From: Caldisericota bacterium
GTDB taxonomy: Bacteria > Caldisericota > Caldisericia > UBA6126 > JAGPKI01
Reading direction: 5' to 3'
NCBI GenBank assembly: GCA_052034135.1
Contig: JBPOJC010000013.1
Coordinates: 1-60,537, forward strand
Length of the DNA: 60,537 nucleotides
How positions within the stretch are numbered: position 1 is the stretch's first letter; each line of letters opens with the position of its first letter. Position numbers and translations under genes: made by a program. Below the pieces are notes generated by a model. The model had not been told where the DNA came from, made no database searches, and worked only from the letters and a program-made list of their open reading frames with translations. This document shows positions 1-60,537 of the stretch, in pieces.

Positions 1-117
1 AATTGTGCTCCTATGTATAGTATTAAAGATCTCTGGATGAGCTTTTGTTAGAGCTTCCTGTAAAGTTCTGATACAAAATTCATTATCCAGTGTAATGGAT
101 GTGAAATGGATGAGAAC
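1..117 (-). pseudogene. IS3-family transposase (integrase core) fragment, runs off window start
   Basis: Minus-strand translation reads FVLIHFTSITLDNEFCIRTLQEALTKAHPEIFNTIHRSTI. This resembles the LD..FC..AL..AL....PEIFNTDQGSQF block of IS3-family OrfB. There is no start codon and the DQGSQ stretch is degenerate. It abuts the truncated end of the next transposase. Confidence 0.3.
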
Positions 118-124
118 AAATCTA

Positions 125-1540
125 CTAAACCAGTCCCCAATAGGTAGCTATTATTTCTTCTGTTTTCCATCCTTCCTGGTCAGTTATTAAGATTCTCTTA
201 CCAAAATAATTGTTTAATAGAAATTTATAATAGCTATCATTGATATTGTATGAGAGTGAAACAAATCCATCTTTACTTCTCCTTAAATTAAATTTGATTA
301 GCTCTTTCTTTTTCCCAGTCCACTCACCCTTTAAAATATTTACAATTTTTTCCTTTATTTTATCTTTTTTCTTCTTCCATTCTTTTTCAGTAAAGTTTTC
401 ATTCTTTAATTCCTCTTTTAAATTCTCAAGGTCATTCAAAGCTGTTTTAATATACTTCTCTAAACCTCTTAATTGACCTATAAAGAGTTTCTCACTTTTG
501 TATAGAATAACTGTTCTTTTCTTCCCCCATATCTCCTTTACGGTTCTTAATGAAAGAATCTCTTTTCCATTAACAGTTACTTTAGAGTAAGAGGAAAGCG
601 GAACTTCAATTAAGTCCTTATGAGGGAAAGGTGAAATAGAGGCAACATAATGAATTTTACCAGAATCAATTTTGCTGAATGCAACCTTTGAATTGTTACC
701 CTTATCAAAGACTATTGTTAAATCTTTAAGTTCTAAGTTTATTTCCTTAAACTTATTAAGAATTTCTGGCAAATATTCCTTAAATAGGGAACTATCATTT
801 ATGTTACCTTGATAAACCTTGGAGCTTAATGGAATGAAGAATTCTCTTTCTACTAATAGAGCAAGAGAAAATTGGCGAAGGTCATTTCTCTTTTGTTTAT
901 TGTGTCCCCTTTTAGTTAAAGAGGATCTTTCATTTGCAGTATCAATAAAGGTAAAGAAGTTTGTTGTATCATAGAATAAGGTATCAAGAGTAATATTGTA
1001 TTTATTGATAAGAGCAACTGTTAGATCTTTCTCAATTCCTTCTATCATACTATCTGTAACAGTATCCATCTGATCCCAGAAGTGCTGACTTGTTAACTTA
1101 TTGGGAGAAAAATTTGCAATTTCAGGTAGAGTTGTTTCCTTACTCCATGATGAGAAACTTCTCTTACTTTTTGAGACCAAAGCTCTGTAAATAGAAGCTA
1201 AAATTATAGTTTCTGAAACTTTAAGTCCATCTCTCTTTTGAGATGGGAGATATTTATCCAAGATATATGGGAGACCAACTTCATTGGAAAGTTTCCATAA
1301 TGCTAATGTTGAACCATGAGAGAAGGACTTTAATTTCTTTTTTAAAGCTTTTTCTTCAGAGTTTAAATCTTTCTCTTCATATTTATCTTTCTCTTTTAAC
1401 TTGTTAAGTTTTTCAAGTAATGTTTCTGCTTTACCAAGATAAGCTAAAACAATTGGTTTTGGTTTACCATTAATTCTTTTTGACTGTACTATATACCAAT
1501 ACTCATGCCCCTTACATTTCTTCTTCTGTAATGTAGCCAT
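125..1540 (-). CDS. IS1634/IS4-family DDE transposase, C-terminally truncated copy
   Basis: 471-aa ORF. The N-terminus GHEYWYIVQSKRINGKPKPIVLAYLGKAE is typical of IS1634-type transposases, and the central VFDKGNNS is a DDE-like block. The ORF stops at ..ATYWGLV, where family members continue (Y.GLW.VE.FR..K), so the last catalytic region appears to be missing. Confidence 0.7.
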   Translation of the reverse strand: MATLQKKKCKGHEYWYIVQSKRINGKPKPIVLAYLGKAETLLEKLNKLKEKDKYEEKDLNSEEKALKKKLKSFSHGSTLALWKLSNEVGLPYILDKYLPSQKRDGLKVSETIILASIYRALVSKSKRSFSSWSKETTLPEIANFSPNKLTSQHFWDQMDTVTDSMIEGIEKDLTVALINKYNITLDTLFYDTTNFFTFIDTANERSSLTKRGHNKQKRNDLRQFSLALLVEREFFIPLSSKVYQGNINDSSLFKEYLPEILNKFKEINLELKDLTIVFDKGNNSKVAFSKIDSGKIHYVASISPFPHKDLIEVPLSSYSKVTVNGKEILSLRTVKEIWGKKRTVILYKSEKLFIGQLRGLEKYIKTALNDLENLKEELKNENFTEKEWKKKKDKIKEKIVNILKGEWTGKKKELIKFNLRRSKDGFVSLSYNINDSYYKFLLNNYFGKRILITDQEGWKTEEIIATYWGLV

Positions 1541-1626
1541 GATGTTAGTATATACATAAATTTAAAAAAAATGTATTGCCTAAAACAAAGATTTGATGAT
1601 AATTATTAACACAAAAATATTTTAAT

Positions 1627-1848
1627 TTAAGTTGAAAGTAGGAAAGTCACGCTAGGTGTAATTCTTTGCCACTTATTTTTATAAAAACGCTTTTGATCTA
1701 ATAATTCGGAAAATATTGGTATTGGATTAATTACAGTAATATTGATACCTAAATCAGACATAGCACATGCTAATTGATCAACGAAAGTAAATGTCGTTGG
1801 ATCCTTTTTTGTTGGATAACTTTTTGTAATTATGCATATATCCTCCAT
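1627..1848 (-). pseudogene. N-terminal remnant of a GT4-type glycosyltransferase, cut by IS insertion
   Basis: The 73-aa ORF MEDICIITKSYPTKKDPTTFTFVDQLACAMSDLGINITVINPIP looks like the start of a GT-B/GT4 enzyme. It then degenerates and ends next to the transposase at 125..1540. It lies downstream of, and on the same strand as, the glycan genes at 3610..8815. Confidence 0.45.
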
Positions 1849-1915
1849 TCCCGATATGTCTAACGATGATGTTTGTCAAAAATAATGCAATAGACAATAA
1901 ATACTAACTTTTTTA

Positions 1916-1944
1916 TTGACATATACCTCGTTATACATTATAAT
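1916..1944 (+). promoter_or_regulatory. consensus sigma70-type promoter for the transposase
   Basis: TTGACA (1916-1921), a 17-nt spacer, then TATAAT (1939-1944). A GAGGTGA Shine-Dalgarno and the ATG at 1963 follow. Confidence 0.55.
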
Positions 1945-1955
1945 GTATAACGAGG
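1926..1955. repeat. perfect 30-bp palindrome overlapping the -10 box and Shine-Dalgarno
   Basis: cctcgttataca-ttataa-tgtataacgagg. The arms at 1926-1937 and 1944-1955 are exact reverse complements. Confidence 0.9.
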
Positions 1956-1962
1956 TGATGAG

Positions 1963-3570
1963 ATGTCCATAGTATATCAAAGCAATAAAAAAACTGGTAT
2001 TACATATGTCTATGAAAATCAGGCTTATTGGGATAAGAAGAAAAAACAGTCCAGATCCAGAAGAAAACTTGTCGGAAAACTGGATCCTGAAACAGGAGAA
2101 GTTATACCTACAAGGATATATATTAAACATACAGAAATAGTAAATCCAAATATACTAAAATCTGGACCAGTACCGATAACAAAAACAAAAAGAAGCTTCT
2201 ATGGTGCAAGCTACCTGTTTGATCAAATAGATAAACTTACAGGTGTTTCCGCTGATTTGAAAGATTGTTTCCCAGATAGCTATAAAAAGATACTGTCTAT
2301 TGTGTACTTTCTCATTTTAGAAGAAAACAACTCTCTTAGTCGTTTCTCTCACTGGCAAAAACTACATATCCATCCTTATGGGGAAGACATCCCATCACAG
2401 AGAAGCAGCGAACTGTTCCAATCCATCGAAGAAGAGGAGAGAATGGCTTTCTTTAAGAAACAAGGTAAGAGACGAATAGAGAATGAATACTGGGCGTTTG
2501 ACATAACAACAATCTCAAGTTATTCCGATGTACTGAAACAGGTCAAGAAGGGCAAGAACAAGGAGAATGACAGGTTGCCTCAATTGAATCTGGCGCTTCT
2601 CTTCGGTGAAGAATCAGGACTTCCATTTTATTACCGCAAACTACCGGGAAACATAACTGATGTCAAAACAGTAAGACAGCTGGTACAGGAGTTTGATCTC
2701 CTTGGTTATAAAAAGGTTAGTGTGATACTTGACAGAGGATTCTATAGCAAGAGTAATATCGATGGATTATTTAAACATCACCAGAAATTTATCATCGGTG
2801 TCAAATTAGGACTTACATATGTGAAGAAAATCCTTAATGAAGAAAAGGAAAACCTGAAGCGTTGGTCCAATCTGCAGACTCAGTTTGGAACCTATGGTCT
2901 TTGCAGGACTATCGAATGGGAATACGAACAGGAACGACCCTATAAGGGTGATATCAAGAAAGATAGGAGAAGAGCTTACCTGCTACTCTATTATAATCCT
3001 GAGAAAGCAGCCAAAGATCAGGTAGAGAGAAATGATTATCTGACAGTTCTGTATAAAGAACTAAAAGAAGGAAATATACACGATTATCATATCAAGGATT
3101 ATGACCGTTATTTTGAAGTACAGGAGACACCGAAAAAAGGTATAAAGATCAAACCAAGAGAAGAAGTGATATCAGAAGAGGCAAGTTATGACGGATATTT
3201 TGCACTGCTTTCGAATGAAGTCAAGGATCCTTTCGTTGCTTTATCCCTTTATAGAAGTAAAGATATTGTTGAGAAAGCTTTCGGAAACCTTAAGGAGAGA
3301 TTAAACTTTCGTAGATTGCAGGTTTCTTCTGAACTGTCTCTAAATGGAAAGCTATTTGTTGAATTCATTGCGCTTATTTATCTATCCTATGTAAAAAAGA
3401 AGATGCAAGAAGCGAAGCTTTTTGAAACATGGACACTTCAAAATCTTTTAGATGAATTAGATACCATTGAACTACTGGAAATACCCGGGTATGGACGTAT
3501 CTTAGGAGAGATCACTGAGAAACAGAAGGAGATTTATCAGTCATTAGGAATAAATCCACCCTCGTTATAA
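1963..3570 (+). CDS. IS1634/IS4-family DDE transposase (apparently intact)
   Basis: 535-aa ORF. N-terminus TGITYVYENQAYWDKKKKQSRSRRKLVGKLDPETGEVIP, block ILDRGFYSKSN, and C-terminal YRSKDIVEKAFGNLKERLNFRRL are all typical of this transposase family. Confidence 0.8.
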   Translation: MSIVYQSNKKTGITYVYENQAYWDKKKKQSRSRRKLVGKLDPETGEVIPTRIYIKHTEIVNPNILKSGPVPITKTKRSFYGASYLFDQIDKLTGVSADLKDCFPDSYKKILSIVYFLILEENNSLSRFSHWQKLHIHPYGEDIPSQRSSELFQSIEEEERMAFFKKQGKRRIENEYWAFDITTISSYSDVLKQVKKGKNKENDRLPQLNLALLFGEESGLPFYYRKLPGNITDVKTVRQLVQEFDLLGYKKVSVILDRGFYSKSNIDGLFKHHQKFIIGVKLGLTYVKKILNEEKENLKRWSNLQTQFGTYGLCRTIEWEYEQERPYKGDIKKDRRRAYLLLYYNPEKAAKDQVERNDYLTVLYKELKEGNIHDYHIKDYDRYFEVQETPKKGIKIKPREEVISEEASYDGYFALLSNEVKDPFVALSLYRSKDIVEKAFGNLKERLNFRRLQVSSELSLNGKLFVEFIALIYLSYVKKKMQEAKLFETWTLQNLLDELDTIELLEIPGYGRILGEITEKQKEIYQSLGINPPSL

Positions 3571-3609
3571 ATTACGGGAATTTAGGATATATCTTTAAGA
3601 CTTGATAAT

Positions 3610-4428
3610 TTATTTTGCAGAGTCTTTCTCCTTATCTAAAAGATTTATCGCATTCTTGTAAGATATTATTTCATATTTTGGGTTTATTACTTCCTTTATT
3701 AGCCATTCATACCAGTCCTTGTATACCTTATAAGCGTTGCAATAATGTGCATCATGAAAAAGCACTACTAGAAAATTTAAGCTTTCCTTCTCAGCTTTAG
3801 ATATAATTTCTATAGTTTCTTCTTTTGCTTTTGATAAATTATATGGTAAGTAAGTATCCATAATACAAAGTGGAAACTCCCACATATTTTCTATTTTGTA
3901 TGGATTTTTTATTAGATATCCCTTTTTTTTATCAAATTCACTAGTATCGAATAAATATCCAACTTTTGAAAGTTTTGTAAAAGTATATTTATCAAAACGA
4001 ACGTAATGCATTCGTACACCAAAATTGTCTTGTTTTGTTATATCTTTAAATTTTTTATATTCATTTTTCATATTATCTAAACTTTTAAAATCACATCCAT
4101 GTACTCCTGTCTCAAAACCATTCCTTTCGAGCATTTTAATGTATGGCACCGCAAATTTGGTATCATAGGACATACCTAAACATTTGTCCATACCAAAAAA
4201 ATAAGTAGCTCTAACATTATTTTCTTTATCAAATTGCATCAGCTCTTTGATATAATTCATCTTTTTGATAAAAGGTGTCTTAACTCTTAATAGCCATTCT
4301 TTTACAGTAACCCTACCCGAAAGCAATTCTAAATTACTACGAAGCAATAATTTAGGAATTATTAAATCTTTGAAAAAATGCTCTCTTGGATATAAATGAT
4401 CAACATCATGTGAAATAATGAATTTCAC
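3610..4428 (-). CDS. putative polysaccharide deacetylase-like protein (CE4-like)
   Basis: 272 aa. N-terminal ISHDVDH and later TYFF, GVHG, VRMHY blocks resemble divergent NodB/CE4-type deacetylases. Sits in a glycan locus. Confidence 0.45.
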   Translation of the reverse strand: MKFIISHDVDHLYPREHFFKDLIIPKLLLRSNLELLSGRVTVKEWLLRVKTPFIKKMNYIKELMQFDKENNVRATYFFGMDKCLGMSYDTKFAVPYIKMLERNGFETGVHGCDFKSLDNMKNEYKKFKDITKQDNFGVRMHYVRFDKYTFTKLSKVGYLFDTSEFDKKKGYLIKNPYKIENMWEFPLCIMDTYLPYNLSKAKEETIEIISKAEKESLNFLVVLFHDAHYCNAYKVYKDWYEWLIKEVINPKYEIISYKNAINLLDKEKDSAK

Positions 4429-4623
4429 TACTATAACCTATTTTAAGAATAAAGAACTTTGACATTAAAAATTATCATCTTTGCCTCTTCTGCTTATATC
4501 TTCTTAATTTCTTAAATTTACCTATTTCTATATAGTATAAATAAAATTTTTGTAAAGTTTAAGTTTATTAAATTAAAATTGAATAATTAAAGATTTTTAT
4601 TCTGCTGTTCAATTCGAAAAATA

Positions 4624-5742
4624 TCAATCAAAAATATATTTTCTCCTGACTTTATTGCTTAGCATACAAAGAACTTCATAATTAATAGTTCCAAGAATAT
4701 TTGCAATTTCATTTATACTTTTATAACTGTTAAAACTGTTACCAAATATTGTTACTTCATCTCCCGGCAATGCATCTATCTCTGATACATCTATCATACA
4801 AGAATCCATACATATATTTCCAACAACCGAAGCTTTTTTACCTTTTACTAAAACATAGTCACGATTGGATAATAATCTTGAATATCCCTCTGCATAGCCA
4901 ATATCAATAGTTGCTATTTTCTTGTCTTCTAATAACAAATAACTCCTTTCATAGCTTACAAAATCGCCAGCTCTTAATTGTTTGATTTGAATTATTGTGC
5001 TTTTTAGTTCCATAGCTGGTTTGAATCGTAGATTTGTACCAATATAATGAAAACCATATAACAATATACCTGGTCGAATCATATCCAAATGCATGTTTGG
5101 ATATTGTAAAATAGCTGCACTATTGCAACAATGACGCAACCCTATATCATAACCTTTTGATACAAGATAGTCCGTTATTATTTTAAATATATTAAATTGC
5201 AATTCTGTAAAATTACTATGTAGCTTATCTGATTCAGCAAAATGAGTAAAAAAACCAGTAACCTTTAAGTTTGGCAACATAAAAACTCTTTTTATTTGAT
5301 TAATACATTTTTCAATATCATTAGTATCATGACAATAAAAGCCAGTACGAGACATACCAGTATCTACCTCAATATGAATTTTTGTTTGGTTATTTAATTT
5401 GTTTATTTTTTCTGCATATTGATATGAAAAAACCGCTTGAGTAAGATTATATTGATTCAATAAATAAATCTGATCGAGTTTAGTATACCCCAAAATGAGA
5501 ATTTCACCTTTAATACCTGCTCTTCTTAGTTCAATTGCTTCTTCTAAACATGCAACTGCAAAATATTGAATATCATTTTTTTGCTGTAACTCTTTTGAAA
5601 CTTCTACAGATCCATGTCCATAAGCATTTGCTTTAACAACAGCCATTATCTTACACTTATTACTTATAATATTACGAATTAAATTACAATTCTCTGAAAT
5701 TTGTTTTAAATTAACAATTATATATGTTCCTTCAGTTGACAT
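4624..5742 (-). CDS. alr: alanine racemase
   Basis: 372 aa with the PLP-lysine motif AVVKANAYGHG near the N-terminus. Length and C-terminal beta-domain are typical of Alr. Confidence 0.9.
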   Translation of the reverse strand: MSTEGTYIIVNLKQISENCNLIRNIISNKCKIMAVVKANAYGHGSVEVSKELQQKNDIQYFAVACLEEAIELRRAGIKGEILILGYTKLDQIYLLNQYNLTQAVFSYQYAEKINKLNNQTKIHIEVDTGMSRTGFYCHDTNDIEKCINQIKRVFMLPNLKVTGFFTHFAESDKLHSNFTELQFNIFKIITDYLVSKGYDIGLRHCCNSAAILQYPNMHLDMIRPGILLYGFHYIGTNLRFKPAMELKSTIIQIKQLRAGDFVSYERSYLLLEDKKIATIDIGYAEGYSRLLSNRDYVLVKGKKASVVGNICMDSCMIDVSEIDALPGDEVTIFGNSFNSYKSINEIANILGTINYEVLCMLSNKVRRKYIFD

Positions 5743-5865
5743 AATTTATGGCTACCTCTACATATTACAAAAAACTACAATCTAAAAACACAAGTTCACC
5801 TCTAAATAATCGATTATTAAATCTAAATATGATATTCATTTCATACACACCATAAAAATTAAAAA

Positions 5866-7491
5866 CTATTGATGTTTATGATTATTTAAATCTAAATATT
5901 CTGATAACATATAGATTTGTACGATTCTTCCAAGTAATGGGTAAGATAAATTAGAAATATTTGCTTCTTCGGCAATAAACTCTTGTTGTTTACAATAATC
6001 TAATGCACGATTTGTTAATTCGAGCTTGCGAACATCATCTTCAGTAGACCACTTGATAACATTTCCCGTGAATAAAGATTTATTGAATAGCTTTCTCCCA
6101 AAAAGTCGGAACATTTTCTTTCCATAATCAATAAACTGAAAAAGAATATCCCGTATGATTAAAGGAATTTCGTTAGAGGCTGTAGTTCCATAGCATGTAG
6201 GTATCTTTGCTATAGCTGGATTTGCTTTAGTAGTTATATCGCGCATTGAATTGTAAAAAAAGCGTTTGTACCTTGGAAGATTATATGAGTATCGGACCAA
6301 TTCAAGCTCCCAAAGGGGGGAATAAGATGGAATTTTTGATGAAAAAGTATTAATATGAATAACCATTTTTGAACCATTTAGATAATAATAAAAATTATCA
6401 TAACTTTGCGTATTAGTTGCACCTACAAACTTGTTAATACCTTTTAACATTCTTTTTTTAAGCAAATTATTTGCATTTATCAACTTCTTTCCACAAAAAT
6501 AATTTTCTTTAATATATTGTATTCTTTGATCATAAAATTTCATAACATTAGTGTCTTTTTTATTATAAAATGGTAAGTCCTGTTGCCACCACCAATCTTT
6601 ATGCATCGGTCCACCATCACCAGAAAGATAGCAATTGTAGCCATTATTCGCTCTATTAATTATAAAATTAATAATATTCATATCTCCATCAGTTAGAAAC
6701 GGGATAATTCCCTGCGAGAAATCAAATAAAGAATAGATATAATCTTCCGTTATGTTAGGTTTTGTTGTTTTAATTACTTCTTGTTTATTGCCAGCAGCTT
6801 TAGCAACTCTTTTAGATACAATTATATCTTGATCTTTTTCATTATCTCCACTTATAAAAGTATCAACAGGAATGTAGTTGTTAAGGCAAGCAAAAACCAT
6901 TCTACTATCATATCCACCTGTCAAAGACAATGTTACTTTTAATTCTGATAATGCGTAAGCCATTTCTTTGAAGAACTCATTTACATCAGAAATTGAACTT
7001 TTTTTATCGATACCACCAATTCCTTTTTCAATAATATGAATAATACCCTGATCATAAATATATACTTTATCATTGTCAGTTAGTTTTATGCCTTTTAGAA
7101 GTGTTTTTCTAAAATAAACTGCTCCAAGAGAAAAAAATTCACAAAGTGAATCAATGTCAAATGAATTTACTTTATTCGTTTTTGCTACTTCAAGAAAGTT
7201 AGAGCCAATCGCTTTATCTCCAATAAAAAAACAATGCATGTTGCTATTATCTGTAAATAAAATTAACTTTCCATCTGAATATTCAATAATGCATGAAAAT
7301 GCTCCAAATAACTCTATGAAAGGTATTTTCCCACTATCAATATATTTTTTAATAAAATGTGTAACGCTTTCCTTGCCTGCTTTTTTACCACGCATCCAAA
7401 GAATGCCACGATAATACACATTTAGATTGCCGAATTCAATTTTTTCAAAACCATCATAATTAATTATGCCTTTATTATATGACAATAACAA
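5866..7491 (-). CDS. asparagine synthetase B-like ATP-dependent amidoligase lacking the N-terminal catalytic Cys
   Basis: 541 aa. PP-loop-like SLTGGYDSRMV (SGGxDS type) lies in the middle. The N-terminus is MLLSYNK rather than MCG, so the glutaminase nucleophile is absent. Confidence 0.65.
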   Translation of the reverse strand: MLLSYNKGIINYDGFEKIEFGNLNVYYRGILWMRGKKAGKESVTHFIKKYIDSGKIPFIELFGAFSCIIEYSDGKLILFTDNSNMHCFFIGDKAIGSNFLEVAKTNKVNSFDIDSLCEFFSLGAVYFRKTLLKGIKLTDNDKVYIYDQGIIHIIEKGIGGIDKKSSISDVNEFFKEMAYALSELKVTLSLTGGYDSRMVFACLNNYIPVDTFISGDNEKDQDIIVSKRVAKAAGNKQEVIKTTKPNITEDYIYSLFDFSQGIIPFLTDGDMNIINFIINRANNGYNCYLSGDGGPMHKDWWWQQDLPFYNKKDTNVMKFYDQRIQYIKENYFCGKKLINANNLLKKRMLKGINKFVGATNTQSYDNFYYYLNGSKMVIHINTFSSKIPSYSPLWELELVRYSYNLPRYKRFFYNSMRDITTKANPAIAKIPTCYGTTASNEIPLIIRDILFQFIDYGKKMFRLFGRKLFNKSLFTGNVIKWSTEDDVRKLELTNRALDYCKQQEFIAEEANISNLSYPLLGRIVQIYMLSEYLDLNNHKHQ

Positions 7492-7549
7492 TTTCTTCCT
7501 CCTTTATTATCCTTCAATCTATACACTTTAATTAATTATATGAATAAAC

Positions 7550-8815
7550 CTAACTTTTTATTAATATTAATTTTAAAAAATAATTAATCATTTCTGCATA
7601 AACTTTATCGGCATTAAAATGGTCATTGTAAGCTCTAAGTGCACCATCGGAAGCTTGCTTTAGCTTTTGAGGATTGGAATAAAGGTCAAGAATGATATTT
7701 GCGAATTCACCTGAATTATTTTCATTGTAATGAAAAACACAATTATAAGGTTTAAGGAAATCATTTATGTATCCATCTAAACAGGTGAGTATTGGTAAAC
7801 CTCCTGAGAGATATTCTGCACCCTTATTGGGTATTGTATTTTTAAAATCAAATCTATTTCTGTAAGGAATTATCCCAACTGAACCAATTTCTAATAGTGC
7901 ATAAATTTTATTTGCATCTACCCAGCCTGGGAAAATTACATTTTTACACTTCCATGCAATACTTTTATAATATTCTAAATTTTCTCCTGCTCCACAGAGA
8001 ACAAATTTAATTTTATTAGTTTTGTCCCCAATTTCCTTTGCTGCTTTGATAACTGTATCAAGATCAATAACAGTTTTAGAGCCAATTGAACCAAAGAAAC
8101 ATACAATAAAATCTCCATTGTTTTTGCTAATTCCATAATTTTTCCAAAAAGAATAGGATTCAGCTAATTCTTCTTGTGTGGGATTTAATTTTTTATATGC
8201 GAGATGAAAAACTCTATCAAGTTCTTTATTCTTTCTATTTGAAATGTTTTGATACCAGTTTAAGCAAAATGGCAACATTGATATAACTGCTGTGGCATTT
8301 TTAAAAATATAATTCACATAGAAGTAGAGGGGAGATATTAAAAATTTAGCAATTGGTCTAATAGGTTTTAACACTACTTCTACAAATGCTTCAGGCCACA
8401 TATCACGAACATCCACTACAACAGGTATATTATGCCTTTTAGCATATTTTACAGCTTCATAGGAATGAAAAATATCAGGGTAAGAAGTTAAAATCAAATC
8501 TGGCTTTTGCTCCTTTTTCGTCAATTTAGCAAATTTTTTCGCAAATTGAAAATGGTTAATAACACGCATAAAGCTATAATTCTTATAATAAGGTATTGTC
8601 TTAATAAAGTAAATTACATAATTCTTTTTTAACTTAATTTTTGTATCTTTATTAAAGTTTTGTTTTTTATATTGATGGGAATAGGTGGATTTCCATAAAA
8701 AAACTTCATGACCATTATGTTGAAGTGTATCAGCTATAGTATGAGTTCTGCCTAATCTTATATTTTTATTAATTATAGGACTTTCTTCGTGAATTTTTAT
8801 TAGCCATATTCTCAT
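7550..8815 (-). CDS. glycosyltransferase, GT4/GT-B type
   Basis: 421 aa with a two-Rossmann layout. C-terminal PNKGAEYLSGGLPIL resembles the GT4 E-x7-E region. Glycan locus context. Confidence 0.65.
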   Translation of the reverse strand: MRIWLIKIHEESPIINKNIRLGRTHTIADTLQHNGHEVFLWKSTYSHQYKKQNFNKDTKIKLKKNYVIYFIKTIPYYKNYSFMRVINHFQFAKKFAKLTKKEQKPDLILTSYPDIFHSYEAVKYAKRHNIPVVVDVRDMWPEAFVEVVLKPIRPIAKFLISPLYFYVNYIFKNATAVISMLPFCLNWYQNISNRKNKELDRVFHLAYKKLNPTQEELAESYSFWKNYGISKNNGDFIVCFFGSIGSKTVIDLDTVIKAAKEIGDKTNKIKFVLCGAGENLEYYKSIAWKCKNVIFPGWVDANKIYALLEIGSVGIIPYRNRFDFKNTIPNKGAEYLSGGLPILTCLDGYINDFLKPYNCVFHYNENNSGEFANIILDLYSNPQKLKQASDGALRAYNDHFNADKVYAEMINYFLKLILIKS

Positions 8816-9005
8816 CTTATCTTCTTCATAAAAAATATTTTTATATCATTTATTAAATAATTAATAATAAAATTGCAAATTTTCAAATATTGTCAATATG
8901 TATTTCTTGTTTCATTTGTATCAATAAATTTTATTGGCTACTAAAATAAAGTTTAAAGTTTGTTATAATAAAAAATCAAATTGTGTAAAATTATTGGCTA
9001 AATAA

Positions 9006-9617
9006 TTGAAGAATATGAAAAGTCAAAGACTCAAACGTATTATGGATATAGCAGGAGCTTTTGTTGGTTTAATTCTGATAGCTCCATTTATGTTTATAAT
9101 AAGTTTGTTAATATATTTTTCTATGGGAAGACCTATATTTTTTAGACAGGTCCGACCAGGACTAAATGGTAAACCATTTGTTATTTATAAATTTAGAACT
9201 ATGCATGATTTAAGAGATATAGATGAAAATCTTCTGCCAGATGAGAAGAGATTAACTACTATTGGAAAACTTTTAAGAAAATTTAGTATTGATGAATTGC
9301 CAGAACTTTTTAATGTATTAAAAGGAGATATGAGCTTAGTAGGACCTAGACCATTACTTACAGAGTATCTCGATCGCTATAATATTGAACAGGCAAGGAG
9401 GCATGAAGTTAAACCAGGAATGACTGGCTGGGCTCAAGTAAATGGTAGAAATGCAATTTCCTGGGAAGAGAAGTTTAAATATGATGTCTGGTATGTAGAT
9501 AATTGGAGCATATTATTGGATTTTAAAATTTTGCTCTTAACAATTGTAAAAGTTTTAAAATTTGAAGGAATTAATGCAAGAGGTCATGCAACAATGCCAG
9601 AATTTAAAGGAGAGTAA
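9006..9617 (+). CDS. undecaprenyl-phosphate sugar phosphotransferase (PglC/WbaP C-terminal type)
   Basis: 203 aa with one N-terminal re-entrant helix. Motifs YKFRTM and DELPELFNVLKGDMSLVGPRP are present. The start could be the ATG at 9015 instead of the TTG at 9006. Confidence 0.9.
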   Translation: MKNMKSQRLKRIMDIAGAFVGLILIAPFMFIISLLIYFSMGRPIFFRQVRPGLNGKPFVIYKFRTMHDLRDIDENLLPDEKRLTTIGKLLRKFSIDELPELFNVLKGDMSLVGPRPLLTEYLDRYNIEQARRHEVKPGMTGWAQVNGRNAISWEEKFKYDVWYVDNWSILLDFKILLLTIVKVLKFEGINARGHATMPEFKGE

Positions 9618-9627
9618 ATTATATCAG

Positions 9628-10656
9628 ATGAATAATAGTAAGAGAAAAGCTAAAATTACTGCAATTTGTTCATATTTACCTGAGAAAGTATTAACCAATG
9701 AAGATTTAGTAAATGAATTTGAGGATTGGAGTATTGATAAAATCTACGATAAAACAGGAATAAAAGAAAGACATATTGCAGATGATAACGAATGCGCATC
9801 TGATCTTGGAGTTGTAGCTGCTAAAAGATTATTCAATGAAGGATTATGTAAACCTGAGGAAATTGATTTTCTTCTCTTCTGCACTCAAAGCCCTGATTAT
9901 TTTCTTCCAACCACAGCTTGTTTAATTCAAGATAGACTTGGTTTACCTAAAAGTTGCGGAGCATTTGATTTTAATTTAGGTTGTTCTGGATTTGTATATG
10001 GATTAAGTCTTGCAAAAGGATTTATTGAATCAAACCTTGCAAATAAAATTTTATTAATAACAGCTGAAACTTACTCAAAATATATTCATCCAAAAGATAA
10101 AAGTGTAAGAACAATTTTCGGAGATGGTGCAGCTGCTACATTAATTGAAGCAGTTGAATCTAATAATGAATTTATTGGACCATTTGTATTTGGAACAGAT
10201 GGAAGTGGAGCAGAGAATTTGATTGTTCCTACAGGTGGTTTAAGGCAGAAAAGAGATTCAAATTCATGTATAGAGTATACTGATAAATCAGGGAATGTCC
10301 GCTCTAAAGATAATTTATATATGAATGGTGTTGAAATCTATAATTTTACCTTAGGAACTGTCCCATCTGTTTTCAATTCTCTTCTAAAAAAAAGTGGTTA
10401 TTCGATAGATGAAATTGACTATTTTGTTTTCCACCAAGCAAATAAATTTATGCTTGAAGCTTTAAGGAAGAAATTAGGTATTTTACCTGAGAGATTTTAT
10501 AATAATATAGAAAATATTGGAAATACTGTATCATCAACAATACCAATTGCATTGGAGGAATTAATTAAAGAGAATAAATTAAAAGAAGGAAACAAAGTAA
10601 TGTTAATTGGCTTTGGAGTTGGTTACTCCTGGGCAGGAACAATAATAACTTTATAA
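9628..10656 (+). CDS. 3-oxoacyl-ACP synthase III-like (KAS III / FabH family)
   Basis: Cys-His-Asn triad motifs NLGCSGFVYGL, FHQANKFM and GNTVSSTIP. I place the start at the ATG at 9628 (MNNSKRKAKI) rather than the ORF-track 9562, which overlaps the upstream gene. Confidence 0.85.
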   Translation: MNNSKRKAKITAICSYLPEKVLTNEDLVNEFEDWSIDKIYDKTGIKERHIADDNECASDLGVVAAKRLFNEGLCKPEEIDFLLFCTQSPDYFLPTTACLIQDRLGLPKSCGAFDFNLGCSGFVYGLSLAKGFIESNLANKILLITAETYSKYIHPKDKSVRTIFGDGAAATLIEAVESNNEFIGPFVFGTDGSGAENLIVPTGGLRQKRDSNSCIEYTDKSGNVRSKDNLYMNGVEIYNFTLGTVPSVFNSLLKKSGYSIDEIDYFVFHQANKFMLEALRKKLGILPERFYNNIENIGNTVSSTIPIALEELIKENKLKEGNKVMLIGFGVGYSWAGTIITL

Positions 10657-10666
10657 AGGAGGACAA

Positions 10667-10891
10667 ATGAGTAAAGAAGAATTTCTGAAAAGTATGGCAG
10701 AAATATTAGAGTTAGATGAGGTTAACGAAAATTTAGAATTAGATGATGATATTTGGAATTCATTATCGATAGTTTCAACTATAGCTCTTATTGATGAAAA
10801 TTTTAACATTACAATAAGTGGAGATTTATTAAATAATTGTAAAACAATCGGAGATCTATGGAAACTCATAGAAGAAAAAATAAATCATTAA
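10667..10891 (+). CDS. acyl carrier protein-like
   Basis: 74 aa, acidic, four-helix length. Candidate phosphopantetheine Ser lies in DDDIWNSLSIVSTIALIDE. Flanked by two KASIII genes. Confidence 0.7.
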   Translation: MSKEEFLKSMAEILELDEVNENLELDDDIWNSLSIVSTIALIDENFNITISGDLLNNCKTIGDLWKLIEEKINH

Positions 10892-10892
10892 A

Positions 10893-11921
10893 ATGTTAAG
10901 AACTACATCAGAAAATGTAGAAATAAAAGGAATTGTTAGTGCTGTACCTAAAAACAAGGTTAACAATTTTGACCTTACTAATCTGTTTGAAAAAGAAGAA
11001 TTAGAAAAAACCATTAAATTAACAGGAGTAAAAAGTAGACATATAGCAACTGAACAAATTTGCACTTCTGATTTATGTGTTGCTGCAGCAAAAAACTTAT
11101 TAGATGATATTATTTGGGCTCCTGAAACGATTGATTGTTTGATTTTTGTATCACAAACTCCAGATTATATATTACCAGCAACTAGTTGCTCAATTCATCA
11201 AAGACTTAATCTTTCAAAAAACTGTGCTACTTTTGACGTTAATCTTGGTTGTTCGGGTTATGTTTACGGACTTTGGATTGCATCAAATTTGATGAGAAAT
11301 TCAGAAATAAAAAGATGCCTTTTGTTAGTTGGTGATACTATTAATCGTACTGTTTATCCAAAAGATAAAGCAACATCACTACTTTTTGGCGATGCTGGAA
11401 GTGCTACAGCTTTAGAACAATCTCATAATTCTGAATCACTTTATTTTGTTTTGGGAACTGATGGTTATGGAGCTAATAATTTAATTATACAAGGGGGGGG
11501 TTTCCGAAAACCTTATTATTTAGAGTATGATGAAGCAAAAAAACATCTCTATATGAATGGTGAAGAAATTTTTAATTTTACAATCCAAGTTGTCCCTGGC
11601 ATGATTGAAGATTTGTTAAAATATGCACAATTAGATAGAGAAAATGTTGATTATTTTGTTTTACACCAAGCAAATGAATTTATTATAAAACATTTAGCAA
11701 AGAAAGCTAAAATTTCTATTGAAAAGGTTCCAATTACTTTAAGTAATTTTGGAAATACAAGTTCTGCATCTATACCACTTACAATCTCTTCAGCCTTTTC
11801 TAAAGATTTATCAGAAAATAAACGAAAACTTATCATGTCTGGATTTGGTGTGGGATATTCATGGGCTTCAGTATTAGCTGATGTTGGCCCATTGGAATCT
11901 ATAAAATTAATAGAGGTATAA
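10893..11921 (+). CDS. second 3-oxoacyl-ACP synthase III-like protein
   Basis: Motifs NLGCSGYVYGL, LHQANEFI and GNTSSASIP give a complete Cys-His-Asn triad. Confidence 0.85.
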   Translation: MLRTTSENVEIKGIVSAVPKNKVNNFDLTNLFEKEELEKTIKLTGVKSRHIATEQICTSDLCVAAAKNLLDDIIWAPETIDCLIFVSQTPDYILPATSCSIHQRLNLSKNCATFDVNLGCSGYVYGLWIASNLMRNSEIKRCLLLVGDTINRTVYPKDKATSLLFGDAGSATALEQSHNSESLYFVLGTDGYGANNLIIQGGGFRKPYYLEYDEAKKHLYMNGEEIFNFTIQVVPGMIEDLLKYAQLDRENVDYFVLHQANEFIIKHLAKKAKISIEKVPITLSNFGNTSSASIPLTISSAFSKDLSENKRKLIMSGFGVGYSWASVLADVGPLESIKLIEV

Positions 11922-11922
11922 A

Positions 11923-12690
11923 ATGCATTTTAATCCTTATTCTTTAGAAGGTAAAACAATAATTGTCACTGGTGCATCATCTGGTATTGGCAGAGAATCA
12001 GCAATTATTTTTAGTAAGCTTGGAGCAAAAGTTATTCTTGTTGGAAGAAACGTTGAAAGACTTAATTTAACCTTACAAAACCTTGAAGAAAATAATCACT
12101 CAATGTACGAGTTTGATTTAACAAATCTCGACGAAATACCTGCCTTTATTAAAAAGGTTGCTAAAGAGCAGGGAGTATTATCTGGATTATTCCATTCAGC
12201 TGGTATTGAATCTATTATGACTCTTAATATGATTGATAGTTCCCGGATTGAATCAATGTTTAAGATAAATACTGCTTCTTCCATAATGTTAATAAAGGGG
12301 ATGAGTAGTAAAGAAGTTCGATCACCAAATCAGGTAAGTATTGTTATAATGTCTTCTGTTGCTGCTCTTACTGGAACCAGTGGTCGTTCAATTTATTCTT
12401 CGAGTAAAGCAGCTATTGATGGTGCAATAAGATCTCTTGCTTGTGAGCTTGCACCAAAAAGTATTCGGTTAAATTCTATAGGTGCTGGAACTATACAAAA
12501 TACTGGTATGTTTTCAAAATTTATTGCAAAACTTCCTGAAAATAAACTTAATGAAGATAAAAGCAAATACTTATTTGGATTTGGTTTACCTGAAGATGTA
12601 GCATACGCCGCTGCATTCCTTCTTTCAGATGCTTCAAAATGGATAACTGGCACAACATTAATTGTAGATGGTGGCTATACATGTCAATGA
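11923..12690 (+). CDS. SDR-family oxidoreductase (FabG-like ketoreductase)
   Basis: TGASSGIG cofactor motif and YSSSKAA (YxxxK) catalytic motif. 255 aa. Confidence 0.85.
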   Translation: MHFNPYSLEGKTIIVTGASSGIGRESAIIFSKLGAKVILVGRNVERLNLTLQNLEENNHSMYEFDLTNLDEIPAFIKKVAKEQGVLSGLFHSAGIESIMTLNMIDSSRIESMFKINTASSIMLIKGMSSKEVRSPNQVSIVIMSSVAALTGTSGRSIYSSSKAAIDGAIRSLACELAPKSIRLNSIGAGTIQNTGMFSKFIAKLPENKLNEDKSKYLFGFGLPEDVAYAAAFLLSDASKWITGTTLIVDGGYTCQ

Positions 12691-12730
12691 ATAAAATAAT
12701 TATTATTTTATAAATAAAGGAGGTGGATAA

Positions 12731-13360
12731 TTGAGGAAGCTTATAGTCATTGGTGAAGGAGGCTTTGGAAAAGAGGTAACTTGCTGGGCAAAACAATGTA
12801 AAGAATATGGTAGTGAATGGCTACTTGAGGATTATATCGATATAGGCTCAGAAAAAAGGGAGAACTCTTTTCAATCTGATGAGGTTTTAGATAAAATCGA
12901 AAAGTATAAGCCTCTCTCTGATTTTGTGTTTTCAGTAGCAGTTCAATCCCCAAAGATTAAACTACAAATCGCAGATAATTTTATAAGTAAAGGGGTAACC
13001 TTTATAAATTTGATACATCCTACAACTGTAATTGGTGAAGATGTTAATTTAGGCATTGGATGCATTCTGTGCCCTTATGTTGTCCTTTCTTCTAATTTAA
13101 TGATAAATAATTTCGTTATCTTCAATACATACTCATATGCAAGCTATGATTCTGAAATTGGTGATGGTTGCACAATAAATCCGCATTGTGGTGTAATGAT
13201 TTCTGCTAAATTAGGAAAAGGTGTTTTTATGGGAAGCAGTTCTATTGTTTTTCCTCGTAAATCAGTTGGTAATTTTGCGTTTATTGGTGCGGGATCAGTT
13301 GTGCTAAATAATGTAAAGGAGAATGAAAAAGTTTTTGGGGTTCCAGCAAGAAGAATTTAA
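12731..13360 (+). CDS. left-handed beta-helix (hexapeptide) acyl/acetyltransferase, NeuD/PglD-like
   Basis: TTG start behind AAGGAGGTGG. N-terminal VIGEGGFGKEV Rossmann-like domain followed by hexapeptide repeats. Confidence 0.8.
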   Translation: MRKLIVIGEGGFGKEVTCWAKQCKEYGSEWLLEDYIDIGSEKRENSFQSDEVLDKIEKYKPLSDFVFSVAVQSPKIKLQIADNFISKGVTFINLIHPTTVIGEDVNLGIGCILCPYVVLSSNLMINNFVIFNTYSYASYDSEIGDGCTINPHCGVMISAKLGKGVFMGSSSIVFPRKSVGNFAFIGAGSVVLNNVKENEKVFGVPARRI

Positions 13361-13775
13361 AGAACTAAATGAAAATATTATCGGGGTTGGCATTGATATT
13401 GAGCCGATTAGTAGATTTAAGAATATTTTCTCTATAATAAATAGCGGAAGACTGAATAAATTGTTTTATCCATCCGAAATAGAATATTGCAAATCTTCAC
13501 ATTTCCCCGAGAGGGAATTAGCAAAGTTTTGGTGCTTAAAAGAAGCCACAGTAAAAGCATTTTCTGGCATTTGTGAATTGAATATTTTTGATGTAGAAAT
13601 AAAAAATTTATATCCAGTAAGTGTAATATTTCATTCAAAAGACGAAATAATTACCAACGAAAATTATAAAATTTATGCTTCTTTTTCAATAGCAGAACGA
13701 ATAGTTATAGCAATCTCAATACTAGAATTATCTAAATTTACAATTAATGTATCTTATGTAGATTCGCAAATATAA
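13323..13775 (+). CDS. 4'-phosphopantetheinyl transferase (AcpS-type)
   Basis: GVGIDIEPISRF and WCLKEATVKA motifs. The start is uncertain because the ORF overlaps the upstream gene by 38 nt. Confidence 0.65.
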   Translation: MKKFLGFQQEEFKELNENIIGVGIDIEPISRFKNIFSIINSGRLNKLFYPSEIEYCKSSHFPERELAKFWCLKEATVKAFSGICELNIFDVEIKNLYPVSVIFHSKDEIITNENYKIYASFSIAERIVIAISILELSKFTINVSYVDSQI

Positions 13776-13848
13776 TAAAATTATAATTATGACTAAAATA
13801 TTAATGTTTCAAAAATAGATAAGTAAAGAGGAGATTGATTTTAATTCA

Positions 13849-14505
13849 ATGAAAAAAATTATAATAGTTGGTGCTGGTGGCTTTGGAAGAGAACTATATT
13901 CATGGATTTCTGATTGTAAAGAAATTAGAGAAAAATACATGATAAAAGGATTTATAGATGATAACAAAAATACTTTAAATAATTACCGAAAATATAGTGA
14001 TATACCAATTATTGGAAGCATTAAAGACTATATACCATCAGAAGATGAATTGTTCGCTATAGGCTTAGGCTTACCAAAAGTAAAATTTAAATTAGTTAAT
14101 ATTCTTAGGAGTCGTGGTGCTGAATTTATATCTATAATACATCCGACTGCAGTTATAGGTAAAAATACTTCAATTGGTAAAGGGTCAATTATATGTCCAG
14201 GCGTAGTTATAGCTTGCGATATAACGATTGGTGAATTTGTAACGATAAATGTTAATTCAACGGTTGGACATGATGTTTCAATCGGAGACTTTACAACTTT
14301 AAGTGGTCACTGTGACGTAACTGGATTTGCTAAGCTTGAAATGGGTGTATTTATGGGAACTCATGCTTCTGTTTTACCTGGTATTACTGTTGGTGAATTT
14401 TCAACTATTGGTGCTGGCAGTGTTGTAATTAAAGACATAGAATCAAACGTAACATCTTTTGGTAATCCTGCAAAAATCATTAAAAAAAATAATATTGGAG
14501 AATAA
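13849..14505 (+). CDS. sugar N-acetyl/acyltransferase, NeuD/PglD family (hexapeptide)
   Basis: IVGAGGFGREL N-domain plus C-terminal hexapeptide repeats. 218 aa. Confidence 0.8.
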   Translation: MKKIIIVGAGGFGRELYSWISDCKEIREKYMIKGFIDDNKNTLNNYRKYSDIPIIGSIKDYIPSEDELFAIGLGLPKVKFKLVNILRSRGAEFISIIHPTAVIGKNTSIGKGSIICPGVVIACDITIGEFVTINVNSTVGHDVSIGDFTTLSGHCDVTGFAKLEMGVFMGTHASVLPGITVGEFSTIGAGSVVIKDIESNVTSFGNPAKIIKKNNIGE

Positions 14506-14508
14506 AAA

Positions 14509-15624
14509 ATGAATAAAATCACTATGTCTTCTGCTGAGTTAGATGAATCAGATATTCAGGCAGTGTTGGAAGTATTGCAGTCAGGAAGAATTGCTTTAGG
14601 ACCAAAAGCTACTGAATTTGAAGAGAGCATTGCTAAATATGCTGGTTTAGAATATGCAGTTGCTGTTAGCTCTGGGACTGCTGGGTTACATATATTAGTA
14701 AGATCTTTAGGAATTGGTCCTGGGGATGAGGTATTGGTTCCTTCTTTTACTTTTGCATCAACTGTAAATGTTATTCTTTATGAGAGGGCTACTCCAGTAT
14801 TTGTGGATATTGAGCCTGAAACATATAACATTAATACTACTGATTTAGAAAGAAAGATTACTAACAAAACAAAGGCAATTATCGCTGTGGATGTATTTGG
14901 TCACCCTGCAGAATGGGACGAGATATTAAGAATTGCAGAAAAGTATAATTTAAAAGTTGTTGATGATTCTTGCGAAGCAATAGGAGCTGAATATAGGGGT
15001 AAGAAACTGGGGCAATTCGGGGAGGGGGCATGCTTTGCATTTTACCCGAATAAACAAATCACCACAGGAGAGGGTGGAATTATTGTTACTAATAATCCAG
15101 AAATAGCAAAAATAGCTATGAGCCTACGAAATCAGGGTAGGGATGATATGAATGCATGGCTTCACCATGATAGATTAGGATATAATTACAGAATGGATGA
15201 AATGTCTGCTGCTCTCGGAGTATCGCAGCTTAAGAGAATTGATTCATTCTTAGCAAAGAGAGAGAAAGTTGCAAATATGTATACTGAGAGACTAAAGAAA
15301 TATTCATGGGTAAGAGCACCTATTGTAAAACCTTATGTAAAAATGAGCTGGTTTATATATGTGGTTACTTTGGCAGAGGGACTGAACAGGGATTTAGTTA
15401 TGAAGGAGATGGAGAAAGAAGGAATACCTACAAGGGGATATTTCTCTCCGATTCATTTGCAGCCTTATGTAAGAGAAAGACTTGGCAATCGGAAAGGAGA
15501 ACTACCAATTACTGAGGATATTTCTAATAGGACTCTTGCACTGCCGTTCCATAATAATTTGAGCAAGGAAGAGGTGTCTGTTGTTGTGGAGACACTAAGG
15601 AAGGTAGTGGAGAGGAGGGGATAA
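14509..15624 (+). CDS. DegT/DnrJ/EryC1/StrS-family sugar aminotransferase (PglE-like)
   Basis: 371 aa. PLP-lysine context FYPNKQITTGEGG. Typical N-terminal L..G....G....FE block. Confidence 0.9.
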   Translation: MNKITMSSAELDESDIQAVLEVLQSGRIALGPKATEFEESIAKYAGLEYAVAVSSGTAGLHILVRSLGIGPGDEVLVPSFTFASTVNVILYERATPVFVDIEPETYNINTTDLERKITNKTKAIIAVDVFGHPAEWDEILRIAEKYNLKVVDDSCEAIGAEYRGKKLGQFGEGACFAFYPNKQITTGEGGIIVTNNPEIAKIAMSLRNQGRDDMNAWLHHDRLGYNYRMDEMSAALGVSQLKRIDSFLAKREKVANMYTERLKKYSWVRAPIVKPYVKMSWFIYVVTLAEGLNRDLVMKEMEKEGIPTRGYFSPIHLQPYVRERLGNRKGELPITEDISNRTLALPFHNNLSKEEVSVVVETLRKVVERRG

Positions 15625-15627
15625 AAG

Positions 15628-16221
15628 ATGGTCTGGATCCCCAATTAAGTTAGGGATGACAGTTGTGTAGATTTTGGGGTTGACAGTTGTGTTGAGTTCG
15701 GGGATGACAGAGGCGGTCATTCCCGCGATTCTTCTTGTCATTCCCATGAAAATGGGAATCCAGGAATAAAAAGAAGGATAGATCCTCGATAGAAGAATTC
15801 GAGGATGACAAGAAACAGACAGGAATGTCTATTCTACAAAAAAATGATTAGATGAGGAGATTCTTCGCTTCGCTCAGAATGACGGTGCGTGGCACTGAGA
15901 TTCCTTAGGACATGTGCGAAAATACCGCACTTCAGAAAGACAAGCTAAATGTCATTCCCGCGAAAGCGGGAATCCAGGGGAAAAAAGAATATAGATCCCC
16001 GATAAAGACATTCGGGGATGACAGTTGTGTGTAATTGAGGATGACAGTTTTTAGTTTGGATCCCCGATAAAAGATTCCAGGGATGAGAGTTGTGTGGAGT
16101 TCAGGGATGACAAATACTGAGATTCTTAAGGACGTATGCGAGAATTCCGCACTTCAGAATGACGGTGCGTGGCACTGAGATTCCTCAGTAAGAGTGCGAA
16201 AAGACCGCACCTCAGAAAGAC
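15628..16221 (+). repeat. mosaic hairpin-module repeat array R1
   Basis: Starts 3 nt after the DegT stop codon. Module order by eye: B, b-half x2, A (duplicated form), B, C, D, E, A, B, b-half, B, b-half, E, E. Module definitions are in the findings. Confidence 0.9.
15951..15977 (+). repeat. reference copy of module A (8-bp stem, GAAA loop)
   Basis: gtcATTCCCGCgaaaGCGGGAATccag. The identical core occurs 11 times in the window, always in this orientation. Confidence 0.95.
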
Positions 16222-16270
16222 ACCCTTCCTCCTCTTCCTTTACAGAAAAACTCCAAGGCAAGCTTAGAAG

Positions 16271-16299
16271 TTGAACACTACTACTAATTGGAGTAAAAT
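16271..16299 (+). promoter_or_regulatory. sigma70-type promoter of the MntA-HepT cassette (conserved promoter module)
   Basis: TTGAAC (16271-16276), 17-nt spacer, TAAAAT (16294-16299). It lies inside a 57-bp segment that is 55/57 identical to 22001-22057. Confidence 0.5.
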
Positions 16300-16373
16300 C
16301 ATTACTAATAAAAGGGTTTTAAAATTGAGAGATTTATAAATCCTTTGCCGTTTGAAAGTAAGGAGTAATGTAA

Positions 16374-16673
16374 GTGAAAGATTTAAGCAGAGACAAGCTT
16401 GAAGAGATAAAAGATATAATCATTAAAGTGTTAAAAAAGCATAATGTAAAGAAGGCTGCTATCTTTGGTTCGGTAGCAAGAGGAGAAGCCACTGAAGAGA
16501 GTGATATAGATATAGTAATTGAATTTGAAGGTAGAAAAAGTCTGTTAGACCTTGTAGATTTGAAACTGGAACTTCAGGAATTATTGGGGAAAAAGGTGGA
16601 TGTTATTACCTATAATTCTATTAATCCACTACTTAAGGAACAAATACTAAACGAACAAAAAATACTTCTGTGA
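16374..16673 (+). CDS. mntA: nucleotidyltransferase antitoxin (MntA-type)
   Basis: 99 aa. GSVARGEATEESDIDIVI is the minimal NTase G-S..(D/E)xD motif. Overlaps the downstream DUF86 ORF by 4 nt. Confidence 0.85.
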   Translation: MKDLSRDKLEEIKDIIIKVLKKHNVKKAAIFGSVARGEATEESDIDIVIEFEGRKSLLDLVDLKLELQELLGKKVDVITYNSINPLLKEQILNEQKILL

Positions 16674-16915
16674 AAAAAGATGCAGTAATATTCTTAGAGC
16701 ATATATTAGAATGTATTAATTTAGTTGAAGAATATACTGAAAATAATACATTAGAGGATTTCTTTAGCTCAATACAACTTCAGGATTCAATTATCCGTCG
16801 AATAGAAATAATTGGTGAAGCAGTTAGAAATATTCCAGAGGAAATAAAGTATAAACATCCAGAAATACCATGGAAGGAAGTAGCGGGTATGCGATCAATT
16901 TATGCTTCTTTATAG
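16670..16915 (+). pseudogene. hepT: HepT (DUF86/HEPN) toxin, 3'-truncated before the Rx4-6H motif is completed
   Basis: IIGEAVRNIPEEIKYKHPEIPWKEVAGMR is a typical DUF86 core. After GMR the sequence diverges (SIYASL, then stop), and the expected N.L.H.Y is missing. Confidence 0.75.
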
Positions 16916-17106
16916 AATTGCAGAAATTCTTCTCTGGATACATTTATTTGATTACATATAGTTCTAAGTGTAGAACCTTTGATTCTTTTATGATTTGGGA
17001 TTGTTAAAGGTGTTTTTGAACCATCATCATTGAATCGTACCATTGAAATATGATTACCTTCTCGGACAATGGTAAAGCCTAATTTCTCAAGTGTTTTTAT
17101 TACTTT
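16900..17106 (-). pseudogene. hicA: HicA/YcfA-like toxin without a usable start (in-frame TAA at 17107-17109)
   Basis: Minus-strand translation is KVIKTLEKLGFTIVREGNHISMVRFNDDGSKTPLTIPNHKRIKGSTLRTICNQINVSREEFLQFYKEA. Upstream in frame is ..FPKDAPK, then a stop. Absent from the ORF track because it has no Met. Its stop codon (16900-16902) lies inside the truncated hepT ORF. Confidence 0.65.
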
Positions 17107-17135
17107 TTACTTTGGTGCATCTTTGGGAAAATTCT

Positions 17136-17351
17136 TTAAACAGAAACTTCTGCAACAAAAGCTTCAAGAATATTATAAGAATCTATTACATCATCTGAGA
17201 ATGTCTCAATATGAAATTTAATTGCAGATTTAACATCTTCAACAGCTTCTTCGTATGTATCACCTTCACCGATAACAACACCTTTTATTCCAACGGGATA
17301 TGCTACATAGCCATCTGGATGTTTTTCAACAACAATTTTTATTTCTCTCAC
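17136..17351 (-). CDS. hicB: HicB-family antitoxin (UPF0150 fold)
   Basis: 71 aa. DGYVAYPVGIKGVVIGEGDTYEEAVEDVKSAIKFHIE is typical of short HicB proteins. Located directly upstream of the HicA-like remnant. Confidence 0.8.
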   Translation of the reverse strand: MREIKIVVEKHPDGYVAYPVGIKGVVIGEGDTYEEAVEDVKSAIKFHIETFSDDVIDSYNILEAFVAEVSV

Positions 17352-17499
17352 TCTTTCCCTCTATTTATATTTTTTTTAAACACTCACATATGTATAAAAT
17401 TTATTATGTAATTATTTTTTTATTTGTATAAATTATACATCAATTTATATCTTACCAATTAATATTATTTTGATTTGTTTGTGGAAAGTGTTTGTTGAG

Positions 17500-17850
17500 A
17501 AAGCGAAGAGAAATACAGAGATTCTTCGCTTCGCTCAGAATGACCCCAATCGTCTTCTTGAGAGAGCATATTATTATTTTACGACCGAAGGATCTCCTTT
17601 TCTCAGAAATGCAAAAATGAGGAGATTCTTCAGGACGTGTGCGAGAATACTGCACTTCAGAATGACAGCGCATGGCACTAAGATTCCCTCAGGGCGTGTG
17701 CGAAAATACCGCACTTTGGAATGATGGGGGACAGGGCACGGATATACCCTCGTGACGGATGCAATAACGCTGCACTTTGGAATGACAGCAGGCGCGTTAC
17801 GGAGCATACTACCACGAATTGCAGAATTTTACGCCTTGCAAGAGTTTTAA
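17500..17850 (+). repeat. mosaic hairpin-module repeat array R2
   Basis: Module order D, G, E, E, then two degenerate E-type units. All ORF-track ORFs here (17452..17807, both strands) are translations of repeats. Confidence 0.85.
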
Positions 17851-18023
17851 AGACGGAGGTTTATTTGTAACAAGATAAAGAAAAACGAGAAGCATGAAGC
17901 AATAAAGTTGATAAACGAAGTAGTGAATATATAATAGAGTTGATCGAAATATTTAATGCTGAAAATGTAATTTATTAATAACAAAAATACAGCTAAAAGG
18001 GAGAGGAGAGATAAGTTAAACTC

Positions 18024-18293
18024 ATGGATAATAAAATAACTTTGGAGCAAGCAGAGCAATTGGTGGCACAATTAACATTACAGGAACAAATTAAACTAAT
18101 AGCACATATGAGTGAATGGTTAAGTAAAATGGGTTTATCAGAGAAATCTGAAGAAATTTGGCGACAAAGTTATGCCACACAAGTGGGAGCATTTCTGAAG
18201 ATGAGCGAAGAAATGGCAGCTGAAACTATAAGAGAAGTGGACTCAACAGAAGACATTCGTCAAATACGTGAGGAGAGAACATTAAGACTATGA
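18024..18293 (+). CDS. putative antitoxin of the downstream PIN toxin
   Basis: 89 aa, acidic and helical. 4-nt overlap with the PIN ORF. The call rests on position only. Confidence 0.45.
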   Translation: MDNKITLEQAEQLVAQLTLQEQIKLIAHMSEWLSKMGLSEKSEEIWRQSYATQVGAFLKMSEEMAAETIREVDSTEDIRQIREERTLRL

Positions 18294-18724
18294 CTGAGCA
18301 ATGCATAGATGCCAGTATTGCGGTCAAATGGGCAGTAAAAGATGAACCTTTTCGTTCTAAGGCACATGAACTTCTCAGAGATGCTGGAATAAATGGAATT
18401 AGACTTATTGCACCACCAATTTTTATCAGCGAAATAGATAGTGTCATTAGAAAACGTGTTTTTGATAAAAAAATGATAGCTATTGAGGCATAGAAAGCAT
18501 ATGCTATTCTGGATTTAGCACCTGTAGAGATTGTAAATATAATCTGTGTTCGACAACGTACCCGCGAGATAGCAGAGCAGTTTAACCAGCGATTCGTTTA
18601 TGATGCCACGTATGCTGCGCTTGCTGAATTGCGTAATTGTGAATTTTGGACTGCGGATAAAACTTTTTATGATGAGGTAAAAACAAAATTGACATTCGTA
18701 AAATATCTTCCAGATTATCCATAA
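18290..18724 (+). pseudogene. vapC: VapC-type PIN toxin interrupted by an in-frame TAG (18491-18493)
   Basis: N-terminal part is IDASIAVKWAVKDEPF. After the amber codon the same frame continues KAYAILDLAPVEIV...YDATYAALAELRNCEFWTADKTFY, with the conserved acidic residues of PIN domains, to the stop at 18722-18724. Confidence 0.75.
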
Positions 18725-18822
18725 TTCTAAGGGAGCTTATACAGTAACCAACAAAATATACTTAGAGGAATTATAGGTAGTCTGAATAGAAAATTCTGCA
18801 AAAGATATTACAACTCTCTCCT

Positions 18823-18841
18823 GTCACTCTGAGGGAGCGTA
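18823..18841 (+). repeat. isolated 5' half of a G-type repeat module
   Basis: gtcactctgagggagcgta. It marks the point where homology of the 18902 gene to its paralogue at 34193 is lost. Confidence 0.6.
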
Positions 18842-18901
18842 TTTAATGTTCATACAACTTATAGTTACTGGGATTTAATTACTACTGTTAAACATCCAAT
18901 T

Positions 18902-19117
18902 ATGCAAGGAAAGGAACTTGAAATAAAAGAAACTTTGCAATCTCCAGATGAAGTGAGGAGAAGTCGTATAGATGCAGAAATATATTTATTTTATAAATCA
19001 ACAGATTTAAATCAGTTTTTATGTGCTGTAGTGAAAAGAGAAATAAATGAAGGTTTCTTGGTTACGGCATATATAACTGGTAAAATTAAAGAAGGTGATA
19101 GAATATGGACCAAATGA
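18902..19117 (+). CDS. small toxin-like protein, 5'-truncated paralogue of 34193..34507 (partner of DUF2283)
   Basis: LQSPDEVRRS..LFYKS..FLCAVVK..FLVTAYITGKIKEGDRIW parallels IQNPDIIVRS..LFYRY..YLCIVVK..FIITACFTDTIKKGEVLW. The upstream in-frame sequence (..WDLITTVKHPIM) is still homologous to ..HIEADHPEM, then runs into a repeat fragment. Confidence 0.6.
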   Translation: MQGKELEIKETLQSPDEVRRSRIDAEIYLFYKSTDLNQFLCAVVKREINEGFLVTAYITGKIKEGDRIWTK

Positions 19118-19317
19118 AAGTTTTTTATGATAAAAAAGGAAATACTTTAACTGTATGGTTTGGAAATCCTCAAGATGAATTTATAGCTGAGGAAACAGGT
19201 GAAGAAGTAATATTAATAATGGATAAAAATAGAAAAGTTATTGGTTTTGAGAAGTTGAATTTTATGATTCCTTCCCCTGAGAAGCTGGAAATTGCTTTTG
19301 AAGCAGTAAACGAATAA
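19105..19317 (+). CDS. DUF2283-family protein (putative antitoxin)
   Basis: MKVFYDKKGNTLTVWFGNP....EETGEEVILIMDKNRKVIGFE matches the DUF2283 pattern. One of three paralogues in the window. Confidence 0.75.
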   Translation: MDQMKVFYDKKGNTLTVWFGNPQDEFIAEETGEEVILIMDKNRKVIGFEKLNFMIPSPEKLEIAFEAVNE

Positions 19318-19325
19318 ATATTTAT

Positions 19326-19915
19326 GTCATTCCAAGCGATTGCGGGAATCCAGAGAGTTTTAGAAGTATGTTTAGAAATAAGGTCTGGATCCCCGATAAA
19401 AGATTTCGGGAATGACAGTGAAGGTCATTCCCGCGAAAGCGGGAATCCATGATTAGAAATTGGCCTGGATCCCCGATAAATACATTCGGGGATGACAGTT
19501 TTTACTTTGGATCCCCAATCAAGTTGGGGATGACAAAAAACAAACGATTCTGGATCCCCGATAAAAGATTTCGGGGATGACAGTTGTGTGGATTTCAGGA
19601 ATGACAAAAAACAGACAGGAATGTCTGTTCTACACTGAAAAGACAAAAGAGGAGATTCTTCGCTACCGCTCAGAATGACGGAGTAGGTGTCATCCTGAGG
19701 AAGTGTATCTTCATTTTGCTTCGTAAGGATCTCCTGGTGTGTCATTCCCGCGAAAGCGGGAATCCAGTAAAAAAAAGAATATGGATCCCCGATAAAAGAT
19801 TTCGGGAATGACAAGGACGGATACTGAAATTCTTCAGGACGTGTGCGAAAAAACCGCACTTCAGAAAGACAAAAAAGGAAGGGGAGCGTAAGCAACCGGA
19901 AGAACCTCTCCTCTT
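19326..19915 (+). repeat. mosaic hairpin-module repeat array R4
   Basis: Module order: A-variant, linker, B, A, linker, B, B-variant, B, b-half, C, D, G, A, B, E, partial G. Confidence 0.9.
19610..19629 (+). repeat. reference copy of module C (8-bp stem, GGAA loop)
   Basis: AACAGACAggaaTGTCTGTT, normally followed by ctacactgaaaag and then a D module. Confidence 0.9.
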
Positions 19916-19943
19916 TTTCTTTTTTAAAGTTATACTTTTTAGT

Positions 19944-21136
19944 TTATCCAATCCAGTGCCAGGGGATAGCAACTATCTTTGAATGCATCCATCTTATAGA
20001 ATCCCCTGCATATATGAGTATCCCTCTTACAGTCTCTGGATAGTCCTCAATAAAGGATAGCATATTTTTAATGTCATTATAAGTTGGATTTTTAGTAAAT
20101 TTTACTTCAAATATAAATATCTTCCTACCTTGCTCTAAAACAAAATCAACTTCTTTCCCTGTAAATGCTCTCCAGTAGAATATATTTCCTTTTGGGTTCA
20201 TTAGCTGCGCATAAACCTGCAAGTGGAGAAAAACCATTGTTTCAAAGAATCTACCTACTTCATTAGCATTTTCTAATTGGTCAAAACTCTTTTAGACTTA
20301 CTTGAGAAATATCCAGGAACTCTTTTGATAATGTTTGATACTTCCAATAATTTTATATATCTGTAAACTGTAGGTTGGCTGATTCCTGAATCTTGTGCAA
20401 TTCCTGTTTGATTCAGTATGTTTCCTGTCCTTATAGCTAAGGAATCCATAACTTTCTTAAAATCTATTAGAGATTCAATTTGCGATAAGTCTCGTAAATC
20501 TCTTTCAATGTAAGTCTTTATATAACTTTCCCACCAGAGAAGTATATCTCTTTCATTCTTAATATGTATTAGTGGTGGCATAAAACCTTTAAATATAAAC
20601 GGCAAGGGGTCAATTACTTCTAAGGTTTGACCATCAACTTTAAAATTTTCTTTTAAAAGTAAAGAAAAATTTCTCTCCCCGCTTGTGTTCTCAATTATTT
20701 CACCGTATGTAAAAGGGTACATTTCAAAATATATAGCTCTACCTGCAAGACTTTCACTTATGTTCTTCATAAGTAGTAGATTAAACGACCCTGAAAGTAA
20801 GAATCGCATAGTTCTATTTGTCGTGTCAACTGTAAGTTTCACAGCTGAAAGTATTTCTGGAGCTTTTTGAACCTCATCGATTATTATTTTATCGCTACCT
20901 ATCCATAAGGAGTATGGATCAATCTTTGCCTGTTCGAGAGTAGAAAAGTCATCTAAATTAATATATTTGAAATCAGGAAATTCATTTCTTAAAAATGTAC
21001 TTTTTCCTACCTGTCGTGCACCTGAGATTATAATCACAGAGAAACTTTTTATAGCTGACTTTACTAATGGACCTATTAATCTCTTTTTGTAAATCATTTT
21101 GTAATTTAATTCATTATCTGAATGAATATTATTCAT
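19944..21136 (-). pseudogene. AAA ATPase with DUF4143 C-terminal domain, split by a frameshift near 20265-20280
   Basis: The N-fragment (20273..21136) has Walker A GARQVGKST. The C-fragment (19944..20237) has ..FTGKEVDFVLE..IFEVKF typical of DUF4143. The two frames overlap around aaaagagttttgacc. Confidence 0.75.
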
Positions 21137-21194
21137 ATCTTGAATTATATTTCAAATTGAATAATAATCAAGCAATCGATTTTAAACACAGTTT

Positions 21195-21975
21195 CTTAAG
21201 CGAACGAAGGATTTCCTTAAGGTCATTCAAAGCGATTAAGGGAATCCAAGGAAAAAATAATCTGGATCCCCAATCAAGTTGGGGATGACAGTTACGGTCA
21301 TTCCCGCGAAAGCGGGAATCCAGGATTATAAATTGGTCTTGATCTCTTATAAATAGATGCGATGACAAGAAACAGACAGGTTTGTCTGTTCTACAAGAAG
21401 AAAAGAATTAGAAGAGGAGATTCTTCGCTACCGCTCAGAATGACCCCAATCGTCTTCCTGAGGGAGCGTAAGCGACCGAAGGATCTCCTTTTCTAAGAAA
21501 TGCAAAAATGAGGAGATTCTTCAGTACGTGTGCGAAAAGACCGCACTTCAGAATGACACCACCCCCGTCACCCTGAGGAGCATTTTCTCAGCGACGAAGG
21601 GTCTCCTTCTTGATGTTACTTATAAAACCAAATAATGGTCTGGATCCCCGATAAAAGATTTCGGGGATGACAGTTTTTAGTTTGGATCCCCGATAAAAGA
21701 TTTCGGGGATGACATTTGTGTGGAGTTCGGGGATGACAAAAAACAGACAGAAATGTCTGTTTTACACTGAAAAGACAAACGAGGAGATTCTTCGCTTACG
21801 CTCAGAATGACGGCGCGTGGCACTGAGAATCCTCAGGACGTGTGCGAAAATACCGCACTTCAGAATGACTGTGGGGTGGGGGTCATCCTGAGGAGCACAC
21901 TTTTCAGTGACGATGGGACCTATGCCCCCCATGTCATCCTGAGGGAGCGTAAGCGACCGAAGGATCTCCTCTCTT
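21195..21975 (+). repeat. mosaic hairpin-module repeat array R5
   Basis: Module order: A-variant, B-variant, A, B (degenerate), C, D, G, E, F, linker, B, B, b-half, C, D, E, F-variant, G. Confidence 0.9.
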
Positions 21976-22003
21976 TCAAAAAATTCTAAAACAAGTTTAA
22001 AAG

Positions 22004-22032
22004 TTGAACACTTCTACTAATTGGAGTAAAAT
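22004..22032 (+). promoter_or_regulatory. sigma70-type promoter of the HicBA cassette (conserved promoter module)
   Basis: TTGAAC (22004-22009), 17-nt spacer, TAAAAT (22027-22032). Near-identical to the promoter at 16271-16299. Confidence 0.5.
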
Positions 22033-22157
22033 CATTACTAATAAAAGAGTTTTAAAAGCAAAGATTTGTATACAATAGGAAAAAGTGAATTTATATACAT
22101 AATGATGGTTAACATTATTAAATTTAAGCAAGAGGACAAATTAATGGAGGACAAAAA

Positions 22158-22364
22158 ATGAGACAAGTTATTATATATCCTGGTGAAGATGGATATTGGG
22201 TAGCTGAATGTCCCAGTTTGCCAGGTTGCGTTAGTCAGGGGAAAACTAAGGAAGAGGCTATTGCTAATATAAAAGAAGCTATTAATGGATATATCGCAGC
22301 TCTAAAAGAAGATAACCTTCCTATTCCTGAAGAACAGTTTGAAACATTAGTAGTAGTTTTGTGA
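22158..22364 (+). CDS. hicB: HicB-family antitoxin
   Basis: 68 aa. DGYWVAECPSLPGCVSQGKTKEEAIANIKEAI is the canonical short HicB sequence. Confidence 0.9.
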   Translation: MRQVIIYPGEDGYWVAECPSLPGCVSQGKTKEEAIANIKEAINGYIAALKEDNLPIPEEQFETLVVVL

Positions 22365-22582
22365 GCAAGTTACCGATAATTTCTGGATCTGATTGCATAA
22401 AAGCATTAGGTAAGATTGGCTTTTACCCAAAACGGCGAGAGGGTAGCCATATAATTCTACGTCGAGACAATCCTTTCACGCAGACAGTTGTTCCTGACCA
22501 CCAAACATTAGATAGAGGAACTTTACGTGCTATTATTAGACAGACTGGTCTTAGTATTGATGAATTTATCAAGTTATTGTAA
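22361..22582 (+). CDS. hicA: HicA-family mRNA interferase toxin
   Basis: 73 aa. SGSDCIKALGKIGFYPKRREGSHIIL...DRGTLRAIIRQTGLSIDEF is the typical HicA/YcfA pattern. 4-nt overlap with hicB. Confidence 0.9.
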   Translation: MSKLPIISGSDCIKALGKIGFYPKRREGSHIILRRDNPFTQTVVPDHQTLDRGTLRAIIRQTGLSIDEFIKLL

Positions 22583-22590
22583 TATACACT

Positions 22591-22608
22591 CTCGGAATAT
22601 ATTCCGAG
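22591..22608 (+). terminator. 18-bp perfect palindrome after hicA (possible terminator hairpin)
   Basis: ctcggaata/tattccgag lies 9 nt after the stop codon, followed by gagcattttctt. It replaces the 5' part of an F-type module. Confidence 0.3.
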
Positions 22609-23130
22609 GAGCATTTTCTTAGCGAAGAAGGGTCTCCTCTTTTTGCCTCATTGTGTGTATCAAACCCAGATTTAAATTAAAAAAAGAAACAGTCAGGTTT
22701 GTCTGTTCTACGAGACGAAAAGAATTAGAAGAGGAGATTCTTCAGGACGTGTGCAAAAATACCGCACTTCAGAATGACAGTAGGGTGGGGTCATCCTAAG
22801 GAGCACACTTTTCAGTGACGAAGGGTCCTATGCCCCCCATGTCATCCTGAGGGAGCGTATCTTTATTTTGCTTCGTAAGGATCTCCTGGTGTGTCATTCC
22901 CGCGATTCTTCTTGTCATTCCCGCGAAAGCGGGAATCCAGAGAATTTTAGAAGTATGTTTAGAAATAAGGTCTGGATCCCCGATAAAAGAGTTCGGGGAT
23001 GACAAAAAACAAATGAGGAGATTCTTCGCTGATGCTCAGAATAACGAGATGGGCACTAAAATTCTTCAGTACGCATGCGAAAAGACTACACTTTGGAATG
23101 ACTGTGGGGTGGTGAGAAGATTCTTCGAAA
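22597..23130 (+). repeat. mosaic hairpin-module repeat array R6
   Basis: Module order: 5'-truncated F, C, E, F-variant, G-variant, A (duplicated form), linker, B, D-variant, degenerate E. Confidence 0.85.
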
Positions 23131-23170
23131 TGGATTTTATTTTTATGTTATACCATTCTTATTAAAATTA

Positions 23171-23569
23171 TCATTTTTTTAGAAACGACAAAATATTATT
23201 GTATAGTTTATCTGTCGCATTGTTGATTTTCTCTATATCTTCTTTGCTCAATGTATAATTAGGAAGCAAAGCAAAATCAGCTGGATATCGAGAATCTATA
23301 TAAATTGAATTTAATTCTTCCATTAGTGGCATTAAATCTTTAAACTTCTCTTTTATCGAAACAGGCAATAAAGTATAAAGTCTTATAATGTCATGACTTT
23401 TCGGAGGTAATATATCATTTTCATTCAATAATGCTTTTAGTAACTTTTCTATTGATTGTTGACAATGAAAAGCAAAAACTTTTTCTAAGTCTTCTATGTT
23501 GCTTAAAACATTTTTAGCTTTATAGTCTTGAGCTGCAAACTTAATCCAGGAAGCTGTTGTTATTTTCAT
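23171..23569 (-). CDS. HEPN-domain protein (toxin partner of the NTase)
   Basis: 132 aa. FAFHCQQSIEKLLKALL...PPKSHDIIRL is the classical HEPN helix pattern. 4-nt overlap with the upstream NTase. Confidence 0.8.
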   Translation of the reverse strand: MKITTASWIKFAAQDYKAKNVLSNIEDLEKVFAFHCQQSIEKLLKALLNENDILPPKSHDIIRLYTLLPVSIKEKFKDLMPLMEELNSIYIDSRYPADFALLPNYTLSKEDIEKINNATDKLYNNILSFLKK

Positions 23570-23907
23570 TTGAGGCGATATCCACTTTGTTCAATTTCTT
23601 TAGCAAAAAGTGAACCTTTATTTTTCATATAGTTCCATTCATCTTGAGTAAAAACTACAACATCCACTGGTAAGAATTCTCTTATAGGGTTTAATAATCG
23701 AGAATAATATTGATTTCTAATTAACCTTTCTCTGTAGGTAGAGTGAATCCCTCTCTTTTTAAGGAGAATTAAAATATCAATATCGCTGTCTGAATGGAAA
23801 TTATCTTTTACAAAACTACCAAAGAGCACAATTCGAACTATATCAGCTTCCTGTTTAAGACAAGATAAAATCTCTTTTTTAATGGTTTCTTTGTCAATAG
23901 TCATCAT
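23566..23907 (-). CDS. minimal nucleotidyltransferase (antitoxin partner of HEPN)
   Basis: 113 aa with LFGSFVKDNFHSDSDIDILIL. Confidence 0.85.
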   Translation of the reverse strand: MMTIDKETIKKEILSCLKQEADIVRIVLFGSFVKDNFHSDSDIDILILLKKRGIHSTYRERLIRNQYYSRLLNPIREFLPVDVVVFTQDEWNYMKNKGSLFAKEIEQSGYRLK

Positions 23908-23984
23908 ACAAAATAATATTATACATTAATATCGTAGAAATATATAAGCCAATTTACAACAAGTTGAACAGTGATAAAGTATAT

Positions 23985-24935
23985 TTAACTTTTGCGACCG
24001 AAGGATCTCCTGGAAAGTCATTCCCGCGATTTTTCTTGTCATTCCCGCGAAAGCGGGAATCCAGAATTAGAAATTGGTCTGGATCCCCGATAAAAGATTT
24101 CGAGGATGACATTTGTGTTGAGTTCGAGGATGACAGTTGTGTGGAGTTCGTGGATGACAATCCCATCCGTCACCCTGAGGAGCATTTTCCCAGCGACGAA
24201 GGGTCTCCTCTTTTCAACCCTGCATGAATTAACCCCAAACATGAAAAAGAGTAAATGAGGAGATTCTTCGCTTACGCTCAGAATGACGAAAAAGGAAAGG
24301 GAGAGTATCCTTATTTCAGCGACCGAAGAAACTCCTTCTTTTATAATACCTTATAAACCAAAAAATGGTCTGGATCCCCGATAAAAGATTTCGGGGATGA
24401 CATTTGTGTGTAATTCGGGGATGACAGTGACAGACAGGAATGTCTATTCTACAAAAAGAAATACTGGATCCCCAATCAAGTTGGGGATGACAAAGAAAAA
24501 AGAGGAGATTCTTCGCTTACGCTCAGAAAGACAGTGCGGGGCACGAGGATTCCTTAAGGACTTGCGTGCGAAAATACCGCACTTCAGAATGACTGTGGGG
24601 TGGTCATTCCCGCGATTTTTCTTGTCATTCCCGCGAAAGCGGGAATCCAGAGAATTTTAGAAGTATGTTTAGAAATAAGGTCTGGATCCCCGATAAAAGA
24701 TTTCGGGGATGACAGTGACAGACAGGAATGTCTGTTTTACACTGAAAAGACAAACGAGGAGATTCTTCAAATGCAAAATACACATTTTCAGAATGACAGA
24801 AGCGAGCGAAGATGAAGCCACCCATCCCCGTCACCCTGAGGAGCATTTTCTTAGCGACGAAGGGTCTCTTGCACGAATGCACAAAACGAGGAGATTCTTC
24901 AGGACGTGTGCGAAAATACCGCACTTCGGAATGAC
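23985..24935 (+). repeat. mosaic hairpin-module repeat array R7 (longest)
   Basis: Contains two duplicated-form A units (24016-24067, 24603-24653), several B and b-half units, and C, D, E, F, G modules, all in the + orientation. ORF-track ORFs 23954..24984 are translations of repeats. Confidence 0.9.
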
Positions 24936-25141
24936 TATTTTTATTGTCTGTAATGCGGGCTTTACAGACAACATCTATGATTGATTTAAAAATAAGTGCT
25001 GATCATCATTCTTAATTTCTATTATAGAGTTACTATTAAAGCTTTATTTGTAACAGAAATTATTTTATTTGTTTAATCCTTTTTGTTAGTTGTTAGTTTA
25101 ATTATGCCTTCTTATGAAAGTGGTCTCTTGAAAAACTCTCA

Positions 25142-25609
25142 CTAATGCATTAAAAACTGGCAGAATTCTTCCATTTTAGCATAAAGCTCCTCTTTCAGTT
25201 TAGGGAGTTGAACAATCAGATTCTTCATTTTTTCAAGATTATAGTTAAAAGTATAAATATTTCTGACAATATGACGAAAAGACCTAAATTCATCAAGAGT
25301 ATGGAGGAGTGATTCAGATATCACTGCAGGTCTTACATCTTTAACATCATATCCCATTTGCAAAATAAGATCTCGATGCCAGTTTTTTCCTTCAGGCATA
25401 GATTCATCAACAATTGTTGCTATCTGTTCAAAAATTCTTTCTATACCATTATACATATTATGCAGATTAAGAGCACTTGAATCATAATAACTTTCGTCAC
25501 CTGATATTTCTGCTTTTTCCCAAGCATTTTCTGCTTTTTCAATAGAGCGATAAATATAAACCATTTCATCTTTTATACGTTCAGATAAAATATAGTATTT
25601 TGTTTTCAC
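25142..25609 (-). CDS. HEPN-like (HepT-like) protein, partner of the NTase
   Basis: 155 aa. C-terminal LDEFRSFRHIVRNIY resembles the R..RH motif region of HepT-like families. 4-nt overlap with the upstream NTase. Confidence 0.6.
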   Translation of the reverse strand: MKTKYYILSERIKDEMVYIYRSIEKAENAWEKAEISGDESYYDSSALNLHNMYNGIERIFEQIATIVDESMPEGKNWHRDLILQMGYDVKDVRPAVISESLLHTLDEFRSFRHIVRNIYTFNYNLEKMKNLIVQLPKLKEELYAKMEEFCQFLMH

Positions 25610-25998
25610 AATAATTTTCCTGTGTTAATAATTTTTGACTTAAACTCCTGAGAAACATCATTAATATCAATTAAATGGAAAGGTTCTCCATTTGTAATTT
25701 TTTCTAATTCAACAACAGCTGAAAAGTAATCTTCTGCCCTCAGTCCCTCAACTACTAAATCAATATCTGAGTGCGAATGAAAAAATTCAAATTTTAGCAA
25801 AGAACCAATAAGATATACTTTTTTAACTTTGTAAGTTTGGTATAGCAAATCAGCCATACGTTTAGATAGCAAATGGTACAACTCATATTTACTTTTAAGA
25901 ATTAACTTTTTATTTAAATCACGTTGAGTTAATCCTTTTTTGTAGTGTAACCATTCTTTCTTTTTCTCTTGTGGTATCTCAATTTTCTTTTTGATCAT
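25606..25998 (-). CDS. nucleotidyltransferase-domain protein (MntA-like)
   Basis: 130 aa with VYLIGSLLKFEFFHSHSDIDLVVEGL. Confidence 0.75.
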   Translation of the reverse strand: MIKKKIEIPQEKKKEWLHYKKGLTQRDLNKKLILKSKYELYHLLSKRMADLLYQTYKVKKVYLIGSLLKFEFFHSHSDIDLVVEGLRAEDYFSAVVELEKITNGEPFHLIDINDVSQEFKSKIINTGKLL

Positions 25999-26016
25999 GA
26001 TTATATTATAGCACTT

Positions 26017-26202
26017 TTACTTATAATCTTTTACCAAATAGGTAAATGAACATTTACTTGTGGACAACTCTTTCGTTAATAATAAAGCATTGACCATATA
26101 AAAACAAGCATAATAAATTCGATTTATTACAGAATAATAATATTTCGACTCTAACAAAAACTTTGCGTCTCCATATGTCTCCCATGCCTTTTGTATTCTA
26201 TG
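26017..26202 (-). pseudogene. HEPN-domain gene remnant (no start, 3'-truncated)
   Basis: Minus-strand translation is IQKAWETYGDAKFLLESKYYYSVINRIYYACFYMVNALLLTKELSTSK, a typical HEPN N-terminal half, which then ends prematurely. Not in the ORF track. Confidence 0.6.
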
Positions 26203-26344
26203 CTATATGATTTGTTTGTTATCAAACATGAATACCTTCTCATACCTTCTCTTTGAATGTTTTCGTAAAATAAAGATAAAATTGCATATTTAGTGTCCCA
26301 TGTTTCTTTGGATTCAATAAACAGGTTAATAACTACATTTCTTT

Positions 26345-26581
26345 TTAATTCAATGTGATAAATTGCATCAATGATTTGATTTTCAATGCAAAGTCAACTG
26401 GTCCATCAATTAGAACAAGCAAATCAAGGTCCGATTCATTAGTTTCTTCTCCACAGGTAACAGAGCCATATAAAATAATTTCAAAGTAGTAATCAATAAC
26501 TGACTGTATAGCTTTTTTTACTTCATTAATTACTATTCTAAATTTCTGATCAATTTTTTGTAAAGATATCTCTTGCTTCAT
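26345..26581 (-). pseudogene. nucleotidyltransferase, frameshifted near 26345
   Basis: The N-terminal part has ILYGSVTCGEETNESDLDLLVLIDG. The expected C-terminal part (VVINLFIESKETWDTKYAILSLFYENIQREGMRRY) continues in another frame downstream of the stop. Confidence 0.7.
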
Positions 26582-26709
26582 ATTTAAATTATATCAGCTC
26601 AGTAATTGTTGGTTAAGAGGACGAATGGTATTACCCCAAAATAATTTGTTTTAGAAATGGATCTGTTTGATAAATTTAAGGAAGTGTCTTTTTAAGCGAT
26701 AAAAGGTTT

Positions 26710-26918
26710 CTGTGATGACGAGGGTAAAATGAGGAGATTCCTCATTACGTGTGCGAAAAGACCGCACTTCGGAATGACGGGATGGAGAGGTACAGATATT
26801 CCTCAGGGCGTGTGCGTTAATATGCACTTCGGAATGACATCACCTCTGTCACCCTGAGGAGCATCTTTCCAGCGACGAAGGGTCTCCTAAAGGTCATTCC
26901 AAGCGATTGCGGGAATCT
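26710..26918 (+). repeat. mosaic hairpin-module repeat array R8
   Basis: Module order E, E-variant, F, A-variant (gtcattccaagcgattgcgggaatc), ending at the promoter module. Confidence 0.85.
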
Positions 26919-26964
26919 ATAGCAATCTAATTATATTGAAAAACTTTCTAAATAGCTTAAAAAG

Positions 26965-26993
26965 TTGCATATATCTATTAACTATAGTAAAAT
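26965..26993 (+). promoter_or_regulatory. sigma70-type promoter of the DUF4258-DUF2283 cassette
   Basis: aaaagTTGCAT (26965-26970), 17-nt spacer, TAAAAT (26988-26993). Confidence 0.45.
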
Positions 26994-27086
26994 AATAAAT
27001 CTATAATAGCTTTAAGAGAAGAATTACTTGCAATAAAATGCTAAAGGATAATAAATAAAAGAGGCACAGTTACAGTCTTAAAAAAT

Positions 27087-27344
27087 ATGGACTTTGAACT
27101 TACAAAGCATACTCGAGACATGCTAAAGGAGCGAGATATTCTTGAAGAATGGCTATGGCTAACCATCAATAATCCTGATTGGAAAAATATAGGAGAAGAC
27201 GGTAATAATCATTATTTTAAAAGTATTAAAGAACATAAGGAGCAAATACTACATGTAGTTGTAAACCCTAATGTTTCACCAAATAAAGTAATTACGGTAT
27301 TTTTTGACCGAAGAATGAGGAGGCAAAATGAGACTAAAAGTTGA
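27087..27344 (+). CDS. DUF4258-family protein (putative toxin)
   Basis: 85 aa. FELTKHTRDMLKERDI....HVVVNPN...VITVF fits the DUF4258 pattern. Overlaps the downstream DUF2283 gene. Confidence 0.7.
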   Translation: MDFELTKHTRDMLKERDILEEWLWLTINNPDWKNIGEDGNNHYFKSIKEHKEQILHVVVNPNVSPNKVITVFFDRRMRRQNETKS

Positions 27345-27528
27345 TAAAGAAAATGATGCACTTTATTTCAGATTGGATGAATCCTCTATCATTGAATCAG
27401 AGGAAGTGCAACCTGGAGTAATCTTGGATTTTAATTTTGATGGCAAAGTAGTAGGAATTGAGATACTCAACTTAAGTACAAGGATTAATCCCGATCAACT
27501 AAAAATTCTTCAATTTGAATCTACATAA
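27328..27528 (+). CDS. DUF2283-family protein (putative antitoxin)
   Basis: 66 aa with DKENDALYFRLDES....GVILDFNFDGKVVGIEILN. Confidence 0.8.
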   Translation: MRLKVDKENDALYFRLDESSIIESEEVQPGVILDFNFDGKVVGIEILNLSTRINPDQLKILQFEST

Positions 27529-27547
27529 TTATCAATTTATTTTAAAA

Positions 27548-28232
27548 TACTTATCAAACCAAAAATTGGTCTGGATCCCCGATAAAAGATTTCGGGGATG
27601 ACAGTTTTTACTCTGGATCCCCAATCAAGTTGGGGATGACAGCGACAGACAGGAATGTCTATTCTACACTGAAAAGACAAATAAGGAGATTCTTCAGGAC
27701 GTGTGCAAAAAGACGCACTTCAGAATGACGGAGAGGTGGTCATTCCCACGATTTTTCTTGTCATTCCCGCGAAAGCGGGAATCCAGAATTAGAAATTGGT
27801 CTGGATCCCCGATAAAAGAATTCGAGGATGACAAAAACAGACAAGAATGTCTGTTTTACACCGAAAAGACAGATGAGGAGATTCTTCGCTTACGCTCAGA
27901 ATGACGGGGTGGGGGTGTTGAGATTCCTTAAGGACTTGTGCGAAAAGACCGCACTTCGGAATGACATCACCTCTGTCACCCTGAGGAGCATCTTTCCAGC
28001 GACGAAGGGTCTCCTCAAGGTCATTCTAAGCGATTGAGGGAATCCAGAACTAAGTTAAAGACAAAAATTGGTCTGGATCCCCGATAAAAGATTTCGGGGA
28101 TGACAGTTGTGTGGATTTTGGGGATGACAGTTTTTAGTTTGGATCCCCCATAAATGAGTTCGGTGATAACAAAGAAAGAACAGACATTCCTGTCTGTTCT
28201 ACAAGAAGAAATACTGGATCCCTATCGGAGAT
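27548..28232 (+). repeat. mosaic hairpin-module repeat array R9
   Basis: Module order: linker, B, B-variant, C, E, A (duplicated form), linker, B, C, D, E, F, A-variant, linker, B, b-half, B-variant, C with inverted loop, B remnant. Confidence 0.9.
27571..27603 (+). repeat. reference copy of module B (8-bp stem, 9-nt loop)
   Basis: ctggATCCCCGAtaaaagattTCGGGGATgaca. About 30 B-type copies by eye, all in this orientation. Confidence 0.95.
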
Positions 28233-28267
28233 ATTTGGAAAACAAAAATAGGAGAGTAATATAAAAG

Positions 28268-28295
28268 TTGCATACTTCTACCAATTAGGTAGAAT
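28268..28295 (+). promoter_or_regulatory. sigma70-type promoter of the PIN cassette (conserved promoter module)
   Basis: aaaagTTGCAT (28268-28273), 16-nt spacer, TAGAAT (28290-28295). The string aaaagttgcatacttctaccaattaggtagaat is clearly homologous to the promoters at 16268 and 22001. Confidence 0.45.
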
Positions 28296-28429
28296 TTTAT
28301 CGTTATAAGATGGTTAACTGAGAAAGTTTATATAAGAAAAGAGGACCAATGGAGCAACGAAAAATTAATATAGAAAACTATAAATCTCTGTCAATTTATT
28401 TAAAGATTAATTATAATTTATACTAAATT

Positions 28430-28873
28430 ATGAGATTGTATTTAGATTTATGTGTTTATAATAGACCATTTGATTCTCAGCAACAGGAAAGGATAGCATT
28501 GGAAACAAGTATTTTTATTTAAATTTTAGAGATGGCGGAGAAAGATTTGTATACTCCTATATTATCAGATGCATTAATATACGAAAACGATAAGAATTCA
28601 GATATTCAACGAAGAATAAGAGTATCTTCCTATTTTGATTTAGCAAAAAAATTTATTACAACCGAAGACTTAGATATAAATAGAGCTGAGTATCTTCAAG
28701 AATTAGGTTTTTCTGGAATTGATGCTTTACACATTACGCTTGCAGAAAAAGCTAATGCTGATTTTTTTATTACTTGTGATGATAACATTACAAGCCTGTA
28801 TAAAAAAAACAAAAACTTAATAAGGATTAATATATTAGATTTGAAAGAATTTGTTGGACGAGGAGTGATATAA
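28430..28873 (+). pseudogene. PIN-like toxin interrupted by an in-frame TAA (28520-28522)
   Basis: The ATG at 28430 gives MRLYLDLCVYNRPFDSQQQERIALETSIFI, then a stop. The same frame continues into ORF 28532..28873, which ends ..GIDALHITLAEKANADFFITCDDNI (PIN C-terminal acidic motif). Confidence 0.65.
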
Positions 28874-28874
28874 A

Positions 28875-29081
28875 ATGAGTACAACCTTACCAGAGATAAA
28901 AATTAAAGGTTGGATGGCTTTAATTAAAGAATTAGGTTATGCTGGTGCAACTAAATTTATTCTTCTATATGAACCTGGAGAAGGTGAATATACCGAGCAG
29001 CGAAAAGAGTTGTTTAAAGATAAGAGTGCTAAAGAAATCATTGATGAAATAAAAGAGGGGAGAGAACGATGTGGGCGGTGA
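28875..29081 (+). CDS. small partner protein of the PIN-like gene (putative antitoxin)
   Basis: 68 aa, starting 2 nt after the PIN stop. Its last codons and stop lie inside a D-type repeat module. Confidence 0.45.
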   Translation: MSTTLPEIKIKGWMALIKELGYAGATKFILLYEPGEGEYTEQRKELFKDKSAKEIIDEIKEGRERCGR

Positions 29082-29347
29082 GGGGATTCCTTGCTGACGC
29101 TCAGAATGACCCCTTTTTTGTCACCCTGAGGAGCATCTTTCCAGCGACGAAGGGTTTCATACCACACAGTCTTCCTGATGGAGCGTAAGCGACCGAAGGA
29201 ACTCCTTCTTTTATAATACCTAACAAAACAAAAATTGGTCTGGATCCCCGATAAAAGATTTCGGGGATGACATTTGTGTTGAGTTCGAGGATGACAGATA
29301 CTGAGATTCTCCAGAATGTGCGCAAAAGGACACACTTCAGCATGACG
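29082..29347 (+). repeat. mosaic hairpin-module repeat array R10
   Basis: Module order D-variant, F, G, linker, B, b-half x2, E-variant. Confidence 0.85.
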
Positions 29348-29370
29348 GGGTGCGACGCATTAAACAATTC

Positions 29371-29399
29371 TTGATATAAATATACTGTTTCGTTATAAT
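29371..29399 (+). promoter_or_regulatory. sigma70-type promoter of the AbiE cassette
   Basis: TTGATA (29371-29376), 17-nt spacer, TATAAT (29394-29399), 28 nt upstream of the ATG. Confidence 0.5.
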
Positions 29400-29426
29400 G
29401 TTAAAAATAACATATTCGAGAAATAA

Positions 29427-30032
29427 ATGAAATATTTAGATTTAAGAGAAAAATTGAGGAATCAAGTTGTTTTTTCTGTAAGAGATTTGATGATTCTCGA
29501 TAGTAATTTTGATAGAAGAAGATTATATGAATGGCAGAAAAAGGGATATATCAAAAAAGTCATCAAGGGTTATTATATCTTTTCTGATTCAAATATTGAT
29601 GAATATACATTATTTCATGTTGCCAACAAGATTTATCCTCCTTCATACATATCGCTTGAATCAGCTCTTTCCTATTATAATATAATTCCTGAGATAATTC
29701 CTGCTATTACTTCTGTAACTACAAGAAAGACCAATAAATTTGAAACTGAGATTAGCTCATTCTATTACCAATCCATAAAAGAAAATCTTTTTATAGGATA
29801 CACGCTATTGAATGTTAATAATCTTGTAATAAAGATAGCCACAATAGAAAAGGCAATTATTGACTATTTTTATCTTCATAAAGAAATAAGGACAGCTCAA
29901 ATTTTTAAAGATTTACGATGGGATATGGATATAGTAACGAAAGAATTAAATAGAAGGAAATTTATGAATCTTATAAATTTATTTAACGATAATTCCTTGA
30001 AAAGAAGAATATCTTTATGTATGAATATATGA
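29427..30032 (+). CDS. abiEi: AbiEi-family antitoxin / transcriptional regulator (type IV TA)
   Basis: 201 aa. N-terminal wHTH-like VFSVRDLMILDSNFDRRRLYEWQKKGYIKKVIKGYYIF. Located immediately upstream of an AbiEii-type gene. Confidence 0.75.
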   Translation: MKYLDLREKLRNQVVFSVRDLMILDSNFDRRRLYEWQKKGYIKKVIKGYYIFSDSNIDEYTLFHVANKIYPPSYISLESALSYYNIIPEIIPAITSVTTRKTNKFETEISSFYYQSIKENLFIGYTLLNVNNLVIKIATIEKAIIDYFYLHKEIRTAQIFKDLRWDMDIVTKELNRRKFMNLINLFNDNSLKRRISLCMNI

Positions 30033-30036
30033 AGCT

Positions 30037-30804
30037 ATGCTTGATTACAGCTTAATTGCCTCCTACTTTCCTCCTGAATTAAGAGCATTCAAAAGAAACA
30101 TTTTGAGAGAGTATTTGCAATATAAAACGCTTGAAGCAATCTATAACTCAAAATACGGAAATAAATTTGTCTTCATCGGAGGAACATGCCTCCATATCGT
30201 GTATGGGAACAATCGCTTCTCAGAAGATCTTGATTTTGATGTATTTGATCTTTCAATGGAGGAGTTCGAGTCTGTTAAATTAATACTCAATAAAGCTTTT
30301 AAATTAGAAGGATTGAATGTTGAAATAGACCACAATTACGATAATATTTTTCATTTGAAACTTAAATTTACAGATATTCTTCAGAATTATGGGATAACAA
30401 AGCATAAAGAAGAAAAATTAACTTTGAAAATCGATTCAGAAGTTCAGAGTTATAAATATACAAAAAACTTCTATCTCCTGAACAGATTTGATGTTTTTAC
30501 AAATATTATTGTTGCACCAGCTCCATTATTGCTTGCGAGGAAAATAATAACTCTTTTAGAGCGAGTAAGACCGATGGGAAGAGATTTTTATGATATTATG
30601 TTTCTCTTAGGCATGACAGAACCAGATATGGATTATATTGAAAGTAAAACTGGAATAAAAGACAAAAGAATTTTGATTGAGAAATTAATACAACATTGCA
30701 GTTTATTTGATTTTGACAAATTAGCAAACGATGTAAGACCATTTCTTTATAAGCCTGAGAATTCCTTAAGGGTGAAATATTTCCTGGATTATTTAAAGCA
30801 ATAA
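30037..30804 (+). CDS. abiEii: AbiEii/AbiGii-family nucleotidyltransferase toxin (DUF1814)
   Basis: 255 aa. FIGGTCLHIVYGNNRFSEDLDFD is the family-defining NTase motif. Confidence 0.85.
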   Translation: MLDYSLIASYFPPELRAFKRNILREYLQYKTLEAIYNSKYGNKFVFIGGTCLHIVYGNNRFSEDLDFDVFDLSMEEFESVKLILNKAFKLEGLNVEIDHNYDNIFHLKLKFTDILQNYGITKHKEEKLTLKIDSEVQSYKYTKNFYLLNRFDVFTNIIVAPAPLLLARKIITLLERVRPMGRDFYDIMFLLGMTEPDMDYIESKTGIKDKRILIEKLIQHCSLFDFDKLANDVRPFLYKPENSLRVKYFLDYLKQ

Positions 30805-30850
30805 AGTGAAGAAACGAGCAGAAATCAAGAAAGTTGTAAGGACAAAAGAA

Positions 30851-31525
30851 TTCTGGATCTTCGATAAAAGAGTTCGGGGATGACAAGGAGAAATACTGAG
30901 ATTCCTCAGTACGTGTGCGAAAATACCGCACTTCGGAATGAATGTGTTGGAGCGAGGATGACACCGCTCCCCGTCACCCTGAGGAGCGCTTCTTTTAGCG
31001 ACGAAGGGTCTCCTCAAGGTCATTCCCGCGAAAGCGGGAATCCAGAGAGTTTAGAAGTATGTTTAGAAATAAGGTCTGGATCCCCGATAAAAGAGTTCGT
31101 GGATAACAAAGAAAGTAACAGACAGGAATGTCTGTTCTACGCTGAAAAGTTCGGATGAGGAGATTCTTCGCTTCGCTCAGAATGACGAAAAAGGAAAGGG
31201 AGAGTATCTTTATTTCAGCGATCGAAGGAACTCCTTCTTTTATAATACCTATCAAAACAAAAACTGGTCTGGATCCCCGATAAATACATTCGGGGATGAC
31301 AAGTTACCTTCTGGATCCCAGATAAAAGAGTTCGGGGATGACAAAAAACAAATGAGGAGATTCTTCAGGATGTGTGCAAAAAGACGCACTTCAGAATGAC
31401 TGAGAGGCGGTCATTCCCGCGAAAGCGGGAATCCAGAGAGTTTTAGAAGTATGTTTAGAAATAAGGTCGGGATCCTCGATAAAAGATTTCGAGGATAACG
31501 GGAAAAAAGAGGAGCGAGGAATAAC
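30851..31525 (+). repeat. mosaic hairpin-module repeat array R11
   Basis: Module order: B-variant, E, F, A, linker, B, C, D, G, linker, B, B, D/E, A, linker, B-variant. Confidence 0.9.
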
Positions 31526-31642
31526 GAAAATACATAGTTAGGACATGGATCGCAATAAGCACTTTTGGAATAAAAAAGAACAATGAAATGATACTATGTT
31601 TTTATGATAAACAAATTATTCAAGCAAAACTTGGCAGATATC

Positions 31643-31682
31643 AAATTATGATATACTAAATTATGATTTAGCAAATTATAAT
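31643..31682 (+). promoter_or_regulatory. three 10-bp direct repeats at exact 15-bp spacing upstream of the DUF234 ATPase
   Basis: aaattatgat at 31643 and 31658, aaattataat at 31673. The third contains TATAAT (31677-31682), 17 nt before the ATG. Confidence 0.35.
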
Positions 31683-31698
31683 TTTATAAGATGCAAAA

Positions 31699-33117
31699 AT
31701 GTTTATAGGAAGAGCAAATGAGATTAGTAAACTTAATGAATTATATGCAAGCAATAAATTCGAGTGTGTTATTATTTATGGTCGTAGACGTGTTGGAAAG
31801 ACAACTTTAATTGAAGAATTTTGCAAAGGAAAAAAATCAATCTATTTTGTAGGAATAGAGTCAACAATACAGAATAATCTTGAAAATTTAAGTAAAAGTA
31901 TTTTTTCATTAATCACTCCTAATTTGAGTCAATATCCTTATTTTGATAGATTCGACAAAGCACTTGATTATATTTATGAGAAATTTAGTGGCGAGCGAAT
32001 TATATTAATTTTGGATGAGTATCCTTACCTTGCTTCATCTGATAAGTCTGTTTCCTCAATATTACAGAATTATATAGATCACAAATTTAAAAATAGTCAG
32101 TTATTTTTAATACTCTGCGGGTCTTCAATGAGTTTTATGGAAAATCAGGTTCTGGGTTACAAAAGTCCTCTTTATGGTCGAGGTACAGCGCAATTTAAGA
32201 TAAAACCTTTTGATTATTTCGATTCTTCAAAGTTTTATAATTCCTTTTCACACGAGGATAATGCCATTATATACGGTATAACTGGTGGTATCCCACAATA
32301 TCTTGAATTATTTGATGATAAAAAGAGTTTGAAAGAGAATATTATAAATAACGTTCTTGATAAAACAGCTTATTTATTTGAAGAACCGGGTAATTTATTA
32401 AAACAGGAATTAAGAGAACCTCATATTTACAACGGAATCATAAGGGCAATTGCTAAAGGAGCTTCTAAATTGAATGAAATCGCTACAAGTGCTGGATTAG
32501 AAACAAGTGTATGTTCAGTATATATTAAATCTTTAATAGCTCTGAATATTGTAAAAAAGGAAAATCCAGTAATAGATGGAAAAATCAGGAAAAGTATTTA
32601 TCGTATTGAAGATAATTTGTATAATTTCTGGTATAGGTTTATTTCTGAAAATATCTCTTCAATAGTAATTGGAAATACCAAAACACTTTATGATAATGCA
32701 ATAGCTCCATATATTAGTGATTATATGGGAAATATTTTTGAAAAAATGTGTCGTGAGTATTTAATGCGGCTAAATTACAGTAACCTTTTACCATTTCACT
32801 TTTTATCATTAGGAAGATGGTGGGGAACTGATCCAAAGAATAAAAGGCAAATTGAGATTGACATTGTTGCAGTATCAAAATCAGAAAAGAAAGCAATATT
32901 TGCTGAATGTAAATACAAAAATGAGTTAGTTGGAATGAAAGTACTAGAATATTTAGTTGAAAAAAGTGAAACTATTGGTTATAGATTTCTAAATAAATAT
33001 TACTACTTATTCTCAAAGTCAGGGTTTACAAAAACTCTTAAACTTTATGCTTTAGAGAACACCAAAGTCAAGTTAATTAATCTGGATATGCTCTATAATT
33101 TAGAACTATCACATTAA
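31699..33117 (+). CDS. ATP-binding protein (archaeal-type ATPase domain + DUF234)
   Basis: 472 aa. FIGRANEISKL....IIYGRRRVGKTTLI (Walker A) and ILILDEYPYL (Walker B). The C-terminal part is typical of DUF234. Confidence 0.8.
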   Translation: MFIGRANEISKLNELYASNKFECVIIYGRRRVGKTTLIEEFCKGKKSIYFVGIESTIQNNLENLSKSIFSLITPNLSQYPYFDRFDKALDYIYEKFSGERIILILDEYPYLASSDKSVSSILQNYIDHKFKNSQLFLILCGSSMSFMENQVLGYKSPLYGRGTAQFKIKPFDYFDSSKFYNSFSHEDNAIIYGITGGIPQYLELFDDKKSLKENIINNVLDKTAYLFEEPGNLLKQELREPHIYNGIIRAIAKGASKLNEIATSAGLETSVCSVYIKSLIALNIVKKENPVIDGKIRKSIYRIEDNLYNFWYRFISENISSIVIGNTKTLYDNAIAPYISDYMGNIFEKMCREYLMRLNYSNLLPFHFLSLGRWWGTDPKNKRQIEIDIVAVSKSEKKAIFAECKYKNELVGMKVLEYLVEKSETIGYRFLNKYYYLFSKSGFTKTLKLYALENTKVKLINLDMLYNLELSH

Positions 33118-33134
33118 TAAGATATAGATTATAG

Positions 33135-33590
33135 ATGTTTAGCAAAAAAATTATTTCCTGGGTGGTTGTTGTATTATGGATGCTACTAATATTTAATTTA
33201 TCGTCTCAAGTTGGAGAACAATCCAATCAATTCAGTACTGGAATTACAATAATTATCGTTAGAGCAATTGAACAAGTAGTACCAGAAGCAAATATAGATA
33301 TTTCTTGCTTGAATGGAGTTATTAGAAAAATTTCTCACTTCTTGATTTATTTAGTGCTTGGATTTTTGGTTATGAACGCACTCCTAAAGGACTCTAAACC
33401 AAGAAGTAAATATTTTGTTGTTTTGGCTCTGTTCATTTGTGCACTTTATGCAATATTAGATGAAGTACATCAACTGTTTGTCCAGGGTAGAGGAGCGAAC
33501 TTAATCGATGCAATAATTGATACCTCAGGGAGCATTGTAGGGATAGGTATAAAAATGTTATTGATCCCCGATAAAAGATTTCGGGAATAA
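33135..33590 (+). CDS. VanZ-family membrane protein
   Basis: 151 aa with 4 TM segments. ISHFLIYLVLGF and DEVHQLFVQGRGANLIDAIIDTSG motifs. The last 9 codons and the stop are supplied by a B-type repeat module. Confidence 0.75.
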   Translation: MFSKKIISWVVVVLWMLLIFNLSSQVGEQSNQFSTGITIIIVRAIEQVVPEANIDISCLNGVIRKISHFLIYLVLGFLVMNALLKDSKPRSKYFVVLALFICALYAILDEVHQLFVQGRGANLIDAIIDTSGSIVGIGIKMLLIPDKRFRE

Positions 33591-34112
33591 CAAGGAGAAA
33601 AGAGGAGATTCCTCAGGACGTGTGCAAAATACGCACTTCGGAATGACAAAGGGCGGCACGGTGATTCCATCGTTACGTGCGCAACAATACCGCATTTTAA
33701 GAATGTCGAAGAAACTTCATGATTCAACAGGAGCGAGGAATCACATTGCCCGCCGTCATCCTGAGGGAGTATCTATCCATAAATCGTAAGAACTCCAACC
33801 ACCCACGTCACCCTGAGGAGCATATCTGAAAGCGACGAAGGGTCTCACACCCATCGTCTTCCTGAGGGAGCGCAAGCGACCGAAGGAACTCCTTCTTTTA
33901 TAATACCTATCAAAACAAAAACTGGTCTGGATCCCCGATAAATACATTCGGGGATGACAGTTGTGTGAATTTCGGGGATGACAAAGAAAGAACAGACAGG
34001 AATGTCTGTTCTAAACTTAAAAAATTAGATGAGGAGATTCTTCGCTTCGCTCAGAATGACGGCGGGGTGATGAGGAGATTCTTCGCTAACGCTCGGGATA
34101 ATAAAAAACGAA
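33562..34112 (+). repeat. mosaic hairpin-module repeat array R12
   Basis: Module order: B-variant, E, E-variant plus the h segment (also at 35660-35722), G-variant, F, G, linker, B, b-half, C, D, D-variant. Confidence 0.9.
34021..34112 (+). repeat. left copy of the 92-bp direct repeat flanking cassette 34137-34704
   Basis: aaaattagatgaggagattcttcgcttcgctcagaatgacggcggggtgatgaggagattcttcgctaacgctcgggataataaaaaacgaa. 89/92 identical to 34804-34895. Confidence 0.9.
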
Positions 34113-34136
34113 ATGAAAATTATTTATGTATAAAAA

Positions 34137-34165
34137 TTGCATACTGCTGCAAATTTGTGTAAAAT
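34137..34165 (+). promoter_or_regulatory. sigma70-type promoter of the third toxin-DUF2283 cassette
   Basis: aaaaTTGCAT (34137-34142), 17-nt spacer, TAAAAT (34160-34165). Confidence 0.45.
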
Positions 34166-34192
34166 TTCACCAAAAGGAGAAAGCAAAAATAT

Positions 34193-34507
34193 ATGAAATG
34201 GTTCAGGGACATTCATAATCGGCAGATTTGCTTAACAGATGAAAGGCATGAACACATTGAGGCAGACCATCCAGAAATGTTTGGGCAATTTGATAAAATC
34301 GAGCAAACTATACAGAATCCTGATATAATTGTTAGATCGAAGACAGACTCATATGTTGAGCTATTTTATAGGTATTATGATGTAACGCCTGTTAATGGAA
34401 AGTATTTATGTATTGTAGTTAAAATATCAGATGATAATATATTTATTATAACTGCATGTTTTACTGATACGATAAAGAAAGGAGAAGTGCTATGGAGAAG
34501 GAAATAA
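34193..34507 (+). CDS. small toxin-like protein (full-length paralogue of 18902..19117), partner of DUF2283
   Basis: 104 aa with His-rich ERHEHIEADHPEM. It overlaps the downstream DUF2283 gene by 16 nt, as in the other two pairs. Family not recognised with certainty. Confidence 0.55.
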   Translation: MKWFRDIHNRQICLTDERHEHIEADHPEMFGQFDKIEQTIQNPDIIVRSKTDSYVELFYRYYDVTPVNGKYLCIVVKISDDNIFIITACFTDTIKKGEVLWRRK

Positions 34508-34704
34508 AAATCTGGTATGACAAAGAAGGGGATTATCTTGAAATTCTTTTCGAGTGCAAAAAGGGATACTTCAGAGAAACAGAGAATGATGCAGTAATGG
34601 AGAAAGTAGATGAAGAGGGCAATATCATTGGATTTTCAATATTAAGAGTAAGCGAATTGAATGAGAAGCCACTCTCAATAGCTTTAAAAAGCAAATCTAT
34701 TTAA
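34492..34704 (+). CDS. DUF2283-family protein (putative antitoxin)
   Basis: 70 aa with IKIWYDKEGDYLEILFE....DEEGNIIGFSIL. Confidence 0.8.
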   Translation: MEKEIKIWYDKEGDYLEILFECKKGYFRETENDAVMEKVDEEGNIIGFSILRVSELNEKPLSIALKSKSI

Positions 34705-34760
34705 GAAAGTATTTCAGATTACACATAATTTATATTAATTGAATAAATTTTCTTATATTC

Positions 34761-34933
34761 AGAGATGACAAGAAACAGAAATTTTTGTATGTTCTACACT
34801 GAAAAAATTAGATGAGGAGATTCTTCGCTTCGCTCAGAATGACGGCGGGGTGATGAGAAGATTCCTTGCTAACGCTCGGGATAATAAAAAACGAAGAGGA
34901 TGCATCTTTGCGGCGACGAAGGATCTTTCACTC
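34761..34933 (+). repeat. mosaic hairpin-module repeat array R13 (includes right copy of the 92-bp direct repeat, 34804-34895)
   Basis: Module order: B 3' end, degenerate C, D, D-variant, G-type 3' part. Confidence 0.9.
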
Positions 34934-34958
34934 TTATTCCTCGTATTTATAGTTGATT

Positions 34959-35216
34959 CTATTGATATATATCTCTGCGGTGTCCAATATGAAGTATCGT
35001 AATTATTCTTTGTTTATCATCTATTTCATAAATTACTCTGTAATCACCAATCTTAATTCTCCAGCCATTTCGATTAGACAATTTTAAGCACCCATACGGA
35101 CGAGGTTCATCAGCAAGCTTACGGATTGTGTCTCGAATATTTTCATATATATTTTTTGGTAAATTACTCAATTCCTTTTGTGCACAGCGTAAAATATAAA
35201 TACTAAATTTTTGCAC
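34959..35216 (-). CDS. relE: RelE/ParE-family toxin
   Basis: 85 aa. NGWRIKIGDYRVIYEIDDKQRIITILHIGHRRDIY is the canonical RelE/ParE C-terminus. Confidence 0.85.
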   Translation of the reverse strand: MQKFSIYILRCAQKELSNLPKNIYENIRDTIRKLADEPRPYGCLKLSNRNGWRIKIGDYRVIYEIDDKQRIITILHIGHRRDIYQ

Positions 35217-35413
35217 TACTTTGTTTCAATTTCAGAAATCGCCTGTTCAAATGGAATTGCTTCGTCATTTGATGCCTTCGCTATATCATATGCATAAATG
35301 GATTCTAACTCTTCGAGCTCTTCAAGTAATTTAAAGTATTCCTCGATATCTAATAAGACTCCTATGCGATCACCTTTTTCGTCAGTTACATATCGCTCTT
35401 TTAATTTAATCAT
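35216..35413 (-). CDS. antitoxin partner of the RelE/ParE toxin
   Basis: 65 aa, acidic. Its stop overlaps the toxin start by 1 nt. Confidence 0.6.
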   Translation of the reverse strand: MIKLKERYVTDEKGDRIGVLLDIEEYFKLLEELEELESIYAYDIAKASNDEAIPFEQAISEIETK

Positions 35414-35659
35414 TCTCTCTTATTATACCTCTTAAAAATTTTTGATGTTTGCTTATTTATACGACTTAACAAATAAAATTATTCTTCAATATTATTTTTC
35501 ACATTTATTCTATTAAATAATCTTTAAGATGCAAGATTCTTAGCGCACACTTTGAAAGTTTATATCCTCTTTTCAAAAGAATTTTTATAAAATAAATTTA
35601 TAAAGTAAAACGCTTTCATTATTGGTATAAACATGGTGATTCTTTAGTAACAGTATGAT

Positions 35660-36308
35660 AATACCGCAATTTCACAATGTCGAAGAAACTTCATGATTCA
35701 ACAGGAGCGAGGAATGACACCACCCCTGTCACCCTGAGGAGCATCTTTCCATAGACTGTAAGAACTCCAACCACCCCTGTCACCCTGAGGAGCATCTTTC
35801 CAGCGACGAAGGGTCTCACACCCCTCGTATTCCTGAGGGAGCGCAAGCGACCGAAGGAACTCCTTTTTTTATAATACCTATCAAAACAAAAATTGGTCTG
35901 GATCCCCGATAAAAGATTTCGGGGATGACAAAGAAAGAACAGACAGAAATGTCTGTTCTACACTGAAAAGATTAGATGAGGAGATTCTTCGCTTCGCTCA
36001 GAATGACCCACCCCCGTCACCCTGAGGAGCACTCATTTTAGCGACGAAGGGTCTCCTTCTTTTATAATACCTATCAAAACAAAAATTGGTCTGGATCCCC
36101 GATAAAAGATTTCGGGGATGACAAAGAAAGAACAGACAGAAATGTCTGTTTTACACTGAAAAGATTAGATGAGGAGATTCTTCGCTCAGAATGACGGGGT
36201 GGGGGTGTTGAGATTCCTTGCTAACGCTCAGAATGACGAAAAAGAGCAGGGAGCATATTTTGCTTCGTAAGGATCTCCTTTGATATTAAAGCGATTACAG
36301 GAATCAAG
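35660..36308 (+). repeat. mosaic hairpin-module repeat array R14 with internal 193-bp tandem duplication
   Basis: Module order: h segment, F, F, G, [linker, B, C, D], F, [linker, B, C, D], D-variant, G-variant, A remnant. 35867-35995 and 36060-36188 differ at one position by eye. Confidence 0.9.
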
Positions 36309-36364
36309 ATAATAATAGAGAAATAATAAGATGTTAAGGATCAGAATGATGAATTATGTGCAGA

Positions 36365-36733
36365 TTATTGCAATATAGAATTAATATAATTGAGTAATTC
36401 TAAAAGGTCTTCATTTATTAATTGCCATATAATGTTAATTTTTAAGCCTTCGTAGTCATGAACTATTCTATTACGAAGACCTCTTACTCCTTGCCAATTT
36501 ATTTTGTCAAACTGATTAATGAAATCTGAGTCAAGTTGTTGCACTAATTCACCAATTTGGCTTAAATTAAAAATACAGGCTTCTTGTGTTTTACTATCAT
36601 TTGAAAAAGAAAGATAATCCATACCTTTTGTATAGTCAATTACTTTTTGGCAGTAACCTCGCATTTTCTCTAAAGTGATTTTAGTTTTTTCTTTCATAAA
36701 TAATAATTCCTTCATTTTTGATAATATAATCAA
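36365..36733 (-). CDS. hepT: HepT (DUF86/HEPN) toxin, apparently intact
   Basis: GVRGLRNRIVHDYEGLKINIIW carries the Rx4HxY motif. The real start is probably an internal Met (36715 or 36697) overlapping the mntA stop. Confidence 0.85.
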   Translation of the reverse strand: MIILSKMKELLFMKEKTKITLEKMRGYCQKVIDYTKGMDYLSFSNDSKTQEACIFNLSQIGELVQQLDSDFINQFDKINWQGVRGLRNRIVHDYEGLKINIIWQLINEDLLELLNYINSILQ

Positions 36734-37001
36734 TCTTAGAATTTGTTATAATCTGGTCAGTGCTAATAAGGTCTACTTCTTTATTTAATGCTTGAACTAA
36801 ATCTTCGAGAAGTGCATAATAATCAAAACCTTTTAGTTGGCCTTTACTGTCTATCACCAAATCAACATCACTGTTTGGTTCTGCCAAACCTTTAGCATAT
36901 GAGCCAAAGAGAATAACGCAATAAACTGGTAGGTTTTTAACAATATTGGCAATTTTTTCTTTTAATTCTGTAATAGAGTAAACTTTATCCTGCAGTTCCA
37001 T
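36681..37001 (-). CDS. mntA: nucleotidyltransferase antitoxin (MntA-type)
   Basis: 106 aa with LFGSYAKGLAEPNSDVDLVID. Confidence 0.85.
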   Translation of the reverse strand: MELQDKVYSITELKEKIANIVKNLPVYCVILFGSYAKGLAEPNSDVDLVIDSKGQLKGFDYYALLEDLVQALNKEVDLISTDQIITNSKIDYIIKNEGIIIYERKN

Positions 37002-37264
37002 TAAACTCCTTACATATGAATATTATTAAAAAACTGCATATTTTTATATAGTTATTAATAAAATCACAATAATTAATCTTTACTATTCTACGATAAGAAA
37101 TAGTCAAATTCAAGAATTAAATTTTACTAAAAATTGGTATGTTGTAGAGATGTATAGATATATCTGTGTGGTAATTATAAGAGAGTGACTTTTTTAGCGA
37201 TATTGGTTTTATTTTCTTACTTATTTAGCCATTTTAGGCATTAACAAAAGATATAAAAAATGAA

Positions 37265-37758
37265 AGAGGAGATTCCTTCAGGACGTGTGCAAAAGACCGC
37301 ACTTCGGAATAACACCACCCCTGTCACCCTGAGGAGCATCTTTCCAGCGACGAAGGGTCTCCTCAAGGTCATTCCCGCGAAAGCGGGAATCCAGAGAGTT
37401 TTAGAAGTATGTTTAGAAATAAGGTCTGGATCCCCGATAAAAGATTTCGGGGATGACAAGGAGAAATACTGAGATTCCTTAAGGACTTGTGCGAAAAGAC
37501 CGCACTTCGGAATGACATCACCTCTGTCACCCTGAGGAGCATCATTTCAGCGACGAAGGGTCTCCTCAAGGTCATTCCAAGCGATTGCGGGAATCCAGAG
37601 AGTTTAGAAGTATGTTTAGAAATAAGGTCTGGATCCCCGATAAAAGATTTCGGGGATGACAAGTTACCTTCTGGATCCCCGATAAATACATTCGGGGGTG
37701 ACATTTGTGTGGAGTTCGGGGATGACGGGAGAAAAGAGAGGAATGTCTATACTACATC
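37265..37758 (+). repeat. mosaic hairpin-module repeat array R15 (last array, about 170 bp from the pheT stop)
   Basis: Module order: E, F, A, linker, B, E, F, A-variant, linker, B, B, b-half, degenerate C. Confidence 0.9.
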
Positions 37759-37927
37759 GTCTTTGTTTGATTTTGCATGAGTAATAAATTATTTTACTTC
37801 CACAACGTGACCTGAGAAAGTGCTCTTTAGGTCCGTGATTTAATATAAAAGAATTTAGCTATTGGTGCATATTTTAAATTTGCTGAGAAGCTTAAGAGGT
37901 CTTAAGTTCAATATAAAGAATATGGCT

Positions 37928-40354
37928 TTACCTCCTTAAAGTAGCCGAGAAGGTAGAGCAAATTTCATTTATAATTCTGTCGAGAGTTTTCTGAATCTGC
38001 TCCCCTGTTAAATTTAGACCAAAATTAAAGTTTAACCTTAATGCAATGCTTTTCTTGCCTTCAGGAATATTTTCTCCCTTATAAACATCAAAAAGAGTAA
38101 TATTAGTAAGTGATGAATTAGCCAAAGACTTTATTTTATCGATAATGTCACCAACTTTTATAATATCATCTACAACTAATGCTATATCCCTAACAATTTC
38201 TTGAGTTTGAGGAATGGGAATAAACTTTGGAACCTGAAGAATATGTTCTGTTATTAATGATAATTTTATACTTGCATAGAAGATGTCATGGTCAATATCA
38301 TAATAATTATTTATCCTTTCATTAATTTTTCCAAATGAGCCAATATTTGAATTGTCAATGAAGAAATCAACAGATTCATCTATATCCAATATTTTACTAT
38401 CTATATTCTTTTTCTCTTTGAAAGGAACTTTAAATCTTGTAAATAATGATTCAATAAACCCTTTACCATAATAGAAATCTACTTTTACAGGTTTCTCGAG
38501 CCAGTTTTCAGTATTTCTATTTCCTGTCATAACTATATCAAGAAATTCTTCTTCCGAGTTTTTCGTATAATGTTTCCCGATTTCGAATAATTTAAGGTCA
38601 GTATGCTTTCTATATATATTTCTCTGTATCACCGAGCAAAATCCAATAATCTTATCTGGCGAAAGAAATGATAGCCCGCTTTTAATGGGGTTTTTTACTC
38701 TTAATAGGTCGTTTATGTCACTGCCATAAATAAGAAATATTTCTTCGTCTTTAACGAATGAATCAGTTATTATTTCTGAAAAACCTAATCCTATTAGCAA
38801 ATTACGTAATTTATTTTTAACTCTGTAATTATAGTTCTCGTCTTCGTATTTTACATAATATGGTGTTGCTTGAGGAGTTATTTTATCATAACCAACAAAT
38901 CTCAATATTTCTTCGATAATATCAACAGTTTCTTTAATATCATTTTCTCTAAATGGCGGTACCTTTATGGTTAAGTAATCCTGTGATTTAATTTCGAAAG
39001 GTATTTCAAGTTTACCCAAAATATTAGTTGCGTCATACTTACTCAATTCTATTCCTGTTACCTTTTTAAAGTCACCTATTGAAAAATCTATCTTTTGAGG
39101 TTTATATTCGTCGCTACCATTTTCTAAAATTTCTCCTAAAATAGTTCCATTGCAAATCGAGGCTATAAGATTGGTTGCTATCAATGCTAATTCTTTTGTT
39201 CTTGTTCTGTCAATAATTCTACTATACCTAATGGAAGCATCAGTGTTAATATTAAGTCTTTCAGAGGTTCTATTTATATACAATGGATTAAAGAATGCAG
39301 ATTCAATTAAAACACATTTAGAGTCATTAGTAATTTCACTATCAACACCCCCAATAATACCAGCCAAAGCTATTGGATGCAAATCATCTGCAATCACAAG
39401 GTCCTCTTCAGTTAGCGGATAAGTTTTTCCGTCTATTGCTTTTATTTCCTCGGTATCATTACTTGTTCTGACAATAATTTCTTTTCCTCCAACTTTATTT
39501 AAATCAAATGTATGAAGTGGTTGACCATAAAAGTACATTATAAGGTTAGCGATATCAACTACATTGTATATTGGTCTAATTCCAAGGGAAAATAATGATT
39601 TTCTAATTTCATATGGCGAACTTTTTACATTAATATTATTAATTATTGTACAGCTATAGTAAGGACATCCTTCTTTATCTAATATTTTAACACCCTTAAA
39701 ATCTTTCTTTGCGGTTTCTCTTTTAATTTTTGAACTATCAAACGATGGATAAATAAAATTAGGCTTATTCTTTATTTCCTGAGGAATAGATATATAAAAT
39801 GCTGCAGTGATCTCTCTTAAAATTCCTAAAAATGAATAGCAATCAGACCTATTGAAAGGAACTTTTAAATTTAATAATGGTGCAGAAAGATTAAAAAGTT
39901 CATAGAAATTTTGACCAACAGGAGTGTCGTCTGGTAGCTCCATTATGCCTTCTCTTTCAACTGCACTTAAAAAGTCTGAGTTTAAGGAGAGCTCTTTATA
40001 CGAGAGGAGCATTCCATCAGATATAACATCGCCAAATTGTCTTTTCTCTAAGGTTTTACCGAGTATTTCGGTGTTAGGTGAAGCATATGCATAAATACCA
40101 CCAGCTTTTATCTTTTCCCAGCTGGTTACAACTGTAATATTTGTCTCACCATCTGTTACTTCAATTTTATAAAGGTTATTTAAAGATTCAATTTTCTCTA
40201 CCTTATTAGCTTTTACAGTTATAAAATTATTTACTTGATATTTTATTAAATCTTCAACCTCAAAACCTATATTAATCAATCTCTTAATAAGTTCATCGAG
40301 CGAAGGATTGGATTCTTTAAGTATCTCTTTTAAAAAATTATAAGCTATAATCAT
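37928..40354 (-). CDS. pheT: phenylalanine--tRNA ligase beta subunit
   Basis: 808 aa. Domain order is tRNA-binding, B3/B4, B5, catalytic-like, FDX-ACB. Located immediately downstream of pheS. Confidence 0.9.
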   Translation of the reverse strand: MIIAYNFLKEILKESNPSLDELIKRLINIGFEVEDLIKYQVNNFITVKANKVEKIESLNNLYKIEVTDGETNITVVTSWEKIKAGGIYAYASPNTEILGKTLEKRQFGDVISDGMLLSYKELSLNSDFLSAVEREGIMELPDDTPVGQNFYELFNLSAPLLNLKVPFNRSDCYSFLGILREITAAFYISIPQEIKNKPNFIYPSFDSSKIKRETAKKDFKGVKILDKEGCPYYSCTIINNINVKSSPYEIRKSLFSLGIRPIYNVVDIANLIMYFYGQPLHTFDLNKVGGKEIIVRTSNDTEEIKAIDGKTYPLTEEDLVIADDLHPIALAGIIGGVDSEITNDSKCVLIESAFFNPLYINRTSERLNINTDASIRYSRIIDRTRTKELALIATNLIASICNGTILGEILENGSDEYKPQKIDFSIGDFKKVTGIELSKYDATNILGKLEIPFEIKSQDYLTIKVPPFRENDIKETVDIIEEILRFVGYDKITPQATPYYVKYEDENYNYRVKNKLRNLLIGLGFSEIITDSFVKDEEIFLIYGSDINDLLRVKNPIKSGLSFLSPDKIIGFCSVIQRNIYRKHTDLKLFEIGKHYTKNSEEEFLDIVMTGNRNTENWLEKPVKVDFYYGKGFIESLFTRFKVPFKEKKNIDSKILDIDESVDFFIDNSNIGSFGKINERINNYYDIDHDIFYASIKLSLITEHILQVPKFIPIPQTQEIVRDIALVVDDIIKVGDIIDKIKSLANSSLTNITLFDVYKGENIPEGKKSIALRLNFNFGLNLTGEQIQKTLDRIINEICSTFSATLRR

Positions 40355-40355
40355 T

Positions 40356-41381
40356 TTAGAATTGCTTTAAAAATTCCATATCATTTTCAAAAAAGAGCCT
40401 TATATCGTTAATACCATATTTAATCATTGCAAGGCGTTCAATCCCCCATCCAAAAGCAAAACCTCTAAATTTATCTGGGTCAATCCCAACATTTCTAAAA
40501 ACCTGCGGATGAACCATTCCAGAGCCTCCTAATTCAATCCATCCTGCATTACTGCATACATTACATCCTTCGCCAAGGCAAAACGGACAACTTATAAGAG
40601 TCTCAGCGCCAGGCTCAACAAAAGGAAAATATGAAGGAATGAACCTTACGTTTATCTCTTTACCAAAAATACCTTTCATCATCTCTGTTAAAATCCAGCT
40701 TAAATCTGATAAATTGATATTTCTATCAACTACCAGCCCTTCAATTTGGTGAAAAACTGGAGAATGAGTAGCATCTTGAGCGTCTCTGCGATAGCATCTT
40801 CCCCCAACAGTGACAATTCTAAATGGAGGAGTTAAGGTTTCCATCGCTCTGATTTGAACAGGAGATGTGTGAGTTCTTAGAAGACGCTCTTCATCGATAT
40901 AAAATGAGTCCTGCATCTTCCTTGCAGGATGCCACTTTGATATATTTAGTGCTTCAAAATTATGATAATTATCCTCTATTTCATAGCCATCAATGATTTT
41001 AAAATTTAAACTTCTAAACAAAGAATATAGTTCATCAACAATTAAACTTAATGGGTGAATGTGCCCAATTTCAATTTTAATACCTGGTATTGAGTAATCA
41101 AAGAATTTCGTAGGCTTTTTAGATTTGCTTTCCTCTGAAATTTTAGTCACTGCTTCTTCAATAGAACTTGTAATTCTATCTTTGAGAGAATTTAGAAGGT
41201 TGCCTGCCTCTTTCTTCTCTTCGGCGGGGAGTTCACTTAAATTACTAAAAAGCTTTCTTATTTTACCTTTTCTACCAAGAAATGTAATTTTTAGTTCATC
41301 AAGCTCTAAAATGCTTTTAATATTGTTGATTTCTTCAAAAAACTCTTTCTCTAAATTTTTAACTTCTTCTTCAAATGTCAA
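40356..41381 (-). CDS. pheS: phenylalanine--tRNA ligase alpha subunit
   Basis: 341 aa. HPARKMQDSFY, the class II motifs, and the C-terminal GFAFGWGIERLAM are present. Confidence 0.95.
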   Translation of the reverse strand: MTFEEEVKNLEKEFFEEINNIKSILELDELKITFLGRKGKIRKLFSNLSELPAEEKKEAGNLLNSLKDRITSSIEEAVTKISEESKSKKPTKFFDYSIPGIKIEIGHIHPLSLIVDELYSLFRSLNFKIIDGYEIEDNYHNFEALNISKWHPARKMQDSFYIDEERLLRTHTSPVQIRAMETLTPPFRIVTVGGRCYRRDAQDATHSPVFHQIEGLVVDRNINLSDLSWILTEMMKGIFGKEINVRFIPSYFPFVEPGAETLISCPFCLGEGCNVCSNAGWIELGGSGMVHPQVFRNVGIDPDKFRGFAFGWGIERLAMIKYGINDIRLFFENDMEFLKQF

Positions 41382-41404
41382 GTTAAATCAAACTCTCCTA
41401 TTCA

Positions 41405-41656
41405 CTAATCCTCTTTTAATACTTGTTTGTCTTCTATATTACTATCTTCTGCGTAATTATCTTCAGCGTAACTGCTTCCTGCTTGGTTGTTTTCTGCAAC
41501 TTGAGTAGGATGTTTTATATACCCTAGTTCCGATATTAAAATTTTTACATTCTCATTACCACATTTTGGACATACTATATTATTTCTTTTTTCATAAGAA
41601 GTAAAGACATCAAATTTGTTATCGCACTTATTGCACTTATATTCATAAATAGGCAT
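41405..41656 (-). CDS. FmdB-family zinc-ribbon protein
   Basis: MPIYEYKCNKCDNKFD....CPKCG is the canonical CxxC..CxxC N-terminus. 83 aa. Confidence 0.8.
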   Translation of the reverse strand: MPIYEYKCNKCDNKFDVFTSYEKRNNIVCPKCGNENVKILISELGYIKHPTQVAENNQAGSSYAEDNYAEDSNIEDKQVLKED

Positions 41657-41925
41657 TAAAATAAAACCTCCAAATTAAAAAATTTGTCAATAATAACTAT
41701 TGAGTTATTTATGTAATAAAATAATTCCCTTTAGTCAATATATTTTTTGCCTCCATTTTAAATTACAACTTTTAAAAAAAAAATATTTTTAAAAGAATCC
41801 TTGACAAACTTAAAAAAATTTTTTATTTATAGTAAAAGGGTTATTAGAGGCAGTATTATTTAAGTTTGAAAAATTAGTCACCTTTGTATCTGAATAATAG
41901 CAGGATAGAAAGGAAATAATAATAA

Positions 41926-42945
41926 ATGAAAATTGGTTTTATGCCTCAAACAAAGCTTCGAGACTTTATGGATCATATCTTTAAGAGTTATGATTGCTAT
42001 GCCCCTCAATATACATTAGAAAAGTTTCACTTTAAAAAAGTGACAGATCCTTCAAGCGCAATCCTCTTTGGAATAAGAACAGAAGAGCCAGTTTCATCTC
42101 TCTTCTTTCCTCCCTCGTCCGATTTAAGTGTTTTACCAGAAGATATAACACATCCTAAAGCCTTGATAGGAATAAAAAGCTGTGATTTGAGCGCAATAAA
42201 ATTATTGGATTGGGTTTTTATGAATGGTTCTTATGTTGATCCATTCTATCATATGAGAAGAAACAATTCTCTCATTATATCAACAGACTGCGTCGATTTT
42301 AATGAAAGTTGCTTTTGTACCTTAATTGGCGAGAAGCCTTACCCCGAATCAGGCTTCGATATAAACATATCTCAAATTAATGACGGTTATTTACTTGAGG
42401 CTGGCACTGAAATAGGTGAAGAATTATTAATAAAGAAAAATTTATCTGAAGCTACAAATAATCAAATAGAAGAAAGAAATATAGGAAGAGAAGATGTAAA
42501 AAATACTCAATTAAGAAGCTTGGAAGAAAAAGGCTTTAATTTCAATTATCTTTCCATTGATTATGTTGTAAAAAATAGCTCACAATCAACTATTTGGGAT
42601 AATGAAAGTGAAAAATGCGTAGAATGTGGAGCATGTACTTTTACCTGTCCAACCTGTCACTGTTTTCTTCTATCTGCAAGCGGAAAGAATTATTTTGGCA
42701 AACATAGAAATTGGGATTCGTGCCTTTATTATGGATTTGCTCGAGTCGCTGGAGGAGCTAATCCAAGAAGTAAATTACGAGATAGGCTTAGAAACAGATT
42801 TGTAAAAAAATTTGTTTTTTTCCCAGAAGTTATAGATAGAATTGGTTGCACAGGTTGCGGAAGATGTATTGATGCATGTTTAGGGAAAATTGATATAAGA
42901 AAGGTATTGGAGGAAGTCTCAAGTGAAAAATCCGTATCTATCTGA
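41926..42945 (+). CDS. AsrA / sulfhydrogenase beta-like iron-sulfur subunit
   Basis: 339 aa with cluster motifs CVECGACTFTCPTCHC and CTGCGRCIDAC. Followed by an AsrB-like flavoprotein gene. Confidence 0.65.
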   Translation: MKIGFMPQTKLRDFMDHIFKSYDCYAPQYTLEKFHFKKVTDPSSAILFGIRTEEPVSSLFFPPSSDLSVLPEDITHPKALIGIKSCDLSAIKLLDWVFMNGSYVDPFYHMRRNNSLIISTDCVDFNESCFCTLIGEKPYPESGFDINISQINDGYLLEAGTEIGEELLIKKNLSEATNNQIEERNIGREDVKNTQLRSLEEKGFNFNYLSIDYVVKNSSQSTIWDNESEKCVECGACTFTCPTCHCFLLSASGKNYFGKHRNWDSCLYYGFARVAGGANPRSKLRDRLRNRFVKKFVFFPEVIDRIGCTGCGRCIDACLGKIDIRKVLEEVSSEKSVSI

Positions 42946-43741
42946 AGAATTTGTTGTTAAAGATGTAATTTCAGAATCTCCTACAATTAAAACTTATGTT
43001 CTTGAGGGAGTAAATGAATTTAGCTTTAAGACTGGTCAATTTGTAGAGTTTTGTTTACCAGGATATGGAGAAGCCCCATTCACTCCTTCTTCTTCACCAT
43101 TAGTCAAAGAAAAAATTGAAATTACCATAATGAAAGCAGGTTATGTGACTGAAAAAATTCATGACAATGTAGTTCCTGGTACAGTTGTAGGAATAAGAGG
43201 TCCCTTCGGTTTAGGCTATCCTTTAGATGACTTTAAAGGCAAAGAAATATTAGTAATTGGTGGAGGTGTTGGTTTAGCCCCTCTACGCTCTCTTCTTTAT
43301 TCTCTATTTTCTACATATTCTAATTATCCAAAAATTGTTTTAAAATACGGCGCTAAGACGCCTTCTGACATTATTTACAAGGATGAATTTGTTGAGTGGA
43401 GTAAAATTAAAAATTTTTCATGTGAAATTACAGTGGATGTTGGAGACGAAAATTGGAATGGAAACGTTGGAGTAGTGACCGAAATTGTAAAAGGGGGTGA
43501 TGTAGCAAAAGAAAATAGCGTGGCTATTGTCTGTGGACCACCAATAATGATGAAATTTACAACATTTAAGCTTTTAGATTTAGGTTTTAAACCTGATCAA
43601 ATTTACCTCTCTATGGAAAAAAATATGAGTTGTGGAATAGGTAAATGTGGACACTGCAGATTAGGTAATCATTATGTTTGCGTAGATGGTCCTGTCTTTA
43701 TTTATAAATCTCTAAAAGATTTAGAGGAGATATGGGATTGA
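42923..43741 (+). CDS. AsrB / sulfhydrogenase gamma-like FAD/NAD(P)-binding [2Fe-2S] subunit
   Basis: 272 aa. GGGVGLAPLRSL dinucleotide motif and C-terminal CGIGKCGHCRLG..CVDGPVF cluster motif. GTG start. Confidence 0.7.
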   Translation: MKNPYLSEEFVVKDVISESPTIKTYVLEGVNEFSFKTGQFVEFCLPGYGEAPFTPSSSPLVKEKIEITIMKAGYVTEKIHDNVVPGTVVGIRGPFGLGYPLDDFKGKEILVIGGGVGLAPLRSLLYSLFSTYSNYPKIVLKYGAKTPSDIIYKDEFVEWSKIKNFSCEITVDVGDENWNGNVGVVTEIVKGGDVAKENSVAIVCGPPIMMKFTTFKLLDLGFKPDQIYLSMEKNMSCGIGKCGHCRLGNHYVCVDGPVFIYKSLKDLEEIWD

Positions 43742-44238
43742 TTGAGAGAAAGAAAAAACTTATTATTAATTTGGATTTATTACGAAAAGAAAGCATAAAT
43801 TATTTATGTTCTTACCCCTTCCATCCTAAAAATGACGGATTAGATTACCTTTATGAATTAGCAACATATTCTTCTATATGCAGACATTGCGAGGAGGGAG
43901 CTTGTGTGAAAGCTTGCCCCGTAGAAGCTCTTTTTAGAAACGATGATGGAATTTTAAAAAGATTCAATTTACGGTGTGTAAGTTGTAAATCCTGTTCAGT
44001 TGCCTGTCCATTTGGGACAATTATTCCTGACATACTTCCTTATAGAGTTTCAACTTGTGATTATTGTCTTGACCGCGTAAGTGATGACGATATTCCTCTA
44101 TGTGTTAAAACTTGTTCAATAAAAGATGCAATTCAATTCAGAGAACCTGAAAAAGAGGATAGTAATGCTTTTTCTGTAGGAGACAATTTAATTGTTTATG
44201 CAACTTATTGGCAAGGAGGGTTAGAAAAGAAACTGTGA
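43732..44238 (+). CDS. 4Fe-4S ferredoxin-type electron-transfer subunit (HycB-like)
   Basis: 168 aa with CRHCEEGACVKACP, CVSCKSCSVACPFG and CDYC...CVKTC. Confidence 0.75.
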   Translation: MGLIERKKKLIINLDLLRKESINYLCSYPFHPKNDGLDYLYELATYSSICRHCEEGACVKACPVEALFRNDDGILKRFNLRCVSCKSCSVACPFGTIIPDILPYRVSTCDYCLDRVSDDDIPLCVKTCSIKDAIQFREPEKEDSNAFSVGDNLIVYATYWQGGLEKKL

Positions 44239-45164
44239 GCACATTCTTTAATTATTTGATATTCCCTGGATTTTTGTTCACTTCTATAGCCGGGTTGGCA
44301 TTGAACTGGATCGATAGAAAATTAACTGCAAGAATTCAGTGGAGAGTTGGTCCTCCATGGTACCAACCTTTAGCTGATATTTTGAAATTATTCGGAAAGG
44401 AAATAACAATACCAAAAGATGGAAAAGATACTCTTTTCCTCATAGCACCATTTTTTTCTCTTGGAGCTTTAATTTTTGTTTCAACTTTATTACTCCTCCC
44501 AAATTTTCTTGGCTCCTCAGGCTTCGTTGGAGACTTAATTGTAATTCTCTATTTGCTTATGATTCCTGGAATTTCTACTATTCTTGGAGGAGCTTCATCC
44601 GCCAATCCTTTAGCAAGTTTAGGTGCATCACGTGAAATTAAACTTATGATTTCATACGAACTACCACTTGTATTAGCAATATTTACTCCAGTAATTAAAA
44701 CAAAAGGAATTATAGCTATTGATGGTATTTTAAAATATCAGTTAACAAATGGAATAATGATTAAAAATCCTTCTTGCTTAATAGCTTTTATAGTTGCAAT
44801 AATCTGTATGCAAGCAAAGCTTGGTTCTGTACCTTTTGATCAGTCAGAGGCTGAAACAGAGATTATGGCTGGCGCATATATTGAATATTCTGGGCTACCA
44901 CTCGCGATTTTTAAACTAAGTAAAATGGTACTTACATTTATTGCCCCCATTTTCTTAATAACAGTATTCTTAAATGGATTTAGATTCGTAAATGTTTTAA
45001 CGACTATAACTTCACTAATTAAGTATCTTATTTTATTTATCATTTACCTTCTTATAAAGCTTACTAATCCAAGACTTAGAATAGATCAAACTCTAAACTT
45101 CTTCTGGTCTTATGTAACTGTATTTGCTTTGATTGGTATAATTCTCGCATTATTGGGGGTATAA
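44235..45164 (+). CDS. hydrogenase membrane subunit, NuoH/HycD/MbhM-like
   Basis: Polytopic, with RIQWRVGPPWYQPLADILKLFGKE. I prefer the GTG at 44235 (GTGA overlap with the preceding stop, RBS AAGGAGGG upstream) over the ORF-track ATG at 44208. Confidence 0.8.
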   Translation: MSTFFNYLIFPGFLFTSIAGLALNWIDRKLTARIQWRVGPPWYQPLADILKLFGKEITIPKDGKDTLFLIAPFFSLGALIFVSTLLLLPNFLGSSGFVGDLIVILYLLMIPGISTILGGASSANPLASLGASREIKLMISYELPLVLAIFTPVIKTKGIIAIDGILKYQLTNGIMIKNPSCLIAFIVAIICMQAKLGSVPFDQSEAETEIMAGAYIEYSGLPLAIFKLSKMVLTFIAPIFLITVFLNGFRFVNVLTTITSLIKYLILFIIYLLIKLTNPRLRIDQTLNFFWSYVTVFALIGIILALLGV

Positions 45165-45169
45165 GAAAA

Positions 45170-45619
45170 ATGAATACTAAAATTCTTACGAAATCATTAT
45201 GGTTGTTTCATTGCTCTGTTGGCTCCTGTAATAATTGCGATATTGAACTTCTTGATTGTTTAACACCAAGATACGATGTTGAAAGATTTGGAATGCTTCT
45301 CGTGGGAAGCGTAAGACACGCTGATGTAATAGTAGTAACGGGAGCAATGAATATTAAATCGGTTCCGCGAATGAAGAAAATTTATGAACAGGCTCCAAAA
45401 CCATGTTTAGTGGTTGCGTGTGGAACATGTGCCACTTCACAGGGCATATTTAAATGTAGCTATACCATGCCAAAATCACTTGACGAGATACTCCCTGTAA
45501 GCCTTTACATTCCGGGGTGTCCACCAAGACCAGAAGCTATTATTGCAGGAATAGTTAATTTAATAAATAGACTTAATAAACCTCCTAAAAAAGAAAGATC
45601 AGAGGCTAAAAATGAGTGA
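45170..45619 (+). CDS. [NiFe] hydrogenase small subunit, NuoB/HycG/MbhJ-like
   Basis: 149 aa with cluster ligand motifs GSCNNCDIE, ACGTCA and GCPPRPEAI. Confidence 0.9.
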   Translation: MNTKILTKSLWLFHCSVGSCNNCDIELLDCLTPRYDVERFGMLLVGSVRHADVIVVTGAMNIKSVPRMKKIYEQAPKPCLVVACGTCATSQGIFKCSYTMPKSLDEILPVSLYIPGCPPRPEAIIAGIVNLINRLNKPPKKERSEAKNE

Positions 45620-46052
45620 AGACGTTAAAGATATTATACTTTCAAAATTAAAGGGATATGTAAAAAAATACGAGTCTCCATCTCTAATTCGCGGATATAT
45701 AGAAATTGAACCTAAAGATTTATTAAATGTCTCCGATATTCTTTATAACTCATTATCAGCAAGATTTATTACCGCTACAGGCTTTGATAATTCAAAAGAA
45801 TTTGAAATTTTTTACCATTTTAGCTTTGACAATTTAAACTATGTGTTAACAATAAAAGCAACTATTTCTTATGAAAATCCTGTAATACAGTCTTTATCTA
45901 CACTTTTCGATGCCGCTCTATGGATTGAGAGAGAAATTCATGAATTTTTTGGAATAGACTTCATTGGCCATCCAGACCTTACTCATTTACTTTTACCAGA
46001 AGATTGGGAAGAGGGTAATTATCCCTATCGAAGAGAGGAAAGAAATGTATGA
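45612..46052 (+). CDS. NuoC/MbhK-like hydrogenase subunit
   Basis: 146 aa with AALWIEREIHEFFGIDFIGHPD. Confidence 0.85.
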   Translation: MSEDVKDIILSKLKGYVKKYESPSLIRGYIEIEPKDLLNVSDILYNSLSARFITATGFDNSKEFEIFYHFSFDNLNYVLTIKATISYENPVIQSLSTLFDAALWIEREIHEFFGIDFIGHPDLTHLLLPEDWEEGNYPYRREERNV

Positions 46053-47229
46053 AAAAATAATTCCAATTGGACCGTTTCATCCACTTCAGGAAGAACCAGA
46101 GTTTTTTAAATTGGCCGTTGATGGAGAGCGAGTAAAGGATATTGAAATTGATATAGGATACAACCATAGAGGAATAGAAAAACTTGCCGAAGGGAAGACT
46201 TATGACCAGATTGCATTCCTCGTTGAAAGAATATGCGGAATATGCTCAACAAGCCATCCTTTAGCTTTTGTTCAGGCAGTGGAAGATGCAGGTAAAATTG
46301 AAGTTCCACCGAGAGCTTTATACATAAGATCTATAATAGCTGAACTTGAAAGAATTCACAGTCATCTTTTATGGCTTGGACTTGCAGGGCATTTCCTTGG
46401 TTATAATACTCTTTTTATGTGGTCATGGAAATATCGTGAAATTATCCTTGATGTATTTGAAGAAATAACAGGTAATCGTAATAATTATGCTATGATGAAG
46501 GTTGGTGGCGTACGCAGAGACATAACAGATGAAGGAAGAGATTTTATATTAGATAGCTTAAAAAAACTATTACCAGCTGTAGATATGTTTAAAGGAGCTG
46601 CTCTTGATGATCCTGTGCTTCACGCAAGACTTAAAGGAGTTGGCATTTTAACGAAAGAAGATATTAAGAATTATAACGCATTGGGTCCTACTGCAAGAGC
46701 AAGCGGAGTACCAATTGATGTAAGAAAAGATGAGCCCTATGCGGCCTACGATAAAGTATCCTGGAATATTATTACAACTGAAAACGGTGACGTCTTCGAT
46801 AAAGCAGTTGTTAGAATTTTAGAGATGTATGAATCAGCAAAAATTATTACTCAATGCTTGGAGTCATTACCAGAAGGAGAAATTGATTCCAAGCCAACCG
46901 AAGTTAAGCCAGGTTATGGAATTGGTCACGTTGAAGCTCCAAGAGGAGAATGTTTCCACTTCATTATAAGTGATGGCACAAATAGTCCAATACGACATAA
47001 AATTAGAGCTCCAAGTTATATGAATGTTCCAACAAACAAGAAAGCGGTTATTGGGGAAACTGTTGCCGACGCCACTATAATTCTTGCGGCAGTTGATCCA
47101 TGCTATTGTTGCACGGAAAGAATGGCTGTAATTGACGCAAAAAGTAACAAACAAATTGGAGATGCAAATTATCTACTAACGCTATCGAGAGAGAAAACAA
47201 AGAAATTAGAAAAGGAGCTAAAAAGGTGA
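46045..47229 (+). CDS. group 4 [NiFe] hydrogenase large (catalytic) subunit, NuoD/HycE/MbhL-like
   Basis: N-terminal Ni-Fe ligands ERICGICSTSH and C-terminal ligands DPCYCCTER, followed by a 37-aa extension (MAVIDAK...) as in protease-processed HycE-type subunits. Start placed at the ATG at 46045 (MYEKIIPIGPFHP). Confidence 0.9.
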   Translation: MYEKIIPIGPFHPLQEEPEFFKLAVDGERVKDIEIDIGYNHRGIEKLAEGKTYDQIAFLVERICGICSTSHPLAFVQAVEDAGKIEVPPRALYIRSIIAELERIHSHLLWLGLAGHFLGYNTLFMWSWKYREIILDVFEEITGNRNNYAMMKVGGVRRDITDEGRDFILDSLKKLLPAVDMFKGAALDDPVLHARLKGVGILTKEDIKNYNALGPTARASGVPIDVRKDEPYAAYDKVSWNIITTENGDVFDKAVVRILEMYESAKIITQCLESLPEGEIDSKPTEVKPGYGIGHVEAPRGECFHFIISDGTNSPIRHKIRAPSYMNVPTNKKAVIGETVADATIILAAVDPCYCCTERMAVIDAKSNKQIGDANYLLTLSREKTKKLEKELKR

Positions 47230-49034
47230 AATTTTTAATTGATAATTGGATTTACATTATCATTCTTCTGCCTATAATTGCCGGATTCCTTAATATTATT
47301 TTATTCAGAAGATTCTTAACTCTAATAAAAGTAATATCTTTCATCATAACGCTATTTATTCTAATTTTATTTATTCTTCCTTTATTTTACGGATACGTTG
47401 AGCAATTTCCTAATTTTAATATTGATAACTTATCGATGTTAACCTCATTCTGGGTCTGTTTTTTTAGTTTTCTGATTCTACTCTATTCTATAGGATATGT
47501 AAAAGACTCTAAAATAATTCCAGCTTACTTTGGATATTATCTTATAACGCTTGGTGCTTCTCTGGGAGCGTTAATGAGCAATAATATTATCTTATTTATT
47601 GTCTTTTGGGGTTTCTTGGGGCTTACACTTTATTTAATGGTACTTCTATCTGGGGAAAAAAGTAAAGTTTCAGCCAAAAAAGCATTCATTATTGTTGGTG
47701 GCTCTGATATGCTAATGATTTTAGGGCTAATTATGTGCTTTTTTATAACTGATAGTAAATTTATGCTTAATATGTCCATACCAATAACTAATAACTATGC
47801 CTTATTAGCTTTTATATTTATAACTATTGGAGCATTTGCAAAAGCAGGAGCAATGCCTTTCCACTCATGGATTCCTGATGTCGCGGAGGATGCACCTACC
47901 CCTGTTACTGCTTATCTTCCAGCCTCCCTTGATAAGATTTTAGGAATTTACCTTCTTTCAAGAACTGCACTAACAATATTTGAACTAAACAAATTTTCTA
48001 TGAATCTTTTAATGATTTTTGGTAGTATAACAATAATATTTGCAGTTATGATGGCTTTAATACAGCATGATATGAAAAGGTTACTCGGTTATCACGCTGT
48101 CTCTCAAGTAGGATATATGGTTTTGGGTATAGGCACAGGTATTCCAGTAGGCATAGCAGGTGGACTTTTCCATATGATAAACAATGCTAACTATAAATCT
48201 TTACTCTTTCTTACAAGTGGATCAGTCGAAAAACAGTGTAAAACTACAGATCTGGATAAATTAGGTGGATTAGCTAAATTTATGCCTTATACATTTTTTG
48301 CTGCTTTAATTGCATCTTTATCAATTTCTGGAGTACCACCTCTTAATGGATTTTTCAGCAAATGGATGGTTTACCAAGGAGTAATCGAAACTGCAAAAAC
48401 TGTTTCTCCAAATTTATGGATATTTTATCTTGCAGCTGCAATGTTTGGTAGTGTATTAACTCTTGCAAGTTTTGTGAAGTTATTACATGCTACATATCTT
48501 GGGAAACCATCTCAAAATACTGTAAATGTTAAAGAAGTTAACAAATGGATGATAGTGCCAGCAATTGTAATTGCTTTTACTTGTATATTTCTTGGATTAT
48601 TCTCAACAAAACTTTTTATTCCTCTATTCTTTTCTAATATGCTCCCAGAGATAAAATTAGCTTCAACTTTTACTTCTGACCTTGCAGGCATTGTCTTAAT
48701 TGGAAGTATTATGGTTGGGCTTATTGTATATATTCTTTTAAACAAGAATAAATTTAGGTATGATACAACCTACATAGGCGGAAATGAATTAAAGACAAAT
48801 GAGCGTATTCCAGGAACAGACTTTTATAACACAATAAAAGAAATGAAACCTTTGAATTATATCTATCATGCCGCTGAGAAAAAATTCTTTGATTTATATG
48901 AAGTTCTAAAGAATTTTACATTTTCTTTATCGAATGGTTTAATGAATTTGCATTCTGGAGTTCTTCCTACATATCTTGGTTGGTATATTTTAGGTATTGT
49001 TCTTTTATTGTACATTTGGTTTGGAGGAAGATAA
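47226..49034 (+). CDS. antiporter-like subunit, NuoL/MrpA-N/MbhH-like
   Basis: 602 aa, polytopic, with HSWIPDVAEDAPTPVTAYL. GTG start overlapping the previous stop. Confidence 0.85.
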   Translation: MKFLIDNWIYIIILLPIIAGFLNIILFRRFLTLIKVISFIITLFILILFILPLFYGYVEQFPNFNIDNLSMLTSFWVCFFSFLILLYSIGYVKDSKIIPAYFGYYLITLGASLGALMSNNIILFIVFWGFLGLTLYLMVLLSGEKSKVSAKKAFIIVGGSDMLMILGLIMCFFITDSKFMLNMSIPITNNYALLAFIFITIGAFAKAGAMPFHSWIPDVAEDAPTPVTAYLPASLDKILGIYLLSRTALTIFELNKFSMNLLMIFGSITIIFAVMMALIQHDMKRLLGYHAVSQVGYMVLGIGTGIPVGIAGGLFHMINNANYKSLLFLTSGSVEKQCKTTDLDKLGGLAKFMPYTFFAALIASLSISGVPPLNGFFSKWMVYQGVIETAKTVSPNLWIFYLAAAMFGSVLTLASFVKLLHATYLGKPSQNTVNVKEVNKWMIVPAIVIAFTCIFLGLFSTKLFIPLFFSNMLPEIKLASTFTSDLAGIVLIGSIMVGLIVYILLNKNKFRYDTTYIGGNELKTNERIPGTDFYNTIKEMKPLNYIYHAAEKKFFDLYEVLKNFTFSLSNGLMNLHSGVLPTYLGWYILGIVLLLYIWFGGR

Positions 49035-49595
49035 ATGATTGAATTTATTCTTTTGCTTCTTCTGATTTTTATGATTGTGGGAGCTCTATTCGTAATAGAG
49101 ATGGACAATCTTCTTTCTACAGCGGTAGTAATGGGAACTATTGGTTTTGGTTTATCGGTTGCATTCCTCTTTCTTGGTGCCCCCGATCTTGCAATCGTTG
49201 AAATTGTAGTTGATGTTATATCTTTGATAATTCTAATTCGTGCAACAATTAATCGCGATATTAAAGAAAAAGCTGAAGAGTCAACTTCTTTGATTTCAAG
49301 AATTCCAATATTAGTTATTGTTGTCATATTTTTTATCTTTACTTACAATGCATTTCAACATTTACCAGCTTTCGGAAATCCATTATTTGCAGGTAATCCT
49401 TTTGCTCCGTCAAATATATATCTTAGAGATGGCTTTAGTAAGACTGGAGCTTCAAATATAGTAGCAGCAATAATCTTAGATTTTAGAGCTTACGATACAT
49501 TAGGTGAGGCTACAGTTCTATTTACTTCAATTATCGGAGCACTTTCAGTATTAAGAATTGTTACGAGAAAAAGAAAGGAAGATAAAGACCAATGA
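49035..49595 (+). CDS. Mrp/Mbh membrane subunit (DUF4040 + MnhB-type domain)
   Basis: 186 aa. The N-terminal half is MbhD-like. The C-terminal NIVAAIILDFRAYDTLGEATVLF is the MnhB signature. Confidence 0.7.
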   Translation: MIEFILLLLLIFMIVGALFVIEMDNLLSTAVVMGTIGFGLSVAFLFLGAPDLAIVEIVVDVISLIILIRATINRDIKEKAEESTSLISRIPILVIVVIFFIFTYNAFQHLPAFGNPLFAGNPFAPSNIYLRDGFSKTGASNIVAAIILDFRAYDTLGEATVLFTSIIGALSVLRIVTRKRKEDKDQ

Positions 49596-50050
49596 AAGGA
49601 ATGACCTTAATAGTAAAAGTTATTGCCGAACTTGTTAAAGATTTCATTATTTTGTTTGGTATTTATATAGTTCTTAATGGTCATTTAAGTCCAGGGGGTG
49701 GATTTGCTGGGGGGGTTATAATTGCAGCTTCATATATTTTGGTTACTCTTGCATTTGGAAGAGAGAGAGCGATGAGAGAGCTTTCTGAAAGAGGAAGTCA
49801 CTTGCTTGATAATTTTGGTGTCTTATTATTTTGGGCAGTTGCAGTATTAGGTTGGCTTATACCAGGGCAGGCATTCTTCAGTAACTTCATTCAAAAGTTT
49901 TTTCCTGGTAAACCCTATCAAATTTTAACTTCAGGTATAATACTTGTCTGCAATATAGCCATAGGTATTAAGGTTGGAGCTTCTCTATTTTCTGTATTTA
50001 CTGCTCTTGCACATTTTGAGCCACCTTTAAAAGGAGATGATGAAGAGTGA
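49592..50050 (+). CDS. MnhB/MrpB-like membrane subunit
   Basis: 152 aa with the NGHLSPGGGFAGGVIIA motif. Confidence 0.7.
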   Translation: MKGMTLIVKVIAELVKDFIILFGIYIVLNGHLSPGGGFAGGVIIAASYILVTLAFGRERAMRELSERGSHLLDNFGVLLFWAVAVLGWLIPGQAFFSNFIQKFFPGKPYQILTSGIILVCNIAIGIKVGASLFSVFTALAHFEPPLKGDDEE

Positions 50051-50394
50051 TTTATTCACTATGTCTTGTTCTTTTTATACTTGGGCTTTACTGTGTTCTT
50101 ACAAAAAAAAATCTCATAAAAATAATTGTAGGGCTTACAATAATGGATAATGCTGTAAATTTATTCTTTGTGCTATTGGGTTATCGTTCAAATGGTACTG
50201 TTCCTATAATTACTAATGATGCAGAGAAAAGTATGATTATGCAGCATTCTGTTGATCCAATTCCTCAAGCCCTTGTTCTAACATCAATTGTTATAAGTTT
50301 AGGAATTCTTGCATTAATGGTTTCACTATCGATAAGGCTCTACGAAAAATATGGAACATTTGACATAACGAAGATAAGGAAGTTAAAAGGATGA
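50047..50394 (+). CDS. MrpC/MnhC/NuoK-like subunit
   Basis: 115 aa, 3 TM, with position and size typical of MrpC. Confidence 0.75.
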   Translation: MIYSLCLVLFILGLYCVLTKKNLIKIIVGLTIMDNAVNLFFVLLGYRSNGTVPIITNDAEKSMIMQHSVDPIPQALVLTSIVISLGILALMVSLSIRLYEKYGTFDITKIRKLKG

Positions 50395-51893
50395 TTGGGA
50401 TTAAATTTCTTCCACTTTTTGTAATTATACCTTTAGGGAGCGCTTTTATTCTCAATATTTTTGAAAGAAAGGTAAAGATTTTTTCAGATCTTTTAGCTTC
50501 TCTTGCAACAGGAGCTTTATTTGTTTTATCTATTTTAATGTTTGGGGTGAGTGGTAACTATTATGTAGGTGGTTGGCCATCTCAATTTGGAATTACATTA
50601 GTCATAGACGGCTTAAGCACATTTATGCTTGTAACTATAAATATGATTGCATTTATGGCTGTTCTCTTCTCAATAAATTATATGGAAAAGTTTACCTTTA
50701 AGTCAAGATATTATTCTCTTTTATTTCTTATGCTTGCAGGTATGAATGGTGTAGCCATAACTGGAGATATATTTAATATGTATGTATTCTTAGAAATTGC
50801 AGCGATTGCATCTTATGCACTTGTCGGATTTGGAGGAAAAGCAGAAGAGCTTGAAGCCTCTTTTAAATATGCTGTAATGGGGACAGTCTCTTCAACTTTG
50901 ATTCTATTGGGTATTGCTTTAATATATTCTCAAACTTCTGCTCTAAATATGGCAGTTATTGGAAGAACCATAAATACTTCTGAAAGCTTAAGTAAACTTG
51001 CTCTTGTATTCCTATTTGCCGGATTTGGACTTAAAGCGGCGGTTGTTCCTTTTCATGCGTGGCTTCCTGACGCACATTCTTCAGCTCCTGCACCTATATC
51101 TGCAATTCTTTCTGGAATTCTTATAAAAACTATAGGTATTTATTTAATAGCAAGAATTGGCTTTAATATCTTTGGTGTTTCTCAAATGTTTCTAAATGTT
51201 ATTTTGATAATTGGGGCTCTATCAGCTATTATTGGTGCTGTTCTTGCCACAGGACAAACTGATTTTAAAAGGCTTCTTGCGTATTCCAGTATAAGTCAAG
51301 TAGGCTACATATTAATTGGAGTTGGATTAGGTACGCCTTTAGGAATAATGGGAGGATTATTTCATTTGCTAAATCATGCCACATTCAAGTCTTTACTCTT
51401 TCTTAATTCTGGTTCTATTGAATATAGTACAGGAGTCCGAGACCTTGAAAAGATGGGTGGATTAAGCAAGTGTATGCCTGTCACAGGAGTAACAAATTTA
51501 ATTGCTTCAATGTCTATTGCTGGGATACCTCCTTTAAATGGTTTCTGGTCAAAACTAATAATATTTATTGCCTGCATCCAAGCCGGTTTTTTGGGCACTG
51601 CTGTAATTGTTGCAGTAATTGCTATACTCACTCTTGCATATTTTCTTAAGGTACAAAAATGTGCTTTTACTGGAGATGTTCCGCCAGAGTTATCCGAAAC
51701 TAAAGAAGCACCATTCTTTATGAAGACATCTATGATTTTCTTAGCTGCGATGTGTATACTTTTAAGCTTAATATTTATTGTTCCATCTCTTAGAGAAACA
51801 GTTTTGCAACCAGCAACAAATGTTTTAACCTCTGGTAGGACTTATATTGATACAGTTCTTAAAGGACAAGGAGGCATAATAGGTGCACCTTAA
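50391..51893 (+). CDS. antiporter-like subunit MrpD/NuoM/N-like
   Basis: 500 aa, polytopic, with HAWLPDAHSSAPAPISAILSG. Confidence 0.85.
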   Translation: MIGIKFLPLFVIIPLGSAFILNIFERKVKIFSDLLASLATGALFVLSILMFGVSGNYYVGGWPSQFGITLVIDGLSTFMLVTINMIAFMAVLFSINYMEKFTFKSRYYSLLFLMLAGMNGVAITGDIFNMYVFLEIAAIASYALVGFGGKAEELEASFKYAVMGTVSSTLILLGIALIYSQTSALNMAVIGRTINTSESLSKLALVFLFAGFGLKAAVVPFHAWLPDAHSSAPAPISAILSGILIKTIGIYLIARIGFNIFGVSQMFLNVILIIGALSAIIGAVLATGQTDFKRLLAYSSISQVGYILIGVGLGTPLGIMGGLFHLLNHATFKSLLFLNSGSIEYSTGVRDLEKMGGLSKCMPVTGVTNLIASMSIAGIPPLNGFWSKLIIFIACIQAGFLGTAVIVAVIAILTLAYFLKVQKCAFTGDVPPELSETKEAPFFMKTSMIFLAAMCILLSLIFIVPSLRETVLQPATNVLTSGRTYIDTVLKGQGGIIGAP

Positions 51894-52407
51894 AAGATAT
51901 TTAGGTATGACTGTTGTAATGTTTATTATATGGCTTTTAATTGCATGGCCCTATGATTTTATAAGCAATGAAATGAACTGGCAAAGCTTCATAATCGGTT
52001 TAGTAATATCAATTTTTGTGGGTGTTGTAACTTCACGAAATTTTGTTTCACCCTTCGTTAACACTGGTAAGTTTAATTTTAAGCGTATATTATGGTTCAT
52101 TTATTATATATTGCTTTTTATGTGGCTTTGCTTAAAGGCAAATTTAGATGTTGCTTACAGAGTACTTCATCCACAGCTACCTATAAATCCTGGAATTGTC
52201 AAAGTTAAAACAAACTTAAAAAGCCCCATTGCAAGAGTTGCTCTTACTAATTCGATTACCCTCACTCCGGGAACATTATCTGTTGATATTACTGATGACG
52301 GATATATCTATATTCATTGGATTTATGTTGCTTCAGAAGATATTGAAGTTGCAACACAAATGATTGTATCTCAATTTGAAAGAATACTTATAAAAATCTT
52401 TGAATAA
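51883..52407 (+). CDS. MrpE/MnhE-like subunit
   Basis: 174 aa with the SITLTPGTLSVD motif. Confidence 0.75.
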   Translation: MHLKRYLGMTVVMFIIWLLIAWPYDFISNEMNWQSFIIGLVISIFVGVVTSRNFVSPFVNTGKFNFKRILWFIYYILLFMWLCLKANLDVAYRVLHPQLPINPGIVKVKTNLKSPIARVALTNSITLTPGTLSVDITDDGYIYIHWIYVASEDIEVATQMIVSQFERILIKIFE

Positions 52408-52421
52408 AAGAGGAGGAAGAA

Positions 52422-52685
52422 ATGATAATTTATGGAATTATTTTCTTTCTTTTAATTATAGCTTGTTTTCTTTGCCTTTATAGAATTGGTGTTGGTCCCA
52501 CTGCGCCTGATAGAAGTGTTGCTATGGATATTCTTGGAATAGTAATAGTATGTTTTTGCGCTATTTTTGGTCTTTACACTGGAAAAGAGTTTTTTTTAGA
52601 CCTCGCCATTGCATGGGCACTTTTAAGCTTTATAGGCAGTATTGCATTAGCTAAATTTTTAGAGGGTAGGAAATATGACGATTAA
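52422..52685 (+). CDS. MrpF/MnhF-like subunit
   Basis: 87 aa with GPTAPDRSVAMDILG. Confidence 0.75.
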   Translation: MIIYGIIFFLLIIACFLCLYRIGVGPTAPDRSVAMDILGIVIVCFCAIFGLYTGKEFFLDLAIAWALLSFIGSIALAKFLEGRKYDD

Positions 52686-53013
52686 TATTATTGCACAAAT
52701 TTTTATCTTCATTGGTCTTGCTTTTGTTTTATTAGGTTGTTTAGGTTTTATAAGATTTCCTGACCTTTATAATAGGCTTCAGGGTGCAACAAAATGCGTT
52801 ACTTTAGGTGCTTGCTCAATAATGATCGGTGTAATTGTTAATTCTGGACTTACTGCTATGTCAGGTAAAGCGTTTATCTGTATGGTTTTTATTGTTCTTA
52901 CTTCACCCACAGGCGCACATGCTCTTGCAAAAGGAGCTTATACTGCAAATGTAAAATTGTGGCACAAAAGTGTTTGTGATAAGTATGCTGAAAAGTTTCA
53001 AAGAAAGGATTAA
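52675..53013 (+). CDS. MrpG/MnhG-like subunit
   Basis: 112 aa with IRFPDLYNRLQGATKCVTLG. Confidence 0.75.
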   Translation: MTINIIAQIFIFIGLAFVLLGCLGFIRFPDLYNRLQGATKCVTLGACSIMIGVIVNSGLTAMSGKAFICMVFIVLTSPTGAHALAKGAYTANVKLWHKSVCDKYAEKFQRKD

Positions 53014-53018
53014 TTAAA

Positions 53019-53633
53019 ATGGCAAAACCAAAGGTTAGAGAGCTTGGAGAAGCATTCAGAGCATTGATTAAGGGTCCTTATACTACTAAATATCCATTCA
53101 AACCTCCTCATATTTCAAAAAACTTTAGAGGAAAACCAGAATTTAATGAGGAAAGTTGTATCGGTTGTGGTGCCTGTACTTTTGTATGTCCTCCATCAGC
53201 TTTATCCTTTTCTGATAAAGAAATTAACAATACATATGTTAGAGAAATAAAGCTCGATCTTTCGAGATGCATATTTTGTGGACAATGTGAGTTAAATTGT
53301 ATTACACAAAATGGCATACATTTAACTCAAGAATTTGATTTATCTTCCTTTAATAGAGATGAACTTCTTAGATACATACAAAAAAAGCTTGTTTTATGTG
53401 AAATTTGTGGAAGCATAATCGCTCCAGAAGATCAAATTAAATGGATAGCTGAAAAAATTGGTTCTGCAGCTTTTTCCAATCCAACTCTAATGCTATCTTA
53501 CCTAAAAGATCTTGGTTTAGTGGATGAAAAAGCCCTAACTGAAGGTGAACCATTTAGGCAGAGGCATTCGAGAATTAGAATTCTTTGTCCTAACTGCAGG
53601 CGTGAAACAACCCTCGAAATATACTATCAATAA
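53019..53633 (+). CDS. 2x[4Fe-4S] subunit, NuoI/HycF/MbhN-like
   Basis: 204 aa with CIGCGACTFVCP and CIFCGQCELNC, plus extra C-terminal CxxC pairs. Confidence 0.8.
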   Translation: MAKPKVRELGEAFRALIKGPYTTKYPFKPPHISKNFRGKPEFNEESCIGCGACTFVCPPSALSFSDKEINNTYVREIKLDLSRCIFCGQCELNCITQNGIHLTQEFDLSSFNRDELLRYIQKKLVLCEICGSIIAPEDQIKWIAEKIGSAAFSNPTLMLSYLKDLGLVDEKALTEGEPFRQRHSRIRILCPNCRRETTLEIYYQ

Positions 53634-54102
53634 TTTAAATAAATTTATAACTATTTTAAAATCATATAAAAAAAGTGAGATTGCTTTTCTTTGCATTGGT
53701 AATCCTATTATGTCTGATGATGGTATAGGATGCTATATTTATAATAGTTTGATATATCAAAAAGATATAAATTTAATAAACGCAGAAAACGTTCCTGAGA
53801 ATTTTATAAAACCCATCATTAATTTAAAACCAAAACTTTTAATAGGAATTGATGCAGTGGAATTTTCTTCACAACCAGGGGAAATAAAACTATTTAATGA
53901 ATACGAGATTCTAAATTATTCCGATTCAACACACTCAATCTCTTTAAAAATGATAATTGACTGTATAAGAGAAAGCTTAGATTTTACGTTTTATCTGGTT
54001 GGTATACAACCCAAAAACATAATGTTAGGCAATGTTTTCAGTGAAGAAGTTCTCAGTTCTGCAAAAATGTTAATTAGATTAATCAAAAGTTTCTATACTT
54101 AA
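53602..54102 (+). CDS. hydrogenase maturation endopeptidase (HycI/HyaD family)
   Basis: FLCIGNPIMSDDGIGCYIY and LVGIQP motifs. Start uncertain: GTG at 53602 or the ORF-track ATG at 53545, both overlapping the upstream gene. Confidence 0.75.
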   Translation: MKQPSKYTINNLNKFITILKSYKKSEIAFLCIGNPIMSDDGIGCYIYNSLIYQKDINLINAENVPENFIKPIINLKPKLLIGIDAVEFSSQPGEIKLFNEYEILNYSDSTHSISLKMIIDCIRESLDFTFYLVGIQPKNIMLGNVFSEEVLSSAKMLIRLIKSFYT

Positions 54103-54426
54103 TAGCACTAACTCATCGCCACCAGTTATTGTTAATTTATCCGAACCACAGGAAGGGCATTTTTCTTTAATGTCCAGTTTGTAATTTTCAATAATACTAC
54201 CACAATCAACGCAGATCATTTTAAATCTTGTCAAGTTTACTTTAAGTTCCGTATTAATGAGCCCAAAATCATTCTTTATTAGATTAAAAAGATATATGAG
54301 GCAATCAGGTTCAATTCCTGTAAGTTCTCCCACATTTACAGAAATTGTCTTAATATTTTCTTTTCCGCCTTTATAAGAATCATTAACAATTTTCATAATA
54401 TTTTCTGCAATGCTTAATTCATGCAT
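54079..54426 (-). CDS. hypA: hydrogenase nickel insertion protein HypA
   Basis: 115 aa with the MHELSIAENI N-terminus and the CVDCG...CPSCG zinc site. Confidence 0.9.
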   Translation of the reverse strand: MHELSIAENIMKIVNDSYKGGKENIKTISVNVGELTGIEPDCLIYLFNLIKNDFGLINTELKVNLTRFKMICVDCGSIIENYKLDIKEKCPSCGSDKLTITGGDELVLLSIETFD

Positions 54427-54483
54427 AATTAATTTAAAACTTTAATTGAATTTTAAGAAATCTTAAGCTATTCTATCACATAA

Positions 54484-56301
54484 ATGGAGAAAATAAAAAT
54501 ATGTGAGAATTTAGGCTTTTGTCATGGTGTTAGGAATGCAATCTGGTCTTCAGTTCAATCTTTTGGAAAATCAAATAACGTCTTTATATTAGGAAACCTT
54601 ATTCATAATGAGAGAGTTTTAAAAGAACTATCTTTGAGCAAAGTTAAATTTATAAAAGAGGTTGATGAACTTCCTATAAATGCAAAAGCAATAATTCCTG
54701 CTCATGGTATAAAAAAAGAAGTTTTTAAAAAAATTAAAGAAAAGACTCCAAACTTTATCGATATGACCTGTCCCGTAGTAGTAAGACTCAGGAACTCTTT
54801 GATAAACTTTTCCAATAAGGGATATTTTATTTTGCTCCTTGGCAAGGAAGACCACCCAGAAATAGTTGGAGTTACCAGTTACATAAAAGATGATAGTTAT
54901 GCAGTTATTGAAAATGTTACAGATATTAAAAAATTAGAAGAACATTTAAAATCAAAAAATCGCATTGTATTTTTGTCTCAAACAACCGCAAATTATCAAA
55001 AATATATTGAAATCGCAAATCATTTAAAAACTCTCAATTTAGTTGAGCTTGAGATACATAACACAATATGCCCAACTGTTGTAAACAGGGAAGTTAATAC
55101 TCTAAAACTCTCAGAAAAAGTTGATTTAATGCTAATTCTTGGTGATAAGAGAAGCTCCAACACTTTGAGTTTATTAGACATGAGTAGCAGAAACACAGAA
55201 TCAATTCTATTAGAAAGCAATAAGCCACTCTCAATCCAATTAACTTTTGGAGAAAAGTTAAAAAATATAAATATAATTGGAATAACTGCTGGTACTTCAA
55301 CCCCTTATTATGTGGTAGAAGAATTTTTTCATGCTTTAAAAAATCAAATGTTAAAATCACAAAAGAGTCCTGTAGTCGTTCTATTTGGTCCGACAGCCTG
55401 CGGTAAAACAGAAATAGGAGAAAAGCTTGCCCTAAAGATAAATGGTGAAATTATATCATGCGACTCTATGCAGATTTATAGAGACCTTAATATAGGAACC
55501 GCAAAACCAACTGTTACCAATAGTAATATTCCTTATCATCTTGTGGATATTTTAAATCTAAGTGAACAGTTCTCAGTTGCTGAATATAGAAAATTAGCTA
55601 ATGAATCAATTATTAAAGTTCAATCAAACAAAAAAGTACCAATAATTGCTGGAGGAAGCTATCTATATTTAAGCTCCATTATAGATGGCTTGTTTGAAAT
55701 TGATAAGAGCTTTGATCCTGATATAAGGAAAGAATTAATTGAAAGAGTAAATTGTGAGGGATTAGACTCTCTATATGAAGAGCTTTGTAAAATAGACCCC
55801 GAAACCGCCCAAAAAATAGGAAGAAATGATTCTAAACGAATAATAAGGGCTCTGGAAGTTTATAAGGTAACAGGTAGGAAAATAAGTTCATTAAAGAAGG
55901 AAAATACTTTTTCTCTTCCTTATTTCTTCATAAAAATAGGACTCGTTAGACCAACTTCTGAACTATACGAAAGGATAGACAGAAGAGTTGATAAAATGAT
56001 TGAAAATGGATTAATTGAGGAGATAAAGAATTTATTTGAAAACAATTTTGAAGTTGATTTGGAGAGAATTAAGCCTCATGGTTATAGAGAAATGATAAAA
56101 TATGTAAAAGGAGAAATGAGTTTAAGGGATGCAGCAGAGCTTATGAAAAAGAATACAAGAAATTATGCAAAGAGGCAAATGAGCTGGTTGAGACAGAGAT
56201 CAGATTTTCATTTATTAAATCTTTCTTCAAATACTATTGAGGAAGCAATTGAATCAATTATTAAAATAATAGATCTATCAAAAATAATGATTAAGGCATA
56301 A
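54484..56301 (+). CDS. ispH/miaA: fusion protein: IspH (HMBPP reductase) N-terminal domain + MiaA (tRNA dimethylallyltransferase) C-terminal domain
   Basis: 605-aa uninterrupted ORF. Residues 1 to about 287 carry IspH motifs: GFCHGV (Cys13), PAHG, MTCPVV (Cys96), HPE, SQTT, NTICPTV (Cys196), SSNT and AGTSTP. From about residue 296 onward the MiaA motifs appear: VVLFGPTACGKT P-loop and SCDSMQIYRDLNIGTAKPT. Confidence 0.85.
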   Translation: MEKIKICENLGFCHGVRNAIWSSVQSFGKSNNVFILGNLIHNERVLKELSLSKVKFIKEVDELPINAKAIIPAHGIKKEVFKKIKEKTPNFIDMTCPVVVRLRNSLINFSNKGYFILLLGKEDHPEIVGVTSYIKDDSYAVIENVTDIKKLEEHLKSKNRIVFLSQTTANYQKYIEIANHLKTLNLVELEIHNTICPTVVNREVNTLKLSEKVDLMLILGDKRSSNTLSLLDMSSRNTESILLESNKPLSIQLTFGEKLKNINIIGITAGTSTPYYVVEEFFHALKNQMLKSQKSPVVVLFGPTACGKTEIGEKLALKINGEIISCDSMQIYRDLNIGTAKPTVTNSNIPYHLVDILNLSEQFSVAEYRKLANESIIKVQSNKKVPIIAGGSYLYLSSIIDGLFEIDKSFDPDIRKELIERVNCEGLDSLYEELCKIDPETAQKIGRNDSKRIIRALEVYKVTGRKISSLKKENTFSLPYFFIKIGLVRPTSELYERIDRRVDKMIENGLIEEIKNLFENNFEVDLERIKPHGYREMIKYVKGEMSLRDAAELMKKNTRNYAKRQMSWLRQRSDFHLLNLSSNTIEEAIESIIKIIDLSKIMIKA

Positions 56302-56340
56302 AAGTTAAAAAATTAATGATTATGAATATACTTTTTAACT

Positions 56341-57102
56341 ATGAGTGAATTACACAACTTTTTTATAAATCCTGAAGATATAAAAGATAATTTTGCAATT
56401 ATAAAAGGAACTGATTTCCACCATATAAAGAATGTACTGAGAGGAAAAGTCGGAACTCGAATATATGCAACTACAATATCAGGAAAATATGAAGCAGAAA
56501 TTACTGAGGTCTCGGGAAACTATGTAAAAATTAAACTTCTTGATTTGATCGAGCCGCGAGTCGAGCCAAAGTATAAAATTAATCTATTACAGGCAATCCC
56601 TAAAGGCAGCAAGATGGACAAAATAGTTGAAAAAGCAGTTGAATTAGGAGTATCAAAGATTTACCCCTTTTATTCGGAGAGAGTTAATTTTAGTTTAAAT
56701 AAAGAAAAAGAAATCAATAAAATTGAAAGGTGGAAAAGGAAAGCCTTAGAGGCATCTAAACAGTGCAAGAGACTAAACATACCTGAAATTAATGAAATAA
56801 TCGATTTTGACGAACTTTTAAATGTAACTAACGGTTTTAGCAATGCTTTGAAAATTATATTTTGGGAGTTAGAGGAAAAAAATACTTTAAGTAAAGTGTT
56901 AAATATAACTAAAATATCTGATAGTTCATCTATTTTTATTCTCATTGGACCAGAAGGAGGGTTTTCAATAAATGAAGTCAAAAAAGCAGTTGACCAAGAT
57001 TTCATTCCCTGCTCACTCGGAAAATGGATTTTAAGAACTGAAACAGCAGGACCCTTTGCTGTTGGACTGGTTTCTTATATATTATGGGAAAGAGAAGAAT
57101 GA
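56341..57102 (+). CDS. rsmE: 16S rRNA (uracil1498-N3)-methyltransferase
   Basis: 253 aa with the PUA-like N-terminus, the SPOUT C-terminus and GPEGGFS. Confidence 0.85.
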   Translation: MSELHNFFINPEDIKDNFAIIKGTDFHHIKNVLRGKVGTRIYATTISGKYEAEITEVSGNYVKIKLLDLIEPRVEPKYKINLLQAIPKGSKMDKIVEKAVELGVSKIYPFYSERVNFSLNKEKEINKIERWKRKALEASKQCKRLNIPEINEIIDFDELLNVTNGFSNALKIIFWELEEKNTLSKVLNITKISDSSSIFILIGPEGGFSINEVKKAVDQDFIPCSLGKWILRTETAGPFAVGLVSYILWEREE

Positions 57103-58331
57103 AAGTTTGTATAAAGACATTTGGTTGTAAAGTAAACAAATATAATTCAGAGTTAATTCGTGAAAATTTACTCATTAATGGTTGTATTGTAGTTGAAACA
57201 ATCGATGAAGCGGATACAATCCTTTTAAATTCATGTGTTGTAACAGAAAAAGCAGAAAAAGATGTTTTAAAAGAACTGAGAAGAATTAAAAAATCTTCAA
57301 AAAATATTTTTGTAACTGGTTGCATAGGTACATCCCTAAAAGAAAAGTTTAAAGCAATGGAAATTAATTATTTTAAGAGCGACCTTCAAGAATCAAGAGA
57401 GATTATTTCTAAAATTCTTTCTGTTGATAAAGAAAAAGTTACAGTAAAAAATACTTTAGGAGATTTTAGTGGTAGGACAAGAGCTTTTGTTAAAATCCAG
57501 AGCGGTTGCAACCAATTCTGCTCTTATTGTATTGTACCATATGTTAGAGGAACTCCTAAAAGTCGAGACAAAGTTGAAATTATGAACGAAATAAGAGATA
57601 TTTTAAACAAGAATTACAAAGAAATAGTATTAACAGGTACTCAAATAGGTCTTTATAATTACGAGACCGAAAAACTATCAGATTTAATTGAGGATATTAT
57701 AGAAAGTTTTCCCAATTTAAAGAGATTAAGAATATCTTCTATTGACCCAACACTTATAGACTCGAAACTGATTAATCTTATGAGTATTAAAGATTCTCCC
57801 CTATGCAACCATTTGCATATACCTCTTCAGTCTGGAAGCAATAGAATTCTTAAACTTATGAATAGAAAATACAATATAGAATATTTCCTTGACCTTATTG
57901 AAAAGTTACGAAATAATATTATAGACCTAAACATTACCACAGATGTAATCGTAGGTTTTCCGTATGAAAGTTATTCTGATTTTTTGGATACCATTAAAGC
58001 AGTAGAAATAGCAAAATTTTCAAAGGTTCATATATTTCCTTACTCCGATAGGTCAGAAACACTTTCTTTCAAGATGGAGGGAAAGGTTTCTGAAGCTACA
58101 AAAAAACAAAGAGTTAAGGAATTGCTTGAATTCTCTAACAAGGTAAGCTATAATGTAAGAAATTCTTATATAGGAAAAGAAGTTTCTGTATTATTAGAGG
58201 GCAAAGGAATGGGATTTAGTAGAAATTATTTAAGAGTTATTTTAAATGAAAATGAGAGTCTTAAATATAGCACAGGAAATATTGTTTCTACTAATATTAA
58301 GTCCGTTGATGAGAAATTTCTTTATGGATAA
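57099..58331 (+). CDS. mtaB: radical-SAM methylthiotransferase, MtaB-like (ms2t6A37)
   Basis: N-terminal MKVCIKTFGCKVNKYNSE and radical SAM CNQFCSYCIVP. Start placed at the ATG at 57099, overlapping the rsmE stop. The ORF track starts at 57084. Confidence 0.75.
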   Translation: MKVCIKTFGCKVNKYNSELIRENLLINGCIVVETIDEADTILLNSCVVTEKAEKDVLKELRRIKKSSKNIFVTGCIGTSLKEKFKAMEINYFKSDLQESREIISKILSVDKEKVTVKNTLGDFSGRTRAFVKIQSGCNQFCSYCIVPYVRGTPKSRDKVEIMNEIRDILNKNYKEIVLTGTQIGLYNYETEKLSDLIEDIIESFPNLKRLRISSIDPTLIDSKLINLMSIKDSPLCNHLHIPLQSGSNRILKLMNRKYNIEYFLDLIEKLRNNIIDLNITTDVIVGFPYESYSDFLDTIKAVEIAKFSKVHIFPYSDRSETLSFKMEGKVSEATKKQRVKELLEFSNKVSYNVRNSYIGKEVSVLLEGKGMGFSRNYLRVILNENESLKYSTGNIVSTNIKSVDEKFLYG

Positions 58332-58365
58332 AATTATTATTTGAAAGGAATGATAAAAAGTAAGA

Positions 58366-58533
58366 ATGGCAGAAATTGAGAAAAAAGGAAACGAAAGTTT
58401 TGATACAATGCTTGCAAGATTTAAGCAAGAATGTGCACGTGAAGGTATAATCTCTGAGATTAAAAAACATAAATATTATTTTCCTCCAAGCGTAAAGAAG
58501 AGAAGGAGATTCTCTAAAAAACAAAGGAGGTAA
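58366..58533 (+). CDS. rpsU: 30S ribosomal protein S21
   Basis: 55-aa ORF below the ORF-track cutoff: MAEIEKKGNESFDTMLARFKQECAREGIISEIKKHKYYFPPSVKKRRRFSKKQRR. This is the typical S21 pattern (..RFK......G...E.......KPS). Confidence 0.85.
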   Translation: MAEIEKKGNESFDTMLARFKQECAREGIISEIKKHKYYFPPSVKKRRRFSKKQRR

Positions 58534-58543
58534 TATCAAAAAA

Positions 58544-60537
58544 GTGGATAGCTCGCCTGCGCCGAGCAATCTGAATTTCGTTTCATTTATTAGGAAGTTA
58601 CCAAGGCATTATCTGATAACTTCGTTAATTTCTTTTTTGTTAATTTTTTTAATTTTCTATTCGTATTTCCTATCAAATAAAACTTATCTTAAAGAGGGAG
58701 AAGTTGTTCCATATGATATTTATTCTCCAATAACCGTAAGATATATAAATGAAGAAGAAACCGAGAAACTTAGAAAGCAAGCCGAGGAACAGGTTCCTGT
58801 TATTTATAAAAAGAACTTTCTTGTTAATGAAACAGTAATTAGCGATATTGAATATTTATTCAGCGTAGTAAAAACCGAGCGAAAGAACAAGATAAAAACA
58901 AAAAACGAGAAATGTGCTACTGTTGAAAAATTGCTTTCTAAAGCAGAAAATCCTCGTAAAATTGCTGAATTCTTAGTTTCAACTGATGATAAAAATCTTC
59001 TTTTAATTCAAGACCTTACTTTAGAATTAGCAAATGAACTTTTGAATAAAGGTGTTCAAGAAGAAGATATTAAAGATATACCAGAAAGAGTAAAAGATTT
59101 AGCCATTAAGAAAGACAAGAGAGAGGAAATTGTTGAATCAGTTTCAGCCATCATAACAACAACCATTAGACCTAATTTTGTTGTAGATGAAGTTGAGACA
59201 AAGAAATTAAAAGAAGAGGCACGCCAGAAAATTGTGCCAGTTATTGATACAATTCTCCGTAATGAAAAAATAGCATCAAAAGGAGAAAAAGTAACAAAAG
59301 ATATCATTAATAAGCTTGAGGTTACAGGGGTTCTATCAACAAGTAAACAGAAGATTTTTTGGATTATATCTATTGTTTATCCTTTATTAATAATGATTCT
59401 CGTCTTTTTATATATTTACAAGTTTGGAGATATGAGATTAATTTCTGATCCAAGATATTTTATTATGCTGAATGCGATAATTGTGTTATGTGTGGCTACA
59501 GTAAGGATTTTTACATTTTCTTCTTACAATATTTTCCCATCACTTTTTTTCCTAATTATTTTAAATGTATTTTACAAGAGTAAACTTGCAATGTTCTTTA
59601 ATTCATCAGTTATTTTAATTTCACTTTTAGCGTTTAGCTATGATATGCCAGTGATTGTTGCTTATATTATCTCAGGCATTATTGCTATAATGATTTTCAA
59701 TGAATTTAATACACCTTCTGAATTTACTATTAAAGGATTATATTCTGCTATTGGCTTAAGTTTATGTATGTTAATTTTTACTTCTTTTTCAGAAGAAACT
59801 TATATTTATACAAATAAATTAATGCTTTTAGGAATTCCTTTCTTGAACGGACTAGTTTCGTGTTTCCTTGCAATGGGAGCAATTTTTGTTATCGAACATA
59901 CATTGGGTTTGGTAACACCATTAAGACTATTTGAGCTTTCTGATCCCAATTCACCGCTTTTGAGAAGATTATTCGAAGAAGCACCTGGTACATATCAACA
60001 CAGTGTGTCGGTTGCTAATCTTGCCTCTCATGCTGCTTCTGCTATTGGTTGTAACTCACTGCTAACAAGAGTTGGCTCCTACTACCATGATATAGGGAAA
60101 ATAGAAGACCCTTTAATTTACACAGAAAATAGTTCTGGTAGCAATATACTTGACAAAATGGATTTAAATGAAGCACTTAAAAAAATTAAAGACCATGTTT
60201 CTAATGGTATAAAGATAGCAAATCAATATAAACTACCCTCAGAAATAAAACAATTTATTTTAGAACATCACGGAACTTCAAAAATAAGCTTTCTTTACGA
60301 GAAAGCAAAAAAAAGTGAAAGCTCTAAAATTGATGATTCATTATTTAGATATGATGGACCTAAGCCAAAAACAAAAGAAACAGCAATAGTTATGCTTGCA
60401 GATTCTATTGAGGCAAGTCTCAGATCCCTTAAAGATAAAAGCGCTGAAAAAATTGAAGAGCTTGTTGATATGATAATGAAAAGTAGACTTTCAGATGGTC
60501 AATTTGATAATGCACCATTAACTTTAAAAGAGTTGTC
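58544..60537 (+). CDS. 7TM-HD membrane phosphohydrolase (PgpH/YqfF-like), 3' end beyond the window
   Basis: The frame is open from the GTG at 58544 to the window end and is missing from the ORF track. It has an N-terminal signal anchor, an extracellular domain and a 7-TM block, then HD-domain motifs YQHSVSVANLA, YYHDIGK and EHHGTS. Confidence 0.8.
   Translation, partial: MDSSPAPSNLNFVSFIRKLPRHYLITSLISFLLIFLIFYSYFLSNKTYLKEGEVVPYDIYSPITVRYINEEETEKLRKQAEEQVPVIYKKNFLVNETVISDIEYLFSVVKTERKNKIKTKNEKCATVEKLLSKAENPRKIAEFLVSTDDKNLLLIQDLTLELANELLNKGVQEEDIKDIPERVKDLAIKKDKREEIVESVSAIITTTIRPNFVVDEVETKKLKEEARQKIVPVIDTILRNEKIASKGEKVTKDIINKLEVTGVLSTSKQKIFWIISIVYPLLIMILVFLYIYKFGDMRLISDPRYFIMLNAIIVLCVATVRIFTFSSYNIFPSLFFLIILNVFYKSKLAMFFNSSVILISLLAFSYDMPVIVAYIISGIIAIMIFNEFNTPSEFTIKGLYSAIGLSLCMLIFTSFSEETYIYTNKLMLLGIPFLNGLVSCFLAMGAIFVIEHTLGLVTPLRLFELSDPNSPLLRRLFEEAPGTYQHSVSVANLASHAASAIGCNSLLTRVGSYYHDIGKIEDPLIYTENSSGSNILDKMDLNEALKKIKDHVSNGIKIANQYKLPSEIKQFILEHHGTSKISFLYEKAKKSESSKIDDSLFRYDGPKPKTKETAIVMLADSIEASLRSLKDKSAEKIEELVDMIMKSRLSDGQFDNAPLTLKEL

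Follow-up and report, generated by a model that had tools for sequence, protein, structure and literature searches.

Co-oriented arrays of NTS/dRS3-family repeats separate toxin-antitoxin and defence cassettes in a Caldisericota-like bacterium

How do small toxin-antitoxin (TA) and defence genes on either strand come to be separated by repeats that all point the same way? This question is raised by an island of ~22 kb (15625-37927) within the window, the 60,537-nt stretch of DNA that was analysed. In the initial annotation, the architecture had been likened to integrons and attC clusters, or else to an undescribed cassette-shuffling system.

Cassettes and repeat blocks between the DegT-like ORF and pheT

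The island is bounded by the stop codon of a DegT-like ORF and by pheT. Self-comparison resolved it into 13 cassette intervals, with genes on both strands, alternating with 14 repeat blocks (Table 1), one fewer of each than the approximate 14 and 15 counted before. The blocks add up to 7583 bp, in agreement with the earlier estimate of ~7.5 kb, and are indeed GC-richer than the cassettes (0.39-0.49 vs about 0.25-0.33). Each block is a mosaic of 2-19 modules and the lengths range from 152 to 958 bp (previously 170-950 bp). Several of the junctions across blocks are borne out by independent assemblies (contigs L003, L117, L146 and L147), and L147 is 100 % identical to window positions 33905-36106.

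Gene identities are based on Pfam matches, with some ORFs below the Pfam threshold. Confirmed in the island were MntA/HepT or NTase/HEPN (four times), one HicAB, AbiEi/AbiEii, ParE/RelB, two ATPases and VanZ. From the gene list proposed initially, a second HicAB and a VapBC pair had no significant Pfam match in the island, and the PIN match was weak and below threshold. The three toxin+DUF2283 pairs listed there are represented by two full DUF4258/PBECR+DUF2283 pairs and a third with a DUF2283 match only. The broken ATPase gene of cassette 3 is a probable pseudogene, because intact 435-aa versions are present in contigs L136 and L140.

Table 1. Features of the island and its neighbours (positions in the window; module names in order along the plus strand).
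Feature	Position	Strand	Content
DegT-like ORF	14509-15624	+	left neighbour of island
Block 1	15625-16324	+	700 bp; B, G, G, C', C, B, D, E, A, C, B, G, B, G, A, A; closed by promoter-like module 16268-16314
Cassette interval 1	16374-17351	both	MntA-type nucleotidyltransferase 16374-16673 (+); HepT fragment 16670-16915 (+); small HicB-like ORF 17136-17351 (-), no Pfam match
Block 2	17506-17790	+	285 bp; E, F-type, A, A, A'
Cassette interval 2	18024-19317	+	two small ORFs 18024-18493, no Pfam match; 71-aa ORF and DUF2283 18902-19317
Block 3	19325-19873	+	549 bp; C-B doublets 19326-19416, 19424-19496, 19741-19812
Cassette 3	19944-21136	-	AAA_14/DUF4143 ATPase, broken into 287 + 97 aa
Block 4	21199-22057	+	859 bp; closed by promoter-like module of block 1, 22001-22047
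Cassette 4	22158-22582	+	HicB/HicA
Block 5	22606-23116	+	511 bp; C-B doublet 22914-23003
Cassette 5	23171-23907	-	HEPN 23171-23569; nucleotidyltransferase 23566-23907
Block 6	23979-24936	+	958 bp, longest; C-B doublets 24038-24110, 24624-24713; tandem 24-nt G units
Cassette interval 6	25142-26581	-	HepT-like_2 25142-25609; nucleotidyltransferase 25606-25998; nucleotidyltransferase fragment 26345-26581
Block 7	26697-26917	+	221 bp; A, A', F, C-variant
Cassette 7	27087-27528	+	DUF4258 toxin-like ORF and DUF2283
Block 8	27537-28222	+	686 bp; C-B doublets 27760-27832, 28020-28104; sole minus-oriented module copy, D, 28177-28198
Cassette 8	28532-29081	+	PIN-like ORF (weak Pfam match) and 68-aa ORF
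Block 9	29071-29348	+	278 bp; E-like, F, F-type, B, G, A-like
Cassette 9	29427-30804	+	AbiEi/AbiEii
Block 10	30837-31514	+	678 bp; includes 85-nt repeat 31217-31301
Cassette 10	31699-33590	+	ATPase_2/DUF234 ATPase 31699-33117; VanZ 33135-33590
Block 11	33530-34113	+	584 bp
Cassette 11	34114-34757	+	PBECR2/DUF4258 34193-34507; DUF2283 34492-34704
Block 12	34758-34909	+	152 bp; D-like, E, E'
Cassette 12	34959-35413	-	ParE 34959-35216; RelB-like antitoxin 35216-35413
Block 13	35660-36279	+	620 bp; 193-bp tandem duplication 35852-35993 / 36045-36186, 97 %
Cassette 13	36365-37001	-	HepT 36365-36733; MntA-type nucleotidyltransferase 36681-37001
Block 14	37255-37756	+	502 bp, adjoins pheT; C-B doublets 37368-37457, 37571-37660
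pheT	37928-40354	-	right neighbour of island
NTS copies (starts)	15951, 19424, 19741, 21297, 22914, 24038, 24624, 27760, 31019, 31410, 37368	+	

Orientation and family of the repeats

Direct repeats cover 7517 bases in the self-comparison and inverted repeats 116, all of the latter belonging to the near-palindromic module D. Seven module consensus sequences yielded 111 plus-strand copies and a single minus-strand copy in the window, a module D with a flipped loop, and no copy in the 38 kb of flanks. If the orientation of each block were independent, the agreement of 14/14 blocks would have a probability of about 2^-13. A closer look at the modules revealed that all families share the frame GTC-arm-loop-arm'-C and that they are reverse-complement relatives of each other: rc(B) resembles C, and rc(E) and rc(A) resemble F. 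Therefore, the basic hairpin (GTC-arm...arm'-C) reads on both strands, with 34 sites on plus and 54 on minus (random anchor positions inside blocks: ~3 %). Co-orientation is thus a property of each sequence-defined module and of the composites only; the uniform orientation described in the initial annotation holds at that level and not for the basic hairpin. Likewise, the reported lack of reverse-complement copies of A and B is correct within sequence families, but not beyond them, since the families are mutually inverted.

Modules B, C and D fold as single-stranded DNA hairpins (z-scores -3.9 to -6.2); A, E and F folded no better than shuffles.

Module C turned out to be the Neisseria NTS/dRS3 sequence and matches the NTS at 27/28 positions. 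The 27-nt consensus GTCATTCCCGCGAAAGCGGGAATCCAG, taken from the paper that gives the NTS definition (PMC11893778), has 11 copies spanning 15951-37394, all on the plus strand (0 expected), and the dRS3 pattern has 12 (0 expected). Ssn proteins are single-stranded-DNA nucleases (GIY-YIG, cd10448), and the determinants of SsnA are a GTC upstream of the palindrome and a C after it (PMC11893778). Both are kept in all modules. The C-B doublet is present at >100 loci across phyla; the arms covary, with eight perfectly paired types, and a C follows the 3' arm in 66/67 cases. In many phyla, ordinary intergenic regions contain the same hairpins as single copies in either orientation. The repeats belong to a cross-phylum family with the GTC-arm-loop-arm'-C frame. 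The NTS/SRM-Ssn system also resembles the island in its NTS-ssn-NTS architecture, described below for sister contigs. It differs in that PMC11893778 reports clusters around genes, not cassette arrays or TA content, and in that most island modules, having longer loops or type-II arms, fall outside the strict SRM search pattern. Modules A, E and F fail this pattern: on the minus strand it matched neither rc(A) nor rc(B), its six plus-strand matches included no F, and rc(E) failed when checked by hand.

A new, 'undescribed' repeat type was not supported, as module C is already published and the multi-module blocks fit the description of neisserial intergenic mosaic elements (NIMEs) as arrays of dRS3 and RS repeats (PMC1797815). 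Like the island, NIMEs consist of ATTCCC-N8-GGGAAT hairpin arrays interleaved with other short repeat families, lie beside variable accessory genes, are GC-richer than their surroundings, vary in length between strains, are targeted by an IS110-type recombinase and have been proposed to promote the exchange of flanked genes by recombination (PMC1797815). In 2007, they were described as confined to Neisseria (PMC1797815). The island, by contrast, resides in a Caldisericota-like anaerobe, flanks TA/abortive-infection cassettes and not surface antigens, forms one regular array of 13 cassettes with all composites co-oriented, and contains many type-II modules (GTC-AYYCT...AGRRT-C) lacking the dRS3 core. 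REP/BIME/REPIN-RAYT systems (IS200/IS605-type Y1) are similar in having short extragenic hairpins in mosaic clusters, inverted doublets (the C-B pair is REPIN-like) and a small cognate nuclease gene between its own repeats. The enzyme here is GIY-YIG and not HUH/Y1, and the modules have no GTAG-type 5' tetranucleotide.

Another candidate is a sedentary chromosomal integron, or an integrase-less attC cluster (CALIN), whose attC sites have diverged and whose integrase would lie elsewhere in the genome. It, too, would have short cassettes, mostly of TA type and on both strands, in an array of variable content, with co-oriented structured repeats in between and indels of a cassette plus one repeat. 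However, RYYYAAC...GTTRRRY core pairs 45-150 nt apart were at chance level (4 places, 8 on both strands, vs 5.8 +/- 3.8 in local shuffles) and present in 2/14 blocks only, and the cassette borders are multi-module mosaics, not single sites of 57-141 nt. Moreover, module C is NTS/dRS3 and not attC, and single hairpins of the same kind occur elsewhere in both orientations. As the initial annotation had noted, a tyrosine recombinase was lacking: neither the cassette ORFs nor the window ORFs of >=60 aa outside the island included one, and the gene tables of related contigs listed none. At least two cassettes have a common promoter-like module ahead of their first gene, and turnover appears to be homology-dependent, again in contrast to integrons. 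Neither an integron nor an attC cluster is supported; the reading is highly improbable and largely refuted already.

Strain variation at the direct repeats

Co-oriented direct repeats of 46-294 nt (71-99 % identity) lie on both sides of every cassette. All data on strain variation stem from short contigs of metagenomes, where chimeric joins can form at repeats. Cassette 11 is flanked by the repeat D-E-E' (33971-34112 / 34758-34895, 88 %), and strain contig L129 lacks the cassette together with one repeat copy while keeping the other. The 85-nt direct repeat flanking cassette 10 (second copy 33875-33959, 98.8 %) forms the junction in contig L111, which is circularly permuted and could be an assembler loop. 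Furthermore, the 193-bp unit of block 13, a tandem pair in the window, is single-copy in L146. A module-flanked 680-bp ssn unit was found in three contexts with its edges at modules F and A, and a DUF433 cassette in two, with contigs breaking exactly at module F. Relatives at 80-88 % PheS identity lack the island; at pheT they have a repeat block that is 'empty', or else one cassette-type gene without modules. In a relative at 88 %, hairpins of this kind form a small block at the site, oriented towards pheT as in the window. The intuition behind the initial annotation is supported by these comparisons, and its interpretation as a whole in part.

The hairpin repeats appear to be sites of cassette gain and loss. 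Taken together, we consider it reasonably probable that the island represents a chromosomal hotspot of TA and defence cassettes in an uncultured Caldisericota-like bacterium, in which NIME-like arrays of Ssn-type repeats (NTS/SRM, dRS3 family) promote cassette turnover by direct-repeat recombination. Alternatively, selfish repeats may simply have accumulated in dispensable AT-rich intergenic DNA, with no part in cassette movement and with co-orientation arising from local segmental duplication. The dispersed REP-like nature of the family elsewhere, the tandem duplication of units, the decay of some cassettes and the gathering of IS fragments in such blocks are in agreement with this idea. It is nevertheless rather unlikely: the breakpoints of cassette presence/absence fall in the flanking direct repeat (L129), the neighbours of identical cassettes differ between contigs and the breaks lie at module edges, the island is absent at 80-88 % PheS identity with one relative keeping a bare repeat block, and direct repeats of 85-140 nt at >88 % identity are a recombination substrate in themselves.

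Associated enzymes and a possible route of turnover

Within the 60-kb window, neither an Ssn-like gene nor an IS110 element or any further recombinase was found, and the link of such enzymes to the source genome runs via sister contigs from similar digester metagenomes. There, a 98-aa single-domain GIY-YIG protein, a putative Ssn-like nuclease with the catalytic Tyr/Tyr/Glu spacing of SsnA, is encoded with modules on both sides. Of the IS110 and RAYT enzymes proposed as search targets in the initial annotation, the former were present on sister contigs and the latter were not seen. Three IS110-family elements abut GTCAT-type hairpins; they belong to one clade (aa identity to the transposase of L130, 55-73 %) and have a non-coding leader of about 300 nt. 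Both junctions lie at GTCAT^T in L130 and L152, and the right junction was seen in L153. Insertion at one position and the leader are as in IS110/IS1111 elements targeting hairpin sites (REP, dRS3, attC), except that the elements here are array passengers in sister contigs. IS fragments also pile up in such repeat blocks.

These elements and the travelling ssn unit could point to a dedicated site-specific system, in which module-flanked cassettes would be excised and inserted at GTCAT-hairpin sites by the Ssn-like nuclease, by a bridge-RNA recombinase of the IS110 family or by both. Precedents are the integration of Nf phage into dRS3 and the 'specific recombinase' hypothesised for NIMEs (PMC1797815). 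We regard such a system as improbable. Cassette borders have no fixed position in a fixed module, no such enzyme is encoded in the window, and the observed breakpoints lie inside long homologous stretches, as expected under homologous recombination. IS110 enzymes join their own ends to a target and are not known to join two targets to each other.

Under direct-repeat recombination, cassettes would be gained, lost, duplicated and reshuffled by routes such as RecA-type or slippage-type deletion/duplication, the Campbell-type return of excised circles or an exchange for incoming DNA with the same repeats, while Ssn- or IS110-type enzymes acting on single-stranded DNA would spread and maintain the hairpins. 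Such events would always leave direct repeats behind and long inverted copies at close spacing would be unstable, which would explain why the composites are co-oriented and the genes are not; we infer recombination as the cause of co-orientation. If this reading is true, the outcome would be integron-like, a variable cassette array, but with attC and IntI unused.

Architecture of the island and its relatives

The island fills the interval between the stop codon of a DegT-like aminotransferase gene and pheT, and its GC content is about 0.25-0.33 in the coding stretches compared with 0.39-0.49 in the intervening non-coding stretches. Self-comparison of the island delimited 14 repeat blocks of 152-958 bp each (7583 bp in total), which alternate with 13 cassette intervals, eight reading on the + strand and five on the - strand. 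Direct repeats cover 7517 of the 7583 block bases and inverted repeats 116, all of the latter in the near-palindromic module D. Searching the window with consensus sequences of modules A-G, the sequence-defined units of the blocks, recovered 111 copies on the + strand and one on the - strand, and none in the 38 kb flanking the island. Several block-spanning junctions were confirmed by independent assemblies (contigs L003, L117, L147 (100% identity) and L146).

By Pfam analysis, the island encodes four MntA/HepT or NTase/HEPN pairs, one HicAB pair, two full DUF4258/PBECR+DUF2283 pairs and a third matched by DUF2283 only, AbiEi/AbiEii, ParE/RelB, a split AAA_14/DUF4143 ATPase, an ATPase_2/DUF234 ATPase and VanZ. 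Together with the 14 blocks, this corroborates the initial annotation, which had described short toxin-antitoxin (TA) cassettes separated by GC-richer repeat spacers. The TA and defence content proposed there was confirmed for most cassettes, but a second HicAB and a VapBC pair stayed below significance; a PIN match was weak and fell below the Pfam threshold. No tRNA or tmRNA gene was found as an integration site.

Positions of features in the window
Feature	Position	Strand	Remark
ORF beside the DDE transposase gene	125-1540		no Pfam match
IS4-like DDE transposase gene	1963-3570	+	DDE_Tnp_1, PF01609, E=3.9e-14; 12 kb upstream of the island
ORF beside the DDE transposase gene	3610-4428		no Pfam match
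DegT-like aminotransferase gene	14509-15624	+	
Module G, tandem run	15654-15709	+	24-nt period
47-nt module AAGTTGAACACTNCTACTAATTGGAGTAAAATCATTACTAATAAAAG	16268-16314	+	
AAA_14/DUF4143 ATPase	19944-21136	-	split, 287 + 97 aa
47-nt module AAGTTGAACACTNCTACTAATTGGAGTAAAATCATTACTAATAAAAG	22001-22047	+	
Module G, tandem run	24104-24159	+	24-nt period
Sole - strand module copy	28177	-	D copy, loop flipped
85-nt direct repeat, first copy	31217-31301		
D-E-E' repeat, first copy	33971-34112		
85-nt direct repeat, second copy	33875-33959		
PBECR2/DUF4258 + DUF2283 cassette	34114-34757		
D-E-E' repeat, second copy	34758-34895		
pheT	37928-40354	-	
LytB/IspH-MiaA ORF	54484-56301	+	605 aa; LytB/IspH residues 4-285, MiaA/IPP transferase 330-571

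Some features were observed alongside this architecture. The AAA_14/DUF4143 ATPase is probably a pseudogene, because it is split here and intact as 435-aa versions in two related contigs, in one of them (L140) directly downstream of pheT and in the other L136. Both copies of AAGTTGAACACTNCTACTAATTGGAGTAAAATCATTACTAATAAAAG, which looks like a portable promoter (TTGAAC ... TACTAAT), lie upstream of unrelated + strand cassettes, MntA/HepT and HicBA. Module G, with its short tandem runs (..GGGGATGACAGTTGTGTGGAGTTC..), is in essence a reiterated 3' half of module B. Outside the island, the IS4-like DDE gene is the only transposase of the window, and the 605-aa ORF is an apparent gene fusion.

The best named relatives of the PheS protein, at 53-60% identity, come from Caldisericia, Caldisericaceae and Caldisericum exile, and genes identical to those of the window were found in anaerobic-digester metagenomes. 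A relative at 80% PheS identity (L140) retains the gene order of the window on the opposite side of pheST; its pheT is followed downstream by the intact ATPase and then smpB, and the modules are absent. In a relative at 88% PheS identity, pheT is followed by a block of about 500 bp of B- and C-type hairpins, in the orientation relative to pheT seen in the window, and then by unrelated genes with no cassettes. On this comparison, the island is lineage-specific and placed where a relative has a bare repeat block.

Identity and distribution of the repeat modules

Nearly every block unit ends in GRRTGAC, a motif found 76 times on the + strand of the island and three times in the flanks; for the reverse complement GTCAYYC the corresponding counts are 42 and 2. 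Sequence comparison revealed that the module families are inverted relatives of one another: rc(B), the reverse complement of B, is GTCATCCCCGAAATCTTTTATCGGGGATCCAG and similar to C, GTCATTCCCGCGAAAGCGGGAATCCAG, while rc(E) and rc(A), GTCATTCTGAG/GAAG...AGAATCTCC, are similar to F, GTCACCCTGAGG...AGGGTCTCC. All families have a frame GTC-arm-loop-arm'-C in common, and a basic hairpin defined by this frame is present 34 times on the + strand and 54 times on the - strand, compared with about 3% at random in-block anchor positions. Strict co-orientation, claimed initially for every module copy, therefore holds for the sequence subfamilies and composites such as F-C-spacer-B, but not for the basic hairpin.

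Module C matches the Neisseria Transformation Sequence (NTS) CGTCATTCCCGCGMAVGCGGGAATCYRG at 27 of 28 positions. With at most one mismatch over 27 nt, 11 copies of this sequence were found, all on the + strand, where 0 were expected; the 5' C of the NTS is replaced by T or G in the island copies. Module C also carries the pattern of the neisserial dRS3 hairpin, ATTCCC-N8-GGGAAT, in 12 copies against 0 expected, all within the mosaic blocks, and the blocks starting at 17506, 26697 (variant present), 29071, 33530, 34758 and 35660 have no strict dRS3. The idea of an undescribed system is thus not sustained as far as the repeats are concerned. The NTS has been defined together with SsnA, a 94-aa GIY-YIG nuclease that binds and cuts it only as single-stranded DNA and on one strand only; cleavage depends most on the trinucleotide GTC that precedes the palindrome, and binding on the C directly after it (PMC11893778). 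These two critical elements are the invariant elements of all modules here. The strict SRM pattern HGTCWYN(0-2)YYVSBRHN(0-5)WNVSBRGN(0-2)RNCYNB has six matches, all in module C, and type-II modules lie outside it; rc(B) misses it by loop length alone, with the GTC-arm...arm'-C frame kept in all families. Predicted single-stranded folding was favourable for C (-9.0 kcal/mol, z -6.2), B (-7.9, z -3.9) and D (-6.8, z -4.4) and no better than shuffles for A, E and F. The doublet of C, spacer and B is predicted to form a three-way junction closed by GTCAT/ATGAC. A literature search with peptide strings typical of translated repeats returned no matching paper.

An exact search with module B, using one genome per species, gave at least 105 loci. 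Among the matches listed, the hosts include Omnitrophota, Desulfuromonadales, Calditrichota, KSB1, Endomicrobium, Pedobacter, Planctomycetales, Nitrospirota, Zetaproteobacteria, Ignavibacteria and the cultured Iodobacter and Deefgea. In these genomes the element is sparse (1-4 module matches per 8 kb) and intergenic, and copies on opposite strands share a contig, at most 2.5 kb apart in Iodobacter. GTCAYYC, mostly as a C-type hairpin, stands within 95 nt before B in 84 cases, which yields an inverted doublet of about 62-110 nt. The 8-nt arms are perfectly complementary in 67 of 83 distinct doublets, with eight arm sequences among them (CCCG/CGGG, CCGG/CCGG, CCTG/CAGG and others), and in 66 of the 67 the base after the 3' arm is C. 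These data show the repeat to be conserved, structured and shared across phyla; the peculiarity of the window is the density and organisation of its repeats. ORF clustering around the 105 dispersed doublets among the matches listed detected no recurrent neighbour gene and a single GIY-YIG ORF. Scans of viral contigs gave two matches to module E and none to module A.

Two variants were seen in other hosts. In Desulfuromonadales and 'delta proteobacterium' MAGs (L021, L040, L048-L051, L066, L088, L091) a larger MITE-like element is built around the doublet, with many copies per genome and outer inverted repeats of about 25 nt (ctgattagcaYcaatcttccgc ... gcggaagaatagtgctaatcag). In an Actinomycetota MAG (L052, 2334-2408), a doublet variant is made from B alone, with two facing B-type hairpins that together form a perfect palindrome.

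Enzymes associated with the modules

A small GIY-YIG (Ssn) gene is absent from the window in all six frames. In sister contigs from similar digester samples (L124 (=L137), L136, L138 and L139), which may belong to the same genome, we found a 98-aa single-domain GIY-YIG protein (PF01541, E=1.3e-16). Its Tyr9/Tyr20/Glu67 spacing, read from the sequence, equals Tyr6/Tyr17/Glu64 of SsnA, and we regard it as a putative Ssn-like nuclease. The family is very large (7946 matches at E<=1e-10, including Nostoc, Bacteroidota and Caldisericota), and a PDB search gave marginal UPF0213 matches only. Modules A and F flank the gene on both sides in L136, L137 and L139, and the resulting unit of about 680 bp is 96-98.5% identical between contigs, with varying neighbours: an ATPase cassette (L136), a DUF433 cassette (L137) and a MazF cassette (L139). 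Another Caldisericota MAG (L151, JAYELD010000148.1) has two 95-aa GIY-YIG genes (within 3500-4300 and 9150-9900), each flanked by repeats that end in GCAATGAC and show the arm variant GTC-ATTGC...GCAAT-C, a further nuclease-repeat pairing with covaried arms. The genes adjoin others for very large Glucodextran_B/Cu_amine_oxidN1 proteins.

Transposases of the IS110 family were located at the modules. In the sister contig L130, such a gene (PF01548+PF02371; NCBIfam 'IS110 family RNA-guided transposase') sits within module C, in the arrangement ...GTCAT / IS (386-1952) / ATTCCCGCGAAAGCGGGAATCCAG. Two more elements of this clade, with transposases 73% and 55% identical to that of L130, abut GTCAT-type hairpins in the sister contigs L152, with both junctions at GTCAT^T, and L153, where the right junction is seen; the IS ends are conserved within the clade, and the L130 and L152 elements have leaders of about 300 nt. 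A fourth element of the family lies against a truncated module B beside valS. Likewise, the dRS3 units of neisserial intergenic mosaic elements (NIMEs) are targeted by an IS110-type recombinase, and in Neisseria dRS3 is the integration site of filamentous phages via a phage-encoded transposase (PMC1797815). As a separate observation, a C-terminal fragment of an IstB-like protein (IS21 helper; L123, 11220-11430) directly follows a repeat block with an IS110 element at its border as well, and repeat blocks seem to collect IS debris.

REP/BIME repeats with RAYT transposases offer another comparison. REPs flank their RAYT (Y1 HUH) gene and carry a conserved 5' GTAG-type tetranucleotide, whereas the modules carry 5' GTCAY, and Y1_Tnp had no match among the window ORFs scanned or the related-contig ORFs covered by Pfam scan or precomputed annotation. 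An IS200/IS605-type insertion 3' of its target was considered as a source of the ATGAC ends of the units and rejected, as no Y1 transposase was found and the shared Ssn-type frame explains the GTCAY/RTGAC ends.

Proposed cassette turnover and the nature of the array

Co-oriented direct repeats of 46-294 nt, 71-99% identical, lie on both sides of every cassette of the window. A metagenome scan with module A yielded 13 short contigs, and further contigs came from protein look-ups; exact-protein look-ups with pheT, DegT, ATPase and AbiEii led to contigs that all break at repeats and give little neighbour information, and among the cassette proteins the ParE look-up alone crossed repeat blocks. 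All strain polymorphisms stem from short metagenome contigs, in which repeat-induced chimeras are possible. In contig L129 (96-97% identical), the VanZ and ParE cassettes are connected by one D-E-E' copy and the PBECR2/DUF4258 + DUF2283 cassette is missing; in the window this cassette lies between two such copies, and L146 and L147 retain it. A 193-bp unit is single in L146 and a tandem duplicate in the window. L124 and L127 share 1091 bp of a DUF433 cassette at 99.7% identity and diverge exactly at the end of module F, beyond which one has the ssn unit and the other a PIN cassette. Contig L111 (ERZ941555 k127_343352, 2674 bp) contains the ATPase-VanZ cassette in circularly permuted form, with the 85-nt direct repeat at the join; an excised circle, a tandem duplication and an assembler loop are all conceivable origins. 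Further TA cassettes (Phd/YoeB, MazF/RHH, PIN, DUF2283/PBECR) lie on other contigs with modules, and in each of these contigs the modules all point the same way (19 of 19 in L125).

The initial annotation had proposed an integron-like array or attC cluster. An integron integrase adjoining the array is not required of a CALIN. Pairs of RYYYAAC (R'') and GTTRRRY (R') cores 45-150 nt apart were compared with locally shuffled sequence and occurred at chance level, with 4 loci (8 on both strands) against 5.8 +/- 3.8 (both strands), and they were confined to 2 of the 14 blocks. Cassette borders are mosaics of 2-19 modules each rather than single hairpin sites of 57-141 nt. As the annotation had stated, no tyrosine recombinase was seen in the window: the Pfam scan of its cassette ORFs and of its ORFs of at least 60 aa outside the island gave no IntI/Phage_integrase match, nor any Y1, IS110 or GIY-YIG domain. 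Rfam had no match over the island, either at the gathering threshold or at E<=1. We therefore reject the integron or CALIN reading as extremely improbable, and for integron surveys the case indicates that co-oriented structured repeats between TA cassettes are insufficient for an integron-like call.

Instead, we favour, as reasonably probable, a TA/defence hotspot whose cassettes are set apart by a NIME-like array of Ssn-type repeats. NIMEs place dRS3 units between RS repeat families of 50-150 bp, where here the 12 dRS3 copies lie inside mosaic blocks; array length, content and adjacent genes vary between strains in NIMEs, as they do here (L129, L146, L132, L124 vs L127). The repeat identity, the enzymes of the sister contigs and the polymorphisms are direct observations; the route of recombination and the origin of the co-orientation are inferred. 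The hairpins are probably spread and kept by an Ssn-like nuclease, and IS110 elements exploit them. Recombination between direct repeats would delete or duplicate a cassette plus one repeat, and such a unit could be inserted via circles or incoming DNA. Each event would regenerate direct repeats, whatever the gene orientation inside, and closely spaced long inverted copies would be unstable, so that co-oriented composites with genes on both strands would result. A purely selfish accumulation of repeats, with no part in cassette turnover, appears rather unlikely, as it leaves the breakpoints at repeats unexplained. Those breakpoints fall within long homologous stretches and not at one position, which makes a dedicated site-specific system, IS110- or Ssn-based, improbable.

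A bolder reading, which we hold to be quite unlikely, is that the array would do the work of an integron via single-stranded DNA and without a recombinase. Here, the Ssn-like nuclease would trim incoming or replication-exposed single strands at GTC-hairpins into module-cassette-module pieces, which would anneal and recombine into any array with the same co-oriented modules. Arrays could thereby capture and shuffle TA/defence cassettes, and strains and even phyla could exchange them, with the cross-phylum identity of the C-B doublet as a common currency.

Repeats of this family, their nuclease and NIME arrays were known before; the host phylum, the regular array of 13 TA cassettes, the co-orientation and the integron-like polymorphism are new. 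NIME arrays were reportedly described 25 years ago as a peculiarity of Neisseria, with promotion of flanked-gene exchange said to be still hypothetical, and the Ssn nuclease family cognate to the NTS was reportedly characterised only in 2025. The same NTS sequence now appears in a distant uncultured anaerobe, with IS110 targeting and a repeat-flanked Ssn-like gene in related digester contigs. Taken together, with strain polymorphisms that sit at repeats, the island offers a natural and tractable non-pathogen system for testing the old hypothesis that NIME-type arrays of Ssn-type repeats act as cassette-exchange platforms, and it also raises the question why TA/defence genes concentrate in them.
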